Part shown: positions 1 through 64,000 of the stretch, piece after piece
Layout of the letters: each line of letters starts with the position of its first letter
Numbering within the stretch: position 1 is the stretch's first letter
Assembly (NCBI GenBank): GCA_041659805.1
Contig: JBAZXP010000001.1
Span: 800,141 to 864,140, forward strand
Origin: Microgenomates group bacterium
Lineage (GTDB): Bacteria; Patescibacteriota; Microgenomatia; Daviesbacterales; UBA10151
Length of the DNA: 64,000 nucleotides
Reading direction: 5' to 3'
The notes under the pieces: generated by a model
Seen by the model: only the letters and a program-made list of their open reading frames with translations
Told to the model about the DNA's origin: nothing
Databases searched by the model: none
Program-made: the position numbers and the translations under genes

Positions 1-2
1 AA

Positions 3-1346
3 AAAGAAGCGGAACGTTATTGTCTGCTGATAGATAAAATATTTAAAGAGGAAGGAAAATCAGCAAAAAACATAGCTGGAAGACCAGTACTTATAAAGCT
101 TCTAGAGTACTGTCGTAAAAACAAAACCAAGATTAAAGCTGTTATTGTTTATCGATTAGACCGGGTATCAAGGGATACTGCCGATTATTTAGCAGTACGC
201 AAAAAACTTAGCGACTGGGGCATTACTATTATCTCTGCTACCGAGCCAACAGGTGACGGCCCGACTGAAAAACTAGTTGAAACTATATTGGCTGGATTTG
301 CCCAACTGGATAACGATATCAGAAGTGAAAGAGCAAAAAACGGAATGCACGCCCGTTTTGAATCAGGACTAATTAGCTCAGCTCCTCCTTTCGGGTATAT
401 AAAGGTTAATGGATTTGTTATGAGGGACGAAGCATCTTTTGACAAAATCAAAAAAGCTTGGGAACTAATGGCAACAGGAACAAAAAGCACTCGAGAGATG
501 GCAGAGATTATGAATAAATGGGGATTTAAAAGAGCTAAAGACGGCAAAAAGTTTAAAATCTCCTACAAATTCGTCCTTAGGATCTTCAGATCTAAATTCT
601 ATTCCGGAATTCTTTATTCACCAACATATAAAGAAGAGGCACAAGGCCAACATATTCCAATGATAACTATGGAAACTTTCTTAAAGGTACAGGAAATAAT
701 TGATGGAAGAAGCCATACAAAAATTAATTTAAAAAGGGATGTTTACCGTGAAGATTTCCCGTTAAGGAGATTCATCAGATGCAGTAAGTGTAACTATAAT
801 TTTACAGCGAGTTGGAGTACAGGTCGTCTTGGCGGTAGATATGCCTATTACCATTGTATAAACAAATGCCAGGGCTCATATATTCAAAGATCCATTTTTC
901 ATGATGCCTTTGCGCAACTATTAAAAACAGTCGATGTAAATAAATTAAGATCACTCACATTAATACTTGTAAATAAGCTACACCAATACCGTCTTGTTAG
1001 GTTTAAACAACGGGAAAGAATAACAGCAAGTCAAATTCAGAAGCTAAATGGCCAAAAACAATCAATGATTGAGAAAAATCTTGCTGGTGTTTTTCCGGAC
1101 GATGTTTTTAAGGAACAGTATCCATTGATAGAAAAACAGTTGCAGAATCTTGCAATACTGAATAATTCATTGCCTTTTGATCAGTATAATCTAGAAAGTG
1201 TGCGTCAACATGTTTTGAAAAACCTGGATGATTTACCAAAAGCCTTTGAGCAATGCGATATCAAACAAAAAAGAACATTTATTGGATTATTATTTCCACA
1301 AGGCTTAGTTTGGAATTATCCAGGGTTAACAATAAAGCGAACTTAA
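3..1346 (+). CDS. Large serine recombinase, 5'-truncated by the window edge. Resolvase catalytic domain continues into the recombinase domain and a C-terminal zinc ribbon.
   Basis: The frame is open from position 3. The ORF track's first residue at 288 is a TTG, not the true start. Translation includes VYRLDRVSRD (resolvase DRxSR-type motif) and a Zn ribbon CSKCNYNF...YYHC. It is a paralog of the recombinase at 16824..18548. Confidence 0.8.
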   Translation, partial: KEAERYCLLIDKIFKEEGKSAKNIAGRPVLIKLLEYCRKNKTKIKAVIVYRLDRVSRDTADYLAVRKKLSDWGITIISATEPTGDGPTEKLVETILAGFAQLDNDIRSERAKNGMHARFESGLISSAPPFGYIKVNGFVMRDEASFDKIKKAWELMATGTKSTREMAEIMNKWGFKRAKDGKKFKISYKFVLRIFRSKFYSGILYSPTYKEEAQGQHIPMITMETFLKVQEIIDGRSHTKINLKRDVYREDFPLRRFIRCSKCNYNFTASWSTGRLGGRYAYYHCINKCQGSYIQRSIFHDAFAQLLKTVDVNKLRSLTLILVNKLHQYRLVRFKQRERITASQIQKLNGQKQSMIEKNLAGVFPDDVFKEQYPLIEKQLQNLAILNNSLPFDQYNLESVRQHVLKNLDDLPKAFEQCDIKQKRTFIGLLFPQGLVWNYPGLTIKRT

Positions 1347-1370
1347 AGGGTTTAGTTATTCTCCCAATAA

Positions 1371-4300
1371 TTGCTCGGCTATCTTATAGCCCTAAATTTT
1401 GCTAAAATTTTATATATAACAATGACAGATCAAAAAAGTGAGACTTCATCCAATGAGAATAATGAGTTTGATATATCGAGAATTATTACTCAAGTAAAAA
1501 TATGGGGTGAGCGTCTTTTGGATTTAACAAAGGGAAATCCTTTATTGGGAATTAATCGATCAAGGGTGAGTAAGCTTCTGATTAAAACTCCTGATGCAAT
1601 ATCATTATTTAAAATGTTGGTCGTTGATGAAGTGGCGATTAAAATGCCATTGGTATTAATAAAGAAAAAAAAGGAGAAACAGGATGAGAAACAAACAAAA
1701 ATTGAAGAGATAGAAGACTCAGAAATTGAACCAGATTGTGTAGTGCATCCTGGGGATGTTGATTTTGACGCAGAGCCAAAAATTTTACATAGATTACTTA
1801 AAAGAATATACGATAATGGGCGATCAACTGTTGAAGAACGTGGCGTTACTACTCTACATTTAACTTTTGGAGTTTTGAACTGGAAAGATCCTATCTTAGG
1901 AGAATCCTCTTCCCCTTTATTATTAGTTCCATGTCAACTGGAGAACTACGGTCCAAATTCACATATGCGACTCAAGATGCTTGATGAAGAACTTCAGGTA
2001 AATCCTGCATTGGAATTTTATCTTAGAAAAAAACATCATATAGATTTGCCCGCGTTTTCTGAAGAACCAACTATTGAATCCCTAAAATTATTTCTATCAC
2101 AAGTACAGGATCGTATTAAAGAACAGCGTTGGGATATTGATAGTACTTCTTGGCTTAGTACATTCACATTTGAATCGCTGGTAATGTACAAAGATTTACA
2201 AACAATGGTAGAGATTGCACAAGTAAATCCTCTTATTGCAGCTCTAGCTAACGCACGTAAGATATCTGAGGGATCAGAAGTTTTGGGAGACGAATTGGAT
2301 AATTTAGATGTACCTAAAATAGTACCAATTCCAGTTATGACTGCTGATGCCAGTCAATTAGAAGCATTAACTATTGCTCAAACTGGTAAACATCTCGTGA
2401 TTAAGGGTCCGCCCGGAACAGGTAAAAGCCAAACAATCACAAATCTTATTGCAGAGGCTATTGGGAACGGTAAAAAGGTGCTCTTTGTTAGTGCCAAGAT
2501 GGCTGCGCTAAATGTAGTTCACGACAGACTTTCAAAGTTAGGTTTAGGAAGATTTTGTCTTGAAGCACACAGTACAAAAGCAGGAAAATTAAAAATTATA
2601 GAAGAACTCAAACGCACCCTAGAGACACCTCTTAGTGGTAATGGCGCATTACTTGAAGAACAACTCGAAGAGTTAAAAAAAATTAAAGCAAACCTTAATA
2701 GCTATGTAAAAGAGATGCATCTGCAAAAAGAGCCTTTAGGAAAAACAATTTTTCAGGCTATTGGTAAATTAGAGAAGCTGAATAATTTTGTATCACTAGA
2801 TTTTGACTTACCATGGTCTGACGTCACAGATGTAAGCAGAGAACAGCTAGGAGAAAGGCTTGAAGCTCTTGAGAATATTGCAGTTCAATCGAATATTTTT
2901 GACAAAAAGAATATTCATCCATGGCGAGGATTTATAGCGGACTCAGAGCAACCAATCTCCTCAGATGTAATTAAAAAAAACTTGCAAATAATTATAGATG
3001 GTGTTGATGATCTTAAGACTTCGCTGGAAAAACTAAATGATCTCTTAGTTCCTGTCGAGCCTGGATTTAAATTAAGAGAACTAAAAAAATTATTACAACC
3101 GTTGAATTCATTAGCCATAACCGATGAATTACCAAAGGGATGGATATCTAAAACAGAGGAGGAATTGAAAGACTTAGAAAATTTATTTGAGACAGCAGTA
3201 ACTAAATCAGAAGAATATCAAGATCTCATAAAGACATTTAAGGTAATTACATCTCTTTCTCCACGAGAATTGTTGGACTTATTGCGGCCGATTAATGAAC
3301 AATTTTCCTCATGGGCTCGAGTTGTTAACCCTAATTTTTGGAAATGGAAATCTTCTATAAGATCACAATTTACACTAAATGCTAATACCTCATATTCTTC
3401 ACTGTGTTCATATTTTGACATGGCCACAACCTTGGAAAAAATAGACATTTGGTTTAACTCAAATAGCAAAATACTTACAAAGTATGTAAGTAATCCCAAT
3501 GTTAATTCGAAATTATTAAGAGATAGAATTATTCATTTCAAAACAGCACATGAATTACAAATAGCGATTTCACAAAATATTCTTAAAAAACCAAAAAAGG
3601 AAATTTTAGATATTACTTCTCAATATCATAAAAGTATTTCAAAAATAATAGAAATTGTTGAAAACAAGGATTTTGAAAGCTCTGTCACAGCAATTGAATC
3701 TAGTTGGCCAGATGGATTTATTAATATGGAAAATATCGAAAATTCAACTTTGTCTTCTATTCAAGATAGAGTTAAAGAAGTTTTAGTATCTATACAGAAA
3801 ATGCACGAATGGATTGTTTTACAATCGTTAATTTCAAAGTGCGAAAATTTAAATCTGTCAAATTTTTTGTTGAGTTTAAAAAAAGTCGGAGCGAAAAATG
3901 CGTCTGAAGTTTTTGAAAAAAGATTTTATTCGCAGTGGATTGAAGCCTCCCTCAACTCCAATCCTAGCTTACTAGGATTTACAGGTTCTCTTCGGGAAGG
4001 GAAAATTAGCCAATTCAAAGATTTAGATAGAAAATTGCAGATTTCTATGCTAAAACGCATTCAATATAACGCATCTGAACCTGCAAGAAGCGTGATAGGA
4101 GCACAGAATAACTTTGGCAGTGGAGGAGAAGTTGGAATTTTGCGTAAAGAATTACAGAAAAGAAAGCGTATAAAACCATTGCGTAGATTATTTAATGAAA
4201 TCCCACATGTATTACAGGCTCTCAAACCTTGTATGTTAATGAGCCCTGTTTCCGTTTCTACTTTTCTAAAACCCGGTAGTGTTAATTTTGATCTTGTTGT

Positions 4301-6188
4301 ATTTGATGAAGCATCTCAACTACCAACTCCAGAGGCAATTCCATCTATTTTGCGCGGAAAGCAAATAATTGTAGCAGGCGATGAGAATCAATTACCGCCA
4401 ACATCTTTCTTTTCGGCATCAACTATATTTGAAGAAGAAAATGAATTAGATCCGTCTGAAGAATTTGAGCCACTAGAATCTTTGCTAGATAATTGTATGG
4501 CAATTGAGCCAGTATTTCAGGAAAGCAAAATAGTCTGGCATTACAGAAGTAAGGACGAGCGCTTAATTCAATTTTCTAATCGATTTTTTTATAATAATTC
4601 TCTTATTACATTTCCTGCTTCAACCACGAGCAATGAAGGTAGAGGCGTACATTTAGTTTACACGGAAAAAGGGACTTGGGATCGAGGACGAAGTAGGACT
4701 AATAGAATTGAAGCAAAACGAGTAGCAGAAGTTGTGGTAGAGCAATTTAAGAAGTATCCTGATCGTTCTTTAGGTGTTGCATCTATGAACGCTAGCCAGA
4801 AAGAGGCTATCGAGGATGCCCTTGATGAATTAATGGTTAACAAGCCCGAGCTACAAGCCCTTCTGGATACAAATCGGCCAGAACCATTCTTTGTTAAATC
4901 ATTAGAAAATGTCCAAGGTGACGAAAGAGATACAATCATTATTTGTGTGGGTTACGCTAAAACCCCAACAGGAGCTCTAAGTCTTAATTTTGGTCCATTA
5001 AATAGTGAGGGTGGGTGGCGCAGATTAAATGTGCTAGTTACAAGAGCTAAGTGGCAAACGATTTTAGTTACAAGTTTACGCAGCCATGAACTAAGCGCAA
5101 TTAACCCACTAAACAAAGGTGCCATCATGCTTCGAAACTATATTCAATATGTCGAACAAGATGGAAAACTTCCTCCTGATCCAGTAACAACAACTAGCGA
5201 TGAAACTAATGATTTTGAAGACTCTATAGCAACCGCTCTTCGAGATCGAGGTCTTATTGTTGACGAGCAAGTAGGTGCTAGTGAATATCGCATTGACCTT
5301 GCAATTCGAGATCCTAGAGATAAAAATAGATATATTATGGCCGTTGAATGTGATGGTGCTACTTATCATCATACAAAAACAGCACGTGACCGAGATATGT
5401 TGCGCGAGGAAGTGTTGCGATCTCAAGGTTGGAAAATATATCGTGTATGGTCTACAGATTGGTTCAGGGATCGTGAAGATGCACTTAAAGGGATACTTTC
5501 AGGATTAGAAGCAGCAAAGAGAGCACCTGCAAAGGACTCTGTGCAGGCTAAGCCAATTATTCAAGTCACAAGTAATATAGAGCATTCATACGATGATTTG
5601 ATCAAGGAAAAAGATTCGGCGAATCACAAAAGAAAGTACAAGCAAGGTATTCCTTACCGAAAGTATTTGTTAAATAATAAAAGGAAGTTTTCAAAAGAAT
5701 TATTAAACAAAAATGGAACTGTTCAACTGTCAGCAGTTATCACCAGTATTGTTAAATACGAATCACCGATACACGCAGATGTAATCATCGAAAGATTAAA
5801 AGAAATATATGGAGTAAGTCGGGCTGGGGCGAATATACAAAAAAATGTAACCTATGCAATAGAGAGATCTACACACTGGTCAGATTTGATAAATCGATCA
5901 GGATTTATATATAAAAACGAAGATGACAATAACGAATTTAGAGTTCCCGCACAAGGAGTGGTAAGAGGCCTAAATCAAATTGCACCAGAAGAAATTGAGA
6001 ATGCAATACTTTATCTAGTTGAAGATCAGTTTGGCTTTGCACGAGAACATATTTCCAAAGCAATTTTAGAAGTTTTCGGCATTGGTAATAATCGCGCGGA
6101 GCCTATTGAAATTATAGAGTCAGCGATTAATCGACTACTTAGTAAGAAAAAATTAAATTTGAATGGCCACACCTTATATCTTAGCTAA
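1371..6188 (+). CDS. Large multidomain helicase-nuclease: DUF4011-like N-terminus, Upf1-like SF1 helicase core (AAA_11/AAA_12), DUF559 (Vsr/REase-like) endonuclease domain and a DUF3320-like C-terminus. The likely true start is the ATG at 1422 (MTDQKSE...).
   Basis: Walker A GPPGTGKSQTITNL. Motif II VVFDEASQLP plus AGDENQLPPT. Motif VI NVLVTRAKWQTILV. N-terminal LHLTFGVLNWKD...LLLVPCQLE is DUF4011-like. YRIDLAIRDP...AVECDGATYHH...RDR..L...GW.IYRVWSTDWF is DUF559-like. VITSIVKYESPIHADVIIERL is DUF3320-like. Confidence 0.85.
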   Translation: MLGYLIALNFAKILYITMTDQKSETSSNENNEFDISRIITQVKIWGERLLDLTKGNPLLGINRSRVSKLLIKTPDAISLFKMLVVDEVAIKMPLVLIKKKKEKQDEKQTKIEEIEDSEIEPDCVVHPGDVDFDAEPKILHRLLKRIYDNGRSTVEERGVTTLHLTFGVLNWKDPILGESSSPLLLVPCQLENYGPNSHMRLKMLDEELQVNPALEFYLRKKHHIDLPAFSEEPTIESLKLFLSQVQDRIKEQRWDIDSTSWLSTFTFESLVMYKDLQTMVEIAQVNPLIAALANARKISEGSEVLGDELDNLDVPKIVPIPVMTADASQLEALTIAQTGKHLVIKGPPGTGKSQTITNLIAEAIGNGKKVLFVSAKMAALNVVHDRLSKLGLGRFCLEAHSTKAGKLKIIEELKRTLETPLSGNGALLEEQLEELKKIKANLNSYVKEMHLQKEPLGKTIFQAIGKLEKLNNFVSLDFDLPWSDVTDVSREQLGERLEALENIAVQSNIFDKKNIHPWRGFIADSEQPISSDVIKKNLQIIIDGVDDLKTSLEKLNDLLVPVEPGFKLRELKKLLQPLNSLAITDELPKGWISKTEEELKDLENLFETAVTKSEEYQDLIKTFKVITSLSPRELLDLLRPINEQFSSWARVVNPNFWKWKSSIRSQFTLNANTSYSSLCSYFDMATTLEKIDIWFNSNSKILTKYVSNPNVNSKLLRDRIIHFKTAHELQIAISQNILKKPKKEILDITSQYHKSISKIIEIVENKDFESSVTAIESSWPDGFINMENIENSTLSSIQDRVKEVLVSIQKMHEWIVLQSLISKCENLNLSNFLLSLKKVGAKNASEVFEKRFYSQWIEASLNSNPSLLGFTGSLREGKISQFKDLDRKLQISMLKRIQYNASEPARSVIGAQNNFGSGGEVGILRKELQKRKRIKPLRRLFNEIPHVLQALKPCMLMSPVSVSTFLKPGSVNFDLVVFDEASQLPTPEAIPSILRGKQIIVAGDENQLPPTSFFSASTIFEEENELDPSEEFEPLESLLDNCMAIEPVFQESKIVWHYRSKDERLIQFSNRFFYNNSLITFPASTTSNEGRGVHLVYTEKGTWDRGRSRTNRIEAKRVAEVVVEQFKKYPDRSLGVASMNASQKEAIEDALDELMVNKPELQALLDTNRPEPFFVKSLENVQGDERDTIIICVGYAKTPTGALSLNFGPLNSEGGWRRLNVLVTRAKWQTILVTSLRSHELSAINPLNKGAIMLRNYIQYVEQDGKLPPDPVTTTSDETNDFEDSIATALRDRGLIVDEQVGASEYRIDLAIRDPRDKNRYIMAVECDGATYHHTKTARDRDMLREEVLRSQGWKIYRVWSTDWFRDREDALKGILSGLEAAKRAPAKDSVQAKPIIQVTSNIEHSYDDLIKEKDSANHKRKYKQGIPYRKYLLNNKRKFSKELLNKNGTVQLSAVITSIVKYESPIHADVIIERLKEIYGVSRAGANIQKNVTYAIERSTHWSDLINRSGFIYKNEDDNNEFRVPAQGVVRGLNQIAPEEIENAILYLVEDQFGFAREHISKAILEVFGIGNNRAEPIEIIESAINRLLSKKKLNLNGHTLYLS

Positions 6189-6225
6189 ACTAAATCAAGC
6201 AAATTTAAATATATAGCGACTTCTT

Positions 6226-7725
6226 TTAAATGATAACTGGGGCATATAATTCTTTCCAGATAGCATACATTGCATATGCATCTAGACCACAGTATTTTTT
6301 TAAGTCTGTAATAATTTTTTCTTTTTCTAGCTGATCTATTTTTTCAGAATACAATCTATTCCAAATTTCTGCAGCGCTTCCCCCATCTTGTATTTCCAGC
6401 TCTTTATAGCTAAGACTAGGTACCATTACTGGTAATACTTTTTTAATTGAAGTACTACCTTTAAAATCCTTATGCACATAATATTGTTTTTTGAATATAT
6501 CCATTAAGTCATATACTCGTATATTCAAAGAATCTATGAATTCTTTAACCTCAGGAATTCTCAAAGCTATTTCACTATTTCTTCCGCACTCAAAAACTTT
6601 ATTCCAAACAATAACACTACCTGAATCTTGTATGTTTTTTTGTAGCGAATCAACAAAATACCTACTTGGATCATCGAGATCCGAATGAAGAAATTCTAAT
6701 AATTTTGGTTCTTCATCTGCAGACTCAAGAACATAAAGCGAATATTGAAAAGGAATATGCTGATAGGGAGAAAATCCATCAAAACGGGGTATAGCACAAG
6801 GAAGTGTTTCGTAATCGATGAAATATAGAGGAAATTTTAAATTTTGTAGTTCTTTTAAAATTGTATCTTTGTTAATAAGTGGAGCATTGGATTTGTATGC
6901 ATCAATTTGATTTTGTTGAATATCAGAGAGTTTAATATGTGGTGGAATTTGGTGAATTTCAAAAATGTTACCATCAACTAAGTCCTGTAGTTTTTGCCTG
7001 CTTAAGCCTATACGAGAGATGTCGTGAATACCATATTCCGGTATATCAGGATTTATTATAGAAAAACAAGTGCAGTGATTAGATCTTCCTTTATATACAC
7101 ATGTACAAAAACCAACTGGAAGAGATTCTTGGGAGAGGTATGTAATGCCACTATCCATTTCAATTGAGACCTCTTCACAAAGACTTTCGATTTTTTCAGT
7201 AATATCTTCAATTTGAAAGAGTCCTATTATATTCAATTCTCCCGATCGAATATATTCCTTATTAAGATGGATAAGACAAATCTTTTCTACAGTTAGCCCT
7301 GACTTGCGAAGTAAATTCACTTGAAATGCTAAATCATAGTAATGAATCTTTTCGTCAATTTCATTTGTAGATTTTACTTCATATACTGTATAGCCGTTTG
7401 TTTCGGAATTAAGCTCCAGAATATCAATAGCTGCAAAGAAGTAATCTTTTTCAAACGCCGCTTGAAAGATAATAGGTGTCTTATCTTCAATATATTTTAA
7501 TGTCAGTAATTGCTCTGCACGATCCCTACCTTCTACTAAAACCCCTGCTGGAAAAAGTTTACGAGCCGCTAATTCAACTTCATTCCCTGCTTGTATAATC
7601 ATTCTTTCGAATGCAGATAATTCATGTTGGTAGTAAATCTTGGGTTCATGTATCTTGTACCAAGCATTCTTTTTACAAGCTCTATATAATATATAATCTG
7701 TTTTAGATAACGTGATTGAATTCAT
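6226..7725 (-). CDS. Cas4-like PD-(D/E)xK nuclease domain protein with a cysteine cluster and a ~270-aa C-terminal domain of unknown function (architecture resembles DUF2779-type proteins)
   Basis: N-terminal YRACKKNAWYKIHEP. AIDILE...YTVYEVKSTNE supplies the D...ExK motifs. CTCVYKGRSNHCTCF is a cysteine cluster. The gene is convergent with the helicase gene and tandem with a second Cas4-like gene. Confidence 0.6.
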   Translation of the reverse strand: MNSITLSKTDYILYRACKKNAWYKIHEPKIYYQHELSAFERMIIQAGNEVELAARKLFPAGVLVEGRDRAEQLLTLKYIEDKTPIIFQAAFEKDYFFAAIDILELNSETNGYTVYEVKSTNEIDEKIHYYDLAFQVNLLRKSGLTVEKICLIHLNKEYIRSGELNIIGLFQIEDITEKIESLCEEVSIEMDSGITYLSQESLPVGFCTCVYKGRSNHCTCFSIINPDIPEYGIHDISRIGLSRQKLQDLVDGNIFEIHQIPPHIKLSDIQQNQIDAYKSNAPLINKDTILKELQNLKFPLYFIDYETLPCAIPRFDGFSPYQHIPFQYSLYVLESADEEPKLLEFLHSDLDDPSRYFVDSLQKNIQDSGSVIVWNKVFECGRNSEIALRIPEVKEFIDSLNIRVYDLMDIFKKQYYVHKDFKGSTSIKKVLPVMVPSLSYKELEIQDGGSAAEIWNRLYSEKIDQLEKEKIITDLKKYCGLDAYAMYAIWKELYAPVII

Positions 7726-7736
7726 AACTTACTTCC

Positions 7737-8576
7737 TTAAATTATGTATACATCCTGATAACCACCCGCAGTACCTACATATTCAGCATCCCCATTTATT
7801 ATCGCTATGTAAGGTTTACATGCATAACATCCATTTTTAGGACAATTAAATTCGCCAATCGCTTTTGCTTTTTTAATTCTACGTCCAAACTCAATAAGGC
7901 TCTTTTTTGATTCATCCAAATCAGGTAATTCCATTTGTTTAAGCTCATCCTTACTCTCAAGATACCAATAACTAATCTTATGAATATTTCTTTTTTGAAG
8001 ATTTTGCACAAGTAAACAATAAATAGCTAACTGTAACGAACTTGGATCTTCTTCGTATTTACCAGTCTTAAAATCGATAATATGCACACTGTTTGTTTCT
8101 GGAACATATTCCATCCAGTCAATTTTCCCGCTTAAAATAATATTGTCTTCTATCGAGAGCTGAAAATGTGGTAAAGGGAAAGAAGGATCAGGTATATGTA
8201 AAGTAAGCGCCTTATTGGCTATTGGCCCTGGATGATCAATGACATGCTGTATCATTAATCGTCCTCGCTCTTTATACACATTTTCTTCATCTTGGGACTT
8301 GAATCCTCCCCGTTTGCCAGAAATTTCTTTCCAAACCTCATCATACCTATCTAAAAGCGAAACTTTTAGTCTATCCTCGGCTTTCAAGGTAGATAAGGCC
8401 TCTAATACAGAATGAACTGATTGACCAAGTGCCATTGGAGGATTGATGAGTGCAATTTTATGTCTTGTATTTGGATCTTTATAAACATTGTGAAAATAAT
8501 AAGCTTTAGGGCACTTTATAAAATCACTTATCGAAGAATGCGATACCCAAGTTGCTGAATAGCTATCATTTTTCAT
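7737..8576 (-). CDS. Cas4/RecB-family PD-(D/E)xK nuclease with a 4-Cys Fe-S-type motif
   Basis: N-terminal Cys in ISDFIKCPKAYYF. Motif II GKIDWMEY. Motif III HIIDFKTGK (DYKTG-like). QhxxY motif QLAIYCLL. C-terminal CPKNGCYACKPY. Confidence 0.75.
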   Translation of the reverse strand: MKNDSYSATWVSHSSISDFIKCPKAYYFHNVYKDPNTRHKIALINPPMALGQSVHSVLEALSTLKAEDRLKVSLLDRYDEVWKEISGKRGGFKSQDEENVYKERGRLMIQHVIDHPGPIANKALTLHIPDPSFPLPHFQLSIEDNIILSGKIDWMEYVPETNSVHIIDFKTGKYEEDPSSLQLAIYCLLVQNLQKRNIHKISYWYLESKDELKQMELPDLDESKKSLIEFGRRIKKAKAIGEFNCPKNGCYACKPYIAIINGDAEYVGTAGGYQDVYII

Positions 8577-8670
8577 TATAATCGGAAAGTTTATTAGTAT
8601 TATACATCTTCAAGGGTTATATATTTCAAATATTTTTATACTTTTTTGATACAATTATTAAATAATCCCT

Positions 8671-9390
8671 ATGGGTATTTTTAGTAAATTATTTCGATCT
8701 ACTTCACAACATAAACCTCATAACACAATAATGAAAGAACAGAACTTGAAGGGTGGAAATAATAATTTATGTCCATACTGTGGTGCTATTTTTGAGAAAC
8801 TACCAAAAAGAAAAACTAAATGTCCAAAATGTGAGGGTGAGTGTTTCGTTCGTACAACACAAACAATATTTCCCTCGACCCTTTTAACGAAAGAGGATGC
8901 TCTAGCAGCAGACTTTTTCAAAGAACTAGAGTACCTTGGGGCTACTACTAAAGACTATACCAAAATTGAAGCTGAATTATCAAAGAGATGGGACACTAAA
9001 GCCAAATCTTATGATGTTGTCTGGGGCATCTCAAACTGGCTTATTACTCAACTTTCTGGAAATGAATCGACCATGTTACACAACGCTAAAATGATTACCT
9101 TCGGACAAGCTTTGTATCAAGCCAATAGAGGTAAGAATCCAAATTCCTATTTAGGCACAGTGCATGATTACGAAATTCAAATAGCTAAGAGGAGTGGTCT
9201 ACCCCTGTCTCATTTTGTAATTGAGGCAGATTCATGTTGTAAAGAATGTAGTAAATATCAGGGTAAAAAATATACTGCCGAAGAATTAAAAAAAGATCCA
9301 ATCCTTCCCATAAAGGAATGTACGAATAAACTTAACTCAACAGATAAATTTGCATGGTGTACCTGTATTTATAGCCCTCATTATCTCTAG
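8671..9390 (+). CDS. Hypothetical protein with an N-terminal zinc ribbon
   Basis: CPYCGAIFEKLPKRKTKCPKCEG near the N-terminus, and C-terminal CCKEC...C...C cysteines. No recognizable catalytic domain. The promoter region is divergent with the Cas4-like gene. Confidence 0.5.
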   Translation: MGIFSKLFRSTSQHKPHNTIMKEQNLKGGNNNLCPYCGAIFEKLPKRKTKCPKCEGECFVRTTQTIFPSTLLTKEDALAADFFKELEYLGATTKDYTKIEAELSKRWDTKAKSYDVVWGISNWLITQLSGNESTMLHNAKMITFGQALYQANRGKNPNSYLGTVHDYEIQIAKRSGLPLSHFVIEADSCCKECSKYQGKKYTAEELKKDPILPIKECTNKLNSTDKFAWCTCIYSPHYL

Positions 9391-9574
9391 AAGATACCCA
9401 TCACATTTCACTCTTAGGGGTTGCACCCCTCGTATTGCAAGGGTAAAGTGCACTCCTATTCAGTCGCCCTTGCAATCCTCACCCCGCTTAGAAAACTTCC
9501 AGTATTGGAAGCAGGCAGGCTGCTTCCAGAAAAAATATTTTCTAGAAAAAGCTGGGGAGGAGGTGAAAATAACA
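9391..9574. other. Structured non-coding intergenic region with at least four stable hairpins. Candidate sRNA, oriT, or recombination site.
   Basis: AGGGGT-tgc-ACCCCT (6 bp). ATTGCAAGGG-23nt-CCCTTGCAAT (10 bp). CTTCCA-gtat-TGGAAG (6 bp). CTGGAAGCAG-gcagg-CTGCTTCCAG (10 bp, perfect). Palindrome GAAAATATTTTC. A GGAGG RBS for the next gene follows. Confidence 0.4.
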
Positions 9575-9981
9575 TGAGTGCATTTTTAGTAGAAGACATA
9601 ACAATTAATAACGTAGTTAATTGGCTAGTTAGAGAATTACCTAACAACTATTACCTTACAGAAGAATTAAAAAAGTTGGGGTATAACACTGAAGATATGG
9701 GTAAATTAGCAAAAGATATGTTTCGGTTAAACCTCGCGTCTTTAAAACAAAGATATGGATCGGTAAAAGGAGCTAGAGAATTATTTTTTAGATATAAGCT
9801 CACACAACCTGTAGCCAAAATTCAGGTATTAAAATCATTGCAATGCTGGTTATATCAATGTGCAGAGGGTAATGTTGTCAGGAAAAAGCTCTATCGGTTC
9901 TTTGATGAAGTAGTGAAGGTTTATTTAATGAGTCATATTATTTATGACCTTCCAGAATATGACGAAGCCCTATGGGGTTAG
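9575..9981 (+). CDS. Hypothetical protein (135 aa)
   Basis: ATG preceded by GGGGAGGAGGTG, an SD-like sequence. The upstream part of the tracked ORF 9421..9981 overlaps the hairpin region and is unlikely to be coding. Confidence 0.5.
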
Positions 9982-9995
9982 TTCTATAAACCTAC

Positions 9996-10036
9996 CGTTT
10001 GTTTAACATGCAAGCGGTAGGTTTTATTCTACAACT
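9996..10036 (+). terminator. Rho-independent terminator-like hairpin followed by a T tract
   Basis: ACCTACCG...CGGTAGGT stem (8 bp) followed by TTTTATTC, immediately after the 9575..9981 stop codon. The loop is long (17 nt). Confidence 0.35.
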
Positions 10037-10085
10037 TGCCAGATATTTGTTTTGTCTTTTGTAAACCGGAACTGTCTTGTACAGG
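10022..10085 (-). pseudogene. C-terminal fragment (about 19 codons plus stop) of a paralog of the Replication-relaxation-like gene at 12673..13452
   Basis: The minus-strand translation ...QFRFTKDKTNIWQVVE* matches the C-terminus ...AIRFTKDKTSIWQKVE* of the 12673..13452 protein. The segment is about 58 bp at roughly 85% nucleotide identity to 12676..12733. Confidence 0.6.
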
Positions 10086-10102
10086 GACCTAAAGTAAAAG
10101 TA

Positions 10103-11047
10103 TTAGCTGTTAGCTAGTCCTCTTTTTAACTCATTAGCTAAATTAAGGTAATTTTCAACTGATTGAAGTACATGGGATACCTCTATTAATTTAGGAAGGG
10201 AGTTCGCTGTTTTTTCTTGAGTATCTAATCTAGGATATTTAATCTGTTCAATTTCTGCATGTCTTTGTTGAACTAAACCCTGAGGTATTTGTCCATAGAT
10301 TTTTTCAAGGAATTGATCAGGGGTAAGTTCTGTTTCTTCTTGTTGTAATGCTTGATAGAGCTCTTTTTGGATTGCTACTGTGACATTATGGTAACGTTCT
10401 CCTTCCAGTGTCCATTGAACCCTTTCGCCTGTTACATATTGTTCAGGGTGAGAGATTGATCTTCTGGCATGTTTTTCTGAAAGCCCCCAGTAAATTCCAT
10501 AAGCAGCAGGCCCGCACATTTCACCGAGAACTGAACCTACATTGATTATGCTTCCTTGTAGACTGTGAATAGTGTAGTAGTCAGCAGCACTCATTAAAGC
10601 TGTTCCGGCAGCTAAAGCTATAAATACAGTTCTCACTCTTGATAGTTCCTGAGAGGGGAATCCTAGCAAACGAGGTCTTTCCATATAGTGTTTGGTAAAT
10701 GATAGCAAGTCTCTTTCAAATTCAGCTCTTGGGTGAAGTTCTGGAGAGGTTCTTAAAACTGCATGAGTTAGTTCTTCTCCTGTACCATATATAGCTAGTG
10801 AAGAGCTTATATTGGTTGAACCGTCGGGAAAATTAGGAACATCATGTTCTGGTCGTTCAAAAACTTGCCATTGTGATTCTTTAGTAGGAAAATCACCGAC
10901 ACTTGTAAAACCTAATTCTCTTGCGATTTGAGGAAGATTATTTAGGTGGGCAGGTTTAAGTACGTCATATTTGAAATTCGAAGAGTGGGCAAGAGTACTA
11001 TACCCTTCAGGAGCTTTATAAGCTTCGCCTTCAACCGTGTGCGCCAT
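10103..11047 (-). CDS. Hypothetical protein (314 aa) with visibly higher GC than its surroundings
   Basis: Long ORF, MAHTVEGEAYKAPEG..., with no motif I recognize. Local GC is well above the window average. Confidence 0.5.
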   Translation of the reverse strand: MAHTVEGEAYKAPEGYSTLAHSSNFKYDVLKPAHLNNLPQIARELGFTSVGDFPTKESQWQVFERPEHDVPNFPDGSTNISSSLAIYGTGEELTHAVLRTSPELHPRAEFERDLLSFTKHYMERPRLLGFPSQELSRVRTVFIALAAGTALMSAADYYTIHSLQGSIINVGSVLGEMCGPAAYGIYWGLSEKHARRSISHPEQYVTGERVQWTLEGERYHNVTVAIQKELYQALQQEETELTPDQFLEKIYGQIPQGLVQQRHAEIEQIKYPRLDTQEKTANSLPKLIEVSHVLQSVENYLNLANELKRGLANS

Positions 11048-11120
11048 AATACATAATTTTATACATCTTATGGTTCCTCCTTGTCAATAATTGTTCATAT
11101 ATAAAGCCTTAGTGATTATT

Positions 11121-11276
11121 TTATTCAGTAGGAGTTTCTACACTTATCCATATATCATCTTCTGCACACCAATAAACAACCTTTTTATATTCTTTATATT
11201 TTTTGCCCTTTTTACCATTATTGGTAACTGCATCCCATTGTTCTGTCATTTTCTGCTTACACCTTGAACATTTCAT
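11121..11276 (-). CDS. Small cysteine-containing protein (51 aa), not in the ORF track
   Basis: Manual translation gives MKCSRCKQKMTEQWDAVTNNGKKGKKYKEYKKVVYWCAEDDIWISVETPTE*. A truncated copy of its 3' end is present at 11972..12025. Confidence 0.35.
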   Translation of the reverse strand: MKCSRCKQKMTEQWDAVTNNGKKGKKYKEYKKVVYWCAEDDIWISVETPTE

Positions 11277-11368
11277 GAAATTATTATACCTCAGTCACAC
11301 GAATTATAGATTTAAGCTTTTTATATCAAGAAATTGTATTTAAAAAATCAATGTGATATTTTGGTATT

Positions 11369-11626
11369 ATGACACGGTCACCAGATTATGAACCATATTA
11401 CAGACCAACAACTAATCGTACAAGTTTAAATTTTACTGAAAGAGCTGCAAACCATTTAATAGCATCTATTGTTTATGGCGGTTTTTTTATTACCCGTCCT
11501 GATGCATTATTTAAAAATACTCCACGAGAAATTGCTAAAGGATATCAGAGATTTTACAACAACATGGATCATATAGGATTGTTGCCATATAGACCATTAG
11601 TAGGCTGTATAAAAACTATTCACTAA
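11369..11626 (+). CDS. Hypothetical protein (85 aa)
   Basis: ORF only. Confidence 0.3.
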   Translation: MTRSPDYEPYYRPTTNRTSLNFTERAANHLIASIVYGGFFITRPDALFKNTPREIAKGYQRFYNNMDHIGLLPYRPLVGCIKTIH

Positions 11627-11671
11627 TCAATTGCTGTTTTTTAAATTCTCAGGTTTTGTTATAGTAAAAAT

Positions 11672-11860
11672 ATGATTTATGAAATTATTGGCTGGATTGG
11701 TACAGGATTAGTTCTATTGGCATATTTTTTGGTATCGACCCGCAGAATTGCCCCTACCTCAAAGGAATATCAATTGATAAATTTGTTTGGTGCGTTAGGT
11801 ATTATTATTAACTCTGCCATACATATGGCAATTCCTTCTGTGGGACTTAATGTTGTTTAG
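11672..11860 (+). CDS. Hypothetical small membrane protein (62 aa, two predicted TM segments)
   Basis: Hydrophobic segments IIGWIGTGLVLLAYFLV and LFGALGIIINSAIHMAI. Confidence 0.3.
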   Translation: MIYEIIGWIGTGLVLLAYFLVSTRRIAPTSKEYQLINLFGALGIIINSAIHMAIPSVGLNVV

Positions 11861-11971
11861 TTACTAATTGCTGTTTATGGATTATTAAAAGTAGGTAGGA
11901 AATAATTATTTAGCTTTCTACCCCAATATTGGCCTTACCTTCACTAATTCTTTTACTGATTTCCTAAGTGA

Positions 11972-12025
11972 TTTTATTTAGTAGAGTTTTTACACTTATC
12001 CAAATATCATCTTTAGAATTGCGAT
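11972..12025 (-). repeat. About 50-bp imperfect direct repeat of 11113..11166. It is a truncated remnant of the small Cys protein gene's 3' end.
   Basis: tgattttatttagtagagtttttacacttatccaaatatcatcttt versus tgattattttattcagtaggagtttctacacttatccatatatcatcttc. The minus-strand translation ...SKDDIWISVKTLL matches ...AEDDIWISVETPTE. Confidence 0.55.
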
Positions 12026-12058
12026 ACATGCCTATAGTGTGCTAGAATTCCTGTCTAT

Positions 12059-12655
12059 ATGAGTATTATTGAAGAAGGAAGAGGTTCTAGCGAAGTTATT
12101 GGGCGAAATCCAGAAATGATGCAAGTCAGAAATCTACCTGGATATGTTGCATTGGTTAGGTATACTTATGATTTGTTGCCAGATGAAGAAATCTATACAA
12201 AAGTTTTGCAGAACAGAAACGTATTCGGCTTCGATCATCAACCAATAATTTCAGATAGACATTTACATGGAGATTTTGCGGTAACAAGAGGCCAAGGTAT
12301 TGAAGGATATAATTTATTAGGTTCAGATGAAGTTAGAAATACCCGAAATCAAAGGAGAAACCAATTAGAAATGATCTTATATAATTTGGAAAAAGCAGAA
12401 GCTTTTATGGATTCCGTAGATTCTACGCTTGCAGGTTTAGGGTTCCGTGGTCAGATTGCGCTGAAACTTAAATATCAATTAGATTCTTCTCTCCCTTCAT
12501 TGTCTAGTAAAGAGATTGGCTCAAGAATTAAAGAAGGAATGGGTAGAAGAGGGGCACGAACCTCTTTTAAAAGAGGGATTTCGCGTTTAAGAGAAAAATC
12601 AGTTGCAAAAGACATATTTGATTTTTTAGATAGAAGAACTCCTCAAGCAATATAA
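12059..12655 (+). CDS. Hypothetical protein (198 aa)
   Basis: ORF with an ATG start. No recognizable motif. Confidence 0.45.
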   Translation: MSIIEEGRGSSEVIGRNPEMMQVRNLPGYVALVRYTYDLLPDEEIYTKVLQNRNVFGFDHQPIISDRHLHGDFAVTRGQGIEGYNLLGSDEVRNTRNQRRNQLEMILYNLEKAEAFMDSVDSTLAGLGFRGQIALKLKYQLDSSLPSLSSKEIGSRIKEGMGRRGARTSFKRGISRLREKSVAKDIFDFLDRRTPQAI

Positions 12656-12672
12656 AAGTATTTAAGAAATAA

Positions 12673-13452
12673 TTATTCTACTTTCTGCCAGATACTTGTT
12701 TTGTCTTTAGTAAACCGGATTGCATCTTGTGTAGTTAAAAATAGTGAGATGTCTTCAAATGTTTTTTCCAAAACTGCTTTACCGTAATAATAGATATGCT
12801 TTTTTCTCTTTTCGTCCTGAAGGATGAAAAGAATTAAGGGGAAAGGGCTATTATTCGTATTGGCTTGCCAGTCACCGCATTCGCAGTAGGAAATATATTG
12901 TTTTATTCTTTGCCTTGGAAGAAATGCCGGGTTTTTATAACCGTCATAAAGATCAAGAAAATACCTGTCTGTCCCTTCTTTGCTGTTAACCGCAATATAA
13001 GCGTCTGGTAACTCATCAGGGAAATAATCATATCCTATCAAATCTTGTGGTGTAAAAAAGCTTAGTTCTGTATCTCTTGCTTGTTGTTTTAAGAAAAAGA
13101 GATAGATATCAAAAATAAAAAGACAATGGTTTCTAAAATTCTCAGTTAATTTCTTCTCCTTATATATTCTTTCTAAAAAGCTTTTGTCATTATTTTCATC
13201 TTCTTGCAAAATATGTCTTGCTTTTGTATCTAAGCAGAATATAAAAGGTTTTGTAGGATTTTTTGTGTCTTTTATTGCGTAGATATATTTATTTTCTCTT
13301 AATGTTTTTAATCGTTCTTTTACTCTGTGTGGATCTTTATGATTAAAGTATTTTTGTAGTTGGTTGATTGTTAGGAAACGGAATTTGTAGAGTAAGAAGA
13401 GAATTTGTTTTTGGTATTTTTTTATTGATTTAGTATTTTTATTATCTTTCAT
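12673..13452 (-). CDS. Replication-relaxation family-like protein with an N-terminal winged-helix domain
   Basis: N-terminal ILFLLYKFRFLTINQLQKYF...RVKERLKTLRENKYI matches the hallmark ILxLLyxhRFLTxxQlxxLlf...RLkkLxexGli of Replication-relaxation (PF13814-type) proteins. It lies adjacent to a coupling-protein-like ATPase. Confidence 0.6.
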   Translation of the reverse strand: MKDNKNTKSIKKYQKQILFLLYKFRFLTINQLQKYFNHKDPHRVKERLKTLRENKYIYAIKDTKNPTKPFIFCLDTKARHILQEDENNDKSFLERIYKEKKLTENFRNHCLFIFDIYLFFLKQQARDTELSFFTPQDLIGYDYFPDELPDAYIAVNSKEGTDRYFLDLYDGYKNPAFLPRQRIKQYISYCECGDWQANTNNSPFPLILFILQDEKRKKHIYYYGKAVLEKTFEDISLFLTTQDAIRFTKDKTSIWQKVE

Positions 13453-13620
13453 ATTTTTAGTTAAGAAGTTGAGGCAGAGGATTAGATATAGGTAAGTTTA
13501 AACTCCTTGGTGGGATTATATAACATCCACTTATATTTATATAAGTATAAAGAGTCTGTAATTATTTCTATTTTAGTCTCAAATTGTACAAATTTTAGTA
13601 CCCACACGTAGGTACTATTT

Positions 13621-16524
13621 TTAGCTCTTTCTATCCTCTGGAAAACCGCTTTTAGATGTAACTATATTTTTACTATTTGAATGCTTTTCATTGCTAACTT
13701 CACTTAGATTGTTAGTAACTTTTTGATATTTGATTGCCCAGTTTTTTCTTGAAGCCTCAATTAATTTTTCAATCTTTTTAGAATTTTTATCTACAGGTAT
13801 AAATATTGTTTCACCAGAAAAAGGTTCCTCCGATTCAATTGCGGAAATTTTAATATAAAAGCGATATCTTGGAAGATTCATAATCGCACCTTTTTCCAAG
13901 TAAGGGCTGAACTGATTTAGCATTAACTCCTCGTCAACATAATTACCGCTTCTGAAACTAATAACTGTGGTGACATTGGCAAGAATAATATTTGTAATAT
14001 CCCTGTCTTTTTGCTGGGAGGTGGATTGTTCTGCAATTATTAAAGGCATTTTATATTTTCTTCCCTCAGTAACCATTTTGGTAAATGAGGGGGTAGCAAA
14101 AGTTTGAAATTCATCAACATATAAATAGAAACTTTTTCTTTTGTTTTGTGGAATGTACGCTCTTTTTAATGCTGCTTGTTGAAGTTTGGTCATAATGGTT
14201 GTACCCATTAATCTTGAAGAATCTTCTCCTAATTTTCCCTGTGAGAAATTACAAATTAAAATTTTTCCTTGATTAATAATGTCATCAAAGTTTATTGTTG
14301 ATTTTGACTGTTCAAGGATTCTTTTAGCAGTTGGGGAGCGCATAAACCTTCCGACTTTTGCTGTTACACCCTGTGTCATTTTTACAACCTGAAAGTCTCC
14401 GGCTTTGCCAAATTCGTATTTCCAAAAATCAACCAAGTCTTCATCTTTTAATCGGCTAATTACATTTTTTCTAAAAGTAGGATTTGTTAAAATTTTATTG
14501 ATAGTAAATAAGGTGCATTCTTCGATTGTAAATGCAGTATAAATAGTATTTCGTAAAATATATTCAATCCTATGGGCATTGGTACTTTCGTCTTTAGAAA
14601 AAACTTTTCTAAACAGGGAAATTACACCTTCAGCGACTACTTCTTTTTCTAACTCTGCATCTTCCTCGTCTAATCCTCGAGTGAGTTCCAATAAATTAAT
14701 TCCTATTGGATACTTTAAATCAATGGGGTTAACATAAATTAGATCATCCTTTCTACTTAAGGGAATTGATGCAACCAGATCTTCTGCCACATCTCCATGC
14801 GGATCAATAAAAGCTAAACCTCTACCTTCTTCGATATCGTGTTTAGCCATTGAAAACATTAAGGTTGTTTTTCCACTTCCAGTTCTTCCCAAAATATACA
14901 TATGGGTTTGTCTTTCTTCCTCTGTTAGCCCAATATCCGTAGTTGTCCCTCCGTATGTATTTTTTCCGAAGATGACATTTAATTTTGTATCTTTTTTTAG
15001 AGACAAAGGAGCTGGTAGCTCTTTGCTGTAAAGTTTTACAATATCTTCTGTTTTTGTTGTATCAGTGTAAGGAAAATGATAAAAATCCGAGAGTTCAGAA
15101 ATAGAAAGAATGGGGTTTTTATTAAAAACGCTACTATGCGACAGTATTCTTCTTTTAAATTGGTCTAACCGCTGCCTTATTACTAATGGAGAAGGGAATA
15201 AACTTCTTTTCGTATTAATCGACTGGAAGGCTGTATTCATAACACCAAAGGATGCCATAAGGCCAGAGACCCTGCTTTTAAGCTCTTCTGAATCCTTTGT
15301 TATAACAAGCATTCGTATTGATGTTTCAAACAAAGGCTGGTCTATTTTTTCTTTTACAGTTATTTGTAACTCCTGTTCGTAAGGATTTAGCGTTTCTTGT
15401 GTGGAAGCAGCATCCATCGCCTCAGAAGCCATTAAAAAAGGAATCGCTTTACCGTTTGGATCCATAAAACCCAAAAGCATGCTATAGACAAACATCCAAA
15501 AAAATTTAAAAATCGACCATACTCCTTTGATAAATATTGCAATGATTGAAACTCCTGGTAATTCAGCAATCTTTTGTAAAATGTTTTGGTTTAACAGGGG
15601 CGTAAGCGGTTGTCTTTGGTACATACTCTTCCTTAAACCATTCATACTGCTTACAATATTTTTATGAGTATTCGACAAGACAGGAGTTGTCACTATTTGA
15701 AATGATATAAGCTCATTATCTTTTAGCTTTGTCATGTTACCAGTCAAATAAGAAATCGGATCGTGTTCTTCGAGCACTTTTTGTTTAGAAAGAGGCAAGG
15801 CAAAGGTTGATGCTAGTTTAAACTCAACAATACCTTGATATATTTTGTCTTGTGGGTTATCTTCTATATAATCTTCTACCTCTACAATCCTTATACCTGG
15901 CAAATAAGATAAAAGGCTCCTCTTAATAACATTGGCATTTTTTATATCTGTTACAAGAATATATCTAATCCCTTGATTCTTGGTTGAAATAATTTCCAGG
16001 CTAAATACTTTTTTATTTTTTAATAATCGTTCACTAAAACTTTGTTGCCTGGCAAGGCTATGTAGTAGCGTGTAAAGCTGTTGAGTAGCATATGCTGATT
16101 TACTAGTATCAGACGGAAAGGTTAATTCAAGAAAAACCTTGTTTGGTTTAGGAATAAATTTTGAAAAAAGAAACGGGGATAGTGTTTGAAAGAGTGAAGC
16201 CAAAATCTTCGTAAAAATCAAAAGAATAGCTATGCTTAAAATAAGAGTTACCGGCCAAAATATGATTAAAATACTGACGGCTACAGGTTGCGCGCCAAAT
16301 AATCCCGTAACAGACGAGCTTGAAGCAGTAAGTGCATTATACATATCCAGTCTCGATTGAAGTGGAAAGAGTGACTCAGGTAATGGAAATTTAAGCAGGA
16401 AGCCTAAAATAAGAGCATTTATAAAAGGCATTTGCTGGTTTTGTATCTGCTGGAGCAACTGCAATTGCTGGACATCAACTGCGTTGTGGGGAATAAATGT
16501 CGGCAATGGCGTTTGATTTGTCAT
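13621..16524 (-). CDS. TraD/VirD4/TraG-like type IV coupling protein (FtsK/HerA-superfamily ATPase) with N-terminal transmembrane segments
   Basis: Walker A YILGRTGSGKTTLMF followed by FIDPHGD. Walker B SFYLYVDEFQTFAT...RKYKMPLIIAEQS. Several N-terminal hydrophobic helices. The protein is 967 aa. Confidence 0.7.
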   Translation of the reverse strand: MTNQTPLPTFIPHNAVDVQQLQLLQQIQNQQMPFINALILGFLLKFPLPESLFPLQSRLDMYNALTASSSSVTGLFGAQPVAVSILIIFWPVTLILSIAILLIFTKILASLFQTLSPFLFSKFIPKPNKVFLELTFPSDTSKSAYATQQLYTLLHSLARQQSFSERLLKNKKVFSLEIISTKNQGIRYILVTDIKNANVIKRSLLSYLPGIRIVEVEDYIEDNPQDKIYQGIVEFKLASTFALPLSKQKVLEEHDPISYLTGNMTKLKDNELISFQIVTTPVLSNTHKNIVSSMNGLRKSMYQRQPLTPLLNQNILQKIAELPGVSIIAIFIKGVWSIFKFFWMFVYSMLLGFMDPNGKAIPFLMASEAMDAASTQETLNPYEQELQITVKEKIDQPLFETSIRMLVITKDSEELKSRVSGLMASFGVMNTAFQSINTKRSLFPSPLVIRQRLDQFKRRILSHSSVFNKNPILSISELSDFYHFPYTDTTKTEDIVKLYSKELPAPLSLKKDTKLNVIFGKNTYGGTTTDIGLTEEERQTHMYILGRTGSGKTTLMFSMAKHDIEEGRGLAFIDPHGDVAEDLVASIPLSRKDDLIYVNPIDLKYPIGINLLELTRGLDEEDAELEKEVVAEGVISLFRKVFSKDESTNAHRIEYILRNTIYTAFTIEECTLFTINKILTNPTFRKNVISRLKDEDLVDFWKYEFGKAGDFQVVKMTQGVTAKVGRFMRSPTAKRILEQSKSTINFDDIINQGKILICNFSQGKLGEDSSRLMGTTIMTKLQQAALKRAYIPQNKRKSFYLYVDEFQTFATPSFTKMVTEGRKYKMPLIIAEQSTSQQKDRDITNIILANVTTVISFRSGNYVDEELMLNQFSPYLEKGAIMNLPRYRFYIKISAIESEEPFSGETIFIPVDKNSKKIEKLIEASRKNWAIKYQKVTNNLSEVSNEKHSNSKNIVTSKSGFPEDRKS

Positions 16525-16615
16525 AACTTCCAGGCAGAAGTAATCAAAGTATAGCTAACTTGCAATCTAGCAGATAAAGCTCAGATTTTATATGGCATTT
16601 ATGCCAAATTCCCTC

Positions 16616-16645
16616 TTGACACTGTGTCTAGAAGGATAGTATATT
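16616..16645 (+). promoter_or_regulatory. Sigma-70-like promoter, TTGACA with 18 nt spacing to TATATT, overlapped by two palindromic operator-like sites
   Basis: cttgacactgtgtctagaaggatagtatattatcc. Palindromes GGATAgtatatTATCC and ATTATCCttatagGGATAAT sit just upstream of the small ORF and recombinase. Confidence 0.5.
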
Positions 16646-16666
16646 ATCCTTATAGGGATAATAATT

Positions 16667-16837
16667 ATGGCAAGACTGAAAGGTAGTAAGAATAAAAATT
16701 CCGAAGAAAGAATCACAACCTCTAGCTTGTCACTTCAGGAAAGACTGCGCTTTATTGCTAACCTGATCATAGAAAAAGCCTTAGAAGATCAGAAAAACGG
16801 CAAGGTTTTAATTAGAAAGATCTATGAGTCTAAGTAA
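16667..16837 (+). CDS. Small basic protein (56 aa) immediately upstream of, and overlapping, the serine recombinase start. Candidate recombination directionality factor or regulator.
   Basis: Manual translation gives MARLKGSKNKNSEERITTSSLSLQERLRFIANLIIEKALEDQKNGKVLIRKIYESK*. It overlaps the recombinase ATG by 14 nt and lies downstream of a strong promoter-like site. Confidence 0.35.
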   Translation: MARLKGSKNKNSEERITTSSLSLQERLRFIANLIIEKALEDQKNGKVLIRKIYESK

Positions 16838-18548
16838 CATTCCTAAAATTGAGAACGCGGTTGCTGCAATAAGAGTTTCTTCAACCCAGCAAGGTACTGA
16901 TGGTGATTCCCCTGAAGCACAGAAAGAGCAGATAGAAAGATTTGCCGCTAACCATAACTTTAACGTCAAAAAGATCTTTGTTTTCATGGAGTCAGCGTCC
17001 AAAGAGCAACAACCCATGCAAGAAGCAATTGACTACTGTAAAAATCCTAAAAATGATATTCAGCAATTTATCATTAAATCTATAGATAGATTTACCAGAG
17101 GTGGTTCTTACTCATACGACCATCTTAAAATGCAGCTGGAAAAATATGAAGTCAACTTAGTAGATATTTATGGGGTCATCAGTTCTCACAAAGTGAACAC
17201 TTTAGAGCACTTGGGAGTTTCGTTTAATTGGAGCGTTTACTCTCCTACTAAGAAAAGTGAACTATTGGAGGCTGAAAGAGCTAAAGACGAGATGCGGGAT
17301 ATCATGTCTAGAATGATCGGGGCTGAAATTCGCTATGCCAGAATGGGCTATTGGGTGCGGGAAGCTCCCATTGGATATGTTGTTGAAAAGATTGAAACAC
17401 CAAACGGTAAAAGATGTATTTTAAAACCTCATCCTATTGAATCCTCATGGATTATCAAAATGTTTGAATTAAGATGCAGGGGAACTTTAGGAGATCATCA
17501 AATAGTTGATGAGATAAACAAGCTAGGCTTTAAAACAAGAATAGATTATGTCAGAGACCAGCACGACAGAACTAAAATTATTAAGGAACATGGAGGTCAT
17601 AAGCTGGATATTAAAGGCTTCTGGAGGTATATTCAAAATCCTGTTTATGCCGGAGTCAGTGCAGAGAAGTGGACGGAAGGCCATAGAGTTAAAGGGAAAT
17701 ATGAAGGATTAGTTTCAATTGATACTTTCAATAAAGCAAATAAGGGGAAAGTTATTATTTCTGAAGAGGATGGTCAAATTAAACTTTATAGGAAGCAACC
17801 AGAAGAATGGAGGATCAAAAAAGGAGTAAGAAATCCGGATTTTCCATATAAACGGGTTGTATTATGTCCTCATTGCAAAAGACCGTTATACGGCAGTGCT
17901 TCTAGAGGTAGACTAGGCAAGTACTACCCTGCATATCACTGTAGTAAAGAAGGCCACAACTTTAGGGTTCCTAAGAAAGACTTTGAAGAAGCAATAATTA
18001 AATTTGTTAAAAATATAAATTTAGCACCAGGTTATATAGATGAGTTAGTTAAATCTGTAACCGAAGAATGGGACAAAAGACAGAAGGAAATCACTAAGGA
18101 TACTACCAATTATGATGAAAGAATCACTCAGCTAAAAACCCAAGTTAAGATGACAATTGATAAAATTAAATTTCTCACTTCTGAAGTGGCTATTAGATAT
18201 ATGGAGCAAGACTTAGTTAAAGCAGAAGAAGAAATAGCTCAACTTATGATCGACAAGCAAAAGGCTGATCAGGAAAAACCAGTAGATGCCAATATTATTA
18301 TGGCGTATATAAAATATTATCTAGAGCACATGGACGAATTATTGTTAGATAATAATTCAGATCCCATATTTAAGGCTAATTGTTTTGGAGTGCTTTTTGA
18401 TAAGGCTCCAACCTATACGGAAATAAACAATTTTACTTCTGGAAAAATAGATTCTGGAACACCTGATTTAGCAAGTTGTATCGCTCTAAACGAGGCCTTC
18501 ATTAGATCTCAAGGGAAGCTGGCTGCGGGACATGGATTCGAACCATGA
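16824..18548 (+). CDS. Large serine recombinase (integrase)
   Basis: Catalytic motif AAIRVSSTQQG and DRFTRGG (resolvase domain). Recombinase domain and Zn ribbon CPHCKRPLYGSASRGRLGKYYPAYHC. Coiled-coil C-terminus. The 3' end overlaps tRNA-Gln. Confidence 0.85.
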   Translation: MSLSNIPKIENAVAAIRVSSTQQGTDGDSPEAQKEQIERFAANHNFNVKKIFVFMESASKEQQPMQEAIDYCKNPKNDIQQFIIKSIDRFTRGGSYSYDHLKMQLEKYEVNLVDIYGVISSHKVNTLEHLGVSFNWSVYSPTKKSELLEAERAKDEMRDIMSRMIGAEIRYARMGYWVREAPIGYVVEKIETPNGKRCILKPHPIESSWIIKMFELRCRGTLGDHQIVDEINKLGFKTRIDYVRDQHDRTKIIKEHGGHKLDIKGFWRYIQNPVYAGVSAEKWTEGHRVKGKYEGLVSIDTFNKANKGKVIISEEDGQIKLYRKQPEEWRIKKGVRNPDFPYKRVVLCPHCKRPLYGSASRGRLGKYYPAYHCSKEGHNFRVPKKDFEEAIIKFVKNINLAPGYIDELVKSVTEEWDKRQKEITKDTTNYDERITQLKTQVKMTIDKIKFLTSEVAIRYMEQDLVKAEEEIAQLMIDKQKADQEKPVDANIIMAYIKYYLEHMDELLLDNNSDPIFKANCFGVLFDKAPTYTEINNFTSGKIDSGTPDLASCIALNEAFIRSQGKLAAGHGFEP

Positions 18549-18593
18549 TAAACAGATCCAAAGTCTGTTGTCCTACCATTAGACGATCCCGCA
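18520..18593 (-). tRNA. tRNA-Gln (anticodon UUG), CCA encoded
   Basis: Manual fold: acceptor UGCGGGA/UCCCGCA with U1:A72, anticodon stem ACAGA/UCUGU, loop CUUUGGA, T-arm CAUGG-UUCGAAU-CCAUG, discriminator G then CCA. It overlaps the recombinase 3' end by about 26 nt. Confidence 0.75.
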
Positions 18594-18713
18594 TTACATT
18601 TGCGGTGTCCCGCAATGTACCCATGATTATACTCAATTTGCCTTTATTGATCAAACTCTAATTGCACCTATGGTTTAAATGTGATATATCTATTTTAACT
18701 ATTCTAAAATTAT

Positions 18714-18935
18714 ATGTCAGAAACAGAGAAAGATTTTCACCCAAATCCAAGCGTTGTGGATTTAAGAACAGACCCTCCAACTATTTATGAAGGTATAGAA
18801 GTATTAATAATTGATGGAGTTGTAAAAGTCGTAAGTGCAAGTATTCCAATTGAATCGTCAGTAATTCGCCCTGCAGATAGAATAGAAGGTCTACCTATTC
18901 CACGAAGTGTCACTCTAATTCGAAATCAGCAATAG
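18714..18935 (+). CDS. Hypothetical protein (73 aa)
   Basis: ORF only. Confidence 0.3.
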   Translation: MSETEKDFHPNPSVVDLRTDPPTIYEGIEVLIIDGVVKVVSASIPIESSVIRPADRIEGLPIPRSVTLIRNQQ

Positions 18936-19013
18936 TTTTTACCCTCTATTTGCTCTTAAATTTGACATTTTATGACAGACATTAGATACTGAGATTATAG
19001 AGGGGGTGAGAAA

Positions 19014-19205
19014 ATGAAATTAGTTTCTCAGATTGCAGGTGTTCTTGTTTTGGTTGGTGCCCTAAACTGGGGTTTAGTAGGTCTTCTTAATATGAATCTT
19101 GTCACAACTATTTTTGGATCAGGATCAATGTTAACAAACATTGTTTATGATTTGGTCGGTCTTTCAGCTTTGTTGGTGGCATATGATATGTACGTTAAGA
19201 AATAA
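19014..19205 (+). CDS. DUF378-like small membrane protein
   Basis: GALNWGLVGLLNMNLVTTIFG motif, two TM helices, AGAGGGGGTGAG SD upstream and a terminator downstream. Confidence 0.55.
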   Translation: MKLVSQIAGVLVLVGALNWGLVGLLNMNLVTTIFGSGSMLTNIVYDLVGLSALLVAYDMYVKK

Positions 19206-19231
19206 GTACGTTTCATAAAAGAACTTATTTA

Positions 19232-19262
19232 AAACACCGCTTGATAAGAGCGGTGTTTTTAT
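19232..19262 (+). terminator. Rho-independent terminator
   Basis: AAACACCGCTtgataaGAGCGGTGTTTTT: a 9-10 bp GC-rich stem plus a T tract. Confidence 0.65.
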
Positions 19263-19276
19263 GATAAACACAATGT

Positions 19277-20158
19277 ATGAGCAAAAAAATAACTAAAGCC
19301 TTAATCCCCGCAGCAGGTTTTGGAACCAGATTCCTTCCTCAAACAAAAGCAATGCCCAAAGAAATGCTGCCCATTGTTGATAAACCAGTTATCCAATATG
19401 TAGTTGAAGAGATTGTTGAGTCAGGCATAAATGACATTATTATTGTGACCGGCGCCAATAAAAGGGCAATAGAGGATCATTTCGATAGTCCGAGCGAAGG
19501 TCTTGTCCAAAATCTAACAAGTGGTGGTAAAGAGGAACTCCTTAGTGAAGTCAATAGAATCTCCGAGATGGCTAATTTTATCTATATCAGACAAAAAGGC
19601 CCATACGGAAACGGTACCCCGATTTTGGCAGGGGAAGCTGTAATCGACGACGAACCTTTTGCGGTGCTTTGGGGTGATGAGTTTATAACCGCCAAACCTC
19701 CGCGTTTGGCTCAAATGATCGAGGTTTATGAAAAATATGGCGGAATTGTCATTTCCGGAGTTGAAATTAAAAACAAGGAAGAATTAAGGCGTTATGGTAT
19801 TGCTGATTTAGAACCTGTAGAAGGAAATGTTTTTAAGATTAAAGCGATTGTAGAAAAACCAGATCCAGATGTTGCTCCCTCAAATATTGCTACTCATGGA
19901 GCATATATTTTACCACCTGAGATTTTTGGGGCACTTAAAAGGCTTGAACCAGGTAAAGGTGGGGAAATTTGGTTAGTTGATGCTATTAATCTTTTAAGGG
20001 ACGAAGGAATGCCTGTTTACGCGGTAGTTGTTGATAATGCCACGTATTACGATACAGGCAATAAGCTAGATTATCTAAAAACAGTAGTTGAGCATGCCTT
20101 GAAACATGAAGATTTAGGAGAAGGCTTTAAACATTACCTCAAAACCCTTAAATTTTAG
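19277..20158 (+). CDS. galU: UTP--glucose-1-phosphate uridylyltransferase
   Basis: LIPAAGFGTRFLPQTKAMPKEMLPIVDKPVIQYVVEE and overall nucleotidyltransferase architecture. Confidence 0.85.
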   Translation: MSKKITKALIPAAGFGTRFLPQTKAMPKEMLPIVDKPVIQYVVEEIVESGINDIIIVTGANKRAIEDHFDSPSEGLVQNLTSGGKEELLSEVNRISEMANFIYIRQKGPYGNGTPILAGEAVIDDEPFAVLWGDEFITAKPPRLAQMIEVYEKYGGIVISGVEIKNKEELRRYGIADLEPVEGNVFKIKAIVEKPDPDVAPSNIATHGAYILPPEIFGALKRLEPGKGGEIWLVDAINLLRDEGMPVYAVVVDNATYYDTGNKLDYLKTVVEHALKHEDLGEGFKHYLKTLKF

Positions 20159-20444
20159 TATTTCTATTCTTAAAATATTTTATTAACTTACTGAAAAGCA
20201 TTCCTATTGTAAAGCTAGCTAAGGGAAGTACAAGAAAAAGTAAACCTAGGGCAATAGCAGAAGCTATATGTTCTTTCTCTGAATCATTAAAAATGATATA
20301 CATAACTACTAAAATAGCAGGGACTACCAAGGACGGTAATCCAAATTTCATGGTTTTTTCACTTCCCAAAAAGTAGCTTGTTAAACCCACGATAAAATAA
20401 ACTACAGTTAAGACACTTAAAGAAATTATTAAAACAGAGATCAT
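20148..20444 (-). CDS. Hypothetical small membrane protein (98 aa)
   Basis: Three hydrophobic helices. ORF only. Confidence 0.35.
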   Translation of the reverse strand: MISVLIISLSVLTVVYFIVGLTSYFLGSEKTMKFGLPSLVVPAILVVMYIIFNDSEKEHIASAIALGLLFLVLPLASFTIGMLFSKLIKYFKNRNTKI

Positions 20445-20616
20445 CTAATTATATTCTACTAAAAAAAGTAAAATTGAAATACCTCAAAATCCTATTATTT
20501 GAAGTTGCGTATATCTTAATAGCTATAAAAGACCTATAATAGAAAAGTCTTCAGCGATATGTTGTTCTGGCCCCACATCCACACCTTCATTTTTCTCATC
20601 GCTGACCCAAAATCCT

Positions 20617-21834
20617 ATGAATATTTTATTTATCAGCAGGAATTCACCTTTTGAGAGTATTGGAGGTATTGAACGTTATATTGATAATCTTATTGCCTAC
20701 TACGGAATCAAGATTAATTTAAAGTCCCAACTATACTTGATGTTGCCTACAATTAAAGAAAGTTACCTTGAAAAGAAGGGGAATGTCACAATTTTTTATG
20801 AAAATAGCTTGTTTTTGTCCAGAAGTACCCAGGCAGCTAAAAAAGAGATAACAAAAAAAGCACAGTTATTTTCAGAGAGAGTGGCTCAGATTATTAAAGA
20901 ATTTGATATCAATATTATTTGTGCAGAAAATTTTCACACAGATCTTCCTCCTGCCTATAGCTTGTTACTTAATATGGTAACAATGTCTTTAAAAATTCCC
21001 TTGGTCTTGCAGCTTCATTCCTTTGCTACAACAGAGCTTCAAACAGAACTTATTAATCAATTAAAATGGGATAGGATTAGTTGCGTCAGTAAAAGTGTAG
21101 CTGGTGATTGTTTCCAAAAGGGTACGGACATTAATTTTTTATCAACTCATTACTTGGGAGTAAATACAGGGGAATTTAATTTAGATATAAGTAAGGCAAG
21201 TGTTTTAAAAGAACAATTAGGATTAACTCCAAATTGCAAGTTAATCCTGACAGCTACCAGAATTATCAGAGGGAAGAAAAATATTTTACAAGAAAAGGGG
21301 ATTATCAATTTAATTGAGGCTTTCTCAAAACTTACCCCCAGGTATCCTAATTTAAGGCCGCTTATAGCAATCGGTAAACCGCCAGAAAATTTAAATAATG
21401 AATTTAATATTGCCTACGAAATGCTTCAGGGTTATATTAAGTTACACAATGTGGAAGCACAAACAATCTTAAAACCCTTTACCTTACATGAAATGCCAGA
21501 TGTTTATAGAGGATCTGATATTTTTGTTCTGGCTTCTGAAAATGAGACATTTGGGCAGGTTTTTATAGAAGCTATGAGTTGCGGTTTACCAGTAATAGGC
21601 ACAAAAGTGGGGGGAATACCAGAAATTATCAGTGATTCTTATAATGGTTACTTAATTATACCTGACGATGCCAGCGTTCTAGCCCAAAGAATAGAAGTTC
21701 TAATAAATAATAAATTAACAAGGGATAGCTTTATTAAAGCAGGAATAAAAACTGTAGAAGAAAAATTTACCTCAGAGCAACAATTTTCCAATTTCAATAA
21801 AATGTTGGAAGAAGTACTAACAGAATTTAGTTAA
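20617..21834 (+). CDS. Glycosyltransferase family 4 (GT-B, group 1)
   Basis: EAMSCGLPVIGTKVGGIPEII, a GT4 signature. Confidence 0.7.
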   Translation: MNILFISRNSPFESIGGIERYIDNLIAYYGIKINLKSQLYLMLPTIKESYLEKKGNVTIFYENSLFLSRSTQAAKKEITKKAQLFSERVAQIIKEFDINIICAENFHTDLPPAYSLLLNMVTMSLKIPLVLQLHSFATTELQTELINQLKWDRISCVSKSVAGDCFQKGTDINFLSTHYLGVNTGEFNLDISKASVLKEQLGLTPNCKLILTATRIIRGKKNILQEKGIINLIEAFSKLTPRYPNLRPLIAIGKPPENLNNEFNIAYEMLQGYIKLHNVEAQTILKPFTLHEMPDVYRGSDIFVLASENETFGQVFIEAMSCGLPVIGTKVGGIPEIISDSYNGYLIIPDDASVLAQRIEVLINNKLTRDSFIKAGIKTVEEKFTSEQQFSNFNKMLEEVLTEFS

Positions 21835-21866
21835 TTTAAATTTCTTCTTGTGGTATATTATATTTC

Positions 21867-22724
21867 ATGATTAAGGCAATTGTTCTTGATGTGGATGGCG
21901 TAATTAAAGGTTCAAAAACTGGTATAAATTTCCCTCTTCCACACACAAAAGTCTTAGCTGCAATGAAAAAAATAAATAAAAGTGGCATTCCGATTATTTT
22001 ATGTACAGGCAATTATTATTACTCAATTAAAAAAATTATCCAGCTAACTGAATTGCGAAATCCCCATATTTCAGATAGAGCTGCTTTGATTGTTGATGCA
22101 TTCAAAAATAAATTTTTGGAAAAGCATGTAATTGATAACAAAATTGCCAAAATTACTCTTGAAACTGTGTGGCCTTTAGAAAGTTATTTAGAAGTTTTTT
22201 CTGATAAGAACTATTTTATTCAAAAAAGCAAACTTTCCGAGCTAACAAAACTGCGAAGTATTGTATTACAAAAAAAACCTATTATCGTGGAGTCCTTTAA
22301 AGATATCCCAACCCTTGACCTTATCAAGGTTAGTTTATTTACTCAGAAAAAATCAGAAAAAAGAAAGGTAGACAGAATGCTTGAAAAATTTCAGGACATT
22401 ATTTCATTTGCGTGAGGTCATAATCCTGTGATGAGTAATCTTGATCTTTTAGATGTAACAGCTAAGGGGATTACTAAACTACACGGGGTAAATCTGATAT
22501 TGAATAAACTGGGAATACCATTTGATTTTGTTTTGGGAGTTGGTGATTCATTAAGTGATTGGGATTTTATGTCCTCCTGTAAATATGCAACAGCTATGGG
22601 GAATGCCAAAAAGGAATTTAAAGAATTAGTGAAAACTAAAGGCAAAGGAAATTATTTTATTGCTCCAGATGTGGATGAAAATGGACTTCTTGACGCATTT
22701 AAATACTTTGGTTTATCTACATAA
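21867..22724 (+). pseudogene. Cof-type HAD-superfamily hydrolase interrupted by an in-frame TGA at 22413..22415. The two ORFs, 21867..22415 and 22428..22724, are in the same frame.
   Basis: Motif I VLDVDGVI lies in the first ORF. Motif III/IV region DVTAKGITK...GVGDSLSDWDFM...AMGNA lies in the second. There is no frameshift, only a stop. Confidence 0.55.
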
Positions 22725-22768
22725 AATATTAAACAGAAGATTAATTACAACGATCGACTTTTTGCTTC

Positions 22769-22848
<80 letters not shown>

Positions 22849-22866
22849 ATAACAAACATTCACATT

Positions 22867-24606
22867 TTACCTCACAACCACACTTTTTGCTAGATTCCTG
22901 GGTTTATCTGGATTTAATCCTTTTTTAAGGGCTAATTTGTAAGCTAAAATTTGGGCAAAAACAGTGTGGGGAATTATAGAGCTTGCTCCACAATCTTTTA
23001 CTTTAAAATAAAAATCAAATACAGGATTATTTTCAGGCCCCACCCCAATCACATAAGCCCCCCTGGCTTGCACCTCTTTGGCATTAGCCAAAATCCCATC
23101 TTTTGTCTCATCATTTGGCACAAACACAATCACAGGTGTACCTTTGCTAATTAGGGCAAGTGGGCCATGTTTTAACTCTCCTCCTGCATAGCCTTCTGCA
23201 TGAACATATGTTGTTTCTTTTATTTTTAAAGCAGCTTCCAAAGCAATCGGATAAGATAACCCCCTGCCTAAACAAAAAATGTGATCTTGCTTAGCAATAA
23301 CTTTAACTAACACCTCCAAATTCTTCTCGTGTTTTAAAATACTTTTTATTTCAATTGCACTTTTTTCTAAAATTTCTATCCCTGTTTGTTTTTTACCAGC
23401 AACCATAAAGGTCAGTAAAATCATTTCAGAAAGCATAGCAATAAAGGCTTTAGTAGAAGCAACGGCTTTCTCCACTCCTGCATTCAGTAATAATTTATAA
23501 TCCGCATTCCTATATAAGGTTGAGCCCAAAGTATTCGTCATTGCCACAATTTTGCATTTTTTTGCCTTTGCAGCATTCACTGGCTCAATTGTGTCTATTG
23601 TTTCACCACTTTGAGAGACAGCAACAACTAGACTTTTAGGTGTTAAAGCATGCTCTATATAATTAAACTCAGATCCAATAGAGAAATTTACATGTTTTTT
23701 GGCAAATTTTGAGAAAAGATATGTTCCAGCCAGACATGCGTATGCAGCAGTACCACAACCGATAAAATATGTTCCATATGCTTTTCTTATTTCTGTAGCA
23801 ATTTCTTCTAGAACTTTGCTGTTTTTTAGGATTGTTTCTATAACTTTTGGCTGTTCATTTGTTTCTTTCTCCATGAAATATTTGTAATTATTAAGAGTAG
23901 ATGAGGCATAATCCCAAACAACTTTGGTAAATTTGGGTTCAATTTCTTTTAAATTCTTCACTTCCATAATTTTTAATTTGCCATTTAATACCACCATCTG
24001 ACCATCTTCTATAAATATCAGTTTATCTGTTAAAGAAAGTAGGGCGTTAGGATCAGAAGCCAAAGCATACCCCTCTTTTAATTTACCTAGAACCAAAGGA
24101 GAGCCTTTTTTACAGGCAATAATCTGGGTGCCATCTGAAACTACGATAGCATTTAATCCCTCTAAAATATTAAAGATTTTAGCCACAGATTTAACTAAAT
24201 TCTTTGTTTTTTTAAATTCTTCTTCGATCAAGTGAATAATCACTTCTGAGTCTGTTTCAGATTTGAATGTATGTTTTTTCAAGCCTTTTTTGAGTTCCAG
24301 ATAATTTTCTACGATGCCGTTGTGAACCATCACGAGTTCATTTTTACAATCAGAGTGAGGGTGAGCATTGGCTTCAGTCACACCACCATGAGTTGCCCAA
24401 CGGGTGTGTCCAAGTGAAATATTCGAGCAGGGGAGTAACAATACTTTTGGCAGGAATCCTATTTCCTTCACAGTTTGAAATAATCCATCTAACGGATACG
24501 AGATACCCCATGAATCATAACCGCGGTATTCAATATCAGACAAGCCTTTAAAGGCTGTTTGGGGGGCATGATTTCCTGAATCAATTAAAGCAAAGATTCC
24601 ACACAT
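22867..24606 (-). CDS. glmS: Glutamine--fructose-6-phosphate aminotransferase
   Basis: N-terminal MCGIFA (Ntn amidotransferase Cys2). Tandem SIS domains. The tracked ORF extends upstream, but MCGI marks the true start at 24606. Confidence 0.9.
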   Translation of the reverse strand: MCGIFALIDSGNHAPQTAFKGLSDIEYRGYDSWGISYPLDGLFQTVKEIGFLPKVLLLPCSNISLGHTRWATHGGVTEANAHPHSDCKNELVMVHNGIVENYLELKKGLKKHTFKSETDSEVIIHLIEEEFKKTKNLVKSVAKIFNILEGLNAIVVSDGTQIIACKKGSPLVLGKLKEGYALASDPNALLSLTDKLIFIEDGQMVVLNGKLKIMEVKNLKEIEPKFTKVVWDYASSTLNNYKYFMEKETNEQPKVIETILKNSKVLEEIATEIRKAYGTYFIGCGTAAYACLAGTYLFSKFAKKHVNFSIGSEFNYIEHALTPKSLVVAVSQSGETIDTIEPVNAAKAKKCKIVAMTNTLGSTLYRNADYKLLLNAGVEKAVASTKAFIAMLSEMILLTFMVAGKKQTGIEILEKSAIEIKSILKHEKNLEVLVKVIAKQDHIFCLGRGLSYPIALEAALKIKETTYVHAEGYAGGELKHGPLALISKGTPVIVFVPNDETKDGILANAKEVQARGAYVIGVGPENNPVFDFYFKVKDCGASSIIPHTVFAQILAYKLALKKGLNPDKPRNLAKSVVVR

Positions 24607-24633
24607 ACTTAAGAAGAATTTGTGCCGAACGAA

Positions 24634-24660
24634 AACTTTGTGCCACGACCTGGACGAAGC
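24634..24660 (-). repeat. Partial duplicate of the 3' end (T-loop to acceptor, about 22-25 nt) of the tRNA at 24776..24848. It lies in the glmS 5' leader and is att-like.
   Basis: tttgtgccacgacctggac(g)aagcg versus the tRNA 3' end tttgtgccacgacctggactcgaacc. aagaatttgtgcc is also repeated at 24609 and 24766. Confidence 0.55.
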
Positions 24661-24775
24661 GGAGCTTGCGACCTTCGGTCTTCGAACCTGCTTAGCTCTG
24701 CGAGATGCGCAAGTTAAATTCCCGATATCATGGCAAAAAAATTCTTTATCCAACAAAAGTTGAACAAAGAATTTG

Positions 24776-24848
24776 TGCCACGACCTGGACTCGAACCCGG
24801 ATAAGACGCTCTTCAGGCGCCCGCCTTGACCATCTTGGCTATCGTGGC
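24776..24848 (-). tRNA. tRNA-Phe-like (anticodon GAA) with an atypical D-arm (3-bp D-stem, 11-nt D-loop) and one T-stem mismatch
   Basis: Acceptor GCCACGA/UCGUGGC, perfect. Anticodon stem GGCGC/GCGUC, loop CUGAAGA. T-loop UUCGAGU. Possibly a functional unusual tRNA, or a degenerate one. Confidence 0.5.
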
Positions 24849-24928
24849 AACACTTGGGTATTATAGCAAATTACAACTATTCGGACAATTCAGGTTTGAA
24901 GAAGTTAGTCTAAAGCCTTTATGATTAA

Positions 24929-25267
24929 CTAATGTAGATTCTTTTCTAGAGCTAACTGAACTGCCAGTACAAGAACAGGATTGTGAGTAGGAGGAATGTC
25001 TAAATAAATCTCTTGAACGGGAGGGATAACATCCTTGATCAATAGGCCTTTCTTCAACCCCAAACCACACTCTTGTTCATATGTAGGATCGCCAGTACTT
25101 TGATACTTTTCCACATCAGAGGTTCTTCCTTGTTCAATAAGCCATGCTTTAACATAAAGAGAGCGTATTCTTTGTGCTAAGGAAGCAAATTCCTTTGGGC
25201 TATTTGCTGAATATCTGGTACAAAAGGAAATTGTATCCCCTGATTCATAATGGTTCTCAATAGTCAT
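24929..25267 (-). CDS. Hypothetical protein (about 112 aa, start MTIENHYESGD). The tracked upstream extension overlaps tRNA-Val and is spurious.
   Basis: The ORF remains after trimming the tRNA overlap. No recognizable motif. Confidence 0.3.
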   Translation of the reverse strand: MTIENHYESGDTISFCTRYSANSPKEFASLAQRIRSLYVKAWLIEQGRTSDVEKYQSTGDPTYEQECGLGLKKGLLIKDVIPPVQEIYLDIPPTHNPVLVLAVQLALEKNLH

Positions 25268-25314
25268 TTGGAGATTATAACAAAATATAATTAATTTTAC
25301 TATGGGTTTCTGAG

Positions 25315-25387
25315 TGGGCAGTAAGGGACTCGAACCCCTGACATCTTCAGTGTAAATGAAGCGCTCTACCAACTGAGCTAACTGCCC
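25315..25387 (-). tRNA. tRNA-Val (anticodon UAC)
   Basis: GGGCAGU acceptor, D-arm GCUC-AGUUGGUA-GAGC, anticodon loop UUUACAC, T-arm AGGGG-UUCGAGU-CCCUU. Confidence 0.85.
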
Positions 25388-25511
25388 GGACAAAAACTAA
25401 CTAATTCTGCCCTAGGCTCAAATTATACTACTTTTTTGATTAATCTCATATAAACTCATTAGAATTTTACTATTTGCATAAGCTCATAGTTTTTATGTAT
25501 AATTCTCATTT

Positions 25512-26354
25512 ATGTTGGATAACGAACCGGAAGAGTATGAATTCAGGCACAAACAAAGAATTTATCTTGATGGATATCAAGGTGTTGCAAAAGGATTGAT
25601 GCAATTAAATGATCCTGTAGCAGATGGATTTATGAGGGTTGCCGATATGCGGGGAAACATCCAAATTATTCAAAAACCACAAGACAGAGTCCGGGATTAT
25701 GAAGATGTAGGCTTTGTTAGAATAGGTAAGTTTCTTAAAATGCCCAGATTAGATTTTTGGCATGGAGACGGTCTGGTAGAGACCAAAAAAGAGGAGGGCA
25801 ATTGGTTTATTGCTATAAATGACGAAGATTTAGCAGACAAAGTAGCAAGAACAAATGATGGAACTCAGAAATTTGATGACTTGTATCTGGAAGCGTTTAA
25901 CAAAGAGGTTAAAAGGGGACTAACTACTTGTCTAAAAAGGGAAAAATTGTTAAATAGCGGGAACTATAACTTAGGACTTGTTATAGGATATAACGCTTTT
26001 ATTGATATTGCGGTGTTGCTTCCAGGAGTAGCTGTTGCCCAAATAACAACCGGAGAAAATCCACTTTATACAGCTTTAATTTTAAGCGGATTATATACTT
26101 TTTGGACAGGAGCTCATAATGCAATCAATTTATTTGGCGCAGGATTACATATTGCCGAGGACAAAATCTTCGCTCCACATCAACCCAAAGGATTTCCTAA
26201 ATATAAAAGTTTATTACCAAATTTTCAGGATCCATTTACAAAACACAGCATATTAGATATGGTATTAGGTCCAAATGTGCCTGTTGACCGCTTATTCAGA
26301 GGATTACGATATCTGGATAAACACGGAAATCAACTGATTGAAGCCAGAAGTTAA
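25512..26354 (+). CDS. Hypothetical protein (280 aa) with a C-terminal hydrophobic region
   Basis: ORF only. Confidence 0.4.
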   Translation: MLDNEPEEYEFRHKQRIYLDGYQGVAKGLMQLNDPVADGFMRVADMRGNIQIIQKPQDRVRDYEDVGFVRIGKFLKMPRLDFWHGDGLVETKKEEGNWFIAINDEDLADKVARTNDGTQKFDDLYLEAFNKEVKRGLTTCLKREKLLNSGNYNLGLVIGYNAFIDIAVLLPGVAVAQITTGENPLYTALILSGLYTFWTGAHNAINLFGAGLHIAEDKIFAPHQPKGFPKYKSLLPNFQDPFTKHSILDMVLGPNVPVDRLFRGLRYLDKHGNQLIEARS

Positions 26355-26355
26355 T

Positions 26356-27768
26356 TTATTTATATAACTCTTTAAGCCTTATATACAATGCAGGGGTAAA
26401 CATGCCCTTTGGATAAACCTCCTGTGGGAAGTCAGATTTATTTGAGTGTTCAACTGGACTTAAAGCATCTTCAACTACTTTCATAGTAAATTGGTGTTTT
26501 CTGGAATCCATTTTAGGTGCAACCTTATCATCAATCTCCCTTTTTATAAGATCAATTTGCTGAGGCGATTCCACCATTCTGTAATTTGGTATTTGATCCC
26601 AAACATTTTGCAGATAGCTGAGAAATCCTATTGCTCTGCCAGTAGATGTAACCGGGCTGTAAGTATAGGGGAATTTATATTCATTTGTTGATAGTCTTTG
26701 ACCAGATTCCTGTAACTGCTGAAATGCACCTTTTTCTTTGGAACTGAATAAGGCCCCAACGGCTGACGCAAATATGTAGCTATGCCCGCGCCAAACAGCA
26801 CCTGTCACTTGACCTTCAGAAATTGGTAACAAATGTGAAACTGCATTGCCAACATTATCAACAATGTGAGTATCTGCATTCAAAACAGGAGGAGCTAGTA
26901 AAATACCTGCTGCTGTGGCTATTTTTAGAGGAACTCTAAGCCAACCCTGATTAACTAGGTCTGCTGTTTGTTCTTTAGCATCAATAAACATATTCCGTGT
27001 TCCCATAAAAGGAGAGTACTCCATAAACAAAAGTAGGGCTAAAGAAGAGACAGCCTTTTCTCTCAATCCTCTTGATTCTTTTAAAGTCTGCCATCTGGTT
27101 AATAACTCTTCAATTCCGGCCTCATGAATAGTGCAGGCAGCTTCATCTAAACGAAACTCGCTTTGCCAAGCATTTTCACCCCAATAGTTAACATTTTTAT
27201 TTTTACTCTTTTCTTGATTTTTAGCCTCCAGGAAGTAAGCCATTTGCTGATGATGCCTTGCATGAATAGATTCATGTCTCCACCAACTTCTTCTCCCTAC
27301 ATGATAAAGTCCCCGGAGAAATGGCATAGAAAGCCCATCCAAACCACCATTCACTGCCAAATATGCCATTAAAGGATCTGTTAGACAAACATCATTCATC
27401 CTCATCGTACTTGAGCTAATATTATAGGTACCCAGGATAAACGGAAGAAAATGTACATGTCCTGAATCTTCGACTATACCTTGAACTGACTCAAAAACTT
27501 CAGGCGGGAGAGACCAAATTTTAGCCCTATCTACATTGTTTTCAGGATTCAATAGTGTGTTACCAAATAAATGCTTTTTACTAGCTTCAGATGTGTGTTT
27601 GAGGATATAATTTGCGTCCGTAGCAGTATAAATATCAGGATTAACTTTAGCCCATTTATCATGAATTTTAGTACGTCCTTTATCTATTGTATTGAAAACT
27701 CCATCAAATACTTGACCTGCTCGTTCTAACATGGGGAGGATTATAACAGTGGCTAAAAAACTTGTCAA
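26356..27768 (-). CDS. Hypothetical protein (470 aa)
   Basis: ORF only. Histidine-rich segment HESIHARHHQQ. Confidence 0.4.
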   Translation of the reverse strand: MTSFLATVIILPMLERAGQVFDGVFNTIDKGRTKIHDKWAKVNPDIYTATDANYILKHTSEASKKHLFGNTLLNPENNVDRAKIWSLPPEVFESVQGIVEDSGHVHFLPFILGTYNISSSTMRMNDVCLTDPLMAYLAVNGGLDGLSMPFLRGLYHVGRRSWWRHESIHARHHQQMAYFLEAKNQEKSKNKNVNYWGENAWQSEFRLDEAACTIHEAGIEELLTRWQTLKESRGLREKAVSSLALLLFMEYSPFMGTRNMFIDAKEQTADLVNQGWLRVPLKIATAAGILLAPPVLNADTHIVDNVGNAVSHLLPISEGQVTGAVWRGHSYIFASAVGALFSSKEKGAFQQLQESGQRLSTNEYKFPYTYSPVTSTGRAIGFLSYLQNVWDQIPNYRMVESPQQIDLIKREIDDKVAPKMDSRKHQFTMKVVEDALSPVEHSNKSDFPQEVYPKGMFTPALYIRLKELYK

Positions 27769-27792
27769 ACTATGGGGCGCTGACTTTTATTG

Positions 27793-27875
27793 TGGGCGAG
27801 AAAGGAGTTGAACCTTCACGGCATTGCTGCCACTACCACCTCAAGGTAGCGTGTATACCATTTCACCACTCGCCC
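27793..27875 (-). tRNA. tRNA-Leu (anticodon GAG), type II with a long variable arm
   Basis: GGGCGAG acceptor, anticodon loop UUGAGGU, variable arm UGGCAGCAAUGCCGU, T-loop UUCAACU. Confidence 0.8.
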
Positions 27876-27967
27876 TTAAACCTGTCGATCAGAGTATCAG
27901 CAAATCAGTATATCAAATTAGATTGATCTGACAATCTGATCCACCGACAAACCGAACATCTGGTTAG

Positions 27968-28050
27968 TACCGAAGAGAGGAGTTGAACCTCCACGCCCTT
28001 GCGGGCACTACGACCTGAACGTAGCGCGTCTACCATTCCGCCACTTCGGC
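27968..28050 (-). tRNA. tRNA-Leu (anticodon CAG), type II
   Basis: GCCGAAG acceptor, anticodon loop UUCAGGU, variable arm UGCCCGCAAGGGCGU, T-loop UUCAACU. Confidence 0.8.
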
Positions 28051-28201
28051 TTGAGGCCTATTTTACCAGAATTTATATTATCTGTCACACTTGTCCTAAT
28101 TTGACTTTTAGAGCAAAGTGGCCTATAATATACAACAAATCCTGGAGTATGTCCCCTCAGACTCCAGGATTTTTTTGTGCTCTGAAAAAGGGCTAAATAA
28201 T

Positions 28202-28792
28202 ATGAAAAAATATTTTGTTATTATTTCCTTAATATTCTCACTAATTATCACCGGACAAGTTTCGGCTTATTCACCAACCTTTATTAACGAATCCCAAACT
28301 CAAATTGCTGTGGGGGATCAAAGGGTTGAAATTTTGGAAGCCTACTTAAATAAGTACAAATCACCTTTAGCTCCTGAAGCTGTAAACTTTGTCGGTGCTG
28401 CTGATAAATATAATATTGACTGGAAATTTGTGGCTGCTATTGCAGGTAACGAATCTACTTTCGGTAAACACACACCAGGTTACCAATCCTACAATGCTTG
28501 GGGATGGGGAGTTTACGGAACTCAAGCTATCTACTTTAAATCCTGGAAAGACGGTATTTATACTGTTTCAGAAGGTTTAAGAAAAAATTACTACAATAAA
28601 GGCTTAACAAATACAACCTCAATTGCCAAAGTTTATGCTGCTTCTCCGTTATGGGCTGCACATGTTACATTCTTTTTAAATGACATGGAAAAATTTGAAA
28701 AACAATATAAAACTGAAATTGCCAAAAAAACTGCTCCGGAACTTGAAGCTCAAACTGCAGGAACTTCTGCTGCAATAAGAACAAAGTCTTAA
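28202..28792 (+). CDS. Secreted protein, putative peptidoglycan hydrolase (glucosaminidase-like)
   Basis: Signal peptide MKKYFVIISLIFSLIITGQVSA. AAIAGNESTFGKH...NAWGWGVYG resembles the glucosaminidase catalytic region. The call is weak. Confidence 0.35.
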   Translation: MKKYFVIISLIFSLIITGQVSAYSPTFINESQTQIAVGDQRVEILEAYLNKYKSPLAPEAVNFVGAADKYNIDWKFVAAIAGNESTFGKHTPGYQSYNAWGWGVYGTQAIYFKSWKDGIYTVSEGLRKNYYNKGLTNTTSIAKVYAASPLWAAHVTFFLNDMEKFEKQYKTEIAKKTAPELEAQTAGTSAAIRTKS

Positions 28793-28812
28793 TTTTTTGA
28801 TACAATCCACTC

Positions 28813-30120
28813 ATGGGTATAAAATTTTTCTTGAGTATACTCCTGGGTAAGTTAATTCTTTTTACCACAAACGTATTAAATATAGGTGGCGGATCTGCTG
28901 CTCCCGGATATTACGCCTTAAAGCTTTATCCTGAGTTAGTCTCAAAACTAGCTAAACAAATACCCAAAGCTATTGTTATTACAGGTACTAATGGTAAAAC
29001 TACGACTTCAAAAATGCTGGGACATTTTATTTCCAGTCAGGGACTAAAGGTGCTTAGAAATACCACAGGTTCAAATTTAGAAAGAGGAATAGCGTCTGCC
29101 TTAATTTCAAATGTTAATCTTTTCAACTTAAAGCTTAATTTTGATACTGCCATCTGGGAAACGGATGAGGCTGCTTTTAACTCAGTCGCACCCAAACTTT
29201 CACCGGATATTATTGTCTTTTTGAATGTTTTCAGAGATCAACTGGACAGATATGGTGAGGTTGATAGTATTGTTTCAAAATGGTGCGAGACAGCCAAAAA
29301 ATTAAAAAAAGACACCAAAATAATCTTGAACGGTGATGATGCAGGTTTGCTTTCTTTAGAAGCTTGTTTTAAAGGTAAAATTCAGACTTTCGGAGTGTCC
29401 AGGTTTAAAATAAAAGGCGAGAAGAATTTAACAACATCTGCCAAAAAATTGGATTTTGAAGCCAAAAATATCGAAGTTTATGGTCTGGAAGGCACTAAAT
29501 TTGAGGTGGAAGACAAAACAGGTAAATGGGGAGTTTCACTTTCAATTCCCGGTATTTATCATGTTTATGATTTTATGGCTTCATTTGCAGTTACCCAAAC
29601 ATTAAAACTTGCGCCGTCCGCCATAATTAATTCTTTTAAAACCTTTGCTCCCGCTTTCGGCAGGGTGGAAAAATTCAAACTACCTACGGGTAAAGAAGCG
29701 TATATTTTCTTAATTAAAAATCCTGTGGGTGCAACTCAGGTTTTTCAAACTATTAAACCCGAGCTTAAAAAAGAAGATAGACTCCTAATTGCTTTAAATG
29801 ACAATTTTGCCGACGGAACAGACGTTTCCTGGATCTGGGATGCGAATTTTGAAATATTTCAAAATTCGTCCCGAGCAGAGTCGAGGAACTACCAAATTTT
29901 TTGTTCAGGAACCCGCGCAGAGGAATTAGCTTTGAGACTGAAATATTCAGGAGTAAATTTACACTCAATTACAACTAAAAACAGCATCGAAGATGCCCTT
30001 AAAGACTCCCAAACAGGCTTAAATGGCCGTCTTTTCATCTTACCGACATATACTGCACTTTTGAGCCTGCAGAAGATTCTGGTGAACCAGGGGATCAAAG
30101 AAAGGTATTGGAAGCAGTGA
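28813..30120 (+). CDS. murT: Lipid II isoglutaminyl synthase, Mur-ligase-like subunit
   Basis: Mur ligase ATP-binding motif ITGTNGKTTTSKML. It overlaps the downstream gatD (ATGGAAGCAGTGA junction). Confidence 0.75.
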   Translation: MGIKFFLSILLGKLILFTTNVLNIGGGSAAPGYYALKLYPELVSKLAKQIPKAIVITGTNGKTTTSKMLGHFISSQGLKVLRNTTGSNLERGIASALISNVNLFNLKLNFDTAIWETDEAAFNSVAPKLSPDIIVFLNVFRDQLDRYGEVDSIVSKWCETAKKLKKDTKIILNGDDAGLLSLEACFKGKIQTFGVSRFKIKGEKNLTTSAKKLDFEAKNIEVYGLEGTKFEVEDKTGKWGVSLSIPGIYHVYDFMASFAVTQTLKLAPSAIINSFKTFAPAFGRVEKFKLPTGKEAYIFLIKNPVGATQVFQTIKPELKKEDRLLIALNDNFADGTDVSWIWDANFEIFQNSSRAESRNYQIFCSGTRAEELALRLKYSGVNLHSITTKNSIEDALKDSQTGLNGRLFILPTYTALLSLQKILVNQGIKERYWKQ

Positions 30121-30851
30121 AGCTAATAATTGGCTATTTGTATCATGATTTAATGAATATTTATGGGGATATAGGCAATATTATTGCCTTGCAAAAAAGA
30201 GCAGAGTGGAGAGGCATCGAGGCAGAAGTTAAATACATTTCTATTGGAGACAGTTTAAAAACAGGGGAAGTTGATATTTTCTTTTTTGGCGGGGGACAAG
30301 ACTTATCACAAGAATTAGTGGCAAAAGATTTAACTAAAGGTAAGGGCAAAGTTATCAAATCTGAAGTAGAAAAAGGAGTTCCGTTGCTTTCAATCTGTGG
30401 AGGATATCAATTGCTGGGAGATTATTATCAACCTTTTGATAAACCTAAATTAAAAGGGGTTGGGTTATTTCCGGCTTATACAAACGCAAGTAACGACAGA
30501 ATGATTGGAAATATTGTGATTCAGACGTCAGTCATCAGTCGTCAGTCGTCAGACTTAGTGGGTTTCGAAAACCATTCAGGAAAAACCAAGCTTAAAAAAG
30601 GAGCTAAACCTCTTGGGCAAGTTTTAAAAGGATTTGGTAATAATGGAGAAGACCGAACAGAAGGATGCATTTATAAAAATGCTGTTGGTTGCTATATACA
30701 TGGTTCACTTTTACCTAAAAATCCAAGGCTTACAGACTGGCTTCTTCAAAAAGCACTGGAAAAGAAGTATAAAAAAGACGTTGTACTTGAGCCTCTAAAT
30801 AACGAAATCGAGCTTAAAGCACACAATAAAGCTATCTCCAAATTTGGATAG
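30108..30851 (+). CDS. gatD: Lipid II isoglutaminyl synthase, glutamine amidotransferase subunit
   Basis: LMNIYGDIGNIIAL, LSICGGYQLLG (catalytic Cys), VGFENHSGKT and GFGNNGEDRTEGCIYKN all match S. aureus GatD. A short 7-mer tandem repeat (cagtcgt, about 3 copies) occurs at 30541..30563. Confidence 0.8.
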   Translation: MEAVKLIIGYLYHDLMNIYGDIGNIIALQKRAEWRGIEAEVKYISIGDSLKTGEVDIFFFGGGQDLSQELVAKDLTKGKGKVIKSEVEKGVPLLSICGGYQLLGDYYQPFDKPKLKGVGLFPAYTNASNDRMIGNIVIQTSVISRQSSDLVGFENHSGKTKLKKGAKPLGQVLKGFGNNGEDRTEGCIYKNAVGCYIHGSLLPKNPRLTDWLLQKALEKKYKKDVVLEPLNNEIELKAHNKAISKFG

Positions 30852-30919
30852 AGCTTGAAGATCTGTTAAAATCAGAAAGTCAGATACTCTGATTCGCCGA
30901 TTTTCTGACACTCTGAACT

Positions 30920-31002
30920 GCCGGGATGGTGAAATGGTAGACACGATAGGTTTAGGACCTATTGCTCGAAAGAGTGTGGAGGTTCGAGTCCTCTTCCCGG
31001 CA
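30920..31002 (+). tRNA. tRNA-Leu (anticodon UAG), type II
   Basis: GCCGGGA acceptor, anticodon loop UUUAGGA, variable arm UGCUCGAAAGAGUGU, T-arm GGAGG-UUCGAGU-CCUCU. Confidence 0.85.
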
Positions 31003-31155
31003 CATAAGGATTGGAGGTTCAATCCCGACGTTTCGTCGGGACAGGATCGTTTTGACGAAGTCAAAAGGTAGCCCTATTCCTCTCATCCGCACAAAGTAAG
31101 CACAAAGTAGCCAAAAGTGGTATAATATAGGTCTAAATCCTGCCTAAAGGATTAT

Positions 31156-31992
31156 ATGTCAAACATATCTACCACAACTAATAGTTTAAGCACCTTGCCT
31201 CCCACAAATGAGAGGAAAAATAACATTGCGCCTGTTTTAGATTCTCCTGAAAATATAGAAGGTATAGATAGGGTAGGATTCTTTAATGAAGAAACACCAA
31301 GCGAAAGAGCTTTTGATGCAAATTCAGGTGGAACTATTTTATTTAATCTGCCGAAACTTGAAAACTATCCTGTTGCTGAAAGAACCGAAATCCCTCAAGC
31401 TTTTCAAAAAGCCTTTGAAAATGATGACGAATCTAAAACTATAGCTGTATCAGATCTATTTAAAGAAGGTGGTTATGTAGCACTTGGTGCTGCCAAATCA
31501 GGCGCAGGAGCAATCACTAATATTTTTAAAGATACTCTGGGGGCTGTTGTGGATGTTGTTAAAAATGATATTGCATTTGAAACCCCAAAAGAACAAAAAC
31601 AAGATCCTGAAAAGCAAGCTGAGGAACAAAAGAAAGTTATCGAAACACAATACCAGAATCAGGTAATGCAAACTACAGAGGACGAGATAACAAGCCTCCG
31701 TAATAAGCTGGAAAATGAAGCACGTCTTGCGCCTTTAAAACATGAGATTGGTGATCTTGTACACTTACAGGATATGCTTTCAGGCAAATCCAGTATTGTA
31801 AAAGATAATGGGGAAATAAGAACTGATTTACAAGATGATGTTGCACGAGCCAGACAAGAAATAATGAAAACTCAACAAGGAGGCTCAAATGGTTTACCTA
31901 GTGTTGGAAAACGGGGCATGGGTCCTAAAATGAGCTTAGATGATAATAAAAGTGGTGAGACACACTCAACTGCGCAAACTGCTGTAGGTTAA
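31156..31992 (+). CDS. Hypothetical protein (278 aa), low-complexity and charged
   Basis: ORF only. Confidence 0.4.
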   Translation: MSNISTTTNSLSTLPPTNERKNNIAPVLDSPENIEGIDRVGFFNEETPSERAFDANSGGTILFNLPKLENYPVAERTEIPQAFQKAFENDDESKTIAVSDLFKEGGYVALGAAKSGAGAITNIFKDTLGAVVDVVKNDIAFETPKEQKQDPEKQAEEQKKVIETQYQNQVMQTTEDEITSLRNKLENEARLAPLKHEIGDLVHLQDMLSGKSSIVKDNGEIRTDLQDDVARARQEIMKTQQGGSNGLPSVGKRGMGPKMSLDDNKSGETHSTAQTAVG

Positions 31993-31995
31993 AAA

Positions 31996-32343
31996 TTAAT
32001 CTGAAGAAGGAAGCGGAACAGGCTTCACTACTGTTAAATCCATATCACAGCATGTAACAATTCTGTCTACTGCCTCCTTGGAAACCTTTGTTCCAAGTAA
32101 TTCGCATCCGCAACCAACATATACGCTACGGCCTGACGCAGTAATTTGATTGCCTGTAAGTGGTTTTCTATCAACCTTTTTATCTTCACCTGGAACATCC
32201 ACGAATAATCCGCAGAAGTATCTTTTTCCCATTTGAAGAGGATCACTTTCTCTAATTAATGTTCCGTCTTCATTTAATTTAACCGGAACCAGAATATCTC
32301 CTGAATCTTGATGATAAATAATATTATCTTCAATATGTGGCAT
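31996..32343 (-). CDS. Hypothetical protein (115 aa), cysteine-containing, downstream of PEPC
   Basis: ORF only. It shares an apparent operon with 32382..33899. Confidence 0.4.
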   Translation of the reverse strand: MPHIEDNIIYHQDSGDILVPVKLNEDGTLIRESDPLQMGKRYFCGLFVDVPGEDKKVDRKPLTGNQITASGRSVYVGCGCELLGTKVSKEAVDRIVTCCDMDLTVVKPVPLPSSD

Positions 32344-32381
32344 TACTTAATGTATAGTATTTTTGTAAGGGCTTGTCAAGT

Positions 32382-33899
32382 CTATCCAATACTGTTTCTT
32401 TTTTCTGCAGCGCGTTGCATTAAATCTCCGATTTCATTATCCCCGGATGACAAACGGTTATAAATTTTTCTTACAATATCAAAATGTTCCTGTTCTTTAT
32501 CTGTTTCAGGTCCCAAAGGTTGATCCAAGTACTCTTCTATAAGGGAAACATCCTTCAAAACACGTTCCCAGCCCGATGATATGATGCCCAGCCTTCTTAA
32601 ATTCTCTTTGTTTAAAAATTTTCCCGCATGTATCAAATCTTTCTTTAAATTTATATAAGTATTTTCAATCAGGTCTAACTTACCGGATTTTTTTGCTTCA
32701 GATAAACCACGTCCTGTTCCGATAAGTTCAGGGGGCACACCGATACTATATTGGGCAGCAGTAAATCCGATAGCTCGCGGAAGAACTACTCCACTAACAC
32801 CTCTTGAATATCCGAATAGTCCAACGTGTTGCAATCTTTCGCGGCGTGTGGGAACAAAACGCGCAACAGCATTTACTAAAGGAGCAATAGTTTCCACTAC
32901 TCCTCTATAATTTAATTCAAACACCGAACTTATCGATTTTAAGCCTGATAAATCTGCAGAATCGATTAACCGTGCTGATTCTTTTGGTAGTAGTTCCTCT
33001 AATTTTCTAATTCCATCGGAAACTGTTTTTGTATCCCAATCATAACGAAAAGCACTTTGAATTAATGCAGTTGAAACTCCTTTATATTCAGAAGCAAAAT
33101 CTTCCACAACATCAGGCCTCAGACTTCCTCTAAAAGGCAACGAACCTGTACCTATAATCGGATATAAGTTAATTCCGGTTTCATTTTCAAATTTCTCATA
33201 ATCAGATAAAGCAATTTTTGCCGCCAAAAGCGTAGGAACTAAACCGGAATTAAGGGCAGGATCTGATCGGGCAATAAACGGCCGGATATAATCAGGCTTA
33301 AAACCAAATCTTTCCTGATGCAACTTTACGTAATCCTCTAAGATTTTTGCGGATATTGAAATAGTTTCTGCCTGTTCAAAAAGTGGAATCAATTGAATAT
33401 GTTTTAGTGTTGCATCCTGGAACCTTAATAAGGGACTCTTTAAGTTTGACATCTCTGAAAAAGCATCCTGAACCGCAATCATTTCTTCAGCAGTTTCTGT
33501 CATAGGAAGGATAACTTCAAATAGTGGTGGCTTTGTCAGATTAAATTGATTGCTTAAAACCGATGAACTTAAAATACCCATCAGAGCCCGTCCTAATCGG
33601 AATTCAGTTTCCACCTTTGGATTCGGTAATCTGTAAGTTAAAAACTTCTTATCACCTAACGGATTTTTAGCAAAAAAATCGCTGTAAGAAGTATAAAGCT
33701 GCTCCATGTGGTCTTCAGCCACATATTTTCCTTCCCAGTCCAGCATACATTCTCCAACACCCAAATCAGAGAACATAACATAAAGCTCTTTTATCTCATC
33801 CTGACGTCCAACAAAGGTATCATTGTGCCAAAAAGGAATACCTGCATTATCAGGATGTTGACTGGCCATAACCGGTGATATTATTCTTTCTTGATCCAT
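32382..33899 (-). CDS. Archaeal-type phosphoenolpyruvate carboxylase
   Basis: N-terminal SPVMASQHPDNAGIP matches the conserved MSTQHPDN motif of atPEPC. The length is about 505 aa. Confidence 0.6.
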   Translation of the reverse strand: MDQERIISPVMASQHPDNAGIPFWHNDTFVGRQDEIKELYVMFSDLGVGECMLDWEGKYVAEDHMEQLYTSYSDFFAKNPLGDKKFLTYRLPNPKVETEFRLGRALMGILSSSVLSNQFNLTKPPLFEVILPMTETAEEMIAVQDAFSEMSNLKSPLLRFQDATLKHIQLIPLFEQAETISISAKILEDYVKLHQERFGFKPDYIRPFIARSDPALNSGLVPTLLAAKIALSDYEKFENETGINLYPIIGTGSLPFRGSLRPDVVEDFASEYKGVSTALIQSAFRYDWDTKTVSDGIRKLEELLPKESARLIDSADLSGLKSISSVFELNYRGVVETIAPLVNAVARFVPTRRERLQHVGLFGYSRGVSGVVLPRAIGFTAAQYSIGVPPELIGTGRGLSEAKKSGKLDLIENTYINLKKDLIHAGKFLNKENLRRLGIISSGWERVLKDVSLIEEYLDQPLGPETDKEQEHFDIVRKIYNRLSSGDNEIGDLMQRAAEKRNSIG

Positions 33900-33934
33900 A
33901 AATTAGGGGCAGAAGCAGATAAATAGGGAGTTTG

Positions 33935-34007
33935 TGGGCGATAAGGGATTCGAACCCCTGACATTCTCAACGTCAATGAGACGCTCTACCAACTGAGCTA
34001 ACCGCCC
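33935..34007 (-). tRNA. tRNA-Val (anticodon GAC)
   Basis: GGGCGGU acceptor, anticodon loop UUGACGU, T-arm AGGGG-UUCGAAU-CCCUU. Confidence 0.85.
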
Positions 34008-34100
34008 GAACAAAAAAATAACTATCTAATACCACCCTCATAGTACGGCTAAATATTACCATCTATTGACCCAAACCTCAACTGTAGCTATATTTAATAT

Positions 34101-34298
34101 ATGACACCACAAGTAAAAAGACATCTTACAGCAAATTCAGATATGAAAAGGAAAGATATAATGTTGGGTAATTTTTTAGGAGGAATGGCTTGGGGGATAG
34201 GCACGGTAATAGGAGCTTCTGTTGTAGTAGGAGCAGTGGGATATATGTTTAACCGCTTGGGTGTATTAAATGTATTTACAGCAATATTTGGAAACTGA
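34101..34298 (+). CDS. Hypothetical small membrane protein
   Basis: GxxxG-rich TM helix GGMAWGIGTVIGASVVVGAVG. Confidence 0.3.
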   Translation: MTPQVKRHLTANSDMKRKDIMLGNFLGGMAWGIGTVIGASVVVGAVGYMFNRLGVLNVFTAIFGN

Positions 34299-34342
34299 AA
34301 ATTTGACAAATTGAAGCTAAAAGAAGTATCATTCCAAGTCAC

Positions 34343-35578
34343 ATGGAAGACAAAAAATTAAAAGATCATAAACAAATAGGGCAAGAACTAGAGTTATTTT
34401 TTACGGATGACATTGCTCCTGGTGCGCCTTTTTGGCTGCCAAAAGGAATGGTTATTTTCAAAGAACTGGAAAAATATATCCGCAAGCTTACGCTGGACGC
34501 CGGATACTTAGAAACATCTACCCCGATCATGGTTAAAAATGATATTTTCAAACAATCTGGTCACTTTGCTAAATTTGGTGCCCATAATATGTACAACTTG
34601 GAACTCTCAGATGATGAAAATTCCAAACCAGTTGGATATACTTTAAAACCTATGAATTGCCCTGAATCAACAATTCTTTACAGATTCAGACCAAGATCTT
34701 ACAAAGAACTACCTTTAAGACTTTCAGAAATAGGAAGGCTTCACAGAAAAGAAAAGTCAGGAGAAGTAAATGGATTACTTCGAGTCAGGCAAATTACCAT
34801 GGATGACGCTCATATTTACGCCAGAGAAAATCAAATCTTTGATGAGGTCTCAAATATCTTGGATATGATGAATGCTTTTTATAAGAATTTCGGATTTGAA
34901 TATGAATTCAGATTTGCTACCCGCCCGGAACAAAGAGCGGGAACTGATGAAATGTGGGATAAAGCAGAAAAAGGTTTGGAAGAAGTACTCAAGAAAAAAG
35001 GGATAAAAGCTTCTGACAAAAAAGGTGATGGAGCCTTTTATGGTCCAAAAATAGACATGCATATTAAAGATGCTTTAGGACGCGAATGGCAGCTGGCAAC
35101 TGTTCAATTGGATTTCCATATGCCTCAGGCTTTTGATTTAAAGTATGTGACAGAAGACGGTAAAATGGAAAAACCGGTCATGATTCACAGAGCAATCTTT
35201 GGATCATTTGAACGTTTTACAGGAATCTTAACTGAACATTTTCAAGGTGCTTTTCCAACCTGGCTTGCACCAATACAAGTACAAATTGTACCCATTACAG
35301 ACAGAAATAACGACTACGGACAAAAAGTACTCGAACAATTAAAGTCCTCAGAAATCAGAGCTGAGCTGGACGACAGGTCAGAAAAAATGCAGGGAAAAAT
35401 CCGGGATGCCCAAATGCAAAAAATCCCATACATGTTAGTTATAGGTGACAGAGAAGAAAAGGATGAAAAGGTAGCAGTCAGAACCAGGGATGGAAAAGAT
35501 TTGGGAGTACTTACAATCAATGAATTCAAAGAACTGGTTCTGGACAAGATAAGCAAAAAATCTATAGAATTATCTTAA
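34343..35578 (+). CDS. thrS: Threonine--tRNA ligase, truncated form. Catalytic core plus anticodon-binding domain, lacking the N-terminal TGS/editing domains.
   Basis: DHKQIGQELELFF...PGAPFWLPKGMVIFKELEKYIR...TPIMVKNDIFKQSGHFAKF, a class II aaRS ThrRS core. Confidence 0.8.
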   Translation: MEDKKLKDHKQIGQELELFFTDDIAPGAPFWLPKGMVIFKELEKYIRKLTLDAGYLETSTPIMVKNDIFKQSGHFAKFGAHNMYNLELSDDENSKPVGYTLKPMNCPESTILYRFRPRSYKELPLRLSEIGRLHRKEKSGEVNGLLRVRQITMDDAHIYARENQIFDEVSNILDMMNAFYKNFGFEYEFRFATRPEQRAGTDEMWDKAEKGLEEVLKKKGIKASDKKGDGAFYGPKIDMHIKDALGREWQLATVQLDFHMPQAFDLKYVTEDGKMEKPVMIHRAIFGSFERFTGILTEHFQGAFPTWLAPIQVQIVPITDRNNDYGQKVLEQLKSSEIRAELDDRSEKMQGKIRDAQMQKIPYMLVIGDREEKDEKVAVRTRDGKDLGVLTINEFKELVLDKISKKSIELS

Positions 35579-35700
35579 AGAAGAAGTGCTAAAAGTGGTG
35601 AGTGAAGTCGAACCATTGAATCTAAAGTAAGTTTATGTTAACATTTGGTGTTCTTAAACGTATATATGGAGGAAGATAAAAAATAATTAAGTATTATCGA

Positions 35701-36234
35701 ATTAACGATAGGATCCAGGCTACAAGCCTTAGAGTAATTAATGCTGACGGAACGCAACTCGGATTGCTGAGTAGGGAAGAAGCATTGGCAAAGGCAAAAG
35801 AACTGGATTTGGACTTAGTTGAAATTGCAGAGAAGGCAAATCCTCCGGTAGCTAAGCTGATCGATTACGAAAAGTTCAGATACCAGGAAGAGAAGAAGGA
35901 ACAACAGGCCAGGAAAAACATGCGGGAAGTAGAGCTCAAAGAAATTTGGCTTTCTCCCAGAATTGCTGACCATGATTTGGAAACAAGACTTAAAAAGGCT
36001 AATGAGTTTTTAGCCAAGGGGAATAAAGTTAAGTTGAATGTTAAGTTTAAAGGCAGGGAAATGGCTCATCCGGAAACTGGATACAGGGTAACAGAAAGAG
36101 CTCTGGAATGGTTTCAGGGAAGAGTAGTAATTGAAAGGGAAACAAAGTTTGAAGGAAGAAACTTAACAACAATAATTGGTACGGCTAAAGGAACAATAGA
36201 AAAAGAGGAAGAGACTAAAAAAAATGAAAACTAA
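35701..36234 (+). CDS. infC: Translation initiation factor IF-3, with a probable ATT start codon
   Basis: In-frame upstream extension INDRIQATSLRVINADGTQLGLL matches the IF-3 N-domain. A stop lies at 35689. LDLVEIAEKANPPVAKLIDYEKFRY. Confidence 0.75.
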   Translation: MNDRIQATSLRVINADGTQLGLLSREEALAKAKELDLDLVEIAEKANPPVAKLIDYEKFRYQEEKKEQQARKNMREVELKEIWLSPRIADHDLETRLKKANEFLAKGNKVKLNVKFKGREMAHPETGYRVTERALEWFQGRVVIERETKFEGRNLTTIIGTAKGTIEKEEETKKNEN

Positions 36235-36427
36235 AGTTAAAACTAAAAAAACATTGGCTAAAAAAGTTAAAATTACCGGAACCGGTAAAATGATGAGATC
36301 TCACCAACTGAGATCAGGACATTTGCGCCAAAATAAAACTAAACAGTCTTTAAGAAGACATAAAGAGCCTATGGCAATGCATAAATCAGTCTTAAAAACT
36401 ATGAACAGATTATTAGGAAGGGCATAA
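36224..36427 (+). CDS. rpmI: 50S ribosomal protein L35
   Basis: MKTKVKTKKTLAKKVKITGTGKMMRSHQ... Confidence 0.85.
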   Translation: MKTKVKTKKTLAKKVKITGTGKMMRSHQLRSGHLRQNKTKQSLRRHKEPMAMHKSVLKTMNRLLGRA

Positions 36428-36432
36428 ATAAT

Positions 36433-36588
36433 ATGGGAAGAAATACCAGAAGTTTTAAACAAACACATAGCGCAAGATCAGCTGATCAAAGTACCAGCAA
36501 TTATTCACAGATCTTCAGAACCTACGGCTGGCACAAAAAAATAATTAACTGGATTAAAGTCCGAGGGAAAGGCACACCAAATGTCTAG
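36433..36588 (+). CDS. Unannotated small basic ORF (51 aa) filling the rpmI-rplT spacer. It may instead be a non-coding L20 autoregulatory leader.
   Basis: Manual translation gives MGRNTRSFKQTHSARSADQSTSNYSQIFRTYGWHKKIINWIKVRGKGTPNV*. There is no SD. It overlaps the rplT start by 8 nt. Confidence 0.2.
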   Translation: MGRNTRSFKQTHSARSADQSTSNYSQIFRTYGWHKKIINWIKVRGKGTPNV

Positions 36589-36928
36589 AGTAAAAAGGGG
36601 TGTTGTAGCCCACAGAAAACATAAAAAACTCTTTAATCTTGCAAAAGGTTATGAAGGTCATCATAGTAAATTAATCAGACAGGTTAAAGAATCTGTGCTT
36701 CATGCAGGGCAATACGCTTTTGCAGGCCGCAAGCAAAGACGAAGAGATTTGAGATCTCTTTGGATTACCCAAATGGGTATAGCTTTAAGAAACGAGGGTT
36801 TAACTTATTCCAAGTTTATTGCTGACCTAAAGGCTAAAAATATTTTATTGGATAGAAAAACACTGGCAGAAATGGCTGTCAAAGATATCAATACCTTCAA
36901 AAAAGTTGTCGCAGAAGTAAATCAGTAA
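36581..36928 (+). CDS. rplT: 50S ribosomal protein L20
   Basis: MSRVKRGVVAHRKHKKLFNLAKGY... Confidence 0.9.
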   Translation: MSRVKRGVVAHRKHKKLFNLAKGYEGHHSKLIRQVKESVLHAGQYAFAGRKQRRRDLRSLWITQMGIALRNEGLTYSKFIADLKAKNILLDRKTLAEMAVKDINTFKKVVAEVNQ

Positions 36929-36951
36929 ACTTTCTTTGCTACAATAAAGCA

Positions 36952-37590
36952 ATGATTAAGCAATTAAGAAATCAGCTTTTCCCTCTTTTAGCTACTTTGG
37001 TATTAATTCTGGGACTATACCTTTTAAGCAGTCTCATTCCTGAAGAAAATATTCAGAAGATGATTATTGAAGCAGGGATTTTTGCACCAATTGTTTATGT
37101 CATGTTTACATTAATCACATACATAATCGCACCTTTAAGCACAACTCCCTTGATTTTTGTTGGATTCCGCATGTTTGGGCAGGAAATTATTGTTTGGCAT
37201 ATGCTGGCAACAGTTCTGGCGTCAGTTACTAATTTCTGGATTGCCAGAAAATTAGGTCGGGGACTGGTTATTAGACTTGTGGGTAAATCTGCAATCAATC
37301 AGATTGATAAGCTAGCCGGTGAATATGGTTTACAAACACTTTTTGTTTTAAGGGTTTTCCAGGGTGGAATTCATGATTTTATTTCTTATGCAGCAGGACT
37401 AACTTCTATTAAATTTTGGCCCTACTTTATTATTTCTACAATCGGTATGATCCCAGGAAATATTCTTTGGTATATATTTTCCGCCACAACTCAAAACCCT
37501 TTAATTTTTACCCTGTTAACTCTCGGTCTTGCAACTGTTTTTTCTGGGGTTTATATATTTGCTCTTTACCTACAGAGAAAATTCAAATAA
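36952..37590 (+). CDS. DedA/TVP38-family membrane protein
   Basis: Multi-TM with conserved FWIARKLGRGLVIRL...VFQGGIHDFISYAAGLT. Confidence 0.65.
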   Translation: MIKQLRNQLFPLLATLVLILGLYLLSSLIPEENIQKMIIEAGIFAPIVYVMFTLITYIIAPLSTTPLIFVGFRMFGQEIIVWHMLATVLASVTNFWIARKLGRGLVIRLVGKSAINQIDKLAGEYGLQTLFVLRVFQGGIHDFISYAAGLTSIKFWPYFIISTIGMIPGNILWYIFSATTQNPLIFTLLTLGLATVFSGVYIFALYLQRKFK

Positions 37591-37601
37591 TGTGCTAAAA
37601 T

Positions 37602-38654
37602 TTGAGGGTGGAAAGTAAAATTTTACAAATTCATTCAGATTATCTTGAAAAAATTAAAGAAGCTAATTCTTTGGATATTTTAGATGAGATTTTTTTGGGA
37701 CTTTTTGGAAAAAGTGGGGAAATTACTCTAATTCCAAGAGACTTTGGTAAATTATCAAAAGAAGAAGTTAGTAAAATTGCTCCAATTTTTAATCAAATTA
37801 AAACTGAACTGGAGTCTGAAATCGGGAAGAGAAGAGAAGAAGTCAGAGAAGAAAAGTACAGTAAATTAGTAAATGACACTATAGATATTGCTCAAGAGGC
37901 ACAAATAAGCCTCCCAAAGGGTGCTATTCACCCTATAACCAAGCTTGAACACGAAGTAGTGGAACTATTCTCTCAACTGGGTTTTCAACAGTATCAAGCC
38001 CCTCATATTGATACAGATAATTATAATTTCGAGCTGCTGAATATCCCATCCGGTCACCCGGCCAGGGATCTTTGGGACACTCTTTATTTGGAAAATAAAT
38101 TTGATGATTTGGATATCGGAAAACTGCTACTCCGAACTCATACCTCTAACGCTCAGGTCAGACTTATGAGGGAACATGGTGTACCACTCCGCATGATGGT
38201 TATCGACCGTTGCTTCAGATATGAAAACCTGGATGCCAGACATGAACATACGATGGAACAATTTGAGATTGTTTATGTGGACAAGAATGTAAACATGGCT
38301 AACTTACAATATTTGTCTGAATATTTTTTAAAAGCTATTTTTGGTAAAGAAACTAAAGTACGCCTTCGACCAAAATATTATCCATTTGTGGAACCAGGGG
38401 CAGGTGTTGATGGCGAATGTTTATTTTGTAAAGGAGCAGGTTGTAAGGTTTGCTCAGGGACAGGCTGGTTGGAGCTGGCAGGAGCAGGAATGATCCACCC
38501 ACAAGTACTGCGAAATGGGGGAATTGATCCAAACGAATATTCAGGTATCGCCTGGGGGTTTGGACCAGAAAGAATGGCGATGTTAAAATATGGAATTTCT
38601 GACATCAGGGTATTTAAAAGTGGAGATTTAAAAGCTTTGGGAGGAATCAAATGA
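37602..38654 (+). CDS. pheS: Phenylalanine--tRNA ligase alpha subunit (non-ATG start, TTG or GTG)
   Basis: GHPARDLWDTLYL, class II motifs, and a C4 zinc knuckle CLFCKGAGCKVCSGTGW as in Bacillus-type PheS. Confidence 0.9.
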   Translation: MRVESKILQIHSDYLEKIKEANSLDILDEIFLGLFGKSGEITLIPRDFGKLSKEEVSKIAPIFNQIKTELESEIGKRREEVREEKYSKLVNDTIDIAQEAQISLPKGAIHPITKLEHEVVELFSQLGFQQYQAPHIDTDNYNFELLNIPSGHPARDLWDTLYLENKFDDLDIGKLLLRTHTSNAQVRLMREHGVPLRMMVIDRCFRYENLDARHEHTMEQFEIVYVDKNVNMANLQYLSEYFLKAIFGKETKVRLRPKYYPFVEPGAGVDGECLFCKGAGCKVCSGTGWLELAGAGMIHPQVLRNGGIDPNEYSGIAWGFGPERMAMLKYGISDIRVFKSGDLKALGGIK

Positions 38655-40333
38655 TAGTTTCAAAAACCTGGCTAAAAGAACTGGTTAAGTTAAAAGTTCC
38701 TGTTGAGAAAGTAATAGAGCTTTTACCCTTACGCACAATCGGCGTTAAAGAAGACACAGAAAAATATTTTGAGCTAGATATGAAGGGTTATAACCGGGCA
38801 GATCTTTTATCTTTAAGGGGAGTAGCCTATGAAATTGCAGCTATCACAAATTCTGAAGTTAAGTTTAAAGAACCAGATCCAAATGAATTTATTTGGGAAG
38901 ATAAAAAATTACCTCTGACATCAGTGGCAGTAGAGGATGATCTACTTTGTCCTGTATATTGTATTGCCAAAATCAGTGGTCTTAAAGTTGGCCCATCCCC
39001 AAAAAATTGGGTAGAAAAATTAGAAGAATCTGGAATGAGATCTGTAAATAATATAGCTGATGTAACTAATTTAATTATGTTGGAATATGGTCAACCACAA
39101 CACGCTTTTGATGTAAGCGAAATTAAAGATGAAACTTTGATTGTCAGAAATGCCGGAAACAACGAAAAATTAGTAACTTTAGATAACAAGGAAAGAACAT
39201 TGGTACCCGTTGATTTGGTTATTTCAGATTCAGAAAAAGCTGTAGGACTGGCAGGTGTCATGGGTGGAAAAAATAGTGAAGTTACTGGTAAAACGACAAC
39301 CATTTTACTGGAAGCTGCTATTTTTGATGCTAAAGTACTCAGGGCAACCGCATCCAGATTAAATCTTCCCAGTGAGGCAAGTAAAAGATTTCAACATGGT
39401 TTAACACCAACCAGGCTTTTACAATCTCTTGATGCTGCAATCAGGATGTTCGAAGAACTTGGCGGAAAACTGGAATCAATAAATATAACAGGTGATTTTA
39501 GTGGAAAAGTTACAGAAGTGTTAGTATCGCAGAATAAAATTTCTTCTTTAATTGGGGTTGAAGTTAAGCCTAGTTTTGTTAAAGAATCTTTGGAAAAACT
39601 GGCCTTCAAGACAAAATTAACAAATGATGAATGGGAGATTATACCCCCATACTGGAGATTGGATATTAATTCTGCAGAAGATGTAATTGAAGAAGTTGCC
39701 AGGCTTTATGGATATGAAACTCTGCCTGCAAAAAAGCTAGAAGGTAATAAACCCAAAAAAATTGATCAAACACAATTTGAATTTATTTATAAATTAAAAG
39801 AGGTTTTGGTAGAAGCTGGCTTTTCTGAAATTCAAACCTATTCCTTTTTTTCAACAAAAGTAATAGAAAACTGTGGCTTTCAAACCAAAAACTTACTTAA
39901 AATTGCTAACCCAATGTCCAAAGAAACCGAATATATGAGAAGGCAGCTTTGGCCAAATTTGGTGGAAAAAGTTGCAGATAATTTGAAGAATTTTAAAACT
40001 GTAGCTTTATTTGAAATCGGAAAAGTATACAAATATGATGAAAATAATTTACCGAAAGAAAAGCTTTGTCTTTCTATTGCTCTTTCTGATAATAGTGATG
40101 ATACAATCTGTAAACTCCACACATTATTTAAAAAGATGAGCCAACAGTTAAATTTGGATATCGCACTTGACCAAGTAGAAGGAAACGAATTTTTCCATCC
40201 AGTCAGAAACTATAAATTAAAAAACCGAAAAGGCGAAAAAATAGGGAAAATCGCGGAGGTTCATCCAAGGATTGTCAATAAATTTGGGGTAGAAAATAGG
40301 ATTGCTATTTTATCGATTAATCTTTTCTCTTGA
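38651..40333 (+). CDS. pheT: Phenylalanine--tRNA ligase beta subunit, short form (560 aa)
   Basis: B3/B4 domain LRTIGVKEDTEKYFELDMKGYNRADLLSLRGVAYEIAAI. It overlaps the pheS stop. Confidence 0.85.
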   Translation: MIVSKTWLKELVKLKVPVEKVIELLPLRTIGVKEDTEKYFELDMKGYNRADLLSLRGVAYEIAAITNSEVKFKEPDPNEFIWEDKKLPLTSVAVEDDLLCPVYCIAKISGLKVGPSPKNWVEKLEESGMRSVNNIADVTNLIMLEYGQPQHAFDVSEIKDETLIVRNAGNNEKLVTLDNKERTLVPVDLVISDSEKAVGLAGVMGGKNSEVTGKTTTILLEAAIFDAKVLRATASRLNLPSEASKRFQHGLTPTRLLQSLDAAIRMFEELGGKLESINITGDFSGKVTEVLVSQNKISSLIGVEVKPSFVKESLEKLAFKTKLTNDEWEIIPPYWRLDINSAEDVIEEVARLYGYETLPAKKLEGNKPKKIDQTQFEFIYKLKEVLVEAGFSEIQTYSFFSTKVIENCGFQTKNLLKIANPMSKETEYMRRQLWPNLVEKVADNLKNFKTVALFEIGKVYKYDENNLPKEKLCLSIALSDNSDDTICKLHTLFKKMSQQLNLDIALDQVEGNEFFHPVRNYKLKNRKGEKIGKIAEVHPRIVNKFGVENRIAILSINLFS

Positions 40334-40822
40334 AAGATTGCCTCTGACCAAAAACTTTTCAGACATATCCATCATAGCAGTTCTTGCAAAAAAGAAAGCA
40401 TAGTTTCTAACAAGGGATCCAGGTTCACCTATAGAACCTGACAGAACCCCAAAACGCTCTACAACAGACATATAGTCAGATTTATAAGGAATATCGACGA
40501 TCGGAATAGCTCTTCTGTTTTCTAATGCGTCTGCTCCAATATAGGTATAATCTTTGACACCTTGGTGTCTTATGCTTTGAATAAAATCATTAATAGTTTT
40601 GCAATCCAAAATCGGATTAATGTCATGGGCTTTAACCTCCATTGCAAAATCTACTACAGGAATAGGCTCTAAAATAATTGGTCTTACACGGGATTCTTGT
40701 TTTAATAACCTGTAGGTATTTCTAAGCTGTCTGATTTCGCTCTTTTTTTTCTCATCACCTGTGGCATTCGATAGCTCTGTTCTAATGTGTTTTCTTAAAC
40801 CCTTTGATATGCGTTCATTCAT
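40310..40822 (-). CDS. Hypothetical protein (170 aa)
   Basis: ORF only. Convergent with pheT, 24-nt overlap. Confidence 0.4.
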   Translation of the reverse strand: MNERISKGLRKHIRTELSNATGDEKKKSEIRQLRNTYRLLKQESRVRPIILEPIPVVDFAMEVKAHDINPILDCKTINDFIQSIRHQGVKDYTYIGADALENRRAIPIVDIPYKSDYMSVVERFGVLSGSIGEPGSLVRNYAFFFARTAMMDMSEKFLVRGNLSREKINR

Positions 40823-40877
40823 ATTTTAGAGGCAGTGTCAGGATAATAACAAACAAAAACAAAAAGATCAACAATCC

Positions 40878-43406
40878 TTACATATTAACTGTCACACCAA
40901 TTGAGTTGGAAAAAATTCCACCGTTATTATCTTCCAAAGTCACAGTTATAGTATGAGACCCCTTATCTCCATTTGGGAATTCAACATGAAGAGCAAAAGG
41001 CTCAGAAGTTTGAGTTGATTTGGTGCCTCCGTCAATTAACCAGGTTATTTTCTTTACCCCAGCAGGCGAATTTGCTTTGGCAAGAACATCAAAAACTCTT
41101 GGTACATTGGCACCATTTCCGACATTTACTATAGAAATAATTCCTGATCCAGACGGACCGGATGAAAATCCGGGAATATTAGAGCAACCCCGCGCTATCC
41201 CTACAAATCTGGCATCAGGTGCAGTTAAAACCCAATTATCTATGGCTGCTTGCCATTTATTAGCACCAGTCGGATCATTTTCATTAAGCAAAATTACATC
41301 CTTTTCTTCTGTATCTTCACCATCATTGCCGATTCTGTGTGGATTAGTTTTACATACCTTTTGTCGTTGATAAGCACTGGAAACATTTCCAGGCTCGGTA
41401 CCTTTTACATAGTATTCACGGCGAACAGGTGAACCATCTTTGGTTTTTCCGCCCATTAGACCATCAATTTCCATATAAGAAACATCATTAGGCTGATCCT
41501 GTTTTTCATCCTGTTTACCCTTAAGAACTAAGGTCATGATTTTTTGCCAAATCGGAGATGCACCAGTTACTCCTGAGGCAACAACAGGATCCATTTTAGA
41601 ATTATCATTATTTCCAACCCAAACACCCACTGTATAAGAAGGGGTATAGCCGATTGTCCAATTATCCCGTTTTTCATCTGTGGTTCCTGTTTTAACAGAA
41701 ACTGTTTTACCGGAAATATTTAAATTGGAAACTGAGCCAAAGGCAGCGGTTCTTGCTCCGTTATCAGCCAAAATATTGGAAATAATAAAAGCAATTCCAG
41801 GTTCCAAAACCTTTGTTCCATCATCAGGTTTATATTCATATAAAACTTTTCCTTTATAATCAGTTACTTTTAAGATTGAAACAGGTTCATGTTTTACTCC
41901 CTGGTTGCCGAAAACCCCGTAAGCAGAGGTTAAATCCAAAAGACGAACCTCACGTCCTCCTAAAGTTAAGGACAAACCGGCATTTAATACATTCTCTTCT
42001 GTTGGCTCCCAAGTAGTTAAGCCCATTCGGTAACCTAAATCCATTACATTTTTAACACCAGCTAAAGCTGTCATCTTTACTGCCGGAATATTATAGGAAT
42101 TGCCCAAAGCATATCTGACCTGCACCGGTCCATGGAATTGTCCGTCATAATTAAGTGGAATATAGGCTGCTCTGTTGGCACCACCAGGAAATTCAGTCTT
42201 AACATCCATTAAAACAGAAGCTGCGGTATATCCTTTTTGCATGCCTGCAGAATAGGTAATCGGCTTGGTGGCAGAACCAGGTTGTCTGGGAGCAAGTGCT
42301 ACATTTACATTGCCGTCATAGTCTGTGGCAAAATAATCTTTTGAACCGATCATAGCTAAAATTTTTCCTGTTTTTGGTTCAAGCACGACTGCGGCGCCAT
42401 TTCCGACTTTAGCTCCTTTTAATTTATCAACTTCTGTTTTAACTATTGCCTGAGCATCCTCCTGTAACTTGTTGTCTAAAGTGGTTGTGACTTGTAATCC
42501 TCCTTGCTCAACCATCTTGTCGCCAAATTGCTCAATAAGTTTTTCTTTTACATACAGAACAAAGTGTGGTGCCTTAAAACCTATTTCTTTTTGTGCTGTT
42601 CTGTAGGTTAATTGTTCGTTTTTAGCTGCATCTGCTTGAGCCAAAGTAATATAACCATCACTAACCATTCTGCCTAGAACTTCTGCCTGACGAGTTTTAG
42701 CCAATTCAGGGTGTGAGCCATAAGGAGAATAAACAGAAGGACGTTGTGGAAGCCCAGCCAAAAGAGAGCTTTCAGCTAAATTCAAATCTTTGGCATGTTT
42801 ACCAAAATAAAGATTAGCAGCAGATTCAATACCATAAGCAGTTCCGCCAAAAGGAATTTCATTCAAATACATTTCCAGAATCTGATCTTTTGTATAAACG
42901 CGCTCAACCTGAACAGCCAGAATAAATTCTTTAATCTTCCTGATAAAAGAAACTTCGTTGGAAAGAAGGGCATTTTTAACCAGTTGCTGTGTTAAGGTTG
43001 AACCTCCTCCTTCAATCTGACGATGGGCTACTATATCGAAAGCAGAACGGGCGATACCGATAGGAGAGAATCCTTGATGTTTGTAAAAGTCTTTATCCTC
43101 AATTGCTATTGTTGCTTGTTTTACAGAATCTGGAATTTCTGATAATTTTATTGAAGTGCGGTTCTGATTTTGAAAAATATCATATAATAACTCTCCTTTG
43201 CTATCATAGATTTTTGTGGATTGGGCAATCGTGCGATTAGTTAATTCTTCCGGTGAAGGAACCTGGGTTGAGAAATAAACTATGATGCCTATTAAGAGCA
43301 ATGTTCCGACCAAAAGTAGAGTTAGAACTGAGGTTGAAAATCTTGACAGTAGTTTAGTTTTATTAAAGGATCCTGTTGTATAACGTTGAATTCTTTTAAA
43401 AGCCAT
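40878..43406 (-). CDS. Class A penicillin-binding protein (bifunctional transglycosylase/transpeptidase) with a C-terminal beta-rich extension
   Basis: GT51 motifs IAIEDKDFYKHQGF and GGSTLTQQLVKN. Transpeptidase SxxK in PGSATKP. N-terminal TM anchor. Confidence 0.85.
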   Translation of the reverse strand: MAFKRIQRYTTGSFNKTKLLSRFSTSVLTLLLVGTLLLIGIIVYFSTQVPSPEELTNRTIAQSTKIYDSKGELLYDIFQNQNRTSIKLSEIPDSVKQATIAIEDKDFYKHQGFSPIGIARSAFDIVAHRQIEGGGSTLTQQLVKNALLSNEVSFIRKIKEFILAVQVERVYTKDQILEMYLNEIPFGGTAYGIESAANLYFGKHAKDLNLAESSLLAGLPQRPSVYSPYGSHPELAKTRQAEVLGRMVSDGYITLAQADAAKNEQLTYRTAQKEIGFKAPHFVLYVKEKLIEQFGDKMVEQGGLQVTTTLDNKLQEDAQAIVKTEVDKLKGAKVGNGAAVVLEPKTGKILAMIGSKDYFATDYDGNVNVALAPRQPGSATKPITYSAGMQKGYTAASVLMDVKTEFPGGANRAAYIPLNYDGQFHGPVQVRYALGNSYNIPAVKMTALAGVKNVMDLGYRMGLTTWEPTEENVLNAGLSLTLGGREVRLLDLTSAYGVFGNQGVKHEPVSILKVTDYKGKVLYEYKPDDGTKVLEPGIAFIISNILADNGARTAAFGSVSNLNISGKTVSVKTGTTDEKRDNWTIGYTPSYTVGVWVGNNDNSKMDPVVASGVTGASPIWQKIMTLVLKGKQDEKQDQPNDVSYMEIDGLMGGKTKDGSPVRREYYVKGTEPGNVSSAYQRQKVCKTNPHRIGNDGEDTEEKDVILLNENDPTGANKWQAAIDNWVLTAPDARFVGIARGCSNIPGFSSGPSGSGIISIVNVGNGANVPRVFDVLAKANSPAGVKKITWLIDGGTKSTQTSEPFALHVEFPNGDKGSHTITVTLEDNNGGIFSNSIGVTVNM

Positions 43407-43460
43407 AATGATATTATACCAATTGCTAGAGTCAAGCTCAACTTGTTATAATACACGTAA

Positions 43461-43533
43461 CCATGGGTGGCCGACCGGTTGAGGCGACAGTCTGTAAAAC
43501 TGTTTTAAGTAGGTTCGACTCCTACCCCATGGA
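43461..43533 (+). tRNA. tRNA-Tyr (anticodon GUA) of archaeal/eukaryal type: C1:G72 pair and a short 5-nt variable loop
   Basis: Acceptor CCAUGGG/CCCAUGG, perfect. Anticodon stem ACAGU/ACUGU, loop CUGUAAA. T-arm GUAGG-UUCGACU-CCUAC. Discriminator A. Confidence 0.7.
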
Positions 43534-43580
43534 CAAGACGAGTTTGCTTTATACCCCTAAACAGCCTATAATATACGGCT

Positions 43581-44777
43581 GTGGAAAGATTAATTAACGA
43601 ACAGCCATATATATACATAACCCTTCCTGCCAAAAAAGTTCTGTTATTTGCAGAACTCGAAACAGGTGAATCTTTGTTGTTCCCGTCTCCAAAATTAAAA
43701 CATTGTCCGGAAATTCAAAGGAATCAAATTTTTTCAGATAGAGTTAACCTTATTCCCAATCATTACTCAAATGCACGAAATAATCCGGCACATCTTTTAA
43801 TAAGCGTTTCAACGAACTTTTACCGGGGAAAAATTAATGTTTCAGATGTTTCAACTTCAAATATAGGTCTAGCTAAAGAAGCTTTAATCTCAGCACTTGC
43901 AGAAACTGATGATATAAATTCGTGTGATGAATCAATTATCTCTGTTGTAGAAGAAATCCGTTCACAGACATTACCAGCTTTCAGATATAATCCCTATGTA
44001 TTAACTGAGAGTATTTTAGGTTGGATAAGAAGCAATATTAAATACTCGCCTTATTGCAAAAGTGCTATAGAAAAACTGGCAAAAACCGTTATGAGTTCAC
44101 CATTAAAAGACAGATCCAATCTTTATAAGTTACTTCACTCAAGTATAAGTATCAAGGATGATATTTTGGATAATATATTAAAAGAAAGTGCTGCACAGGT
44201 ACAATTACCAACCTCATTCAAAGAAGCTTCCCCGGAAGAGGCGGCTCAAGAATTAATGAGTCAATCAGCCGAATACGAAGATATCCTTAGTTTATTGTGG
44301 TGGGACAAAGGAGCTGTGTCTGCAAAGAGAACTTTAGAGGAAAAATCAGGCAAATGTGTAAACATATCAAATCTGGCTGTTGCGCTGAGCAGGAGTTTAG
44401 GAATTCCAAGCACAACTCTCTCAGGATATTATAAAGACTCCCGACAAAAGGGCGAACACCGTTGGGCAAGATCATACATTCCCCCTTACGGATGGGTTGA
44501 ATTTGATCCGACTAACGATAATATACCTACCGATTTTGAATATGATAATTATGGGTATACACTATTTTATAGAACCAATGATTTAATTAAACCCAAATTA
44601 ACGGTAATAGAAGAAGGGGAATATATACCTTTTAAAACAAGAAAAGAGCTTCAGGAAATGCTAAAACGAGATAAAAATCTTTTTGAAAAAATTTTCCGAA
44701 GAGATAAACATAAAGATGTAATTGAATTATTACAGAACCTTCCAAGATATAAAGCAAAAAGTAACCCTATAGTTTGA
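43581..44777 (+). CDS. Transglutaminase-like cysteine protease domain protein
   Basis: Cys-His-Asp core: GKCVNISNLAVALSRSLGIP...EHRWARSYIPPYGWVEFDPTND. Confidence 0.55.
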   Translation: MERLINEQPYIYITLPAKKVLLFAELETGESLLFPSPKLKHCPEIQRNQIFSDRVNLIPNHYSNARNNPAHLLISVSTNFYRGKINVSDVSTSNIGLAKEALISALAETDDINSCDESIISVVEEIRSQTLPAFRYNPYVLTESILGWIRSNIKYSPYCKSAIEKLAKTVMSSPLKDRSNLYKLLHSSISIKDDILDNILKESAAQVQLPTSFKEASPEEAAQELMSQSAEYEDILSLLWWDKGAVSAKRTLEEKSGKCVNISNLAVALSRSLGIPSTTLSGYYKDSRQKGEHRWARSYIPPYGWVEFDPTNDNIPTDFEYDNYGYTLFYRTNDLIKPKLTVIEEGEYIPFKTRKELQEMLKRDKNLFEKIFRRDKHKDVIELLQNLPRYKAKSNPIV

Positions 44778-45691
44778 CTTTAAAGTCTTATAGTGTTAAG
44801 ATTCTTTCTCATATGAGCGGAAAAGAAACAGGATTATTATCATATCTCACCGGAGCAGATGTAATTAAAGAGCATCTGAAACAGGAAAAAGATGTTCTCA
44901 AAAAAGCAACAGGCCGCGATGATGCCCTTCCCTTAGAAGCAGGTTTAAAAACAGCAGCACAAATTTATTGGCAAAGACTGGATCTAATGGCAAAATATCC
45001 AGCAGTACTTGCTGTCAGATTAAGCGGACTGCCTGCAATGTGGGATTTTGCAGAAGCCTTAGTTGATGAGGTAAAGGATCCTTTTACAGGCGAGGCTATA
45101 CAACCTTTTGACGAAGAACTTGAAAAAGTAGCACTAATTGGGTTTAGTCTGTCCCGCCAATTTGCTGCTTACTCTGTAATACTTGGTGCCACTGCCGGGA
45201 CAAGCTTATTAAGACAGGAATACTTTAGTGCGAGCATTGGTGCTCTAGCTAGTTTAGCAACTGCTTTTACTTCTGGTTTATTCAATTACCAAGCACAGGA
45301 GTCACGACAGCTGCTATTACGAAAATGGAATTGGAGAGACATTTCTGATAAAGATAATTCGAAATTTGACTATTCTCCACCGGTTTTATTAACAAAGACA
45401 CGTTATCCCAATCTTTTTGTAAGACAAATGATCTATGGAACAAGAGAGCTCGATTCATTACCACCACACAAAACAACTAAAGTTGATAAACAAATAAATG
45501 AAATAAAACAGCTATTTTTCATGAAGGAACATGAAGGTCAAGAAATTCTTTGTGAAGCCTTGGGACACAATGAGTGCAAAAAAGATGATTGTCCTTTCTT
45601 TATCCCTACCGGCACACTCAATTTTCAAGGTTTAGAACTTCCTGCTTGTAAAGAACACAAATTTGTCTTCGCCAAACAAACTTCAGACTAA
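44774..45691 (+). CDS. Hypothetical protein (305 aa)
   Basis: ORF only. Confidence 0.4.
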   Translation: MTLKSYSVKILSHMSGKETGLLSYLTGADVIKEHLKQEKDVLKKATGRDDALPLEAGLKTAAQIYWQRLDLMAKYPAVLAVRLSGLPAMWDFAEALVDEVKDPFTGEAIQPFDEELEKVALIGFSLSRQFAAYSVILGATAGTSLLRQEYFSASIGALASLATAFTSGLFNYQAQESRQLLLRKWNWRDISDKDNSKFDYSPPVLLTKTRYPNLFVRQMIYGTRELDSLPPHKTTKVDKQINEIKQLFFMKEHEGQEILCEALGHNECKKDDCPFFIPTGTLNFQGLELPACKEHKFVFAKQTSD

Positions 45692-45748
45692 CCAACTTTG
45701 TAGGCACTGTTTTCACTTTTACATCAAAAATTATATAATGCATAGCTC

Positions 45749-46456
45749 ATGACTGAATTTGAACGTAAAATTATAGCTACTTTTGATCTTGACGGGCCCA
45801 AGATGTTCTATTCAACGATTATTCCACCCTCAAGAACTGCCAAGGAATTATTTCAGGGAGAATTAGAACTACCACCAAGGGGAATCTTGGTTCCGAGCAG
45901 ATTACCTCAAAGCGGTTTACAACATTATTTACTGGCATTAGGAACTTCTATTTTCCATCAGGTAAGGCCTGTTAACAAAGAAGCGGTTTTGAGTGTTTAC
46001 CGTTTAGTGCATATTGCACATAATACATATAAAAGAGAGGTCGAGTGCAATGTCCTCACAGCCAGAGAACAGGATCTTTGGCATGTAACAGAGAAGAAAC
46101 TACAAAAAGAGGGATTGATGGATATATTCAGGAATGTCCACCTTAATCCGGGCTACACTGCTGCCAGCTGGAAAGAAAATAAAATAGAATCCATGATAAA
46201 TTCCAACCCCAATTTGGCCAAGACATCTTATGTTCACTTTGATGACGATCTAAGGGCTGGTCTTTCTATTGCCAGAATAAATGACCGTTTCCACGGTGAG
46301 TGGAAGGTGATTGCCTATGTTTTCCGCAACTTGTCAAACTCTGAATATTTACTTAAAAGGGGTAAGCCTCCGGAAATGAGAAATTTAATATTTGTAGACA
46401 GCTTTGATGAAGCGCTTCATGATATTTGGCAAAAAATACATGAAGAAAAGATTTGA
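45749..46456 (+). CDS. Hypothetical protein (235 aa)
   Basis: ORF only. Confidence 0.4.
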   Translation: MTEFERKIIATFDLDGPKMFYSTIIPPSRTAKELFQGELELPPRGILVPSRLPQSGLQHYLLALGTSIFHQVRPVNKEAVLSVYRLVHIAHNTYKREVECNVLTAREQDLWHVTEKKLQKEGLMDIFRNVHLNPGYTAASWKENKIESMINSNPNLAKTSYVHFDDDLRAGLSIARINDRFHGEWKVIAYVFRNLSNSEYLLKRGKPPEMRNLIFVDSFDEALHDIWQKIHEEKI

Positions 46457-46494
46457 AATAGGTCTTGCCAATTAGTGTATAATAAATTTTAGAG

Positions 46495-47067
46495 ATGAAA
46501 TTAAATACCCAAAAAACCCTAGAGCAATTAAAACCAGTCTTAATTAGCTCTAAATCCGAAGGTCCAGATCCTGTATATTTTGTTTTTCAAGAAATTAAAG
46601 ATAAAAAGTGGTCGAACATTACAATTATTCAAAACGGGAAAATCGGAATTGAGTACCCAAAAACTTTTGGTCATTATCATTCTGTAAATGTGAATGAAAC
46701 ATACCATGTCGTAGCAGGTAAAGGAGTCTTACAGTTGATGAAAAAACATATGGAAGGAGATAAATGGGATCCATCTAAAGTTGATGAGGTTTATTTGGTC
46801 AGAATCAAAGAGGGTGATGATGTTATTATTACTCCAGAATATGGTCACGGTTTATCTAACACAGGCGATTTCCCTTTAATTACTTTTGACAACTGGACTG
46901 TAGGTCACCCAGCTTCGGATTATGAAGAGATAGAAAAGCATCATGGATTAGCATATTACTTAACAGAAGAAAATGGTAAACCAAAAGCAATTCCAAACCC
47001 AAATTATAGATATTCACCAGAGCCAATTTGGATAACTGCAGAAGAATTTGCAAATCTTAAATCTTAA
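46495..47067 (+). CDS. Cupin-type (archaeal-type) glucose-6-phosphate isomerase
   Basis: About 190 aa, as in Pyrococcus cPGI. Metal-binding motif TFGHYHS...ETYHVVAGKGVLQL and a later GH in PEYGHGLSNTG. Confidence 0.5.
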   Translation: MKLNTQKTLEQLKPVLISSKSEGPDPVYFVFQEIKDKKWSNITIIQNGKIGIEYPKTFGHYHSVNVNETYHVVAGKGVLQLMKKHMEGDKWDPSKVDEVYLVRIKEGDDVIITPEYGHGLSNTGDFPLITFDNWTVGHPASDYEEIEKHHGLAYYLTEENGKPKAIPNPNYRYSPEPIWITAEEFANLKS

Positions 47068-47076
47068 ATCTTAAAT

Positions 47077-47487
47077 CTATCTTACTCTGTGTCTTCTTTT
47101 AACCTTAAGTTGTGCTATTGCCTTTTCTAGTGCAGCAGTAGTTGTGGCAAGCTCTTCATCTGATAATTTTTGCTCCAAAGCGGCAGTCGCTCTTTTTCTG
47201 GCTTCTTCTGCTGATTTTTCATCAATTTCCTCAGCCTTTTCTGCCATATCTGTCGTTATAATCACATTATTATTGGCAACCTGCAGCAGACCAAATCCCA
47301 CTGCCATAATAATTTCCTTATTCCCTTGAGTAACTCTAACTTCACCAGGTAAAACCTGAGTCATTAAACTAATATGTTCTGGTAAAATCCCAATTTCACC
47401 ACTATCTGTGGTTGCTACAACTTCTGATACTTCATCATCAAAAATATCTTTTTCAGGAGTCACAATTTTTAAATGTAGTTTACTCAT
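47077..47487 (-). CDS. atpC: F1Fo ATP synthase epsilon subunit, located 5.6 kb away from the rest of the atp operon
   Basis: MSKLHLKIVTPEKDIFDDEV...GILPEH...AALEKAIAQLKV matches F1 epsilon. Confidence 0.8.
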   Translation of the reverse strand: MSKLHLKIVTPEKDIFDDEVSEVVATTDSGEIGILPEHISLMTQVLPGEVRVTQGNKEIIMAVGFGLLQVANNNVIITTDMAEKAEEIDEKSAEEARKRATAALEQKLSDEELATTTAALEKAIAQLKVKRRHRVR

Positions 47488-47517
47488 ACCAGATGATTTT
47501 AACACAAAGAAGGGGAG

Positions 47518-48207
47518 TTAAGGAATAAGAATTTCTACTTTTTTACAATCTGGTTTTAATTTTTCAACAACCTCTGCATTATAATTAATTCTCTTGTCTA
47601 AAAGAATGCCACCAATCATTTCAAGCAACCAATCATCATTTCTGAACCTACTCCCATCAAATGCCCGTTCTGTAAGACCTATAAAAGGATTCCATCTTAA
47701 AGCCTCTTCTTCATGCTCTCCAGGCAATCTAAAATGCTTACCACCTAAAATTTCCATAAAAGCCTTAATACCATCAGCACCTATACTCCCAATCCTTTCC
47801 ATTAATTCAAACGGCAATGAACAACTATGAATGGCTGATTCTAGCAAACCATTCTTCCATAAACCAAACTGCCCGCATCCTTCTCCATGATGGACAGCGC
47901 CGTGCGTACCAGGAGTAAAACCCAATCTCCTTAGATCTTCAGCTGCATGCATAAAACCATTCCAATCACCACCTGTTTTCAGTGCACAAATTGCATTTAC
48001 ACCACCAAAAATAGCTGGACCATACTTTTTACGATTAGGAAGTATGCCAAATCTGCCGTCGCCGCATTCTGCAGCTGCACCTTCATCTGTGGGAACAAGA
48101 TCAACATTCGATACCTTAACTTGCTCAGTTTTCCACCCACGCTCAGCAAGAACGTCGCCGATAATAAAAGGATCAAAACCAGGACTTTTAATTAATTCTA
48201 TTGCCAT
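47518..48207 (-). CDS. Hypothetical protein (229 aa)
   Basis: ORF only, GHGAVHHGEGCGQFG segment. Confidence 0.4.
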   Translation of the reverse strand: MAIELIKSPGFDPFIIGDVLAERGWKTEQVKVSNVDLVPTDEGAAAECGDGRFGILPNRKKYGPAIFGGVNAICALKTGGDWNGFMHAAEDLRRLGFTPGTHGAVHHGEGCGQFGLWKNGLLESAIHSCSLPFELMERIGSIGADGIKAFMEILGGKHFRLPGEHEEEALRWNPFIGLTERAFDGSRFRNDDWLLEMIGGILLDKRINYNAEVVEKLKPDCKKVEILIP

Positions 48208-48263
48208 ATATTTTAAAAATTAATATCCCATAGTGGGACCACAAATATGAATTGTAGCACCTT

Positions 48264-48668
48264 TTGCAAGTTTTTTCAAAGTATAGTACTATACTAGATT
48301 GTATGCCAGATCATAATTGTGATGCTCTAATAATTACTTGTATAGATTTTAGGTTCCAGAAATATATTAATGACTGGGTATCGGAAAATTTTCAGCCAAA
48401 AACTTTTGATAGAGTAGCTATTGCTGGTGGTGTTTTTGATCTTGATTACGTGCTAAAACAGGCTGAAATCTCACATAGATTACATCATGTTAAGAAAATA
48501 ATTCTGATAAATCATGAAGATTGTGGAGCCTATGGAGAAGCAGGAACAGTAAAAAAACATGCAGAAGATTTAAAAGCTGCGGGAGAAGAATTTAAAAAAT
48601 TATATCCTGAAATGGAAATTAAAAGTTACTATCTTCATCTTGATGGAAACTTTGAAGATATCTCTTAA
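48264..48668 (+). CDS. Hypothetical protein with beta-carbonic-anhydrase-like CxDxR / HxxC motifs (short, 134 aa)
   Basis: ITCIDFRFQ and INHEDCGAYGEAG. Shorter than typical beta-CA. Confidence 0.3.
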   Translation: MQVFSKYSTILDCMPDHNCDALIITCIDFRFQKYINDWVSENFQPKTFDRVAIAGGVFDLDYVLKQAEISHRLHHVKKIILINHEDCGAYGEAGTVKKHAEDLKAAGEEFKKLYPEMEIKSYYLHLDGNFEDIS

Positions 48669-48689
48669 TTTTATCTAAAAAATTAAGTT

Positions 48690-50234
48690 TTAATTCCAAT
48701 TATTTTGATTTTTATTTATATCCATTTGTGTAAAAGAGCTTCCTCCTGAACCCCAGAATATTACCAAACCGGGTGTTCCAGGAAAATTAATCTTAAGAGA
48801 TGGTGTTGATTTATACTTGTCGTAATTATTTTTTAGTCCCGGACTTCCTTTAAAGTTTTTATCAGCTAAAAGTTGAGTAACACTTAAATAAGATCTAATT
48901 CCGTCAAATCCTGATGTTCTCAGGGCATATGCTCTGGCTTCAATTTCCTCTGATCTTAATTGTTTGACAATATCGGCCTCAGAATAACCCTCTTCTCTTA
49001 AACGGACAGCAATTTCCAAGCTTAAAATAAAACGAATCACATGTTCACCATAAAAACAGGTTTCTCCCATCTTATTGGCAATTAATTGCTCATAATCCAT
49101 GGTAACCCCTCTTCCTCCGCCGTTATAACCCATTAATGCTTTTCCCATCATATTGGCATATCCGGTATTGTTTTGTTTGGAATAATTATAAAAAGTGATA
49201 AAGACATTTATGCCTTTTTCAATATTTGTCAGAACCTCTTTCATTTGAGCATCCGTCATGTTTGCGGGGAAGTGATTAGGCATAACCTGCATTAAACCTT
49301 TTGCACCGGCCTCTGAACCTGCATTTTTATCTCCCTGAGATTCTATAGTCATAATTAAAGCCACAATATTCGGAGAAATAGCATACTGTTTTGCCAATTT
49401 TTCAATTTGATCTTTATATTGCATAACAGAAGGCGGAAATATCTTTAAAAGTTTTCCGTTATTGAATTTTTTTAAGCTTTCCATAGTAAATGGGGAGACC
49501 TGATAAAAACTCCCTGCATTCATACCCAGTTCTTTGGCTATTTCATTAGCTCTTACACCTGCAAATGGGTTTTCAAAATTAGATTCCTTTGTATATTCAG
49601 GTATTTTTGCACTTTCAGGAGTTTTTGTAGATACAGGCGTCTCAGCAACTTTGATAGGGGTAACAGTGCTAAGAGCTTCCTGTCTGGGGACTACGGTTAC
49701 TGTAGGTTTAATTTCTTCTGGTTTATTGTTCTGGCTAATATCACCTTTATAAGCTAACTCTCTGTTTAAATTTTCCAGAAATTCATTTCCGTTATGATAA
49801 GTTTCAGCAGCAGCCTGAACGCCACTTGTAACCCAAGGAGAAGCAGTATTGATTATAGATCCCATTGTGACTGCACCGATTACCCCCAAATTACCTAATT
49901 TAGCCCTCAAACTTAATTTACGACTACCTAGTTCAAAACTCATTGCAACTGGGGTTTTGTATTGCTGAACACTCCAGTTAAATAATCTTTCGCTTCCTTT
50001 GGCTGTTTGTTTTGCTCCCCAAACTGTAACAGGTATACCCACATGTTCGAAAAATGGCTTTACAGGGAACTTCCAGCTTAATTCTGCTGCAGTGCTGATA
50101 GCTTTTGAAGTAAGGTCTAATGTTTTCCAAGCACCTTTTAAGGTATACCAAACACCCAAAAAGGCCAACTCCTGAAAAGTCGGGCTGGATTCATATTTTT
50201 TCGAAGATTTCTTGTTTTCCCGTTCTTTACCCAT
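48690..50234 (-). CDS. Lytic transglycosylase (SLT domain) protein
   Basis: IMTIESQGDKNAGSEAGAKGLMQVMP matches the SLT catalytic motif ES...AGAxGLMQ. Confidence 0.7.
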   Translation of the reverse strand: MGKERENKKSSKKYESSPTFQELAFLGVWYTLKGAWKTLDLTSKAISTAAELSWKFPVKPFFEHVGIPVTVWGAKQTAKGSERLFNWSVQQYKTPVAMSFELGSRKLSLRAKLGNLGVIGAVTMGSIINTASPWVTSGVQAAAETYHNGNEFLENLNRELAYKGDISQNNKPEEIKPTVTVVPRQEALSTVTPIKVAETPVSTKTPESAKIPEYTKESNFENPFAGVRANEIAKELGMNAGSFYQVSPFTMESLKKFNNGKLLKIFPPSVMQYKDQIEKLAKQYAISPNIVALIMTIESQGDKNAGSEAGAKGLMQVMPNHFPANMTDAQMKEVLTNIEKGINVFITFYNYSKQNNTGYANMMGKALMGYNGGGRGVTMDYEQLIANKMGETCFYGEHVIRFILSLEIAVRLREEGYSEADIVKQLRSEEIEARAYALRTSGFDGIRSYLSVTQLLADKNFKGSPGLKNNYDKYKSTPSLKINFPGTPGLVIFWGSGGSSFTQMDINKNQNNWN

Positions 50235-50329
50235 AGCTTTTTAATTTTGCAGAATTATATTACTTTTAGGCTCAATAAATCAACTATAGGATTCTTGACT
50301 CTCAATAAGGTGTGTGTAACAATTAACGA

Positions 50330-50824
50330 ATGGACGGGGAATCAAAAGAAGTAGGACAAGATATGAGAGAAACAGAAGCTAACCAAAATATTGCTGTGGA
50401 TAATACACAAATTAGTACTGAAGCTAAAAAACCTACTACAAAAAGCACTACAGTAAGAGGATTTGATCCTGTTGGGGCAGCTGTAGCTCTATGGACAGCG
50501 GTTAGTTCTGTTTTTGGCGGAGCCAATATTGCCAATACACCTGTTAACTATAATCCAGAATTAGGACCTCCAGTAGCTACACCAACAGCAAGAGCTCAAG
50601 ATACTAAAATCACTGGGGTAGATGTAACTGAAACACAAAAACATATTGATACCCAAATGAGAGAAAATAGGGCACGGGAAGACAGAGATATTAAAAGTGC
50701 AAATGAAAAAATTGATAAATTCCACGAGCAAGTAGCGGAGCACCAGAAAAAAACAGGTTACACAGGCGAACCTACCGCAACTCCAACTTCTACACCTACA
50801 CCTACACCTACACCAGAAGAATAA
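50330..50824 (+). CDS. Hypothetical protein with a C-terminal Thr-Pro repeat
   Basis: ...TATPTSTPTPTPTPEE*. The ctacac hexamer is repeated four times at 50787..50812. Confidence 0.4.
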   Translation: MDGESKEVGQDMRETEANQNIAVDNTQISTEAKKPTTKSTTVRGFDPVGAAVALWTAVSSVFGGANIANTPVNYNPELGPPVATPTARAQDTKITGVDVTETQKHIDTQMRENRAREDRDIKSANEKIDKFHEQVAEHQKKTGYTGEPTATPTSTPTPTPTPEE

Positions 50825-50855
50825 GCTGATTCAAAAATTTGGCTTTAAGGGACTT

Positions 50856-51596
50856 TTAAGGAAGAAATTTAATGGTATTTTGCCAGGTTTTATTTCCAAT
50901 TCCAGAATCTATTGCATATTGTCCAATACTTAGGAAAATAAGTTTATCAGGGTGCTCTGAATCAGCTAAAAAGTAGGCTAGTCCTCCTATGTTTAAACGT
51001 CCTGCAGGACATTTTTCACCCTTTTTGGAAAGTGTTTCCATGTCATCATTGGCGTCAGTTGGCACACTGATTTGAGCTAACTGGAAATTGGCAGGATAAG
51101 TTTGACCTGTGAAAGTACCAGTGATTGTTTTAACTATACAATCATCCAAAGAATAACCTGTTAAAATTTTTGCCTTTATAGCATCAACTAAAGTTTGATT
51201 TTTATCCTTAGCAAACACTTCCAGATATTGTCCTGTTTCTGCCTGAGTACCTGCAGAATAAACATAAATTTTATTTCCAACTTCTTTAACTAAAATCTTT
51301 GAATCATTTACACCTGTACTAGCCTTTGTATAATAAAAACTTACTCCTAAATTCGAAGAAATATAATAATTTGAATTTGGAGTGGCTGTAGGCGTTGGAG
51401 TAGGGGTTGCAGTAGGGCTTGGAGTCATTGTTGCAGTTGGTGTAGGAGTTGTGGTTGGAGGTGGGGGAGGAGGGGATTGCGTAACAGGTTTTGAAGAAGA
51501 TTTACCAAAGTAATAAGCACCTGCTCCGATAGCAACAATCAAAACAAGAATTCCTATTATGGGAAGCATCCCAATAACACCCCTCTGATTTTTCAT
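50856..51596 (-). CDS. Hypothetical membrane-anchored or secreted protein with a Pro/Thr-rich linker
   Basis: N-terminal TM, then PPPPPPTTTPTPTATMTPSPTATPTPTPTATP linker. Confidence 0.45.
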   Translation of the reverse strand: MKNQRGVIGMLPIIGILVLIVAIGAGAYYFGKSSSKPVTQSPPPPPPTTTPTPTATMTPSPTATPTPTPTATPNSNYYISSNLGVSFYYTKASTGVNDSKILVKEVGNKIYVYSAGTQAETGQYLEVFAKDKNQTLVDAIKAKILTGYSLDDCIVKTITGTFTGQTYPANFQLAQISVPTDANDDMETLSKKGEKCPAGRLNIGGLAYFLADSEHPDKLIFLSIGQYAIDSGIGNKTWQNTIKFLP

Positions 51597-51635
51597 CTAT
51601 ACTTATTATTGTTCTATTATTCCAAAGAAGTCAAA

Positions 51636-52430
51636 TTAGAGATTCTCTACACTTTTAAGAAGTTCTTCATTAGTAAATTTCTTCCTTTCAATTTTAACCC
51701 AGGTGTTTTTTGATCTTTTAAGGTCCCAAGGACAAACTGATTTCAACCAATTTAGGTGTGGCTCTATATCTCCTGTTTCAGGATTTCTTCTGGAGTAGTG
51801 CAGTATCTGGCAATTATTAATTCTTTCATGTGGATCATGGGATTCTCCGAGTGCAAGGTATTGTTCTGGAAGCATCCTCTCTAACATGTATCTCAAAGAC
51901 CACATTACATTTCCATGACTTACTAGAACTACCGTCTTTTCAGAGTACTCCCGATGCAGAGTATCAATAATCCCAGACCTTAATCTCATACCTACGCCAG
52001 ACATATTTTCACCACCTTGAGCAGACCAGTAATATGGATTTATTTTTTTTAACCTCATTGCATGCGGGTAATCTTTCCATCTTTCTTCATCTGTCATTAC
52101 ATCCAACATACCCCATTCCTGTTCACGCAACTGATCATCCACCCTCCACAAAGCTTCAGGAAGATCTAATTTTCCTGCAGTTTGTCTGGCCCTGGCATAA
52201 GATGAGACAAAATTACCATCAAAAACTCCTTCGTTAATATTTTCTTTTAACCATAATCCTGCAGCTTGAGCTTGTTCCACACCCAAAGGAGTAAGTCTCC
52301 AACTGGAATTATGCCTACTTCTGAATTCATGAGTAAAATGAGAATTATCTCCTCTTTTTGAAGCATGATTGGCAACATTTCCTTCAGATTCACCGTGTCT
52401 GACTAAAACTAACTCTATAGGCATCGACAT
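51636..52430 (-). CDS. Histidine phosphatase superfamily protein (phosphoglycerate mutase-like)
   Basis: LVLVRHGESEGN (RHG catalytic motif). Confidence 0.7.
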   Translation of the reverse strand: MSMPIELVLVRHGESEGNVANHASKRGDNSHFTHEFRSRHNSSWRLTPLGVEQAQAAGLWLKENINEGVFDGNFVSSYARARQTAGKLDLPEALWRVDDQLREQEWGMLDVMTDEERWKDYPHAMRLKKINPYYWSAQGGENMSGVGMRLRSGIIDTLHREYSEKTVVLVSHGNVMWSLRYMLERMLPEQYLALGESHDPHERINNCQILHYSRRNPETGDIEPHLNWLKSVCPWDLKRSKNTWVKIERKKFTNEELLKSVENL

Positions 52431-52478
52431 ACCGGAAATATAACATAATCGACATCGAAAAGTAAAAAGTATCTGATC

Positions 52479-52859
52479 TTATTTATCTTCAGGAGAAAAG
52501 GCTAGTTGATATGGAGGTATGCCTTGCGATATTCCATAATTTTTAGCTTCTAAATATTCTTCAGCTTTATTTCTGTTAATCTTAAATACCCTTTCAGCAA
52601 AAATAATAAAGTGAGTAGAATCATTTTTAAAATCTGCATACCAAGCTGTGTGTGCTGTTTCCAGAGATTTTCTTAATTCTTCTGCTATTTCTTCAGCCTT
52701 TTCTTCAGGAATTTCTACAGTATCCAAAGTCCATTGTTTTAACCAAGGAGTTCTATGTTTCTCAATTACATTCTCTACTTCCGTATCTAAAATCTTAACC
52801 TTTTTAAGAACTGATCTATCCTTTAAACTCTCTTCAATAATTATGCCTTTGAAATCCAT
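52479..52859 (-). CDS. Hypothetical protein (126 aa)
   Basis: ORF only. Translationally coupled (ATGA overlap) with the upstream small membrane protein gene. Confidence 0.4.
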   Translation of the reverse strand: MDFKGIIIEESLKDRSVLKKVKILDTEVENVIEKHRTPWLKQWTLDTVEIPEEKAEEIAEELRKSLETAHTAWYADFKNDSTHFIIFAERVFKINRNKAEEYLEAKNYGISQGIPPYQLAFSPEDK

Positions 52860-53065
52860 TATTTATTATGTTTCTTTTTAAGATCTTTTGCCCATTTTCT
52901 TAAATCAGCTTCTTTTTCTTTCGATTCTTTTTTCCATCTCATATATTGAAAAATACCAAAAACTAGACTAATAAGAACTAGTATCCCATAAGTACTAGCA
53001 GAAAAGTTGAATATGATTTTTAAAACAGAGAACGAATAGCTAATAATTTGGTCAGATACACTCAT
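52859..53065 (-). CDS. Small membrane protein (68 aa) immediately downstream of atpD, in the position normally occupied by atpC
   Basis: One TM helix plus a basic C-terminal tail. It lies 20 nt after the atpD stop. Confidence 0.4.
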   Translation of the reverse strand: MSVSDQIISYSFSVLKIIFNFSASTYGILVLISLVFGIFQYMRWKKESKEKEADLRKWAKDLKKKHNK

Positions 53066-53084
53066 TATTTATAGTGTCGAATGT

Positions 53085-55357
<2,273 letters not shown>

Positions 55358-55358
55358 A

Positions 55359-56015
55359 TCAACCTACTTTCGGGGCTAAAAACCCCACAACTTTTACTAA
55401 ATCGTTTTTAGTTTCAGATACTATTTTTAATACCTCATCCATATATTGCCTTAAATCTTCATCAGCAAAAGCACTCACAAAAATATAAAAAGGATGATCT
55501 TTAGAAAAGCCAAAGTCCTGATCTTTAGTTCTTTTTCCGATACCTTTATTACCCATCACAATCTCCATCAACATCTTTATATTTGAGGCAAAATCTTCCG
55601 AATTATCATATTTTTTTCTGTTTACAACAAACTGGTCTACAGGCAAAACACTCTCAGGGGTATCATTTCTGTGACCTGTACCATCAACTAATATACAAAC
55701 CGCAGGTGAAAAATGACTTGAAGCTTCTATTTTTCCTGTATCGTGTAAGTTTTCCAGTAATTTAGGTAAGGTTTGAGAGTCTATCTCACCCAGATATCTA
55801 ATGAGCGGGGGCTCAATTGAATCTTCCTTAATGCGGTAATTATCAGGATTAATTTTTTGAACAAATTCACCGGATAATAACGTATCAACTATGTCTTCTT
55901 TTTGAAAATACTTATCAAGAGAAACTAAAATAGGGAGGTCTAATCTTTTATTCCAGGAATCTCTTTTCTCAATCTCTTCCGGATCCAGTATATCTTGCAC
56001 AAACGTATCAGGCAT
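55359..56015 (-). CDS. Hypothetical protein (218 aa) inserted between atpA and atpG
   Basis: Tightly packed: 6-nt gap to atpA, 1-nt gap to atpG. Contains an HD-like LHDTGK segment but lacks the full HD motif set. Confidence 0.5.
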   Translation of the reverse strand: MPDTFVQDILDPEEIEKRDSWNKRLDLPILVSLDKYFQKEDIVDTLLSGEFVQKINPDNYRIKEDSIEPPLIRYLGEIDSQTLPKLLENLHDTGKIEASSHFSPAVCILVDGTGHRNDTPESVLPVDQFVVNRKKYDNSEDFASNIKMLMEIVMGNKGIGKRTKDQDFGFSKDHPFYIFVSAFADEDLRQYMDEVLKIVSETKNDLVKVVGFLAPKVG

Positions 56016-56021
56016 AAGGTT

Positions 56022-57524
56022 TTATTTTGGTAGAGTCTTTTTGAAATCATCTACAGCTTTTTTAGTAATTTTTTCTAATTCTTTTACTACTTTTTCATCA
56101 AGCACTTTTGAATCTTCGATTTCTTTAAGCAAATTCTTTTCTTTTAGTCTAAAATTTTGAATATAAGCGTTTTCAAATTCCTTAATTTTTTCAACTGGTA
56201 ACTCATCCAAATAACCATTTATTGCTGCCCACAAAGAAACAACTTGTTCTTCCAAAGGCGATGGATTATATGGAGGTTGTTTTAAAATCTCGGTAATCCG
56301 TTGGCCTCTTTCAATTTGAGCCTTAGTGGCTGGATCCAAGTCTGATGAAAATTGAGCGAAAGCAGCCAATTCTCTAAATTGAGCTAAATCTAGCTTCAAT
56401 TTCCCTGCAACAGCTTTCATTGCCTTCGTTTGAGCAGCTCCACCCACACGGGAAACAGAAATACCAACGTTTAGAGCTGGCCTTATGCCTGCATAAAATA
56501 AGTCAGGCTCCAAATATATTTGACCATCTGTAATAGAAATAACATTAGTTGGAATATAAGCAGAAACATCCCCAGCCTGAGTTTCAATAATAGGCAAGGC
56601 TGTCAGTGATCCTCCGCCAGATTCCTTATTCATTCTGGCAGCTCTCTCAAGTAGCCTTGAATGAAGATAGAACACATCACCAGGATATGCTTCACGACCA
56701 GAGGGTCGTCTTAAAAGAAGGGAAACTTGTCTATAAGCCCAGGCATGTTTGGATAAATCATCATAAACAATTAAAGCGTCTTGCCCTTTACTCATAAAAT
56801 ATTCACCCATTGCACAGCCTGTATATGGAGCTAAATATTGCATTGGGGCTGGATCAGAGGAAGAGGCAACCACCACAATCGTATGCTCCATAGCTCCGTT
56901 TTCTTCCAGTTTGGCAACAAGTTGAGCAATTTTGGATGCTTTTTGGCCCACAGCTACATAAATACAAATAATATCTTTTTGATTGATGATGGTGTCTATC
57001 GCAATAGTTGTTTTACCTGTGTTTCTGTCTCCGATAATAAGCTCTCTTTGACCTCGCCCAATTGGAATAAGAGCATCAATTGCTTTAATTCCTGTTTGAA
57101 CAGGTTGAGTAACTGATTGTCTGGTAATAACACCAGAGGCTACTTTTTCTACAGGGTTGGTGGTTTTTGTTTTGATTGGACCTTTACCGTCTACTGGATT
57201 ACCCAATGCGTCAACTACACGACCTATAAGTTCTTCTCCAACAGGAACTTGGAGTAATTTACCAGTTGTTTTAACTGTGTCACCTTCGGAAACTGCAGTA
57301 AAATCGCCCAAAATCATGGCTCCGACTGTATATTGTTCCAAATTTAAGGCAAGTCCCATCACACCAGACCCAAAATCAATCATTTCTGTTGATTGAACAT
57401 TAGACAAACCTTCAATCCTGGCAATTCCATCTCCACATTCAATAACAGTTCCTACATTTTCCCTAGTAGCTTTTGTTTGCATGCCGGAAATTTCTTTTTG
57501 AATACTATCTAATATGTCAGCCAT
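56022..57524 (-). CDS. atpA: F1Fo ATP synthase alpha subunit
   Basis: [19 protein letters not shown]. Confidence 0.95.
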
Positions 57525-57912
57525 TAATCATTCCTTTCATTTGTTCAATTTTATTTTTTACAGTGTCATCAAAGACAACATCCCCAATTTTAATACGCAG
57601 GCCACCTAAAAGTGAAGAGTCTAAAACTGTTTTAACTGAGGTAATATAAAATGTTTTTCTAGCAACAGCAGTGATCTTTTTTTCCTCAGCAGATGAAAGT
57701 TTAGTTGGACTAGCAATCTCTAAAGCAGTTTTATTGATTTCTCTTTTTAAACCCCTTTGGTAAAGAGTCAAAGCCTGAATGGCATCTGTTGAAGGAAGTT
57801 TTTTTAAAGTTTTGATATTCTCGTTAATTTTTACGTCTTTGAGTTCGCCTTTTGGTGAAAAGCTATCAATAACTAATTTTTCTATTAAATTTTTTAATCT
57901 TTTATTAACCAT
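57517..57912 (-). CDS. atpH: F1Fo ATP synthase delta subunit (short form, 131 aa)
   Basis: C-terminal [24 protein letters not shown], an OSCP motif. Confidence 0.7.
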
Positions 57913-58409
57913 TATTTTTCAAACCCCTTTAAAGCACTTTTAGAAAGCTCCTCTTTATCTTTAGCTGATAATACTTTGCTGGCAGTTTTTTCAAGTCCTA
58001 AAGCTACTAAATCAGCTATCTCTGATCTTATTTCCATGTGAAGTTTTTCCCGTTCCAGAGCCATCTGTTCTTCAGACTTGGCAATCATTTTTTTAGTTTG
58101 CTCCAAGGCTTTTTCATGAGATTCAGCAATAATCTGATTAGCAGATTTCATTGCCTCATCAATCACTTTTTTGGATTCCTTGGCAGCAGCCTCCAGTTTT
58201 TTATCCCGGTCTTCAATGATTTGAGCCAGCTTTTTCTCAATTTCTTCTGCATTAGCCAACCCTTCTGCAATTTTTTCTTTTCTTTCTTCCAAAATCTTTA
58301 AAATAGGTTTATAAAGAAACTTCTTAAGTATCAAAAGAAGAATAATGAAATTAACTATTTGTGCTAATAGAAGTATGGGTTTTATCCCAAATTGATCTAA
58401 TATTTCCAT
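57912..58409 (-). CDS. atpF: F1Fo ATP synthase subunit b
   Basis: Single N-terminal TM followed by a long charged coiled coil. Confidence 0.75.
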   Translation of the reverse strand: MEILDQFGIKPILLLAQIVNFIILLLILKKFLYKPILKILEERKEKIAEGLANAEEIEKKLAQIIEDRDKKLEAAAKESKKVIDEAMKSANQIIAESHEKALEQTKKMIAKSEEQMALEREKLHMEIRSEIADLVALGLEKTASKVLSAKDKEELSKSALKGFEK

Positions 58410-58494
58410 ATTTTGATTAGTTCACAGTTAGTTAGTTCATAGTTCACAGTAAATAATTACAACAAACCAAGTAACCAACTAACCAAGAACTTTT

Positions 58495-59480
<986 letters not shown>

Positions 59481-59525
59481 GACACTAAATTCTAACTTAG
59501 CCTAACAAACCAGTCAATTATGTAT

Positions 59526-61346
59526 TTATTGATAGCCTTTTGCCTGTAATTTAAACATGGTGGCATATTGACCATCTAATTTCATAAGTTGCTCATGAGA
59601 ACCATGCTCAATCATCTTACCTTTATTCATTACATATATGGTATCAGCATTGCGAACTGTAGAAAAGCGGTGAGAAATAATAATTACTGTTTTGTCTTTT
59701 TCTAATTTTTCTACTCTGGTAAAAATTTCAGATTCTGCTTTGGCATCAATTGCGGCAGTCGGTTCGTCAAGCACTAAAACCGGTGCATTGCGTAAAAATG
59801 CGCGGGCTAATGCAACCTTTTGCCATTGACCACCGGATAGCTCCACCCCTTCATCAAAAACCCGGCCAAGCATTTGTTCATATCCTTTTTCAAATTTAGA
59901 TACCATGGGGTGAGCTCCTGCACTTGTTGCAGCTTCCACTATTTCATCCAACCCAACAGTCTCATAAACTTTCCCCAGACCTATATTTTCTTTAACTGTA
60001 TCTTCATATTTATTAAAATCCTGAAACAAAACACCAATTGCTTTGTACCAGGTTTCCAGATCCACCTCTTTAATATTCACTCCGTTAATTAATATTTCAC
60101 CTGAAGTTACATCATAAAATCTAACCAGTAATTTAATAATAGTTGATTTCCCGGCACCATTTTCCCCAACAAAAGCAATTTTTTCACCGGGGTTTATAGT
60201 CATAGAAAAATTATCCAAAATTTTATCTTTTGTATCAGGATAAATAAAATCCACATTTTTAAATTCAATTAGCGGAGCCTTTTTATAGTCAATTTTTACA
60301 GGATTTATTGGCACTTGGATTATCGGCTGCAAGTCCATAACTTCAAAAACGTGTTTAACATAAAGGCTGTCATCAAAAACCCCTCCAATGCTTCTAAAAA
60401 ACCCACTCATACTATTATGGAAGGTTGTTACAATCCCTGTATAAAAGCCAACATCACCTATAGTAAGTCTTTTAGCCAGGGTTTCCATAATTACATAAAT
60501 TTCAAAACCTATAAAAATTAAAATTGCAAACATCCTGAAGATAAATTTACTCCAGTAAGTCTTTTTTAAAATTGTTGACTGTTCATCAAAAAACTTTTCC
60601 TGAACTAATTTAATTTCTGCCAAGAAATTATTAGCCAGTTGAAAGATTTTTACTTCCTTAACCTCCCTGGTTCCCTGTAGAACTCTTCTCAAATAATCGT
60701 AACGTTTGCGCAAAGAGGCATTAGCTCCCCAAATACCCCAGGCAAATTTGGAAAATCTGGTTTGGATTATGAATTCAGGTATAACAACAGCGCTAATTAA
60801 AATAAGTAAAAGCCAGTTAAGCCTGACTATGGCAATCAGGGCAATAGTAAAAGATATAAATTCAGCCATTGCATAAAAGGAATTACTGAATAGTCTTTCA
60901 GGCTTAAATTCATACCCTTCTTTGGCTTTTTCAAGTAAATTACTAAACTCACTATTCTCATAATATTGAATATCCAAAGAAGAAAGTTTTTTAAAAAATA
61001 TTTGAGTAATAGAGATAGGGAATTTGGTAAATAACATTCTTTCAATTAATTCTTGTGTATTAAATGAAATATCCTGAGCAAAATAAGTGACAAGTCTGGC
61101 ACCAATTAAAGGATAAAGAATTGTGATATCTGTACTGTTTATTTGTAAAAGATGTACAACAGCATCAATAATTAATTTATAAATATATGCATTAATAAAA
61201 GGGATTATTGCCGGTAAAAAATAAAAAATTGCCGCCAAAATAAACAATTTATGATCAATTCCCCAGATCATTTTCATCATTCTAAGAACAACTTTAAAAG
61301 TATCTTTGATTTGAGATAGCTTTTCTGTCGCTTTAGCCTTTAACAT
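59526..61346 (-). CDS. ABC transporter, fused permease/ATPase (exporter type). The start is taken as MLKAKATEK; the tracked ORF extends to 61421.
   Basis: Walker A GENGAGKSTI, signature LSGGQWQKVALARAF, Walker B VLVLDEPT, six N-terminal TM helices. Confidence 0.8.
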   Translation of the reverse strand: MLKAKATEKLSQIKDTFKVVLRMMKMIWGIDHKLFILAAIFYFLPAIIPFINAYIYKLIIDAVVHLLQINSTDITILYPLIGARLVTYFAQDISFNTQELIERMLFTKFPISITQIFFKKLSSLDIQYYENSEFSNLLEKAKEGYEFKPERLFSNSFYAMAEFISFTIALIAIVRLNWLLLILISAVVIPEFIIQTRFSKFAWGIWGANASLRKRYDYLRRVLQGTREVKEVKIFQLANNFLAEIKLVQEKFFDEQSTILKKTYWSKFIFRMFAILIFIGFEIYVIMETLAKRLTIGDVGFYTGIVTTFHNSMSGFFRSIGGVFDDSLYVKHVFEVMDLQPIIQVPINPVKIDYKKAPLIEFKNVDFIYPDTKDKILDNFSMTINPGEKIAFVGENGAGKSTIIKLLVRFYDVTSGEILINGVNIKEVDLETWYKAIGVLFQDFNKYEDTVKENIGLGKVYETVGLDEIVEAATSAGAHPMVSKFEKGYEQMLGRVFDEGVELSGGQWQKVALARAFLRNAPVLVLDEPTAAIDAKAESEIFTRVEKLEKDKTVIIISHRFSTVRNADTIYVMNKGKMIEHGSHEQLMKLDGQYATMFKLQAKGYQ

Positions 61347-61389
61347 ATGCCTAATTGTAACAAAAATAGAACTTAAGTATAATATTCGC

Positions 61390-62514
61390 ATGACAACAGA
61401 CGAGAAAATTAAATTAATCACCAGAAACCTGGAAGAATGCTTGACTGAAGAAGAATTAAAAGAATTGATTGAATCAGGAATATCCTTAAAACACTATATT
61501 GGTTTTGAAATTTCAGGAAAAGTTCATCTTGGACAAGGGATTGCTGTGATGAATAAGGTAAGAGAAATGCATGATGCTGGTGCAGAAACTGTTATCTGGC
61601 TAGCAGACTGGCATGGATGGATCAATAACAAATTAGATGGAACTTTAGAGACTGCCAGCAGGATGGCAAAAGAATATTTCACAGAAGCTATGAAAGCAGC
61701 TTATCTTTGTGTTGGAGGAAATCCTGATGATTTAGTTTTTAAGCAGGGGAGTGAGATTTATAATAGTCATCCTGAATTTTGGGCAACAACTATTAAAGTT
61801 GCCAAAGCCACTACAATTTCCAGAATGATGAGATCAACAGATATTATGGGCAGAACTGCAGGAGAATCATCCAACACAGCCACTCTTTTTTACCCAGCTA
61901 TGCAGGCAGCAGATATTTTTCAACTAGAAGTAAACATTGCCCATGCCGGAACAGATCAAAGAAATGTTCATATTGTTGCCAGAGATGCTGCAAAAGAAAT
62001 TGGATTCAAAAAACCAATCGCCATCCATCACCATTTAATCATGGGACTAAAACCCTTAGGGGATAGTGACGATATTCAAGCAAAGAAAAATATGTCTTAT
62101 GAAGAAAAAAAAGAAATTATTACAGCCTTAAAAATGAGTAAATCAAAACCCGATACTGCTGTTTTTATTACAGATTCACCTGAAGAAATTAAGAAAAAGA
62201 TAAATAACGCTTATTGCCCGGAGGGAGACATAGAATTCAATCCTATTCTTGATTGGACAAAGCATTTAATCTTTTACAATGAAGGAGTAACTTTAGAAAT
62301 TGAAAGGCCTGAAAAATTCGGTGGAAATGTAACTTATTCTTCTTATGAGGATTTAGAAAAAAACTTTACAGAAAAAAAACTTCATCCCATGGATTTAAAA
62401 GCTGCAGTTGCTAGTTGGTTGATTAGAAAATTAGAACCTGCCAGAAAACATTTTGAAGACCCTAAAAGGAAAGCAGCTTTAGAAGAGATTGAGAAATTAA
62501 TTGTAAGAAAATAA
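61390..62514 (+). CDS. tyrS: Tyrosine--tRNA ligase, archaeal/eukaryal type
   Basis: YIGFEISGKVHLGQ (HIGH region), KMSKSKP, DSPEEIKKKINNAYCPEG and IERPEKFGGNVTYSSYEDLEKNFTEKKLHPMDLKAAVASWLIRKLEPARK are all close to Methanocaldococcus-type TyrRS. The length is 374 aa. Confidence 0.8.
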   Translation: MTTDEKIKLITRNLEECLTEEELKELIESGISLKHYIGFEISGKVHLGQGIAVMNKVREMHDAGAETVIWLADWHGWINNKLDGTLETASRMAKEYFTEAMKAAYLCVGGNPDDLVFKQGSEIYNSHPEFWATTIKVAKATTISRMMRSTDIMGRTAGESSNTATLFYPAMQAADIFQLEVNIAHAGTDQRNVHIVARDAAKEIGFKKPIAIHHHLIMGLKPLGDSDDIQAKKNMSYEEKKEIITALKMSKSKPDTAVFITDSPEEIKKKINNAYCPEGDIEFNPILDWTKHLIFYNEGVTLEIERPEKFGGNVTYSSYEDLEKNFTEKKLHPMDLKAAVASWLIRKLEPARKHFEDPKRKAALEEIEKLIVRK

Positions 62515-62520
62515 TATCTC

Positions 62521-62931
62521 TTATTCTGCAGAATAATGAGTTGCTTCTACCCAAGCAGTAAATGGCCCTCCAATACAAGCCCCAAGACTAACAAGTGTAA
62601 TGGTTAAATTTGTATCAAGCGGAAGAGATCGGTTTGTTACCCATTGTCCTAAAAAAGTCACTACACCTGAAAGTACAAATCCTGCTACAGCACCACCAGC
62701 TGTTCTCATGGCAATAGTTCTTAAGTATGATTCATTACCTCTACTCAAATCAATTTTTAGCTCTTCAAAAAAAGAGCCAATCTTTTCTTTAAATGGTCTA
62801 CTTTCAACTAAGGGTTCATAATTAAAAAGGTCTACATTTTTTGCCTCAGCCCAAGGACTTTTATTTTCCGCCACAAGATGAACGCTAGTCTTTAAAGAAG
62901 ATTTTGATTCTTTTGCTCCATCTTCAACCAT
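62521..62931 (-). CDS. Hypothetical membrane protein (136 aa)
   Basis: Two C-terminal TM helices. Confidence 0.4.
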   Translation of the reverse strand: MVEDGAKESKSSLKTSVHLVAENKSPWAEAKNVDLFNYEPLVESRPFKEKIGSFFEELKIDLSRGNESYLRTIAMRTAGGAVAGFVLSGVVTFLGQWVTNRSLPLDTNLTITLVSLGACIGGPFTAWVEATHYSAE

Positions 62932-63134
62932 GAAACTATTATAACATAACTATAAGCTAATTATGAGGCTCTTAACAACGCATTATTTTAAAAATAAGAC
63001 CTACTTTTTTTTATTTCAATGAGATAATATGATTATGATTATGATGTACTCAAAGAAATTTAAAATATTTTGGATTATGCTATCTCTTATAGCAGGTGTT
63101 TCTATTTTGCTTTTTTCCCTGCTTCCTCTCTTAA

Positions 63135-63815
63135 CTACACTTTAAATACCTTAGCAAGCAGAATAAATATTAAATCCAAACCCATCGGAATTAACATAAG
63201 TCCGGCAGACTTCTTAAAAAATTCTGAAAAATCAGGAAAGTTTATTGTGCCAATCCAGCTTAAAAAAGGCATCAACGCATCTGTAAAATATAAAGTACCC
63301 AAAAACGCACCGATCAGAACTGCTGTTACCACAAATAAAACTAAAGCTCCTTCCATATCTTTTTTACTGGAAAACATAGTGTTGGCTACTTCAAATATTA
63401 GAAAAATAACCAAAGCAATCTGCCACCATGGAGTAAAAGACGAATAAAATTGTAACGAGAAAAACAAAACAGCAAGTATTAAAAACATTCCAAAAAAGAC
63501 AGGCGCAACTCCAATAATAAACCTCCTGACAGGATCTGATTGAGCAATTTTAACACTGCCAAATTTAACTTCATCACCATCAATCTCTGGAAAAATTGTA
63601 ATATCCCCAGAGGGCACAAAAAATAAACCCGCAATTAGCATATGGGCGATTTCATGAATCAAAGTCCCGGGTAAAAAAATCACGGCTAAAGCATTAAAGG
63701 TAAATCCTCTGCTGTGGCTAATTTTATACAATAACCTGGCTAAAGAATTAGTTAAAGTCCTGGAAAAAAGAAACAAAAATAGTATTTCTAAAATAAAAAT
63801 CAAAAAGAAGATCAT
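63135..63815 (-). CDS. Membrane-embedded zinc metalloprotease-like protein (HExxH in a TM helix, M50/S2P-like)
   Basis: LIHEIAHMLIAGLF within a hydrophobic segment. Multi-TM. Confidence 0.4.
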   Translation of the reverse strand: MIFFLIFILEILFLFLFSRTLTNSLARLLYKISHSRGFTFNALAVIFLPGTLIHEIAHMLIAGLFFVPSGDITIFPEIDGDEVKFGSVKIAQSDPVRRFIIGVAPVFFGMFLILAVLFFSLQFYSSFTPWWQIALVIFLIFEVANTMFSSKKDMEGALVLFVVTAVLIGAFLGTLYFTDALMPFLSWIGTINFPDFSEFFKKSAGLMLIPMGLDLIFILLAKVFKV

Positions 63816-63890
63816 AAACTTAGTATATGAGGTGCTGTCTGTCTTGACAACACTATATTAATAGGAAATACTGGTTAAAGGAGGTGATTT

Positions 63891-64000
63891 ATGGATAAAC
63901 TCGAAATACCCGAGGACGTTAGAAAATATCTGGAAAGCTTACTTTACGATACCCATATCACTCTTCTTGATGAAGAAATGAAAGAGGAAATGATAGAGGA
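63891..64000 (+). CDS. Hypothetical protein, 3'-truncated by the window end
   Basis: ATG preceded by AAAGGAGGTGA SD. MDKLEIPEDVRKYLESLLYD... Confidence 0.4.
   Translation, partial: MDKLEIPEDVRKYLESLLYDTHITLLDEEMKEEMIE

Follow-up and report, generated by a model that had tools for sequence, protein, structure and literature searches.

What kind of mobile element lies against the tRNA-Gln gene at this locus, how far does it extend, and how would it move? The window, i.e., the whole 64,000-nucleotide stretch analyzed here, comes from a Microgenomates/Daviesbacteria-like genome of the Patescibacteria, which are ultra-small bacteria. The original prediction placed in its first part an integrative mobilizable element (IME) bounded by two paralogous large serine recombinases, here called Rec1 and Rec2. 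The two recombinases, the relaxase, the coupling ATPase, and tRNA-Gln were all recovered exactly where they had been placed (ORF, Pfam, and ARAGORN/Rfam analyses; Table 1), and the assignment as an IME at tRNA-Gln stood, with an integrase, a relaxase, and a coupling protein present and mating-pore genes absent. We consider it probable that positions 1 to ~18537 form the tRNA-proximal part of one IME that continues past the left edge of the window; window part and left flank together, its length in the source genome is at least ~27 kb. From its gene content, the element appears to ferry anti-phage genes and, with a relaxase and a coupling ATPase of its own, to hitch-hike by conjugation.

Table 1. 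Features of the element and of its integration target, in window positions.
Feature	Position	Strand	Basis or remark
Rec1, large serine recombinase, C-terminal 447 of 480 aa in window	<1..1346	+	Recombinase, Zn_ribbon_recom domains
ProA/PDC-S37-like protein: DUF4011, SF1 helicase AAA_11/AAA_12, MTES_1575 nuclease, DUF3320	1422..6188	+	Pfam
DUF2779 protein, cargo	6226..7725	-	Pfam
PD-(D/E)XK (Cas4-like) nuclease, cargo, paired with DUF2779	7737..8576	-	Pfam, PADLOC
239-aa protein with CxxC pairs	8671..9390	+	No family match above threshold
Structured non-coding region, three helices	9410..9560	+	Conservation and base pairing
135-aa protein	9574..9981	+	Position of the DUF2958 gene in L093/L095, not homologous
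Relic of relaxase gene 3' end, 87% identical	10024..10070		Repeat D2
Secondary insertion module, four ORFs: 314-aa (-), 85-aa (+), 62-aa CBU_0592-family membrane protein (+), 198-aa (+)	10103..12655		Not in L093, L095, L100
Replic_Relax (MOBC-type) relaxase candidate	12673..13452	-	PF13814
VirD4-like type IV coupling protein, N-terminal membrane/DUF8128 region	13621..16524	-	Motifs and Pfam
56-aa ORF, overlaps Rec2 start	16667..16837	+	Conserved upstream of Rec2-type recombinases
Rec2, large serine recombinase, 574 aa, presumed integrase	16824..18548	+	Last 9 codons antisense to tRNA-Gln
attR region: element-side (P) arm and inferred crossover zone in T-stem/T-loop	18485..18537		Sequence comparison
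tRNA-Gln(ttg), integration target	18520..18593	-	ARAGORN

At the tRNA end, the catalytic Resolvase domain of Rec2 (PF00239, motif AAIRVSSTQQ) scored above the Pfam cut-off (E=6.8e-9), and residues 16-496 aligned to the NCBIfam model XisF (E=4e-13). The C-terminal Recombinase and Zn-ribbon domains were recognized in both recombinases: in Rec1 both exceed the Pfam cut-offs, and in Rec2 they lie at the expected positions with 19.8 and 21.7 bits, slightly under the cut-offs. The shared Zn-ribbon strings that had been reported are indeed present, CSKCNYNFTASWSTGRLGGRYAYYHC in Rec1 and CPHCKRPLYGSASRGRLGKYYPAYHC, with its CxxC…YHC, in Rec2. To call the two proteins paralogous was nevertheless generous; homology is supported (E=4e-14), but they share only 22% identity over 337 aa. 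The best NCBIfam matches of the recombinases were XisF and CcrB, and searches against solved structures gave no significant sequence matches. The tRNA-Gln was called by Rfam as well (18523..18593, 65 bits). The original prediction had left out that the final 29 nt of the Rec2 ORF run antisense to the 3' end of this tRNA.

To the right of the tRNA lie a 73-aa ORF, DUF378, and GalU, and the remaining window is housekeeping, much as anticipated. Three related genomes (L087, L089, and L092; GalU 84-88% identical), which are other species than the source strain, keep the order tRNA-Gln(ttg)–x–DUF378–GalU with an empty site, the 3' side of the tRNA being occupied by unrelated genes or a terminator, and recombinase and coupling protein being absent; the gene order is therefore not core synteny of all relatives. 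Similarity of the window to the empty sites begins at 18522, the tRNA 3' end, and the encoded CCA of the window tRNA is missing in two of the three. Insertion beside a tRNA is also a property of the wider family: of 14 related loci that could be assessed, 12 have a recombinase ORF whose 3' end reaches into a convergently oriented tRNA gene (Arg, Lys, Leu, Gln, or Glu), and the closer relatives L094 and L095 show the same overlap. Since recombinase ORFs enter the tRNA in all three frames, the protein tail is incidental.

The integration site was delimited by comparison with relatives, as had been proposed, with success at one end. Compared to the L094 element, identity in the attR region climbs to 83-90%, against a gene mean of 74%. 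In two close relatives, a displaced ~18-nt fragment of the tRNA-Gln 3' end, ending in the T-loop, lies at the far end of the element: TAGCTGCGGGACTAGGAT, after a terminator hairpin, in L098, compared to the attR TGGCTGCCGGGCTAGGAT in L094, and GCTGCCGAGCAGGGATTC in L096, compared to the attR GCTGCCGAGTAGGGATTC in L095. These fragments place the crossover in the T-stem/T-loop. Twelve other loci, among them L032 with both flanks visible, showed no displaced fragment in the flanks that were available, and so a T-loop crossover may not be general. Moreover, the complete tRNA of L094 differs from the displaced fragments in the acceptor and anticodon stems, a difference that one simple integration would not explain. 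For the window copy, attR is fixed to ~18 nt; no tRNA-Gln fragment was found within 27 kb left of tRNA-Gln, placing attL outside the available 27 kb, and attL is seen only in the relatives L098 and L096.

Rec1 does not form the left boundary. An ENA contig identical to the window (k141_1343880) supplied 8.6 kb of left flank; the left junction was absent from it, and element-homologous sequence (HTH_3) extends at least 6.9 kb beyond the left edge of the window. The full Rec1 gene encodes 480 aa (L001 8483..9925), with its start 97 nt left of the window and a frame open from base 3 to 1346 inside it, and is annotated with PF00239 (motif LYLRVSTEEQ); a 72-aa ORF lies upstream, Rec1 start and ORF occupying 97-315 nt left of the window. 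In five related elements, the gene order is PLDc_2–(HTH)–small ORF–Rec1(≈480 aa)–variable defense cargo–non-coding region–relaxase–coupling protein<>small ORF–Rec2–tRNA-Gln, which puts the Rec1 module 0.3-4 kb inward of the left end, on the inner side of the PLDc_2 gene and HTH regulators. Because Rec1 is not the left boundary and related elements carry PLDc_2 and other genes outside it, the window element runs off the left edge. Near the left end, Rec1, its small upstream ORF, and a divergent HTH regulator appear to make up a second recombinase module that is conserved and functional. Serine integrases join attP and attB with a 2-bp crossover and depend on a directionality factor for the reverse reaction; from position alone, the 72-aa and 56-aa ORFs upstream of the recombinases are candidate directionality factors, and the 56-aa ORF could instead be a regulator.

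Two recombinases in one element might instead reflect tandem accretion at a single tRNA, with an older Rec1 element on the left and a newer element, running from ProA to Rec2, inserted between it and the tRNA; the boundary would then fall within the 75 nt separating the Rec1 stop codon and ProA. Several observations are consistent with this: in L008, L012, and L032, a Rec1-type recombinase, again preceded by the small ORF, is the only one beside a coupling protein and tRNA, conservation between related elements ends directly behind the stop codon of Rec1, as also behind Rec2, and repeated units bearing tRNA fragments in L096 suggest that accretion occurs at such sites. The Rec1–cargo–Rec2 layout, however, recurs in five elements, and the modules of the window and L093 are similarly diverged throughout (73-88% identity, dN/dS 0.05-0.11), with Rec1 itself 78% identical and under strong purifying selection (dN/dS 0.06). 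An intact Rec1 that has co-diverged with the rest under such selection makes a simple tandem array unlikely. The Rec1 clade is furthermore fixed in length at ~480 aa (473-484 aa) and lacks the C-terminal extension of ~25 aa with which its tRNA-adjacent relatives read into the tRNA; Rec1 is not followed by a tRNA fragment, and the fragment that pairs with the Rec2-side junction sits left of PLDc_2, outside Rec1. We therefore regard the composite or tandem arrangement offered in the original prediction as unlikely and favor a conserved dual-recombinase layout. It is also improbable that the locus is a fixed, immobile defense island whose recombinase, coupling protein, and relaxase are relics or were exapted for a function other than transfer, a possibility that has been raised for Patescibacteria coupling proteins and left open (PMC12102498). 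Such an island would fit the absence of mating-pore genes from element and window, the frameshifted recombinases or coupling proteins of some loci (L030-L033), and the two secondary insertions accumulated in the window copy; likewise, neither an excised circular form nor a circular or attP junction was seen, and pattern scans of metagenomes gave no return. Yet every core gene is intact and under purifying selection, integration targets vary among genomes over five tRNA identities, empty sites exist, cargo varies among otherwise collinear elements, and element-length Logan contigs, like assemblies from several samples, stop at the element ends.

An integrated plasmid or prophage-like element is a very improbable reading. 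Replic_Relax is also annotated as a replication protein, and the relaxase candidate matches the PHROG category "replication initiation by nicking" (E=1e-5), but PHROG searches with ten element proteins (uncharacterized proteins, relaxase, and small ORFs), together with Pfam, returned no virion, packaging, or lysis matches, Pfam and NCBIfam found no partition or separate replication genes, and IMG/VR holds only distant relatives of the coupling protein (23-33% identical). Nor was VirB4 or any other pore gene, as expected of a self-transmissible integrative conjugative element, found among the scanned element and window proteins (Pfam, NCBIfam), or any type IV secretion gene in the window.

In the transfer module, the relaxase candidate scores 33.5 bits with PF13814 (cut-off 25.3) over 186 of 191 profile positions, and no solved structural relative was found for it. 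When 21 homologues are aligned, they have a "PDAY" and "YFLE.FD" region in common, in which no position reaches 90% conservation. The predicted TraD/VirD4-like ATPase has a membrane region of hydrophobic N-terminal segments, Walker A (GRTGSGKTT) and Walker B (YVDEFQ) motifs, and the string FIDPHGD, and exceeds the Pfam cut-offs of DUF87, TrwB_AAD_bind, and TraG-D_C. Its PDB matches were DotL and TrwB only, and it stays far below the curated equivalog SXT_TraD of NCBIfam (46.8 bits; cut-off 366). More than 497 homologues were found, and all organism names supplied by a source are Patescibacteria except one labelled Sulfotelmatobacter; the protein belongs to a distant, phylum-specific subfamily. 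A relative of it is encoded in 589 of 600 sampled genome stretches, and among the 29 closest loci a relaxase gene adjoins it in 18 and a large serine recombinase is nearby in 17. Altogether, a three-gene core of a large serine recombinase divergent from a coupling protein, plus relaxase, recurs beside different tRNA genes across the phylum. The non-coding region at 9410-9560 is a candidate oriT or other cis-acting site of this module: identity is 67-85% across nine related elements in which all three recombinase types are represented, 96% of cells are paired compared to 40-58% in slid controls, and 5 of 10 pairs of the last helix carry compensatory changes, while the gene downstream is not conserved among relatives.

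A slot of variable content separates Rec1 from the transfer module and carries anti-phage genes: ProA/PDC-S37-like, DUF2779, and Cas4-like in the window, restriction-modification and GmrSD in L097, MmeI-like and OLD in L096, and type III restriction-modification and CBASS in L100. The ProA/PDC-S37-like protein matched PADLOC PDC-S37 near full length with 1224 bits; NCBIfam ProA gave 1182 bits (cut-off 1500), with only model positions 345-1901 aligned. The DUF2779 protein recurs in L012, L013, and L028, and in L099 a ProA-like protein, PDDEXK_1, and a 502-aa counterpart of the DUF2779 protein annotated as RNase_H_2 likewise come after Rec1. Farther right, a ~2.6-kb secondary insertion (10071-12672) has the relaxase-gene relic at its left edge; in L093, nothing separates the relaxase gene from the gene at the position of the relic.

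If the locus is an IME as favored here, the attP recombined by Rec2 would lie at the 3' end of the Rec2 gene itself and the partner attB almost wholly within the tRNA gene. With a crossover in the T-stem/T-loop, the tRNA would stay intact, its terminal ~18 nt and CCA being provided by the element. After excision, the MOBC-type relaxase would nick a cis site, most likely in the region 9410-9560, and the VirD4-like coupling protein of the element would hand the complex of relaxase and DNA over to a type IV secretion system whose genes lie elsewhere; in Patescibacteria, these systems are common and located on the chromosome (PMC12102498). We also raise, as a long shot, that the ~480-aa Rec1 clade acts as a cargo-site recombinase and, linked to this, that the element family accounts for many orphan VirD4-like coupling proteins of Patescibacteria. 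A cargo-site role would explain why unrelated defense systems start exactly at the Rec1 stop codon in five otherwise collinear elements, and would make Rec1 a serine-recombinase analogue of the integron platform that captures or swaps defense cassettes at a site immediately next to the Rec1 stop codon. If the linked proposal is true, the chromosomal type IV secretion systems of Patescibacteria still serve DNA mobilization, via divergent MOBC relaxases, most of which escape standard searches.

Elements of this kind are already known; the tRNA targeting, the conserved second integrase, and the abundance in Patescibacteria were not. Modules of the same type make up streptococcal IME class 8 (serine integrase, MOBC relaxase of family PF13814, and VirD4 coupling protein; PMC5357655), and in both the mating pore is absent, making them mobilizable rather than conjugative. 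Unlike class 8, which is found in Firmicutes, the window element resides in Patescibacteria, targets a tRNA gene 3' end, has a second conserved large serine recombinase, and combines a coupling protein with a DUF8128 N-terminal region with defense genes in a cargo slot. With the serine integrases A118, Bxb1, phiC31, XisF, and CcrB, the recombinases share a Resolvase domain with the R-V/x-S motif, a Recombinase domain, and a CxxC…C Zn ribbon, and, as for large serine integrases of phages and integrative conjugative elements, the gene sits at the element edge beside the att site. tRNA genes, however, were reportedly not known as targets of serine integrases and were predicted for only 4.9% (PMC7192596), whereas here the recombinases target them, with an ORF running antisense into the tRNA. 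In this respect, the element resembles the tRNA islands of tyrosine integrases, which likewise insert in the 3' part of the tRNA, replace its 3' end, have the integrase gene adjoining the tRNA, and leave an imperfect direct repeat of the tRNA 3' end at the far junction, as in L098 and L096; it differs in its serine chemistry and in a repeat that is short (~18 nt) and missing in most loci examined.

More than one large serine recombinase per element is also found in SCCmec (ccrA/ccrB) and in the serine-recombinase triplets of streptococcal integrative conjugative elements, but those genes are adjacent and act together, whereas Rec1 and Rec2 lie ~15 kb apart, flank the cargo, and each have their own small upstream ORF. 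The alternation of unrelated anti-phage systems in one slot of a conserved backbone recalls P4-like satellites, SXT elements, and pipolins (PMC11551731, PMC10201445), except that the slot here opens exactly at the Rec1 stop codon and that host phylum and backbone differ. Finally, a survey of Patescibacteria reported 5,713 VirD4-like coupling proteins, mostly far from virB4, and 109 relaxases, 58 of them MOBC and 39 near a coupling-protein gene, and its main text does not contain the words integrase and recombinase (PMC12102498); by comparison, at least one large coupling-protein subfamily lies here in tRNA-integrated elements, together with a recombinase and a divergent MOBC relaxase.

The DNA left of tRNA-Gln carries the genes of a candidate integrative mobilizable element (IME), and ORF listing, tRNA search and domain scans confirmed every item in the feature list of the original prediction (see the table). 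Two large serine recombinases, Rec1 at the left window edge and Rec2 adjoining tRNA-Gln, share only 22% identity; an NCBIfam XisF alignment spans almost the whole length of Rec2. Between them lie, in order, a very large cargo protein, a DUF2779 protein, a Cas4-like nuclease, several unknowns, the Replic_Relax protein and an ATPase whose only solved relatives are DotL and TrwB. The large cargo protein matches PADLOC candidate defence family PDC-S37 at 1224 bits, and its match to NCBIfam ProA is below the cut-off. The Rec2 ORF ends with 29 nt that lie antisense to the acceptor and T arm of tRNA-Gln, to the right of which all genes are housekeeping (DUF378, GalU, glycosyltransferase, GlmS, aminoacyl-tRNA synthetases, penicillin-binding protein and ATP synthase).

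Features of the element and its surroundings, in window coordinates, with amino acid (aa) identity and dN/dS between window and L093 (the closest related element)
Feature	Position	Size	Description	aa identity	dN/dS
132-bp direct repeat	-6655..-6524 and -359..-228 (1924-2055 and 8220-8351 of left flank L001)	132 bp	Copies 93% identical; bracket 6.2-kb block		
HTH protein				88%	0.05
Rec1	Frame open from base 3 to 1346		Recombinase and Zn-ribbon domains	78%	0.06
ProA/PDC-S37-like trio	1422-8576				
First cargo protein		1588 aa	DUF4011/SF1-helicase/MTES_1575		
Cargo partners			DUF2779 protein and Cas4-like PD-(D/E)XK nuclease		
Structured non-coding region	9410-9560		Candidate oriT		
Relaxase candidate			Replic_Relax, PF13814, 33.5 bits	81%	0.07
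Repeat of relaxase gene 3' end	10024-10070 and 12673-12719	47 nt	Copies 87% identical; bracket 2.6-kb block		
2.6-kb block	10071-12672	2.6 kb	Four unknown genes		
Shorter repeats in 2.6-kb block	11132-11161 with 11984-12013; 11886-11922 with 12653-12689		93% and 81% identical, respectively		
Coupling ATPase		967 aa	Membrane-anchored; DUF87, TrwB_AAD_bind and TraG-D_C matches	73%	0.11
Rec2	16824..18548	574 aa	Resolvase domain above threshold; Recombinase and Zn-ribbon domains just below	79%	0.05
PTYxEL motif, Rec2 C-terminus	18390-18480				
tRNA-Gln(ttg)	18520/18523..18593		Minus strand; no terminator after it		
Predicted junction	About 18531-18537				
Insertion upstream of tRNA-Gln 5' end	18594-18614	21 nt	Relative to L087 and L092		
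Gene between tRNA-Gln and DUF378	18714-18935	73 aa	Variable among relatives		

GalU of the window is 100% identical to an NCBI protein labeled 'Microgenomates group bacterium', and its next relatives (84-88%) belong to Candidatus Daviesbacteria. The order tRNA-Gln(ttg), one variable gene, DUF378 and GalU is kept in three relatives, a Daviesbacteria MAG (L087), a JGI contig (L089) and a contig from the same ENA sample as the window (L092). In all three, the 3' side of the tRNA is occupied by unrelated genes or a terminator hairpin, and recombinase, relaxase and coupling protein are all missing there. The tRNAs of L087 and L092 are identical to that of the window from 18523 onward, similarity ending at the tRNA 3' end; CCA is encoded in the window tRNA-Gln and absent in two of the three empty sites. 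As judged from these comparisons, the element is an insertion at the tRNA-Gln locus, and the kind of element originally proposed was right. Because the empty-site relatives are different species, the comparison shows that the locus varies, not that the element moved recently.

The 5' side of tRNA-Gln is also a variable spot, since the gene before DUF378 differs among relatives (221 aa in L087 and L092, YkoP in L089). Directly upstream of the tRNA, the 21-nt insertion repeats the first 7 nt of the tRNA (TCCCGCA, plus strand). This insertion forms a hairpin (TACATTTGCGG/CCGCAATGTA) and may represent a leader hairpin or the scar of a recombination event. In contrast to the empty sites, the window has no terminator after tRNA-Gln, and read-through from the tRNA promoter would yield an RNA antisense to the Rec2 gene, a possible means of controlling integrase expression.

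The crossover point was approached through the closest related element (L093, L094, L097 and L098). Over the last ~35 nt before the tRNA, this element matches the window at 83-90% identity, versus 74% for the whole gene, which fits a conserved P arm. At its far end, TAGCTGCGGGACTAGGAT comes directly after a terminator hairpin like those of the empty sites, and its Rec2-side junction reads TGGCTGCCGGGCTAGGAT; the L095/L096 contig provides a further junction pair, GCTGCCGAGCAGGGATTC and GCTGCCGAGTAGGGATTC, and chance alone would give about 1e-5 matches as close in that contig (our estimate from sequence length). The shared stretch ends in the T-stem/T-loop in both pairs, so the element would supply the terminal ~18 nt of the tRNA. 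By extension from these pairs, the window junction probably lies where the table places it, not at 18520. A search by blastn (word size 7) and fuzzy matching (up to 4 mismatches) detected no displaced tRNA-Gln fragment in the 27 kb left of the window tRNA; applied to 12 other loci, the same search found no such fragment, only a second complete tRNA in L032.

The loci of these relatives bear further marks. In L094, two stems of the complete tRNA do not match those of the displaced fragments. Beyond this tRNA, which lies beside the Rec2-like gene, come an HTH_28 (transposase-like HTH) gene (94-783) and, past it, a fragment of 35 nt from the 5' part of another tRNA-Gln allele (14-48), ending in the anticodon loop. 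The stem mismatches and the fragment point to more than one event at this locus, and explaining it takes either a second insertion or a complete tRNA carried by the element. Left of the element in L096, three copies of a ~180-nt unit (3279-3410, 4639-4815 and 6866-7042; 77-79% identical) separate small gene blocks, e.g., Fic with a 295-aa ORF; the two full-length copies start with T-loop-like GTTCGAATCC and finish like a tRNA-Gln 3' end, and the units look like accretion scars at the tRNA site. In L098, the displaced tRNA fragment is separated from the family-conserved left terminus by a G+C-rich stretch of 141 nt (5654-5795) with several hairpins (CCTGTCGCCTTCGGCGACAAG, CCCCTTACCTCTGCGAGGGG). 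Rfam gave no match in the L096 region scanned, which included both full copies, or in the L098/L096 junction regions, including L098 5654-5795.

Four contigs of about element length (17.7-22.3 kb), SRR18595301_55467, SRR22388342_94229 and SRR22388034_489413 from Logan and k141_1031009 of ENA ERZ27253378, begin at the 132-bp repeat or a short distance upstream of PLDc_2, and their visible far ends lie inside the tRNA. Since these independent assemblies break at the element ends, the ends act as assembly branch points in several samples. A Logan contig considered as an excised circle was rejected: its ends do not overlap and are explained by a 58-nt exact repeat and shared tRNA sequence (k-1 = 30).

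The left flank (L001), taken from the 837-kb ENA contig that carries the window (ERZ27249449 k141_1343880), supplies 8,579 nt left of the window and is identical to it across the shared 16,188 nt. With it, Rec1 is 480 aa in full and is preceded by a 72-aa ORF. Farther left, genes for an iron permease, P-type ATPase, PQ-loop protein and two glycosyltransferases are followed by one for an HTH_3 regulator and, beyond it, one for a 639-aa protein without Pfam or PHROG match. Orthologues of the genes flanking the empty sites are absent from the window and L001, and synteny therefore gives no means of placing the left boundary; two metagenome pattern scans, with the L001 end and the conserved P arm, returned no matches.

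The original prediction placed an element boundary at Rec1 and raised a composite or tandem element. Five elements (window, L093/97/98, L095/96, L099 and L100) have one order: PLDc_2, zero to two HTH regulators with a variable gene, a small ORF, a Rec1-type recombinase (480-484 aa), variable defence cargo, the structured non-coding region, relaxase and coupling protein <> small ORF, Rec2-type recombinase and tRNA-Gln; for L099 and L100 we infer the right end (Rec2 and tRNA, and for L099 also the relaxase) from the coupling protein on the same contig. In this order, Rec1 lies inside the element and not at its edge, so Rec1 as a boundary was wrong. A left terminus, GCTGGCGAGCTT…GGTGGAACCAAAT, is conserved in the family ~130 nt upstream of PLDc_2, and three different sequences adjoin it on the outside. 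Judging from the identities and dN/dS values in the table, the modules have co-diverged between window and L093, and Rec1 is functional. The 26 nearest homologues of Rec1 are all 473-484 aa, the more distant ones mostly 503-588 aa; this short clade stops a few codons past the conserved WNYPGL motif, without the ~25 residues through which tRNA-adjacent relatives continue into the tRNA. Because of the shared order, the co-divergence and the missing tRNA-leading residues, we favour a single element carrying two recombinases over a tandem pair, and the tandem reading is probably wrong. Under this boundary model, the DNA left of L001 would carry a PLDc_2 gene, the terminus GCTGGCGAGCTT…GGTGGAACCAAAT and a nearby terminator followed by ~18 nt of tRNA-Gln 3' end, about CTGCGGGACATGGAT.

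Cargo starts immediately after the Rec1 stop codon in all five elements; a search of four elements for motifs shared by both edges of the cargo slot, as possible paired Rec1 sites, gave nothing consistent. A ProA/PDC-S37-like protein, a 279-aa PD-(D/E)XK nuclease and a ~500-aa DUF2779/RNase_H_2-like protein occur together in two elements, those of the window and L099 (2551-9734), in different gene order, and may form a three-gene defence system instead of a single-gene one.

Relative to L093, the window copy contains two secondary insertions. One, a 6.2-kb block that L093 lacks, separates the HTH regulator from the small ORF and encodes two GT4 glycosyltransferases, a PQ-loop protein, a P-type ATPase and an iron permease; the direct repeat that brackets it spans the promoter of the small ORF preceding Rec1 and the first ~20 codons of that ORF. 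The other, a 2.6-kb block absent from related elements, is bracketed by a repeat of the relaxase gene 3' end. Because the flanking repeats are long and imperfect, both blocks were probably acquired by homologous recombination with related elements, not by site-specific insertion.

The structured non-coding region is 67-85% identical in nine elements spanning all three recombinase types, and its homologues are always near the relaxase gene. The gene that follows varies between elements. The region folds into three helices, with 96% of cells paired versus 40-58% in slid controls, and the last helix has compensatory changes in 5 of 10 pairs; Rfam gave no match for it. Since the region adjoins the relaxase, our best guess is that it is a candidate oriT; a single-strand origin or a regulatory RNA is possible. 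The 135-aa gene after it in the window shows no homology to the DUF2958 gene that L093 carries at that position.

More than 497 homologues of the coupling protein were retrieved, the source names given being nearly all Patescibacteria, and a profile scan of 600 sampled stretches, one genome per species, contained 589 relatives. Eighty returned loci were annotated with the window's proteins. Among the 29 closest, the relaxase is beside the coupling protein in 18 and a large serine recombinase is present in 17; recombinase <> coupling protein, relaxase is the commonest layout in the family, with three alternating recombinase types (Rec2-like with a 56-aa ORF, Rec1-like with a 72-aa ORF, and a third type). 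In 12 of 14 assessable loci, the recombinase ORF runs into a convergent tRNA gene (Arg-gcg, Lys-ctt twice, Lys-ttt, Leu-gag three times, Leu-tag, Leu-cag, Gln-ttg, Glu-ttc and Glu-ctc), and the closer relatives L094 and L095 are both at tRNA-Gln. These overlaps are 22-176 nt long and use all three frames relative to the tRNA, which rules out a selected peptide and makes the recombinase tail read-through.

The tRNA-adjacent recombinases of the Rec2 and long-Rec1 types have a common C-terminal motif, PTYxEL…GTPKLAP(Y/F)I.L, about 13-20 residues before the tRNA junction; it is lost in the internal ~480-aa Rec1 clade. In L032, tRNA-Leu(cag) and tRNA-Leu(gag)/tRNA-Val (3657-3819 and 20464-20551) are separated exactly by a 16.6-kb element whose Rec1-type recombinase is frameshifted, whereas the window (27792-28050) and other relatives have these tRNA genes side by side, which gives a clean two-sided insertion site without a displaced tRNA fragment. 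An IMG/VR scan for close relatives or circular forms found only proteins of 23-33% identity.

Patescibacteria are a huge, uncultured and host-dependent radiation, in which, to our knowledge, gene exchange is little known, mobilizable elements are barely described and the defence repertoire is poorly mapped. The element described here is a vehicle for anti-phage systems in this group. A survey of Patescibacteria counted 5,713 VirD4-like proteins, most of them distant from virB4, and just 109 relaxases, of which 39 had a coupling-protein gene nearby, and left open whether conjugation exists there at all; the words integrase and recombinase are absent from its main text (PMC12102498). For one large coupling-protein subfamily, our data offer a concrete answer to that puzzle, its members sitting by a MOBC-like relaxase and a large serine recombinase in tRNA-inserted islands, and make the question of conjugation directly testable. 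Serine integrases are 'not known for targeting tRNA genes', such use having been predicted for only 14 of 297 and called previously unreported and in need of proof (PMC7192596). The locus adds a consistent set of predicted tRNA-targeting serine integrases, and enzymes with attB inside universally conserved tRNA sequence could interest genome engineers.

Among described systems, PF13814 has been equated with MOBC relaxases, and class 8 of the streptococcal IMEs combines a serine integrase, a MOBC relaxase and a VirD4 coupling protein (PMC5357655). This class is the closest described kind to the window element, which stands out by its serine integrases with predicted tRNA targets, by the conserved second recombinase next to its defence-cargo slot and by a candidate oriT.

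What the first reader, a model, noticed from the sequence alone, without database searches (positions are those of the whole stretch)
1371..8576. Helicase-nuclease giant protein plus two tandem Cas4-like Fe-S nucleases. Candidate undescribed defense or DNA-end-processing system on a mobile element.
The cluster sits on an element bounded by serine recombinases. It has three parts:
- A 1605-aa protein combining a DUF4011-like N-terminus, an Upf1-like SF1 helicase (Walker A GPPGTGKSQT, DEASQ, GDENQLPP, VTRAK), a DUF559 Vsr/REase-like endonuclease domain and a DUF3320-like tail.
- A Cas4-like PD-(D/E)xK nuclease with a cysteine cluster and an extra ~270-aa domain (6226..7725).
- A canonical Cas4/RecB-family nuclease with the motifs D, DFKTG, QxxxY and CxxxxCxxC (7737..8576).
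The two nuclease genes are convergent with the helicase gene.

Helicase plus Fe-S RecB-family nuclease mirrors AddAB/AdnAB end-resection logic. Single-protein Upf1-like helicase-nucleases also occur in antiphage systems. No CRISPR array is nearby, so the Cas4-like genes are not CRISPR adaptation genes. The combination and location fit an anti-phage/anti-plasmid module or an element-encoded DNA-processing machine. I cannot match it to a named system.
Basis: partly seen in the sequence, partly recalled or inferred. Interest (0 to 1): 0.75.

Follow-up and report, generated by a model that had tools for sequence, protein, structure and literature searches.

The report
Helicase-nuclease with two accessory Cas4-like nucleases
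A mobile element in a tiny-genome (CPR) bacterium carries an already catalogued candidate anti-phage helicase-nuclease next to two DNA-end nucleases, and related genomes show that one of those nucleases repeatedly teams up with different helicases, which hints at a function for a widespread uncharacterised enzyme.

Summary
The three genes are real, intact and at the stated coordinates.

- **Giant protein.** It is not undescribed. It matches the PADLOC candidate single-gene defence family PDC-S37 over its full length. It is related to the anti-phage proteins Hhe and ProA but scores below both equivalog cut-offs. In 87 family loci it has no conserved neighbour.
- **499-aa protein.** It belongs to the DUF2779 family: a Cas4-like Fe-S nuclease fused to a DEDDy 3'-5' exonuclease. 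This architecture is already published.
- **279-aa protein.** It is an AddB/Cas4-like Fe-S nuclease.
- **Linkage.** DUF2779 genes sit directly beside, or fused to, helicases far more often than chance. Partners are Upf1-like helicases with a Vsr-type nuclease, Pif1 (including two fusion proteins) and SNF2. The partners are shuffled between lineages.
- **The trio recurs.** An SF1B helicase plus both nucleases appears again with a Pif1 helicase in an ordinary chromosomal context.
- **Setting.** The genes lie on a roughly 19-kb integrated mobilisable element next to tRNA-Gln in a Microgenomates genome. There is no CRISPR array.

This is an optional helicase plus end-nuclease module built around a known candidate defence gene. 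It is a new variant of a known kind, and whether it serves defence or repair is unresolved.

The parts
1422..6188 (+). Giant helicase-nuclease of the PDC-S37 family. It is 1588 aa from the ATG at 1422; the longest ORF starts at the TTG at 1371.
   Evidence: - PADLOC PDC-S37: 1223 bits over profile positions 5-1542 of 1550.
- NCBIfam ProA: 1183 bits against a cut-off of 1500. NCBIfam Hhe: 802 bits against 2000.
- More than 6600 homologues.
- Gene called as 1588 aa on identical contigs.
1512..2021 (+). DUF4011 N-terminal domain of the giant protein. Fold and role are unknown.
   Evidence: - Pfam PF13195: 86 bits.
- AlphaFold model of the first 310 aa: pLDDT 76.
2346..5075 (+). Upf1-like SF1B helicase core. 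It spans the N-terminal part of AAA_11 with Walker A at about 2406-2429, a long insert of about 550 aa, motif II DEASQ at about 4305-4319, and AAA_12 at 4536-5075.
   Evidence: - Pfam AAA_11 and AAA_12.
- PDB sequence matches to IGHMBP2, Sen1, Dna2 and Upf1.
- Motifs are invariant in alignment A2.
5214..5501 (+). Vsr-type restriction-endonuclease-fold domain (MTES_1575/DUF559).
   Evidence: - Pfam PF18741: 119 bits; DUF559: 24.5 bits.
- The domain was defined as a novel Vsr REase in PMC3710099.
5709..5843 (+). DUF3320 region in the C-terminal tail.
   Evidence: - Pfam PF11784: 40.6 bits.
- PMC3710099 equates DUF3320 with two wHTH domains.
6226..7725 (-). DUF2779 dual nuclease, 499 aa. The Cas4-like Fe-S PD-(D/E)xK domain maps to about 7051-7725. 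The DEDDy 3'-5' exonuclease domain maps to about 6229-6840.
   Evidence: - Pfam DUF2779: 132 bits.
- Invariant catalytic and cysteine residues.
- Model pLDDT 84.
- The same architecture is published for MMSYN1_0389.
7737..8576 (-). PDDEXK_1 nuclease, 279 aa. It is an AddB/Cas4-like RecB-family nuclease with a 4-cysteine cluster. It is the first gene of the two-gene nuclease operon.
   Evidence: - Pfam PDDEXK_1: 72 bits. Cas4 models score below their cut-offs.
- Invariant D153, D168, K170, Q182, Y186, C22, C245, C250 and C253.
- 2569 homologues, mostly from CPR bacteria.
1..1346 (+). Context: the left serine recombinase of the element. The gene starts about 96 nt before the window and encodes 480 aa.
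   Evidence: - Pfam Recombinase and Zn_ribbon_recom.
- The full gene, including the Resolvase domain, is present on the identical contig L011.
- The reading frame is open from window position 3.
12673..16524 (-). Context: the transfer backbone of the element. It comprises a Replic_Relax relaxase-like gene (12673..13452) and a 967-aa coupling-protein-like ATPase (13621..16524).
   Evidence: - Pfam Replic_Relax.
- DUF87, TrwB_AAD_bind and TraG-D_C, and DUF8128.
- Homologues lie beside DUF2779 in L014, L069 and L082.
16824..18593 (.). Context: the right serine recombinase (16824..18548, + strand), whose end overlaps tRNA-Gln (18520..18593, - strand). This is the probable integration site.
   Evidence: - Pfam Resolvase, Recombinase and Zn_ribbon_recom.
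- ARAGORN tRNA-Gln.
- Housekeeping genes lie beyond this point.

Best explanation
**What it is**
- The region is cargo on a roughly 19-kb integrative mobilisable element in a Microgenomates (CPR) genome.
- The core is a PDC-S37-family protein related to the anti-phage proteins Hhe and ProA. It combines a DUF4011 N-terminal domain, a 5'-3' Upf1-like SF1B helicase, a Vsr-type endonuclease and a DUF3320 tail (two wHTH domains according to PMC3710099).
- Members of this family can evidently work alone.
- Here it is joined by an optional accessory operon of two RecB/Cas4-fold Fe-S nucleases. One is an AddB-like PDDEXK_1 protein. The other is a DUF2779 protein that also carries a DEDDy 3'-5' exonuclease.

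**How it most likely works (inferred)**
1. The helicase-nuclease engages foreign or damaged DNA, nicks or cuts it, and unwinds it.
2. The accessory nucleases degrade both released strands. The Cas4-like domains take the 5' strand and the DEDDy domain takes the 3' strand.
3. Together they form a split Dna2/AddAB-like end-destroying machine.

**What is shown and what is inferred**
- Shown: the domain identities, intact catalytic residues, the mobile-element setting, and the recurrent tight helicase-DUF2779 linkage with partner swapping.
- Inferred: physical cooperation, nuclease polarities, the target, and the anti-phage or anti-plasmid purpose.
For: **Family assignment**

**The close DUF2779 clade always has a helicase beside it**
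- All 8 independent loci at 61-100% identity have an SF1B helicase within 6 kb.
- Six of them have a helicase with an MTES_1575 domain. Five are tail-to-tail, with end-to-end spacing from a small overlap to about 40 nt in four loci and 1.2 kb in L008. One (L007) is divergent.

**Unbiased GTDB sample of 80 DUF2779 loci**
- Six have an Upf1-like helicase directly adjacent.
- The density of such helicase genes is 14 times higher within 1.5 kb than farther out (p = 3e-4). Over all DUF2779-ascertained loci p = 3e-7.
- Fourteen of 80 have some helicase fused or within 300 nt.

**Partner phylogenies are discordant, so the pairing arose repeatedly** (rho = 0.08)

| Pair of loci | DUF2779 identity | Helicase identity |
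|---|---|---|
| window vs L181 | 90% | 26% |
| window vs L007 | 61% | 78% |
| L185 vs L045 | 57% | 80% |
| L018 vs L086 | 48% | 88% |

**Fusions and parallel arrangements**
- Pif1-DUF2779 fusion proteins occur in L041 and L057.
- The trio recurs as DUF2779, PDDEXK_1, Pif1 operons in L054, L039 and L070.
- In L008 a NERD nuclease takes the place of PDDEXK_1.
- In L183 a giant orthologue is followed by a PF13482 protein. PF13482/COG2251 is a related RNase H-like family that, like DUF2779, carries a Cas4-like DUF83 domain.
- In L121 a full-length PDC-S37 gene, an MmeI-like methyltransferase gene and a DUF2779 gene lie in one direction.

**Defence-like company on plasmids**
- DUF2779 lies with WYL, PLD, GHKL ATPase, AAA+ ATPase and ResIII genes.

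**Structural parallels**
Against: - Most giant-family loci lack any such nuclease. Only 4 of 87 have DUF2779 within 5 kb, and that count includes the window. Five of 6 close-orthologue loci lack both nucleases.
- Most DUF2779 loci (about 80%) have no adjacent helicase. Fifteen share conserved housekeeping synteny with dnaG, rpoD and hisS.
- A DUF2779 member is quasi-essential in the minimal cell JCVI-syn3.0. That points to maintenance rather than defence.
- In the window the nuclease operon is convergent with the helicase gene, so they are not co-transcribed.
- PDC-S37 is a candidate family. I found no experimental paper on it or on ProA.
- Some CPR orthologues of the giant gene lie near repair genes: uvrA, uvrABC and xseA.
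- Many loci come from MAGs or short contigs. ORFs were called mechanically.
Confidence: 0.55

Rival explanations
1. Coincidental neighbours. The giant protein is a self-sufficient single-gene system. The two nucleases are general DNA-repair or maintenance enzymes of CPR bacteria. They happen to be clustered with it in a variable, nucleic-acid-conflict-rich stretch of a mobile element, with no functional coupling.
For: - PDC-S37 is modelled as a single-gene candidate.
- No neighbour is conserved across 87 giant-family loci.
- Five of 6 close-orthologue loci lack both nucleases.
- DUF2779 and PDDEXK_1 are each widespread. They keep about 55-60% identity across CPR classes and are usually not adjacent to each other (3 of 80 loci).
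- Fifteen DUF2779 loci share housekeeping synteny.
- A DUF2779 member is quasi-essential in syn3.0.
Against: - Helicase genes are concentrated immediately next to DUF2779 (p = 3e-4 to 3e-7).
- All 8 loci of the closest DUF2779 clade have an SF1B helicase beside or near the gene.
- The pairing arose repeatedly with unrelated partners.
- Pif1-DUF2779 fusion proteins exist.
- The same trio recurs with Pif1.
Confidence: 0.27
2. A DNA-repair or recombination machine, not immunity. An SF1B helicase plus an AddB-like nuclease plus a Cas4-DEDDy nuclease would act as a CPR substitute for RecBCD, AddAB or Dna2 end resection. The copy in the window would serve the mobile element's own maintenance, establishment or recombination.
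For: - The Pif1 version of the trio sits among ordinary chromosomal genes: M50 and M48 peptidases, GGDEF, NUDIX.
- DUF2779 is quasi-essential in a minimal cell.
- The closest structures are repair or replication nucleases: MrfB, Dna2, AdnAB, Exo5 and polymerase proofreading domains.
- Giant orthologues lie near uvrA, uvrABC and xseA.
- The Pseudomonas aeruginosa DUF4011 gene is a core gene present in every isolate.
Against: - The giant protein's nearest named relatives are annotated as anti-phage.
- Its genomic neighbourhoods are hypervariable, as for defence genes.
- DUF2779-helicase pairs sit with restriction-modification methylases and ResIII genes (L014, L185, L121).
- On plasmids DUF2779 lies with PLD, WYL and GHKL genes.
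- The window copy is on a mobile element, and one MAG carries three differently partnered copies.
Confidence: 0.15
3. CRISPR adaptation remnants. The two Cas4-like genes would be orphaned cas4 genes from a lost CRISPR-Cas locus.
For: - There are weak hits to Cas4 models (PADLOC 18-35 bits, TIGR00372 33 bits).
- The fold is Cas4-like.
Against: - Both proteins score below every curated Cas4 cut-off.
- No repeat array was found in the 64-kb window.
- No cas gene appeared among the neighbours annotated in the window or in the related loci examined in detail. Cas genes were not searched for systematically.
- Both families are large and conserved, with their own architectures.
Confidence: 0.01

Closest known systems
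PADLOC PDC-S37 (single-gene phage-defence candidate)
   Same: - Full-length profile match: 1223 bits over profile positions 5-1542 of 1550.
- Same architecture: DUF4011, Upf1-like helicase, Vsr-type REase and DUF3320.
- Usually stand-alone, with variable neighbours.
   Different: - Here, and in a minority of loci, it is accompanied by DUF2779 with or without PDDEXK_1 nuclease genes. These are not part of any PADLOC model hit.
- PDC-S37 is a prediction. I found no experimental report on it.
Hhe (DUF4011 anti-phage helicase-nuclease; NCBIfam NF042953) and ProA (NCBIfam NF058533)
   Same: They are homologous over the helicase, Vsr-REase and C-terminal regions. ProA scores 1183 bits over profile positions 343-1901, and Hhe scores 802 bits. 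Hhe is listed as a DUF4011 single-gene system.
   Different: - The protein scores below both equivalog cut-offs (1500 and 2000 bits).
- It lacks the first roughly 340 profile positions of ProA.
- No paper describing ProA could be found.
DUF2779/PF11074 family, e.g. MMSYN1_0389 of JCVI-syn3.0 (PMC13621843) and family F.17 of the RNase H-like superfamily (PMC3985635)
   Same: - Same two-domain architecture: a Cas4-like N-terminal domain plus a DEDDy exonuclease.
- Function is uncharacterised.
   Different: - The window protein keeps all four Fe-S cysteines, whereas MMSYN1_0389 keeps two.
- The recurrent helicase coupling documented here is not mentioned in those papers. The nearest statement is the note that the sister family COG2251 often carries tandem AAA domains.
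Dna2, and the AddAB/AdnAB end-resection enzymes
   Same: - The logic is the same: an Fe-S PD-(D/E)xK nuclease works with an SF1 motor on DNA ends.
- The Dna2 helicase matches the giant protein's helicase.
   Different: - The components are separate genes.
- The helicase is Upf1-like SF1B, with its own Vsr nuclease.
- An extra DEDDy exonuclease is present.
- There is no UvrD-type SF1A motor as in AddA or AdnB.
- The resemblance is in working logic, not family membership.
Mokosh (MkoA/MkoC Upf1-like helicase with a PLD nuclease)
   Same: It uses an Upf1-like AAA_11/AAA_12 helicase in a defence context. Hits are weak: MkoA 90 bits and MkoC 55 bits.
   Different: There is no PLD nuclease, the scores are far below those for PDC-S37, and the nuclease domains differ.

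Membership tests
PADLOC PDC-S37 | Full-length match to the family profile PDLC05009 | tested here: met
   1223 bits, E = 0, protein residues 37-1600 aligned to profile positions 5-1542 of 1550.
PADLOC PDC-S37 | Single-gene system with no obligate partner | tested here: met
   No neighbour is conserved in 87 loci. Five of 6 close-orthologue loci lack the nucleases.
PADLOC PDC-S37 | Demonstrated anti-phage activity | not testable with these tools
   No paper mentions PDC-S37. An experiment is needed.
Hhe (NCBIfam NF042953 equivalog) | Whole-protein score at or above the curated cut-off of 2000 bits | tested here: not met
   802 bits. The best stretch covers only profile positions 917-1711.
ProA (NCBIfam NF058533 equivalog) | Whole-protein score at or above 1500 bits, with the complete 1903-position architecture | tested here: not met
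   1183 bits. The alignment starts at profile position 343, so the N-terminal module is absent.
CRISPR-associated Cas4 | Score above the curated Cas4 cut-offs (TIGR00372 65 bits; PF01930 22.7 bits) | tested here: not met
   The 279-aa protein scores 33.1 and 19.5 bits. The 499-aa protein has no hit in these libraries.
CRISPR-associated Cas4 | Location beside cas1/cas2 genes or a CRISPR array | tested here: not met
   No arrays in the 64-kb window. Of the neighbours within about 10 kb, those with a recognisable family are recombinases, a relaxase and a coupling ATPase; the rest have no hit.
CRISPR-associated Cas4 | PD-(D/E)xK fold with a 4-cysteine Fe-S cluster and a QxxxY motif | tested here: met
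   [not shown]
DUF2779 / PF11074 | Pfam score above the gathering cut-off, plus the Cas4-like and DEDD(y) two-domain architecture | tested here: met
   131.9 bits against a cut-off of 23.3. Residues D304, E306, D406, Y478 and D482 are conserved.
AddAB / AdnAB / RecBCD | UvrD-like SF1A helicase domains fused to RecB-type nuclease domains in a heterodimer | tested here: not met
   The helicase is Upf1-like SF1B. The RecB-type nucleases are separate small proteins.
Dna2-like | An Fe-S PD-(D/E)xK nuclease and an SF1B helicase in one polypeptide | tested here: not met
   In the window the domains are split across convergent genes. Only fold and sequence resemblance is seen. Single-chain helicase-DUF2779 fusions do exist, but with Pif1 (L041 and L057).
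Mokosh | An MkoA/MkoC helicase together with a PLD-family nuclease | tested here: not met
   Only weak MkoA and MkoC hits (90 and 55 bits). No PLD domain was found in the cluster.

The most novel reading that the evidence does not exclude
DUF2779, often together with an AddB-like PDDEXK_1 nuclease, is a portable dual-polarity end-nuclease module. It plugs into interchangeable motors: Upf1-like helicases with a Vsr nuclease, Pif1 and SNF2. Together they form a split Dna2/AddAB-like DNA-end-destroying machine. Chromosomal versions would serve genome maintenance, which would explain why the family is quasi-essential in the minimal cell JCVI-syn3.0. Versions on mobile elements, such as the one in this window, would turn a PDC-S37/Hhe-type sensor helicase into a multi-nuclease defence system.
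Probability: 0.35. Interest if true: 0.7.

Novelty: new variant of a known kind. Interest (0 to 1): 0.45.

Why it matters
- If the coupling is functional, it gives a concrete, testable role to PF11074/DUF2779. This nuclease family is widespread and uncharacterised, and one member is quasi-essential in the minimal synthetic cell. The proposed role is a helicase-dependent nuclease that degrades both strands at DNA ends.
- It would also show that Hhe/PDC-S37-type single-gene helicase-nucleases can be extended by accessory nucleases.
- It documents defence-like or end-processing cargo on an integrative mobilisable element in CPR bacteria. Their mobile elements and DNA-repair equipment are poorly known.
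- If the coupling is not functional, the locus is an ordinary catalogued candidate defence gene lying next to two common nucleases.

Tried and rejected
1. **Literature on ProA and PDC-S37.** Five full-text searches found no paper that defines either. The ProA and Hhe relationship therefore rests on the NCBIfam and PADLOC profiles alone.
3. **Attachment-site repeats.** A k-mer comparison of the two element junctions found only a chance 13-mer. Serine recombinases need no long repeats, so the exact element ends remain undefined.
4. **Metagenome scan with the giant alignment.** The patterns chosen were generic Walker-A-region peptides. The scan returned mostly 28-50% relatives, so it samples the broad family and not the CPR orthologues.
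5. **Viral contigs.** DUF2779 appears in only 7 viral contigs and PDDEXK_1 in none. A phage origin or phage recombination module was rejected.
6. **CRISPR-adaptation reading.** Rejected.
7. **Co-divergence of helicase and DUF2779.** This was tested as a sign of a vertically inherited unit and was not found (rho = 0.08). Partners are swapped instead.
8. **Profile comparison of DUF2779 with the PF13482 protein of L183.** It aligned the Cas4-like motifs but was statistically weak (hhalign E = 0.0095, probability 4%). I treat the two as analogous, relying on PMC3985635.
9. **Promoter and terminator scan of 5900-9000.** It gave nothing above the shuffled expectation.

Full report
**1. Observation**

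The three ORFs exist as described: 1371..6188(+), 6226..7725(-) and 7737..8576(-).

Giant protein:
- Pfam finds DUF4011, AAA_11, AAA_12, MTES_1575/DUF559 and DUF3320.
- Gene callers on identical contigs start the gene at the ATG at 1422, giving 1588 aa.

499-aa protein:
- Pfam finds DUF2779 at residues 301-426.
- An alignment of 25 homologues shows invariant C17, C207, C209 and C218, plus D101, E116, K118 and Q135. These are the Cas4-type residues.
- The same alignment shows invariant D304, E306, D406, Y478 and D482. These are the DEDDy residues.

279-aa protein:
- It matches PDDEXK_1 at 72 bits.
- The D, DxK, QxxxY and C...Cx4Cx2C motifs are invariant.
- It scores below the curated Cas4 cut-offs.

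No CRISPR-like array is present in the 64-kb window.

**2. Where it sits**

- Both nuclease proteins are 100% identical to proteins of a Microgenomates-group (CPR) MAG with a 1.13-Mb contig.
- The left serine recombinase is intact but begins before the window.
- Inside the element are a Replic_Relax relaxase-like gene and a 967-aa coupling-protein-like ATPase.
- The right serine recombinase overlaps tRNA-Gln at 18520..18593.
- Host genes lie outside. On the left are a cation ATPase and an iron permease. On the right are a nucleotidyl transferase, a glycosyltransferase and a GlmS-like gene.
- This is therefore a roughly 19-kb integrative mobilisable element.
- A related backbone lies beside a 69%-identical DUF2779 gene in L014. 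The coupling protein there is 48% identical, the relaxase 35% and the recombinase 45%.
- A TrbC gene lies beside the 90%-identical nuclease pair in L181.

**3. The giant protein is a known kind**

- It matches PADLOC PDC-S37 over the full length of the profile at 1223 bits. PDC-S37 is a single-gene phage-defence candidate. It also matches Hhe at 575 bits.
- In NCBIfam it hits 'anti-phage protein ProA' at 1183 bits, below the 1500 cut-off. The first roughly 340 profile positions are absent.
- It hits the 'DUF4011 anti-phage protein Hhe' model at 802 bits, below the 2000 cut-off.
- The family has more than 6600 members in the database searched. It occurs on 492 plasmids, some of them archaeal.
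- The helicase is Upf1/IGHMBP2/Sen1/Dna2-like SF1B.
- MTES_1575 was defined as a Vsr-type REase and DUF3320 as two wHTH domains (PMC3710099).
- The DUF4011 domain has no structural neighbour in the PDB.

**4. Is the trio a conserved system? Viewed from the giant protein, no**

| Locus | Identity to the giant protein | Nucleases within reach |
|---|---|---|
| L001 | 85% | none |
| L003 | 73% | none |
| L005 | 65% | none |
| L184 | 73% | none; xseA downstream |
| L183 | 80% | a 500-aa PF13482 (RNase_H_2) protein, from a related RNase H-like family that also carries a Cas4-like domain |
| L007 | 78% | both nucleases, but divergent and upstream, not convergent and downstream |

- Clustering the neighbours of 87 giant-family loci found no conserved partner.
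- The most recurrent neighbour was DUF2779, in 4 loci including the window.

**5. Viewed from the nucleases, there is a real but optional coupling to helicases**

The GTDB sample:
- A scan with the DUF2779 alignment found 348 relatives. Eighty loci were kept.
- PDDEXK_1 is adjacent in only 3 of them.
- Upf1-like helicase genes, mostly with an MTES_1575 domain, are directly adjacent in 6 of 80.
- Their density within 1.5 kb is 14 times that farther away (p = 3e-4). Over all DUF2779-ascertained loci p = 3e-7.

The clade closest to the window (at least 61% identity, 8 independent loci):
- Every locus has an SF1B helicase within 6 kb. Six of the eight have a helicase-MTES_1575 gene.
- Window: the giant gene, convergent, 37-nt gap.
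- L181: a 1082-aa helicase with MTES_1575 and RAP domains, 26% identical to the giant protein, overlapping tail to tail.
- L182: a fragment of at least 651 aa, 38% identical.
- L185: a 1506-aa helicase-MTES protein, with ResIII/TnsA-like and N6_N4 methylase genes beside it.
- L008: a 1383-aa PDC-S37-like protein. A NERD nuclease lies where PDDEXK_1 lies in the window.
- L007: the giant orthologue, divergent.
- L014: an AAA_11/AAA_12 helicase with a type III restriction-modification system.
- L015: a Pif1 helicase 971 nt away.

Partner shuffling:
- Identities of the partners are discordant, at 90/26, 61/78, 57/80 and 48/88 (% DUF2779 / % helicase), with rho = 0.08.
- The pairing was therefore assembled repeatedly, not inherited once.

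Other helicase partners:
- Pif1 is fused to the N-terminus of DUF2779 in L041 and L057, giving proteins of 995 and 993 aa.
- SNF2 helicases lie 4-12 nt upstream, or overlapping in L017, in 7 loci spanning CPR and Acidobacteriota.
- In all, 14 of 80 GTDB loci have a helicase fused or within 300 nt.

The trio with Pif1:
- L054 carries DUF2779, PDDEXK_1 and Pif1 genes in one tight operon.
- L039 and L070 carry DUF2779, DUF2914, PDDEXK_1 and Pif1 genes.
- L054 lies among ordinary chromosomal genes.

Other settings:
- In L121, a full-length PDC-S37 gene, an MmeI/Eco57I-like methyltransferase gene and a DUF2779 gene lie in one direction.
- On plasmids of Campylobacterota, Cyanobacteria and Betaproteobacteria, DUF2779 lies with PDDEXK_4, WYL, PLD, GHKL-ATPase, AAA+ and ResIII genes.
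- About 80% of DUF2779 loci have no adjacent helicase. Fifteen share housekeeping synteny with dnaG, rpoD and hisS.

**6. Literature**

- PMC13621843 describes the DUF2779 member MMSYN1_0389 as a Cas4-like plus DEDDy fusion of unknown role. That gene is quasi-essential in JCVI-syn3.0.
- PMC3985635 places DUF2779 (family F.17) and COG2251/PF13482 (family F.13) among 3'-5' exonucleases that carry a Cas4-like DUF83 domain. It notes tandem AAA domains in COG2251.
- None of the seven papers that mention DUF2779 describes the helicase coupling found here, judging from their titles and abstracts and from the two I read.
- No paper defining ProA or PDC-S37 was found.
- My own recollection is that Hhe was shown to be anti-phage by Gao et al. 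2020. Here that is supported only by the family names.

**7. Interpretation**

- Best reading (confidence 0.55): a stand-alone-capable PDC-S37/Hhe-type helicase-Vsr nuclease, carried as mobile-element cargo, with an optional accessory operon of two RecB/Cas4-fold nucleases.
- By analogy with Dna2 and AddAB, the motor would unwind DNA while the Cas4-like and DEDDy domains degrade the two strands.
- Shown: the domains, the catalytic residues, the element, and the non-random, repeatedly assembled linkage.
- Inferred: a complex, the nuclease polarities, the target, and the purpose.
- Rivals: coincidental neighbours (0.27), a repair or recombination machine with no immune role (0.15), and CRISPR remnants (0.01).

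**8. Caveats**

- Many loci are MAG or short contigs cut near the gene of interest.
- ORFs in the fetched loci were called mechanically.
- 'Upf1-like' was detected with an HMM built from the giant alignment.
- The metagenome sample of giant relatives is dominated by distant members.
- The close-clade loci were chosen by sequence similarity to the window proteins.

**9. Verdict**

- The giant protein is already catalogued. The nuclease architectures are published.
- What appears new is the recurrent, partner-swapping coupling of DUF2779, with or without PDDEXK_1, to SF1B and SNF2 helicases. The window is one instance, carried on a mobile element.
- This is a new variant of a known kind, of moderate interest (0.45).

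Noticed in passing
window 1-18593 (the left end lies about 100-500 nt before the window; see L011:16380-18189): A roughly 19-kb integrative mobilisable element in a CPR (Microgenomates) genome. It carries two large serine recombinases, a Replic_Relax relaxase-like gene and a 967-aa coupling-protein-like ATPase, and it abuts tRNA-Gln. A homologous backbone occurs in L014, and coupling-protein homologues in L069 and L082. No attachment-site repeats were found.
   Followed up: partly
L041:535-3519 and L057:86-3064: Single ORFs of 995 and 993 aa fuse a Pif1-like SF1B helicase (PIF1 plus Pif1_2B domains) to a full DUF2779 dual nuclease. They come from two independent CPR assemblies.
   Followed up: partly
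L054:9995-13687; L039:603-5293; L070:496-5605: Co-directional operons of DUF2779, PDDEXK_1 and Pif1 genes, with a DUF2914 gene inserted in L039 and L070. PDDEXK_1 is followed by Pif1 in all three GTDB loci where it lies near DUF2779. L054 is in an ordinary chromosomal context.
   Followed up: partly
L017, L074, L080, L083, L084, L087, L089 (gene immediately upstream of DUF2779 at about 10001): A roughly 1175-aa SNF2-family helicase lies 4-12 nt upstream of DUF2779, or overlapping it in L017. It resembles DrmD and BrxH in PADLOC at about 190 bits. The seven loci span CPR and Acidobacteriota.
   Followed up: partly
L014, L015, L045 (contigs of one MAG, CAZHDZ01, SRP286056_co1_222): One MAG carries three DUF2779 copies with different partners. 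One is with a mobile element, a type III restriction-modification system and an AAA_11/12 helicase. One is with Pif1. One is with a convergent PDC-S37-like helicase. This could be paralogue specialisation or a mixed bin.
   Followed up: no
L183:3396-10305: An 80%-identical orthologue of the giant protein is flanked by an SNase-family nuclease upstream. Downstream lies a 500-aa PF13482 (RNase_H_2) protein whose N-terminus aligns weakly with the Cas4-like motifs of DUF2779.
   Followed up: partly
L121:2725-11849: Tightly spaced genes in one direction: a full-length PDC-S37 gene (1497 aa), an MmeI/Eco57I-like methyltransferase gene (1069 aa) and a DUF2779 gene (482 aa, 31% identical to the window protein).
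   Followed up: partly
L187-L189 (plasmids NZ_CP104379, NZ_LR882954, NZ_CP019242): On plasmids of Aliarcobacter, Planktothrix and Rhodoferax, DUF2779 lies in operon-like arrays with PDDEXK_4, WYL, PLD, GHKL-ATPase, double-AAA+ and ResIII helicase genes. These look like uncharacterised multi-gene conflict systems.
   Followed up: partly
[not shown]
   Followed up: partly
window 8671-11047: Three ORFs lie between the nuclease operon and the transfer genes: 239 aa rich in CxxC zinc-ribbon motifs, 186 aa and 314 aa. None matched any Pfam, NCBIfam or PADLOC family searched above its cut-off (the 314-aa ORF was not scanned against PADLOC). None has a homologue in the related loci.
   Followed up: partly
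L001, L003, L184 (flanks of giant-protein orthologues): CPR orthologues of the giant gene lie within 10 kb of uvrA (L001) or uvrB-uvrA-uvrC (L003), or directly upstream of xseA (L184). This could be chance in compact genomes or a hint of a repair role.
   Followed up: no
window 22769-28050: A loose cluster of five tRNA genes on the minus strand (Gly-GCC, Phe-GAA, Val-TAC, Leu-GAG, Leu-CAG) is interspersed with glmS-like and unknown genes.
   Followed up: no

Follow-up and report, generated by a model that had tools for sequence, protein, structure and literature searches.

A putative recombination scar between tRNA-Phe and glmS in a Daviesbacteria genome

In a Microgenomates bacterium assigned to Candidatus Daviesbacteria (CPR), the tRNA-Phe gene and the start of glmS are parted by a short stretch of DNA that, to judge from related loci, is present in the source lineage only and lies exactly at the 3' end of the tRNA gene. 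We read this insert as an attL/attR-type recombination scar at a tRNA gene, ordinary in kind and unusually small, and place the probability of this reading at roughly one half. The reading is drawn from the configuration of the repeated tRNA ends, the T-loop boundary of the repeat, the presence/absence polymorphism of the insert, and the recurrence of similar fragments at different tRNAs. The DNA examined was a stretch of 64 kb (the window) of a 1.13-Mb genome with a GC content of 36%. For comparison, 29 loci (L001-L029) were fetched, one of which, L005, is an independent Logan assembly of the source locus. All features of the tRNA-Phe/glmS locus are on the minus strand.

The tRNA-Phe gene and its repeated 3' end

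The window contains nine tRNA genes, one of them for tRNA-Phe, and also the PheRS genes pheS and pheT (37602-40333). A single tRNA-Phe(GAA) gene was called by ARAGORN and by Rfam, at 24775/24776..24848; it is taken here as 24776..24848, with the discriminator A at 24776 and CCA not encoded. The score with the Rfam tRNA model was 55 bits, compared to a gathering score of 29. The promoter, at 24860..24888, is composed of TTGTCC, a 17-nt spacer and the extended -10 element TGcTATAAT (10/12 match, TG present), and the promoter block TTTGCTATAATACCCAAGT is conserved in L001. The preliminary description had regarded this gene as atypical and merely tRNA-Phe-like, citing a 3-bp D-stem with an 11-nt D-loop and a G.A mismatch in the T-stem. 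These details agree with the drawing by ARAGORN, to which the Rfam alignment adds A13.A22 as a fourth, non-Watson-Crick pair of the D-stem; the anticodon stem, said to be perfect, includes one G.U pair. The label itself was not upheld by the Rfam score or by comparison with the Daviesbacteria orthologues L001, L002, L014, and L015, which have the D-arm and the 4-nt variable loop in common with the window gene. Compensatory changes were observed in the acceptor and anticodon stems across these five genomes, the acceptor pairs 4:69 (A-U to G-C) and 6:67 (G-C to A-U) changing on both sides. The G51.A63 mismatch is found in the window, L001, and L002, is a G.U pair in L029, and is replaced by a proper pair in L014 and L015. 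By these sequence comparisons, the window tRNA-Phe appears to be a genuine, functional and normal gene of the Daviesbacteria lineage, not a pseudogene, and its odd D-arm appears to be typical of the clade.

The last 15 nt of tRNA-Phe together with the 14 nt trailer (24790..24762) recur at 24655..24627, with 26 of 29 positions identical at an offset of 135 nt. Repeat search and BLAST both found this pair. The upstream member, copy A (24762..24790), runs from T-loop G59 through the 3' strand of the acceptor stem and the discriminator into the 14-nt trailer (GTCCAGGTCGTGGCACAAATTCTTTGTTC), and the downstream member, copy B (24627..24655), is identical to it at all 15 tRNA positions and differs at 3 of the 14 trailer positions. 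BLAST over all 64 kb gave the pair E values between about 1e-5 and 3e-5, and it was the sole significant repeat of the region; a similar BLAST of the other eight window tRNAs returned no partial self-copies within the 64 kb. Identity between A and B begins near T-loop position 59 and extends beyond the discriminator, and past 24655 the similarity is weak (GCTTCG-TCC vs. GGTTCGAGTCC). A further repeat search hit, copy C (24614..24626; GGCACAAATTCTT), is identical at 13 of 13 positions to 24767-24779. The three copies share one orientation, with B and C spaced by 18 nt and A and C offset by 153 bp; the insert can thus be read in two ways, either as 153 nt between two perfect 13-mers or as 106 nt between two 29-mers with an additional 18-nt tandem repeat. 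That the 3' end of the tRNA recurs had been recognized earlier and is correct, but the ungapped copy occupies 24627..24655, not 24634..24660 as first given, and aagaatttgtgcc, taken then as a contiguous part of the second copy, is instead a separate perfect 13-mer at 24614-24626.

Downstream of the repeats is glmS (22867..24606), encoding glutamine--fructose-6-phosphate transaminase of 579 aa that begins with MCGIF. Its ATG (24606..24604) is separated from tRNA-Phe by 169 nt in the source genome. The second copy had been placed within about 30 nt of this start codon; the ATG is found 34 nt past copy B and 7 nt past copy C.

Content of the insert

The part of the insert next to the tRNA is a hairpin (24735..24774) with a 16-bp stem (AAAUUCUUUGUUCAAC / GUUGGAUAAAGAAUUU) and a UUUU loop, followed by U7 at 24741..24735. 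Its predicted free energy is -16.5 to -18.8 kcal/mol (z -6.4 for the lower value), with only three G-C pairs in the stem. A consensus terminator scan did not call the hairpin at 24774..24735; the same design of A-tract, stem and U-tract was found in other intergenic hairpins of the genome, at 9988, 19232, and 28137. The hairpin with its U7 is, on its sequence, a plausible intrinsic terminator positioned right behind the regenerated tRNA.

Beyond the hairpin lies a segment of 94 nt (24641..24734), beginning with GCCAUGAUA and ending with GUCCAGGUCGUGGCA, that has the outline of a pseudo-tRNA shell. Its GC content of 55% is in the top 0.2% of 94-nt windows. The predicted fold (-34.8 kcal/mol, z -2.6) has an 8-bp acceptor-like stem (GCCAUGAU / GUCGUGGC) closing two arms, and the fold of the whole leader compared to shuffles gave z values of -3.9 to -5.5. 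The 9-mer GCCATGATA (24734..24726) matches the 5' end of tRNA-Phe at 8 of 9 positions (p about 0.007), and 15% of shuffled sequences contain a 7-bp acceptor complement by chance. Neither this acceptor-like 5' strand nor the 16-bp hairpin with U7 (24774..24735) had been noticed in the preliminary description. Inside the shell are a T-loop-like GGTTCGAAG, which is a generic motif, and a hairpin GACC-GAA-GGUC. The hairpin next to the closing stem is set off from it by a linker of 2 nt and has bulges. GACC-GAA-GGUC had been described as a UUCG tetraloop within GACCTTCGGTC, a reading that was out of register and taken from the antisense strand; as transcribed, the hairpin has a 4-bp stem and a 3-nt loop. 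The inverted repeat CTTGCG/CGCAAG reported to flank it does exist, but the fold in which it is enforced is 5 kcal/mol worse than the MFE. Between the segment and the ATG are 34 nt of AU-rich leader that include GGCACAAAUUCUU (24626..24614). When the whole transcript was folded, the duplicated strands swapped partners and competed with the real tRNA, which made this prediction uninformative. Overall, the composition of the 94-nt segment makes it look like a mosaic of tRNA-derived pieces and not like a gene.

A number of known elements were considered for this interval and rejected. No glmS ribozyme (RF00234) or other Rfam family was matched in the leader at E values up to 10 (24500-24950), and the core motifs of the ribozyme are lacking. 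A true copy of the ribozyme, found with 57 bits in the more distant Daviesbacteria locus L015, served as positive control; the window leader resembles it in that the 5' leader of glmS is occupied, and differs in having neither a match nor the core motifs, so that it is not a member of the family. A decayed tandem tRNA-Phe was likewise discarded: in comparisons with shuffles, the similarity of the interior to the tRNA interior had p values of 0.5-0.7 and to the upstream region a p value of 0.85, and an interior unrelated to either is not simply that of a decayed tandem duplicate. Origin from another window tRNA was suggested by a generic T-loop likeness to tRNA-Tyr only, which was lost in a collinear test, and a dispersed repeat or MITE by no further copy of the interior in the 64-kb window or the 29 fetched loci. 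There is no ORF between the repeats, an interval of 106-153 bp. No tyrosine integrase (Phage_integrase) was detected among the scanned ORFs of at least 150 aa, covering about 0.3-56 kb of the window. No donor element or attP came from viral contigs, which were searched with the 3' end of the tRNA and with four patterns taken from the interior or the junctions; the interior had no match in JGI metagenome contigs, and the tRNA-end pattern returned only L003 again and chance GC-rich matches. Phage and plasmid records yielded nothing credible for donor or interior. For the insert, neither a recombinase nor a cargo gene nor another copy of the interior turned up in the searches of the window, the fetched loci, and the viral, metagenome, phage, and plasmid collections.

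The glmS junction and other tRNA loci in related genomes

The three closest relatives were identified by the identity of their glmS to that of the source, 89% for L002/L003, 82% for L001, and 82% for L004; a glmS search of genome contigs returned only distant Firmicutes and archaeal glmS. In these relatives the glmS ATG follows tRNA-Phe after 23 nt (L002/L003), 12 nt (L001), and 23 nt (L004), and the orthologous loci have no hairpin, no pseudo-tRNA and no duplicate of the 3' end of the tRNA. The lack of a repeat in orthologous loci had been named beforehand as grounds for abandoning an insertion footprint; the repeat is indeed lacking there, but this absence is what is expected of such a footprint. 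Copy C and the next 7 nt (GGCACAAATTCTTCTTAAGT-ATG) are orthologous to the L001 junction GGCACAAAGTCTTATT-ATG and, on this alignment, appear to be the ancestral tRNA-end/glmS junction. With the insert absent from the closest relatives and copy C and its trailer matching the junction in L001, the ancestral state was a tRNA-Phe abutting glmS. At the same junction, L004 carries a 13-nt tandem, CACAAATTT.

The ancestral order of the tRNA operon is Leu(cag)-Leu(gag)-Val(tac)-Phe-glmS-Gly. In six relatives a tRNA is found within 2-28 nt of the glmS ATG, as with tRNA-Val of L028 (+2 nt) and tRNA-Phe of L029 (+6 nt). The tRNA cluster of the window is broken by three lineage-specific ORFans, located in the Leu-Val and Val-Phe intervals; the ORFans in the clusters of the window and L001 have no homology to each other and no Pfam or PHROG function. 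Next to the window tRNA-Gln, on its downstream side, is an element of conjugative type that carries serine recombinases, TraG, and a relaxase-type gene.

Each of about 34 tRNAs was compared by BLAST to its own locus, and partial copies of tRNA ends were found for about eight of them. In the relatives, 3' fragments all start at T-loop A58/59 and stop at or just past the discriminator. Such fragments occur 147 nt from tRNA-Gly in L002 and 132 nt from tRNA-Gln in L028, both with the regenerated tRNA followed by a hairpin and U-run. At tRNA-Gly of L001 they are nested, one at +56 nt and another at +1.7 kb, the latter enclosing a 478-aa ORFan. Fragments of 5' ends occur too; in L016, a GIY-YIG ORF separates such a fragment from tRNA-Leu. 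No homology was detected among the small 3'-type inserts of the window, L002, and L028. With inserts that are unrelated in sequence and at non-orthologous positions, the events appear to have been sporadic.

Origin of the insert and expression of glmS

When DNA integrates at a tRNA gene, the tDNA on the upstream side stays intact and a fragment of its 3' end, in the same orientation, is found downstream, with crossover subsites in the anticodon loop, the T-loop, and the T/acceptor junction (PMC4383910). The Islander criteria ask for a tyrosine integrase between tDNA and fragment and a length of 2-200 kb, and reject anything below 2 kb (PMC4383910). At the present locus the tDNA is accompanied by a cognate same-orientation 3' fragment with a T-loop boundary and by presence/absence polymorphism; an integrase gene is lacking, and in place of 2-200 kb the repeats are offset by 135 bp, or by 153 bp for copy C. 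As in tDNA islands and prophages (PMC4383910, PMC9897764), an intact tRNA is followed by a fragment extending from the T-loop at least as far as the discriminator, orthologous loci lack the insert, and tRNA clusters are hot spots of insertion. Islands of 2-200 kb contrast with the 106-153 bp without integrase or cargo seen here, and the three nested copies and the 5' acceptor-like strand are also unlike them. Because the integrase and the length of at least 2 kb are both wanting, the insert would be, at about even odds, a gene-less remnant and not an island. Non-autonomous or decayed integrative remnants bounded by att sites have been described as CIME-type elements, which are kilobases long. 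These resemble the insert in having att-like direct repeats around DNA devoid of recombination genes, and differ in size (kilobases vs. 106-153 bp); the insert has no sign of remnant mobility.

As a sequence of events, glmS of the ancestor would have begun about 16-23 nt after tRNA-Phe and been transcribed from the tRNA promoter within the operon. In the source lineage alone, DNA was then inserted exactly at the 3' end of tRNA-Phe, most likely by an enzyme of the tyrosine-integrase type with its crossover in the T-loop. This insertion would have rebuilt a complete tRNA (copy A) and pushed a second copy of the segment from T-loop to trailer (copies B and C) toward glmS. Of the element, only the terminator-like hairpin and the GC-rich mosaic of tRNA-like pieces would survive, presumably as a scar rather than as a selected element. 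The footprint of integration or excision proposed in the preliminary description thus holds as regards a lineage-specific insertion with a displaced 3' fragment starting in the T-loop, and falls short as regards the element, its integrase, and its cargo.

Several observations count against a scar. There is no tyrosine integrase between the repeats or in the scanned ORFs, the 135 bp between repeats are far below any known island, and no donor element or attP came from any collection searched. Random internal deletions would not be expected to leave three independent remnants so alike in size (132-147 bp), and a 5' acceptor-like 9-mer is foreign to classical attP sites. The 55% GC in a genome of 36% GC suggests that the segment arose recently or is selected as a structured RNA, and both the 18-nt spacing of B and C and the 13-nt tandem of L004 look like slippage, not integrase action. 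This last point leads to the main rival of the scar, which we consider unlikely: a local duplication without any mobile element, by unequal crossing-over or slippage of the tRNA-Phe unit or of its 3' end only, in which indels and filler DNA then scrambled the downstream copy, with copy C arising by an additional slippage of 18 nt. It would account for the resemblance of both ends of the 94-nt segment to tRNA-Phe (8/9 at the 5' end, 26/29 at the 3' end), for the T-loop-like GGTTCGAAG, whose distance from the 5' end is roughly as expected, for the B-C tandem repeat of 18 nt, for the independent tandem CACAAATTT at the L004 junction, and for the lack of a recombinase. However, the interior is unrelated to the tRNA interior and the upstream region (p 0.5-0.85), yet copy B is identical at every one of its 15 tRNA positions, and uniform decay cannot give such a contrast between perfect ends and an unrelated interior. 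The hairpin and U7 are also without counterpart upstream of the tRNA, and the same T-loop fragment boundary in four independent cases in relatives is unexpected of random duplication. That the interval holds a second, non-canonical tRNA (intron-containing, Sec-like or with a long variable arm) or another known small RNA is very improbable. The 94 nt are GC-rich, with a closing stem of 8 bp, a discriminator A, and a T-loop-like motif, but ARAGORN with or without introns finds no second tRNA at the normal and 80% thresholds and at 70% gives spurious calls only, one on the opposite strand and the other an overlapping, intron-bearing tRNA-Trp. No Rfam family matches at E values up to 10, the MFE structure is without a cloverleaf, and the segment is absent from relatives. 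An assembly error or chimera as the source of the repeat is scarcely credible: short repeats can come from misassembly of MAGs, but L005, obtained from another run, is 100% identical over 760 nt comprising tRNA-Val, tRNA-Phe, the insert, and the glmS start. The same glmS protein is found on contigs from several sources, of which three were looked up and L005 alone was compared.

The remaining alternative to a scar concerns the expression of glmS. An SD-like motif precedes only 7 of 36 window genes, a -10 box is situated 6-10 nt ahead of the start codon in many, and the source organism accordingly appears to be largely leaderless. Neither a promoter scan nor inspection by eye located a promoter for glmS between the hairpin and the ATG, and with no promoter-like site there, glmS would depend on read-through of the hairpin; as part of the scar scenario, it would now be expressed in this way from the tRNA promoter. 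Given that glmS abuts a tRNA in several lineages and that genes are of a leaderless style, it is reasonable to propose that glmS would be co-transcribed with the tRNA and that the 5' end of its mRNA would be made by processing of the tRNA 3' end. In E. coli, thrU-tyrU-glyT-thrT-tufB provides an example of a tRNA-mRNA operon. There too a protein gene is co-transcribed downstream of tRNAs from the tRNA promoter, whereas here the ancestral spacer is 2-23 nt and glmS has tRNAs on both sides. The 94-nt pseudo-tRNA might have been kept as a functional tRNA mimic that restores a processing site of the RNase P/RNase Z type before glmS, with the hairpin and U7 tuning read-through from the strong tRNA promoter in the style of plant-mitochondrial t-elements; we hold this to be rather doubtful. 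With t-elements of plant mitochondria and in mitochondrial tRNA punctuation, mRNA ends are set by RNase P and RNase Z acting on tRNA-like structures (for background, PMC3790967). The likeness lies in a tRNA or acceptor-stem structure directly upstream of a promoter-less mRNA, and the differences in the bacterial chromosome, the inferred processing, the poor quality of the mimic, and its restriction to one lineage. A functional mimic would be consistent with the 2-28 nt between tRNA and glmS ATG in six relatives, with a largely leaderless organism (7/36 genes with an SD-like motif), with a closing stem of 8-9 bp whose end has the discriminator and trailer of the real tRNA, with 55% GC like that of structured RNA and a fold better than that of shuffles (z -2.6), and with the conserved tRNA-derived structured spacers that relatives keep, the X element (with compensatory changes) and minihelix-Gly. 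Set against this are the occurrence in one lineage only, with absence from the three closest relatives precluding a covariation test, a poor T-arm with its 2-nt linker and bulges, and the failure to match either a tRNA covariance model or ARAGORN. Moreover, cleavage after 24641 would leave a leader of 34 nt and not a leaderless mRNA, the 7-bp acceptor complement is seen in 15% of shuffles, and duplicated strands that compete with the real tRNA in the whole-transcript fold would be harmful. A broader and still more doubtful proposal is that Daviesbacteria operons use tRNAs and remodelled mimics (pseudo-tRNA-Phe, X element, minihelix-Gly) as punctuation, RNase P/Z-type cuts making the 5' ends of embedded mRNAs that have no promoter and hardly any leader, among them that of glmS; the 94-nt shell would then be a selected replacement site, acquired after a terminator-bearing insertion had parted glmS from tRNA-Phe.

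Taken alone, a small gene-less scar of familiar type is of modest importance; in a CPR genome, it can serve as a dated marker for DNA entering at a tRNA gene. Its context outweighs it: glmS is situated inside a tRNA operon, 2-23 nt after a tRNA in relatives, which suggests that tRNA processing makes a near-leaderless glmS mRNA in them. If this is so, the insertion would illustrate the way in which an arrangement of this kind withstands disruption or mends itself. For annotators, the frequency of tRNA-end fragments and tRNA-like shells in these tRNA clusters calls for caution. In L016 and L027, glmS is preceded by a promoter of its own, of leaderless type (TGGTATAAT), at a distance of about 7-10 nt from the ATG.

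Context and expression of glmS

In the window, glmS is enclosed by a tRNA operon of the order Leu-Leu-Val-Phe-glmS-Gly (22769-28050), and glmS likewise lies within a tRNA operon in L001, L002 and L004, the loci of the closest relatives by glmS, as well as in L028 and L029, loci of two further relatives. The gap between the preceding tRNA and the glmS ATG was observed to be very short in these relatives: 23 nt in L002 and L004, 12 nt in L001, 6 nt in L029 and, following tRNA-Val, just 2 nt in L028. Given gaps of 2-23 nt, a promoter for glmS cannot fit between the two genes, and their shortness suggests that the glmS mRNA of the relatives is nearly leaderless, its 5' end arising from tRNA 3' processing. 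An abutting tRNA upstream of glmS is the state of the window's subclade; the glmS leaders of Daviesbacteria are otherwise widely varied. That of L015 (2282-2471) contains a genuine glmS ribozyme, which scores 57 bits, and leaderless-type TGGTATAAT promoters precede glmS in L016 (2470-2503) and L027 (1973-2003).

Among the 36 ORF starts of the window, most carry a TATAAT-like box 6-10 nt 5' of the ATG (for example, starts 28813, 25512, 40878-43406 and 61390), and an SD-like motif was recognized at only seven. Judged from these start regions, the organism seems to depend largely on leaderless mRNAs.

tRNA fragments and structured spacers

Fragments of the 3' ends of other tRNAs, each beginning at the T-loop, were identified in the relatives L002 (2203-2366; +147 nt), L028 (4483-4631; +132 nt) and L001 (4858-4940 and 6586-6700; +56 nt and +1.7 kb). 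The small inserts of L002 and L028 are alike in size (132-147 nt), and both open with a hairpin and U-run, as in the window. A 5' end is duplicated in L016 (293-693), where the 5' half of tRNA-Leu(cag), up to the anticodon loop, lies 314 nt 5' of the intact gene and is separated from it by an 83-aa ORF for a GIY-YIG nuclease (Pfam, 1.4e-14).

Two conserved structures lie upstream of tRNA-Gly. The X element (L002:2014-2146; L004:1850-2019; L014:4403-4653, as two tandem 131-nt units) is composed of the tRNA-Gly 5' end (positions 1-19) with a structured insertion in the D-loop, followed by the 3' strand of the D-stem and a stem of the anticodon type with a GAA triloop at its end. Compensatory changes within it follow the tRNA-Gly of the same genome, and it has no match in Rfam. 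Minihelix-Gly (L004:1813-1840 and 2020-2047; L028:3971-3998) is a 28-nt hairpin, GCGGGAGUAAG-N5-CUUGCUCNCCGC, that starts with the acceptor 5' strand of tRNA-Gly.

C-GAA-G triloop hairpins with 4-8-bp stems are common in the spacers of the tRNA clusters studied here (window 31050-31066; L001:1532-1546; L002:2087-2342; L014:4426-4621; L028:4566-4578). They include GCGAAGC, a very stable mini-hairpin in DNA.

ORFan insertions and a mobile-element-like block near the window tRNAs

Directly 3' of tRNA-Gln (18520-18593) is a mobile-element-like block (288-18548) encoding a large serine recombinase (16824-18548), the 3' end of which overlaps tRNA-Gln, a TraG/TrwB-like ATPase (13621-16524), a Replic_Relax protein (12673-13452), a 1605-aa helicase-nuclease (1371-6188) and a second recombinase fragment (288-1346).

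Separately, tRNA-Leu, tRNA-Val and tRNA-Phe of the window are split by three inserted ORFans of 113, 280 and 470 aa (24929-25270, 25512-26354 and 26356-27768), for which the Pfam scan returned no match and PHROG one weak match. The three tRNAs are adjacent in L002, with a Val-Phe spacer of 31 nt, and the Val-Phe position of L001 holds a different ORFan of 385 aa.

Follow-up and report, generated by a model that had tools for sequence, protein, structure and literature searches.

The 64-kb stretch of DNA analyzed here (the window) very probably encodes a functional archaeal/eukaryal-type pair for tyrosine charging, i.e., a tRNA-Tyr(GUA) and a tyrosyl-tRNA synthetase (TyrRS), in a CPR bacterium (Microgenomates, Daviesbacteria-like). 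An archaeal tyrosine identity in CPR bacteria, including Daviesbacteria, has been known since 2017, and the window is one more confirmed example. Mukai, Reynolds, Crnković and Söll (Life 2017, 7:8; PMC5370408) described archaea/eukarya-type TyrRS together with C1-G72 tRNA-Tyr in Microgenomates (OP11) of the CPR, and their tree shows Daviesbacteria as a major group of bacterial TyrRS. The pair in the window, which stems from another genome of the same group, does not differ from theirs in anything essential. Both C1-G72 tRNA-Tyr with a variable arm (V-arm) and C1-G72 tRNA-Tyr lacking it were noted in the CPR. While the V-arm is kept ‘in many cases’ (PMC5370408), the tRNA-Tyr of the window is devoid of it and lies 18 kb from tyrS.

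The tRNA-Tyr gene occupies positions 43461..43533 of the forward (+) strand and encodes a class I tRNA without a variable arm that carries the archaeal/eukaryal identity set. ARAGORN calls a tRNA-Tyr(gta) at 43461-43534(+), the only tRNA-Tyr among the nine tRNA genes of the window. Rfam family RF00005 matches positions 43461-43533 with 56.4 bits (gathering score 29), which falls inside the range of the remaining eight tRNAs (51-73 bits). The tRNA reads CCAUGGG-UG-GCC-GACCGGUUGA-GGC-G-ACAGU-CUGUAAA-ACUGU-UUUAA-GUAGG-UUCGACU-CCUAC-CCCAUGG-A. Its 5' acceptor strand CCAUGGG (43461..43467, +; C1 at 43461) pairs with the 3' strand CCCAUGG, which spans 43526..43533 (+) together with the discriminator A73 at 43533 and places G72 at 43532. 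All acceptor pairs are Watson-Crick (C1:G72, C2:G71, A3:U70, U4:A69, G5:C68, G6:C67 and G7:C66), and the D stem consists of three pairs plus G13·A22. The anticodon GUA (43494..43496, +), obtained both from ARAGORN and by reading the sequence, is located in the loop CUGUAAA, with A36-A37-A38. Bacterial tRNA-Tyr have a variable arm of 13-21 nt, where the tRNA of the window has the 5-nt loop UUUAA (43504..43508, +), as seen in the sequence and its alignment. The minimum-free-energy fold of the RNA is a cloverleaf identical to that read by eye. With C1:G72, A73, a short variable loop (4-5 nt) and GUA all present, this is a class I tRNA-Tyr of the archaeal/eukaryal type. The initial annotation had already proposed a tRNA-Tyr(GUA) with C1:G72 and a 5-nt variable loop at 43461-43533, allowing for a wrong fold or another anticodon. 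The covariance match in Rfam, ARAGORN and the minimum-free-energy fold all return the same GUA cloverleaf, so that its reading stands.

A putative sigma-70-like promoter, found in a consensus scan, is located at 43423..43452 (+). It reads TTGCTA, an 18-nt spacer and TG-n-TATAAT, matches 10 of 12 consensus positions in addition to the extended -10 TG, and ends 8 nt 5' of the tRNA. Transcription would thus start from an ordinary bacterial-looking promoter. The CCA end is not encoded, as A73 is directly followed by CAAG, and would be added post-transcriptionally. Neither a T-box nor any other non-tRNA Rfam family was detected in the 64-kb window.

A bacterial ancestry of the tRNA body was considered as well, as the D stem (3 bp, G13·A22) and the A36-A37-A38 stretch resemble those of bacterial long-arm tRNAs. 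This candidate was dropped, since the features are not diagnostic. The cytoplasmic tRNA-Tyr of yeast shows the same D-arm pattern and A37; because it shares both, they cannot separate a bacterial from a eukaryal or archaeal ancestry. The tRNA-Tyr of M. jannaschii differs from that of the window in its 4-bp D stem and in G37.

The tyrS gene is found at 61390..62514 (+). The encoded protein of 374 amino acids is, judging by its profile and structure matches, clearly a TyrRS of the archaeal/eukaryal type. NCBIfam NF006330 (PRK08560, archaeal/eukaryal-type TyrRS) matches with 410.9 bits (cut-off 220) over profile positions 1-338 of 342, and the bacterial tyrS model TIGR00234 scores 111.9 bits, under its cut-off of 113.8. 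PF00579, the class Ic catalytic family, is the sole Pfam domain at E ≤ 1, and no S4 domain is found in the protein; its C-terminus comprises the anticodon-binding helices, which align with the C-terminus of M. jannaschii TyrRS. Among PDB entries, the best match is P. horikoshii TyrRS (2cyc, E 1e-101), followed by 7fg6 (6.7e-96), A. pernix 2cya (1.9e-83) and M. jannaschii 1j1u (1.2e-53), with the Leishmania, A. fulgidus and Plasmodium enzymes ranking between the latter two. Human and yeast TyrRS structures reach about 1e-42 to 1e-40, and the bacterial T. thermophilus TyrRS (1h3e, E 1.7e-10) comes behind all archaeal/eukaryal structures listed. The NF006330 score and the 2cyc match confirm the initial annotation in assigning an archaeal-type tyrS with HLGQ and KMSKSKP to this position. 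Its description of the enzyme as the short methanogen form is incorrect, however, since the protein corresponds to the ~375-aa Pyrococcus-like form (374 aa, versus the minimal 306-aa form of M. jannaschii). A methanogen-like C-terminal region was also claimed, and this holds in part: the C-terminal half is indeed the best-aligned stretch, but overall the enzyme is 37% identical to M. jannaschii TyrRS. The likeness to P. horikoshii TyrRS (2cyc) extends to the length (375 versus 374 aa), to an insertion of ~30 residues before KMSKS and to 49% identity over trimmed columns. The two differ at the position of M. jannaschii Lys175, which is Lys in P. horikoshii and Asn in the clade of the window, and in the host, which is here a bacterium.

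The canonical bacterial system consists of a tRNA with G1:C72 and a long variable arm and of a TyrRS whose S4-like C-terminal domain binds the arm (PMC1934993). With T. thermophilus TyrRS (1h3e) as its representative, this system agrees with the window pair in the class Ic Rossmann-fold catalytic core, in the amino acid and in the anticodon, but G1:C72, the long variable arm and the S4-like domain are all three absent from the latter. The absence of an S4-like domain matches the absence of a variable arm in the tRNA-Tyr.

The M. jannaschii pair (1j1u) shares the identity logic of C1:G72, A73 and G34. In M. jannaschii TyrRS, Arg174 reads C1, Lys175 reads G72, Arg132 makes a water-mediated contact to C1, and Asp286, together with Phe261 and His283, serves the reading of G34 (Tsunoda et al. 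2007, PMC1934993). Residues were mapped by alignment to a M. jannaschii TyrRS reference that is 100% identical to 1j1u_A. Conserved in the window enzyme are Tyr32 and Asp158 of the tyrosine-binding pair (Tyr36 and Asp175), Arg132 (Arg148), Arg174 (Arg191), Phe261 (Phe310), His283 (His332) and Asp286 (Asp335; codon at 62392..62394, +), and Lys337 is also kept at the corresponding position. HLGQ, the HIGH motif (residues 46-49; 61525..61536, +), aligns to M. jannaschii His42-His45, and the KMSKS motif comprises residues 248-252 (62131..62145, +; KMSKSKP from 248). Hence, five of the six residues that read C1:G72 and G34 are retained (Arg191, Arg148, Asp335, His332 and Phe310), while the sixth, Lys175, is replaced by Asn192 (Arg191-Asn192 codons at 61960..61965, +). 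The 120 best TyrRS homologues have 66-84% identity to the window enzyme, and those that are named belong to Daviesbacteria, Microgenomates or Patescibacteria. The equivalents of Tyr32, Asp158, Arg132, Arg174 and Asp286 are present in all 120, and that of His283 is His in 119. The Lys175 position is Asn in 120 out of 120. Because Asn occupies this position across the clade, a different contact to G72 is possible, and G72 recognition in the Daviesbacteria-like clade may differ in detail from that in M. jannaschii.

These comparisons support the view that the tRNA-Tyr and TyrRS of the window are a mutually matched archaeal/eukaryal identity set in a bacterium. The initial annotation had proposed that synthetase and tRNA identity correspond, and C1:G72/A73, Arg191 with Arg148 and the missing S4-like domain agree with this. 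The enzyme would be a class Ic homodimer of the long, Pyrococcus-like archaeal form and would activate tyrosine by means of the Tyr36/Asp175 pocket, HLGQ and KMSKS. At the anticodon, Asp335 would read G34, with Phe310 and His332 stacking; the acceptor end would be recognized by its C1:G72 pair and A73, with Arg191 and Arg148 acting on C1. Lacking an S4-like domain, the enzyme would be unable to recognize a long variable arm, and such an arm is absent from the tRNA.

One possibility is that this pair is an auxiliary one, a second and orthogonal system next to a normal bacterial TyrRS/tRNA-Tyr elsewhere in the genome. Beckwithbacteria would offer a parallel, as they possess TrpRS-A/tRNA-Trp(A73) alongside a bacterial pair. 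The 64 kb covered here, out of a contig of about 1.13 Mb, contain no second class Ic synthetase and no second tRNA-Tyr. Moreover, the pair is conserved clade-wide with invariant catalytic and recognition residues, and small CPR genomes seldom keep duplicate synthetases. The coexistence of two pairs was described by Mukai et al. (PMC5370408) for Trp, but not for Tyr. The Microgenomates TrpRS-A/tRNA-Trp(A73) operons in that study likewise represent an archaeal identity set imported into the CPR; they concern another amino acid, combine tRNA and synthetase in an operon and coexist with a bacterial pair. No Trp system of this kind is present in the window. We consider an auxiliary role unlikely; the archaeal-type pair would then be the only tyrosine system of the cell.

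How the pair was acquired can be approached through the phylogeny of the enzyme. An archaeal synthetase gene would have entered the bacterial lineage long ago and would subsequently have descended vertically in the Daviesbacteria-like clade, while the tRNA may either have arrived with the synthetase or have been remodelled to fit. With 18 kb between the genes in this genome, their linkage does not speak for co-transfer. In neighbor-joining (NJ) trees with Kimura distances, 200 bootstraps and few archaeal references, the window enzyme falls in a Daviesbacteria clade with 100% bootstrap, inside a ‘long-form’ group with 96-98% support that includes P. horikoshii; a phylogenetic placement of TyrRS had been suggested in the initial annotation. 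The long-form group also takes in other CPR clades, a Chloroflexota/Dormibacterota clade, 7fg6 and a protein from a Promethearchaeota-labelled MAG, with a weakly supported backbone (26-74%). TyrRS from WWE3, Pacebacteria and Parcubacteria and those accompanying the V-arm type fall outside it. These trees agree with the published picture of several transfers, in which several CPR lineages took the archaeal TyrRS gene independently from archaea (PMC5370408).

An alternative to import is that the archaeal-type tyrosine identity is old and was retained vertically in a branch of CPR, Chloroflexota and Dormibacterota, or even since LUCA, an idea raised by Mukai et al. (PMC5370408). V-arm-less C1:G72 tRNA-Tyr and long-form archaeal TyrRS do occur together in CPR, Dormibacterota and Chloroflexota MAGs, and these three are sister groups (Coleman et al., bioRxiv 2020.07.15.205187). 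In the NJ trees, however, the archaeal sequences (P. horikoshii and the protein of the Promethearchaeota-labelled MAG) and 7fg6 are intermingled with the bacterial clades, and the Daviesbacteria and Chloroflexota/Dormibacterota clades are not sisters, albeit on a backbone of 26-74%. The position of WWE3, Pacebacteria, Parcubacteria and the V-arm type outside the group is in line with the multiple transfers inferred by Mukai et al. Ancestral retention is therefore quite improbable. That these sister groups share the trait as a derived character was likewise deemed unlikely, as the trees place archaea among the bacterial clades and do not unite the Daviesbacteria clade with the Chloroflexota clade, although their backbone is weak. 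The preferred reading thus remains an early import followed by vertical descent.

V-arm-bearing C1:G72 tRNA-Tyr resembling the window tRNA were also sought in metagenomes. This type exists, but the scan yielded a heterogeneous set with many matches in tRNA arrays. At one of these loci (L146), the V-arm-type tRNA-Tyr has the same T arm as the window tRNA and lies 1.6 kb from an archaeal-type tyrS. No direct intermediate between V-arm and V-arm-less tRNA-Tyr emerged from this metagenome scan.

The surroundings of both genes are bacterial, in line with the initial annotation, which had placed the pair in a bacterial genome. A class A penicillin-binding protein, PBP1A (40878..43406, -; TIGR02074, 525.7 bits), is located directly upstream of the tRNA-Tyr, and an F1Fo ATP synthase operon adjoins tyrS. 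MurT/GatD, IF3, L20, PheST with a bacterial-type pheT, and GlmS are encoded in the window as well. The host is a CPR bacterium and neither an archaeon nor a chimeric bin; an identical TyrRS, encoded on a contig of 1.13 Mb, is deposited at NCBI under the title ‘MAG: tyrosine--tRNA ligase [Microgenomates group bacterium]’. PBP1A with 67-73% identity also adjoins the tRNA-Tyr in three Daviesbacteria loci (L034, L094 and L102) and in L049 and L058, and the arrangement PBP1A–tRNA-Tyr–pheT recurs in Daviesbacteria MAG loci. The tRNA-Tyr locus thus appears, from this synteny, to be a conserved and vertically inherited bacterial locus. CPR and DPANN bins are known to cross-contaminate (PMC5370408), and an archaeal fragment with tyrS and/or the tRNA could in principle have been fused to bacterial sequence during assembly or binning. 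Yet, both genes lie in one contiguous 64-kb window among bacterial genes and with an even G+C content (0.33-0.39), an independent Logan assembly (a 37.8-kb contig) reproduces the atp operon–ABC transporter–tyrS neighborhood, and the tRNA-Tyr neighbors are syntenic across several Daviesbacteria MAGs. Contamination or chimerism is untenable on these grounds, and an artefact is highly improbable and effectively refuted.

To place the tRNA in its family, one genome per species was scanned with the pattern CTGTAAA-N13-GGTTCGANTCC-N8-GGA, giving at least 120 matches. This pattern selects V-arm-less GUA tRNAs with a G71-G72-A73 end and leaves C1 and C2 free. Nevertheless, every intact tRNA among the matches listed starts with CC, although the pattern did not demand it. 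The window tRNA-Tyr was aligned with 37 distinct relatives (38 sequences in total). The cloverleaf is paired at 99.9% of cells in this alignment, with compensatory changes at 14 of the 20 cloverleaf pairs, and C1:G72 and C2:G71 are present in 38/38. None of 500 shuffled alignments equalled the observed pairing, which falls to ~40% in register-shifted controls. The cloverleaf of this tRNA-Tyr family is thus under purifying selection. That the tRNA is a pseudogene, or a misfolded or non-tyrosine tRNA, is suggested by nothing beyond its unusual look for a bacterium and is most improbable, because of the covariation across the 38 relatives and in view of the GUA anticodon from two independent detectors (ARAGORN and Rfam), a bit score typical of the tRNAs of the window and the promoter-like site directly upstream.

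About two-thirds of the listed matches of the tRNA scan are non-CPR and come from Dormibacterota and uncultured Chloroflexota, at loci with a high G+C content (0.54-0.72). The Chloroflexota matches comprise Dehalococcoidia, Anaerolineae and ‘Chloroflexia’, several of them on contigs of 0.3-3.6 Mb. Note that MAG taxonomy is given as deposited; several TPA bins labelled ‘Gammaproteobacteria’ or ‘Saccharibacteria’ carry CPR- or Dormibacterota-type loci and are probably mislabelled. The tRNA-Tyr of Dormibacterota and Chloroflexota reads CCCAGGGUAGCCAAGUGG…CCCCUGGGACCA. In at least 20 high-GC loci, an archaeal-type tyrS is located 20-290 nt (typically ~100 nt) 3' of the tRNA-Tyr on the same strand, and its products have 45-50% identity to the window TyrRS. 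Some CPR loci also show this adjacency, at 16-91 nt. Dormibacterota and Anaerolineae TyrRS used as queries retrieve hundreds of relatives, the named ones being from Dormibacteria, Anaerolineae, Aggregatilineales, Dehalococcoidia and Chloroflexota. Our literature search, which included the papers citing Mukai 2017 and had an incomplete coverage of subscription journals, returned no paper on archaeal-type TyrRS or C1-G72 in Chloroflexota or Dormibacterota, nor on this adjacency.

The adjacency suggests that tRNA and enzyme are able to travel as a two-gene unit. Tentatively, the pair of the window may be a dispersed copy of a self-sufficient, mobile ‘tyrosine identity cassette’, in which a V-arm-less C1:G72 tRNA-Tyr lies directly upstream of a long-form archaeal tyrS and which, well outside the CPR cases published so far, would have displaced the bacterial Tyr system throughout Dormibacterota and uncultured Chloroflexota; we hold this to be conceivable rather than probable. 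The adjacency in Dormibacterota and Chloroflexota bears on the route of replacement (tRNA and enzyme together) and on its extent and may merit follow-up, while the verdict on the window is unaffected by it.

Tyrosine tRNA identity has long been seen as a hard line between Bacteria on the one hand and Archaea and Eukarya on the other. This line accounts for the orthogonality of the M. jannaschii pair in E. coli and is a basis of genetic-code expansion. Bacteria that cross it, such as the one described here, indicate that the wholesale replacement of an identity set is possible and, as was pointed out in 2017, may be a source of new orthogonal pairs.

Outside the CPR, a tRNA-Tyr with a C1:G72 pair, no V-arm and an encoded CCA is present in Dormibacterota and uncultured Chloroflexota MAGs, among the matches listed from our scans for tRNA-Tyr genes in genomes and metagenomes (loci carry L-numbers). 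In these loci, tyrS lies downstream of the tRNA gene on the same strand after a gap of 20–290 nt (typically ~100 nt), and it encodes an archaeal-type enzyme with 45–50% identity to the window TyrRS. This adjacency occurs, among the matches listed, in L003, L004, L006, L008, L010, L012, L013, L027 and L029, and further in L041, L043, L047, L065, L078, L096, L099, L101 and L105; in L078, for example, tRNA-Tyr (2714–2789, minus strand) is followed by tyrS (2614–1499, minus strand). The G+C content of the loci is high and some of the contigs exceed 0.5 Mb. Neither the distribution beyond CPR nor the tRNA-Tyr–tyrS adjacency is mentioned by Mukai et al. 2017 (PMC5370408) or in the literature we found.

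At some Chloroflexota/Dormibacterota loci (L020, L055, L067, L070, L103, L116 and L118), only the 3′ part of tRNA-Tyr is present, from the anticodon stem through CCA, and the sequence upstream is unrelated. In L070, the fragment (7541–7583) stands immediately before tyrS, which starts at ~7642. Such a fragment resembles the half that is displaced when a mobile element uses a tRNA gene as its integration site; it may also be part of an intron-split gene. Several third-party-annotated MAGs labelled ‘uncultured Gammaproteobacteria’, ‘Saccharimonadales’, ‘Binatia’ or ‘Actinomycetes’ also carry tRNA-Tyr/tyrS loci of CPR or Dormibacterota type (doubtful labels: L030, L049, L057, L058, L061, L071, L074, L079, L086 and L111; L045, L047 and L027). 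These loci are either low-GC CPR-type or high-GC Dormibacterota-type; probably the MAGs are mislabelled, or else their contigs have been mis-binned.

C1:G72 tRNA-Tyr genes with a long arm were observed as well, on low-GC metagenome contigs within dense tRNA arrays. An example is L122 (376–462; CCGGAGG…CCUCCGGACCA), to which the contigs of L124, L134, L140, L151, L173, L193 and L214 are similar. The same arrays also hold predicted CUA-anticodon (amber-reading) tRNAs, and ARAGORN overlooks some of their long-arm C1:G72 tRNA-Tyr genes.

The window itself contains a second archaeal-type gene, encoding a phosphoenolpyruvate carboxylase (32382–33899, minus strand; TIGR02751 PEPCase_arch, 459.8 bits). 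Three enzymes uncommon in bacteria are encoded close together in 46495–48668: a cupin-type glucose-6-phosphate isomerase (46495–47067, plus strand; PF06560), a type typical of Euryarchaeota, a cadmium carbonic anhydrase repeat (CDCA) match (47518–48207, minus strand; PF18484) and a putative carbonic anhydrase (48264–48668, plus strand; PF20393). Between the ATP synthase epsilon subunit gene (47077–47505, minus strand) and the other genes of the atp operon (beta, gamma, alpha, delta, b, c, a; 53085–59480, minus strand) lie ~5.5 kb with several genes of unrelated function. The threonyl-tRNA synthetase (thrS, 34343–35578, plus strand; 411 aa) matches TIGR00418 only from position 166 to 562 of 565, so that its N-terminal part, editing domain included, is missing; its ORF cannot be much longer because a tRNA-Val lies 336 nt upstream. 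This thrS is the first gene of a thrS-infC-rplT-pheS-pheT cluster. Finally, 288–18593 is a probable integrated mobile element, comprising two serine-recombinase-like genes (288–1346 and 16824–18548), a 1605-aa helicase-nuclease (DUF4011/AAA_11/AAA_12/MTES_1575; 1371–6188), a PD-(D/E)XK nuclease, a Replic_Relax relaxase-like gene (12673–13452) and a 967-aa TraD-like coupling protein (13621–16524). The 3′ end of the second recombinase gene overlaps tRNA-Gln (18520–18593) on the opposite strand.

In the window TyrRS, Asn192 (codon 61963–61965) is the equivalent of Lys175 of M. jannaschii TyrRS, which contacts G72 (PMC1934993). Asn occupies this position in all 120 closest homologues (Daviesbacteria-like clade), whereas P. 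horikoshii and A. pernix TyrRS have Lys; 26 out of 27 further bacterial TyrRS used for comparison carry Lys or Arg. The homologue searches begun with an Anaerolineae and a Dormibacterota TyrRS also yielded P0345, a TyrRS labelled as a Promethearchaeota (Asgard) archaeon, which shares 60% identity with both the Anaerolineae enzyme and P. horikoshii TyrRS. In the NJ tree, P0345 is placed beside the Chloroflexota/Dormibacterota clade. It may stem from a mis-binned contig, or it may represent a donor lineage.
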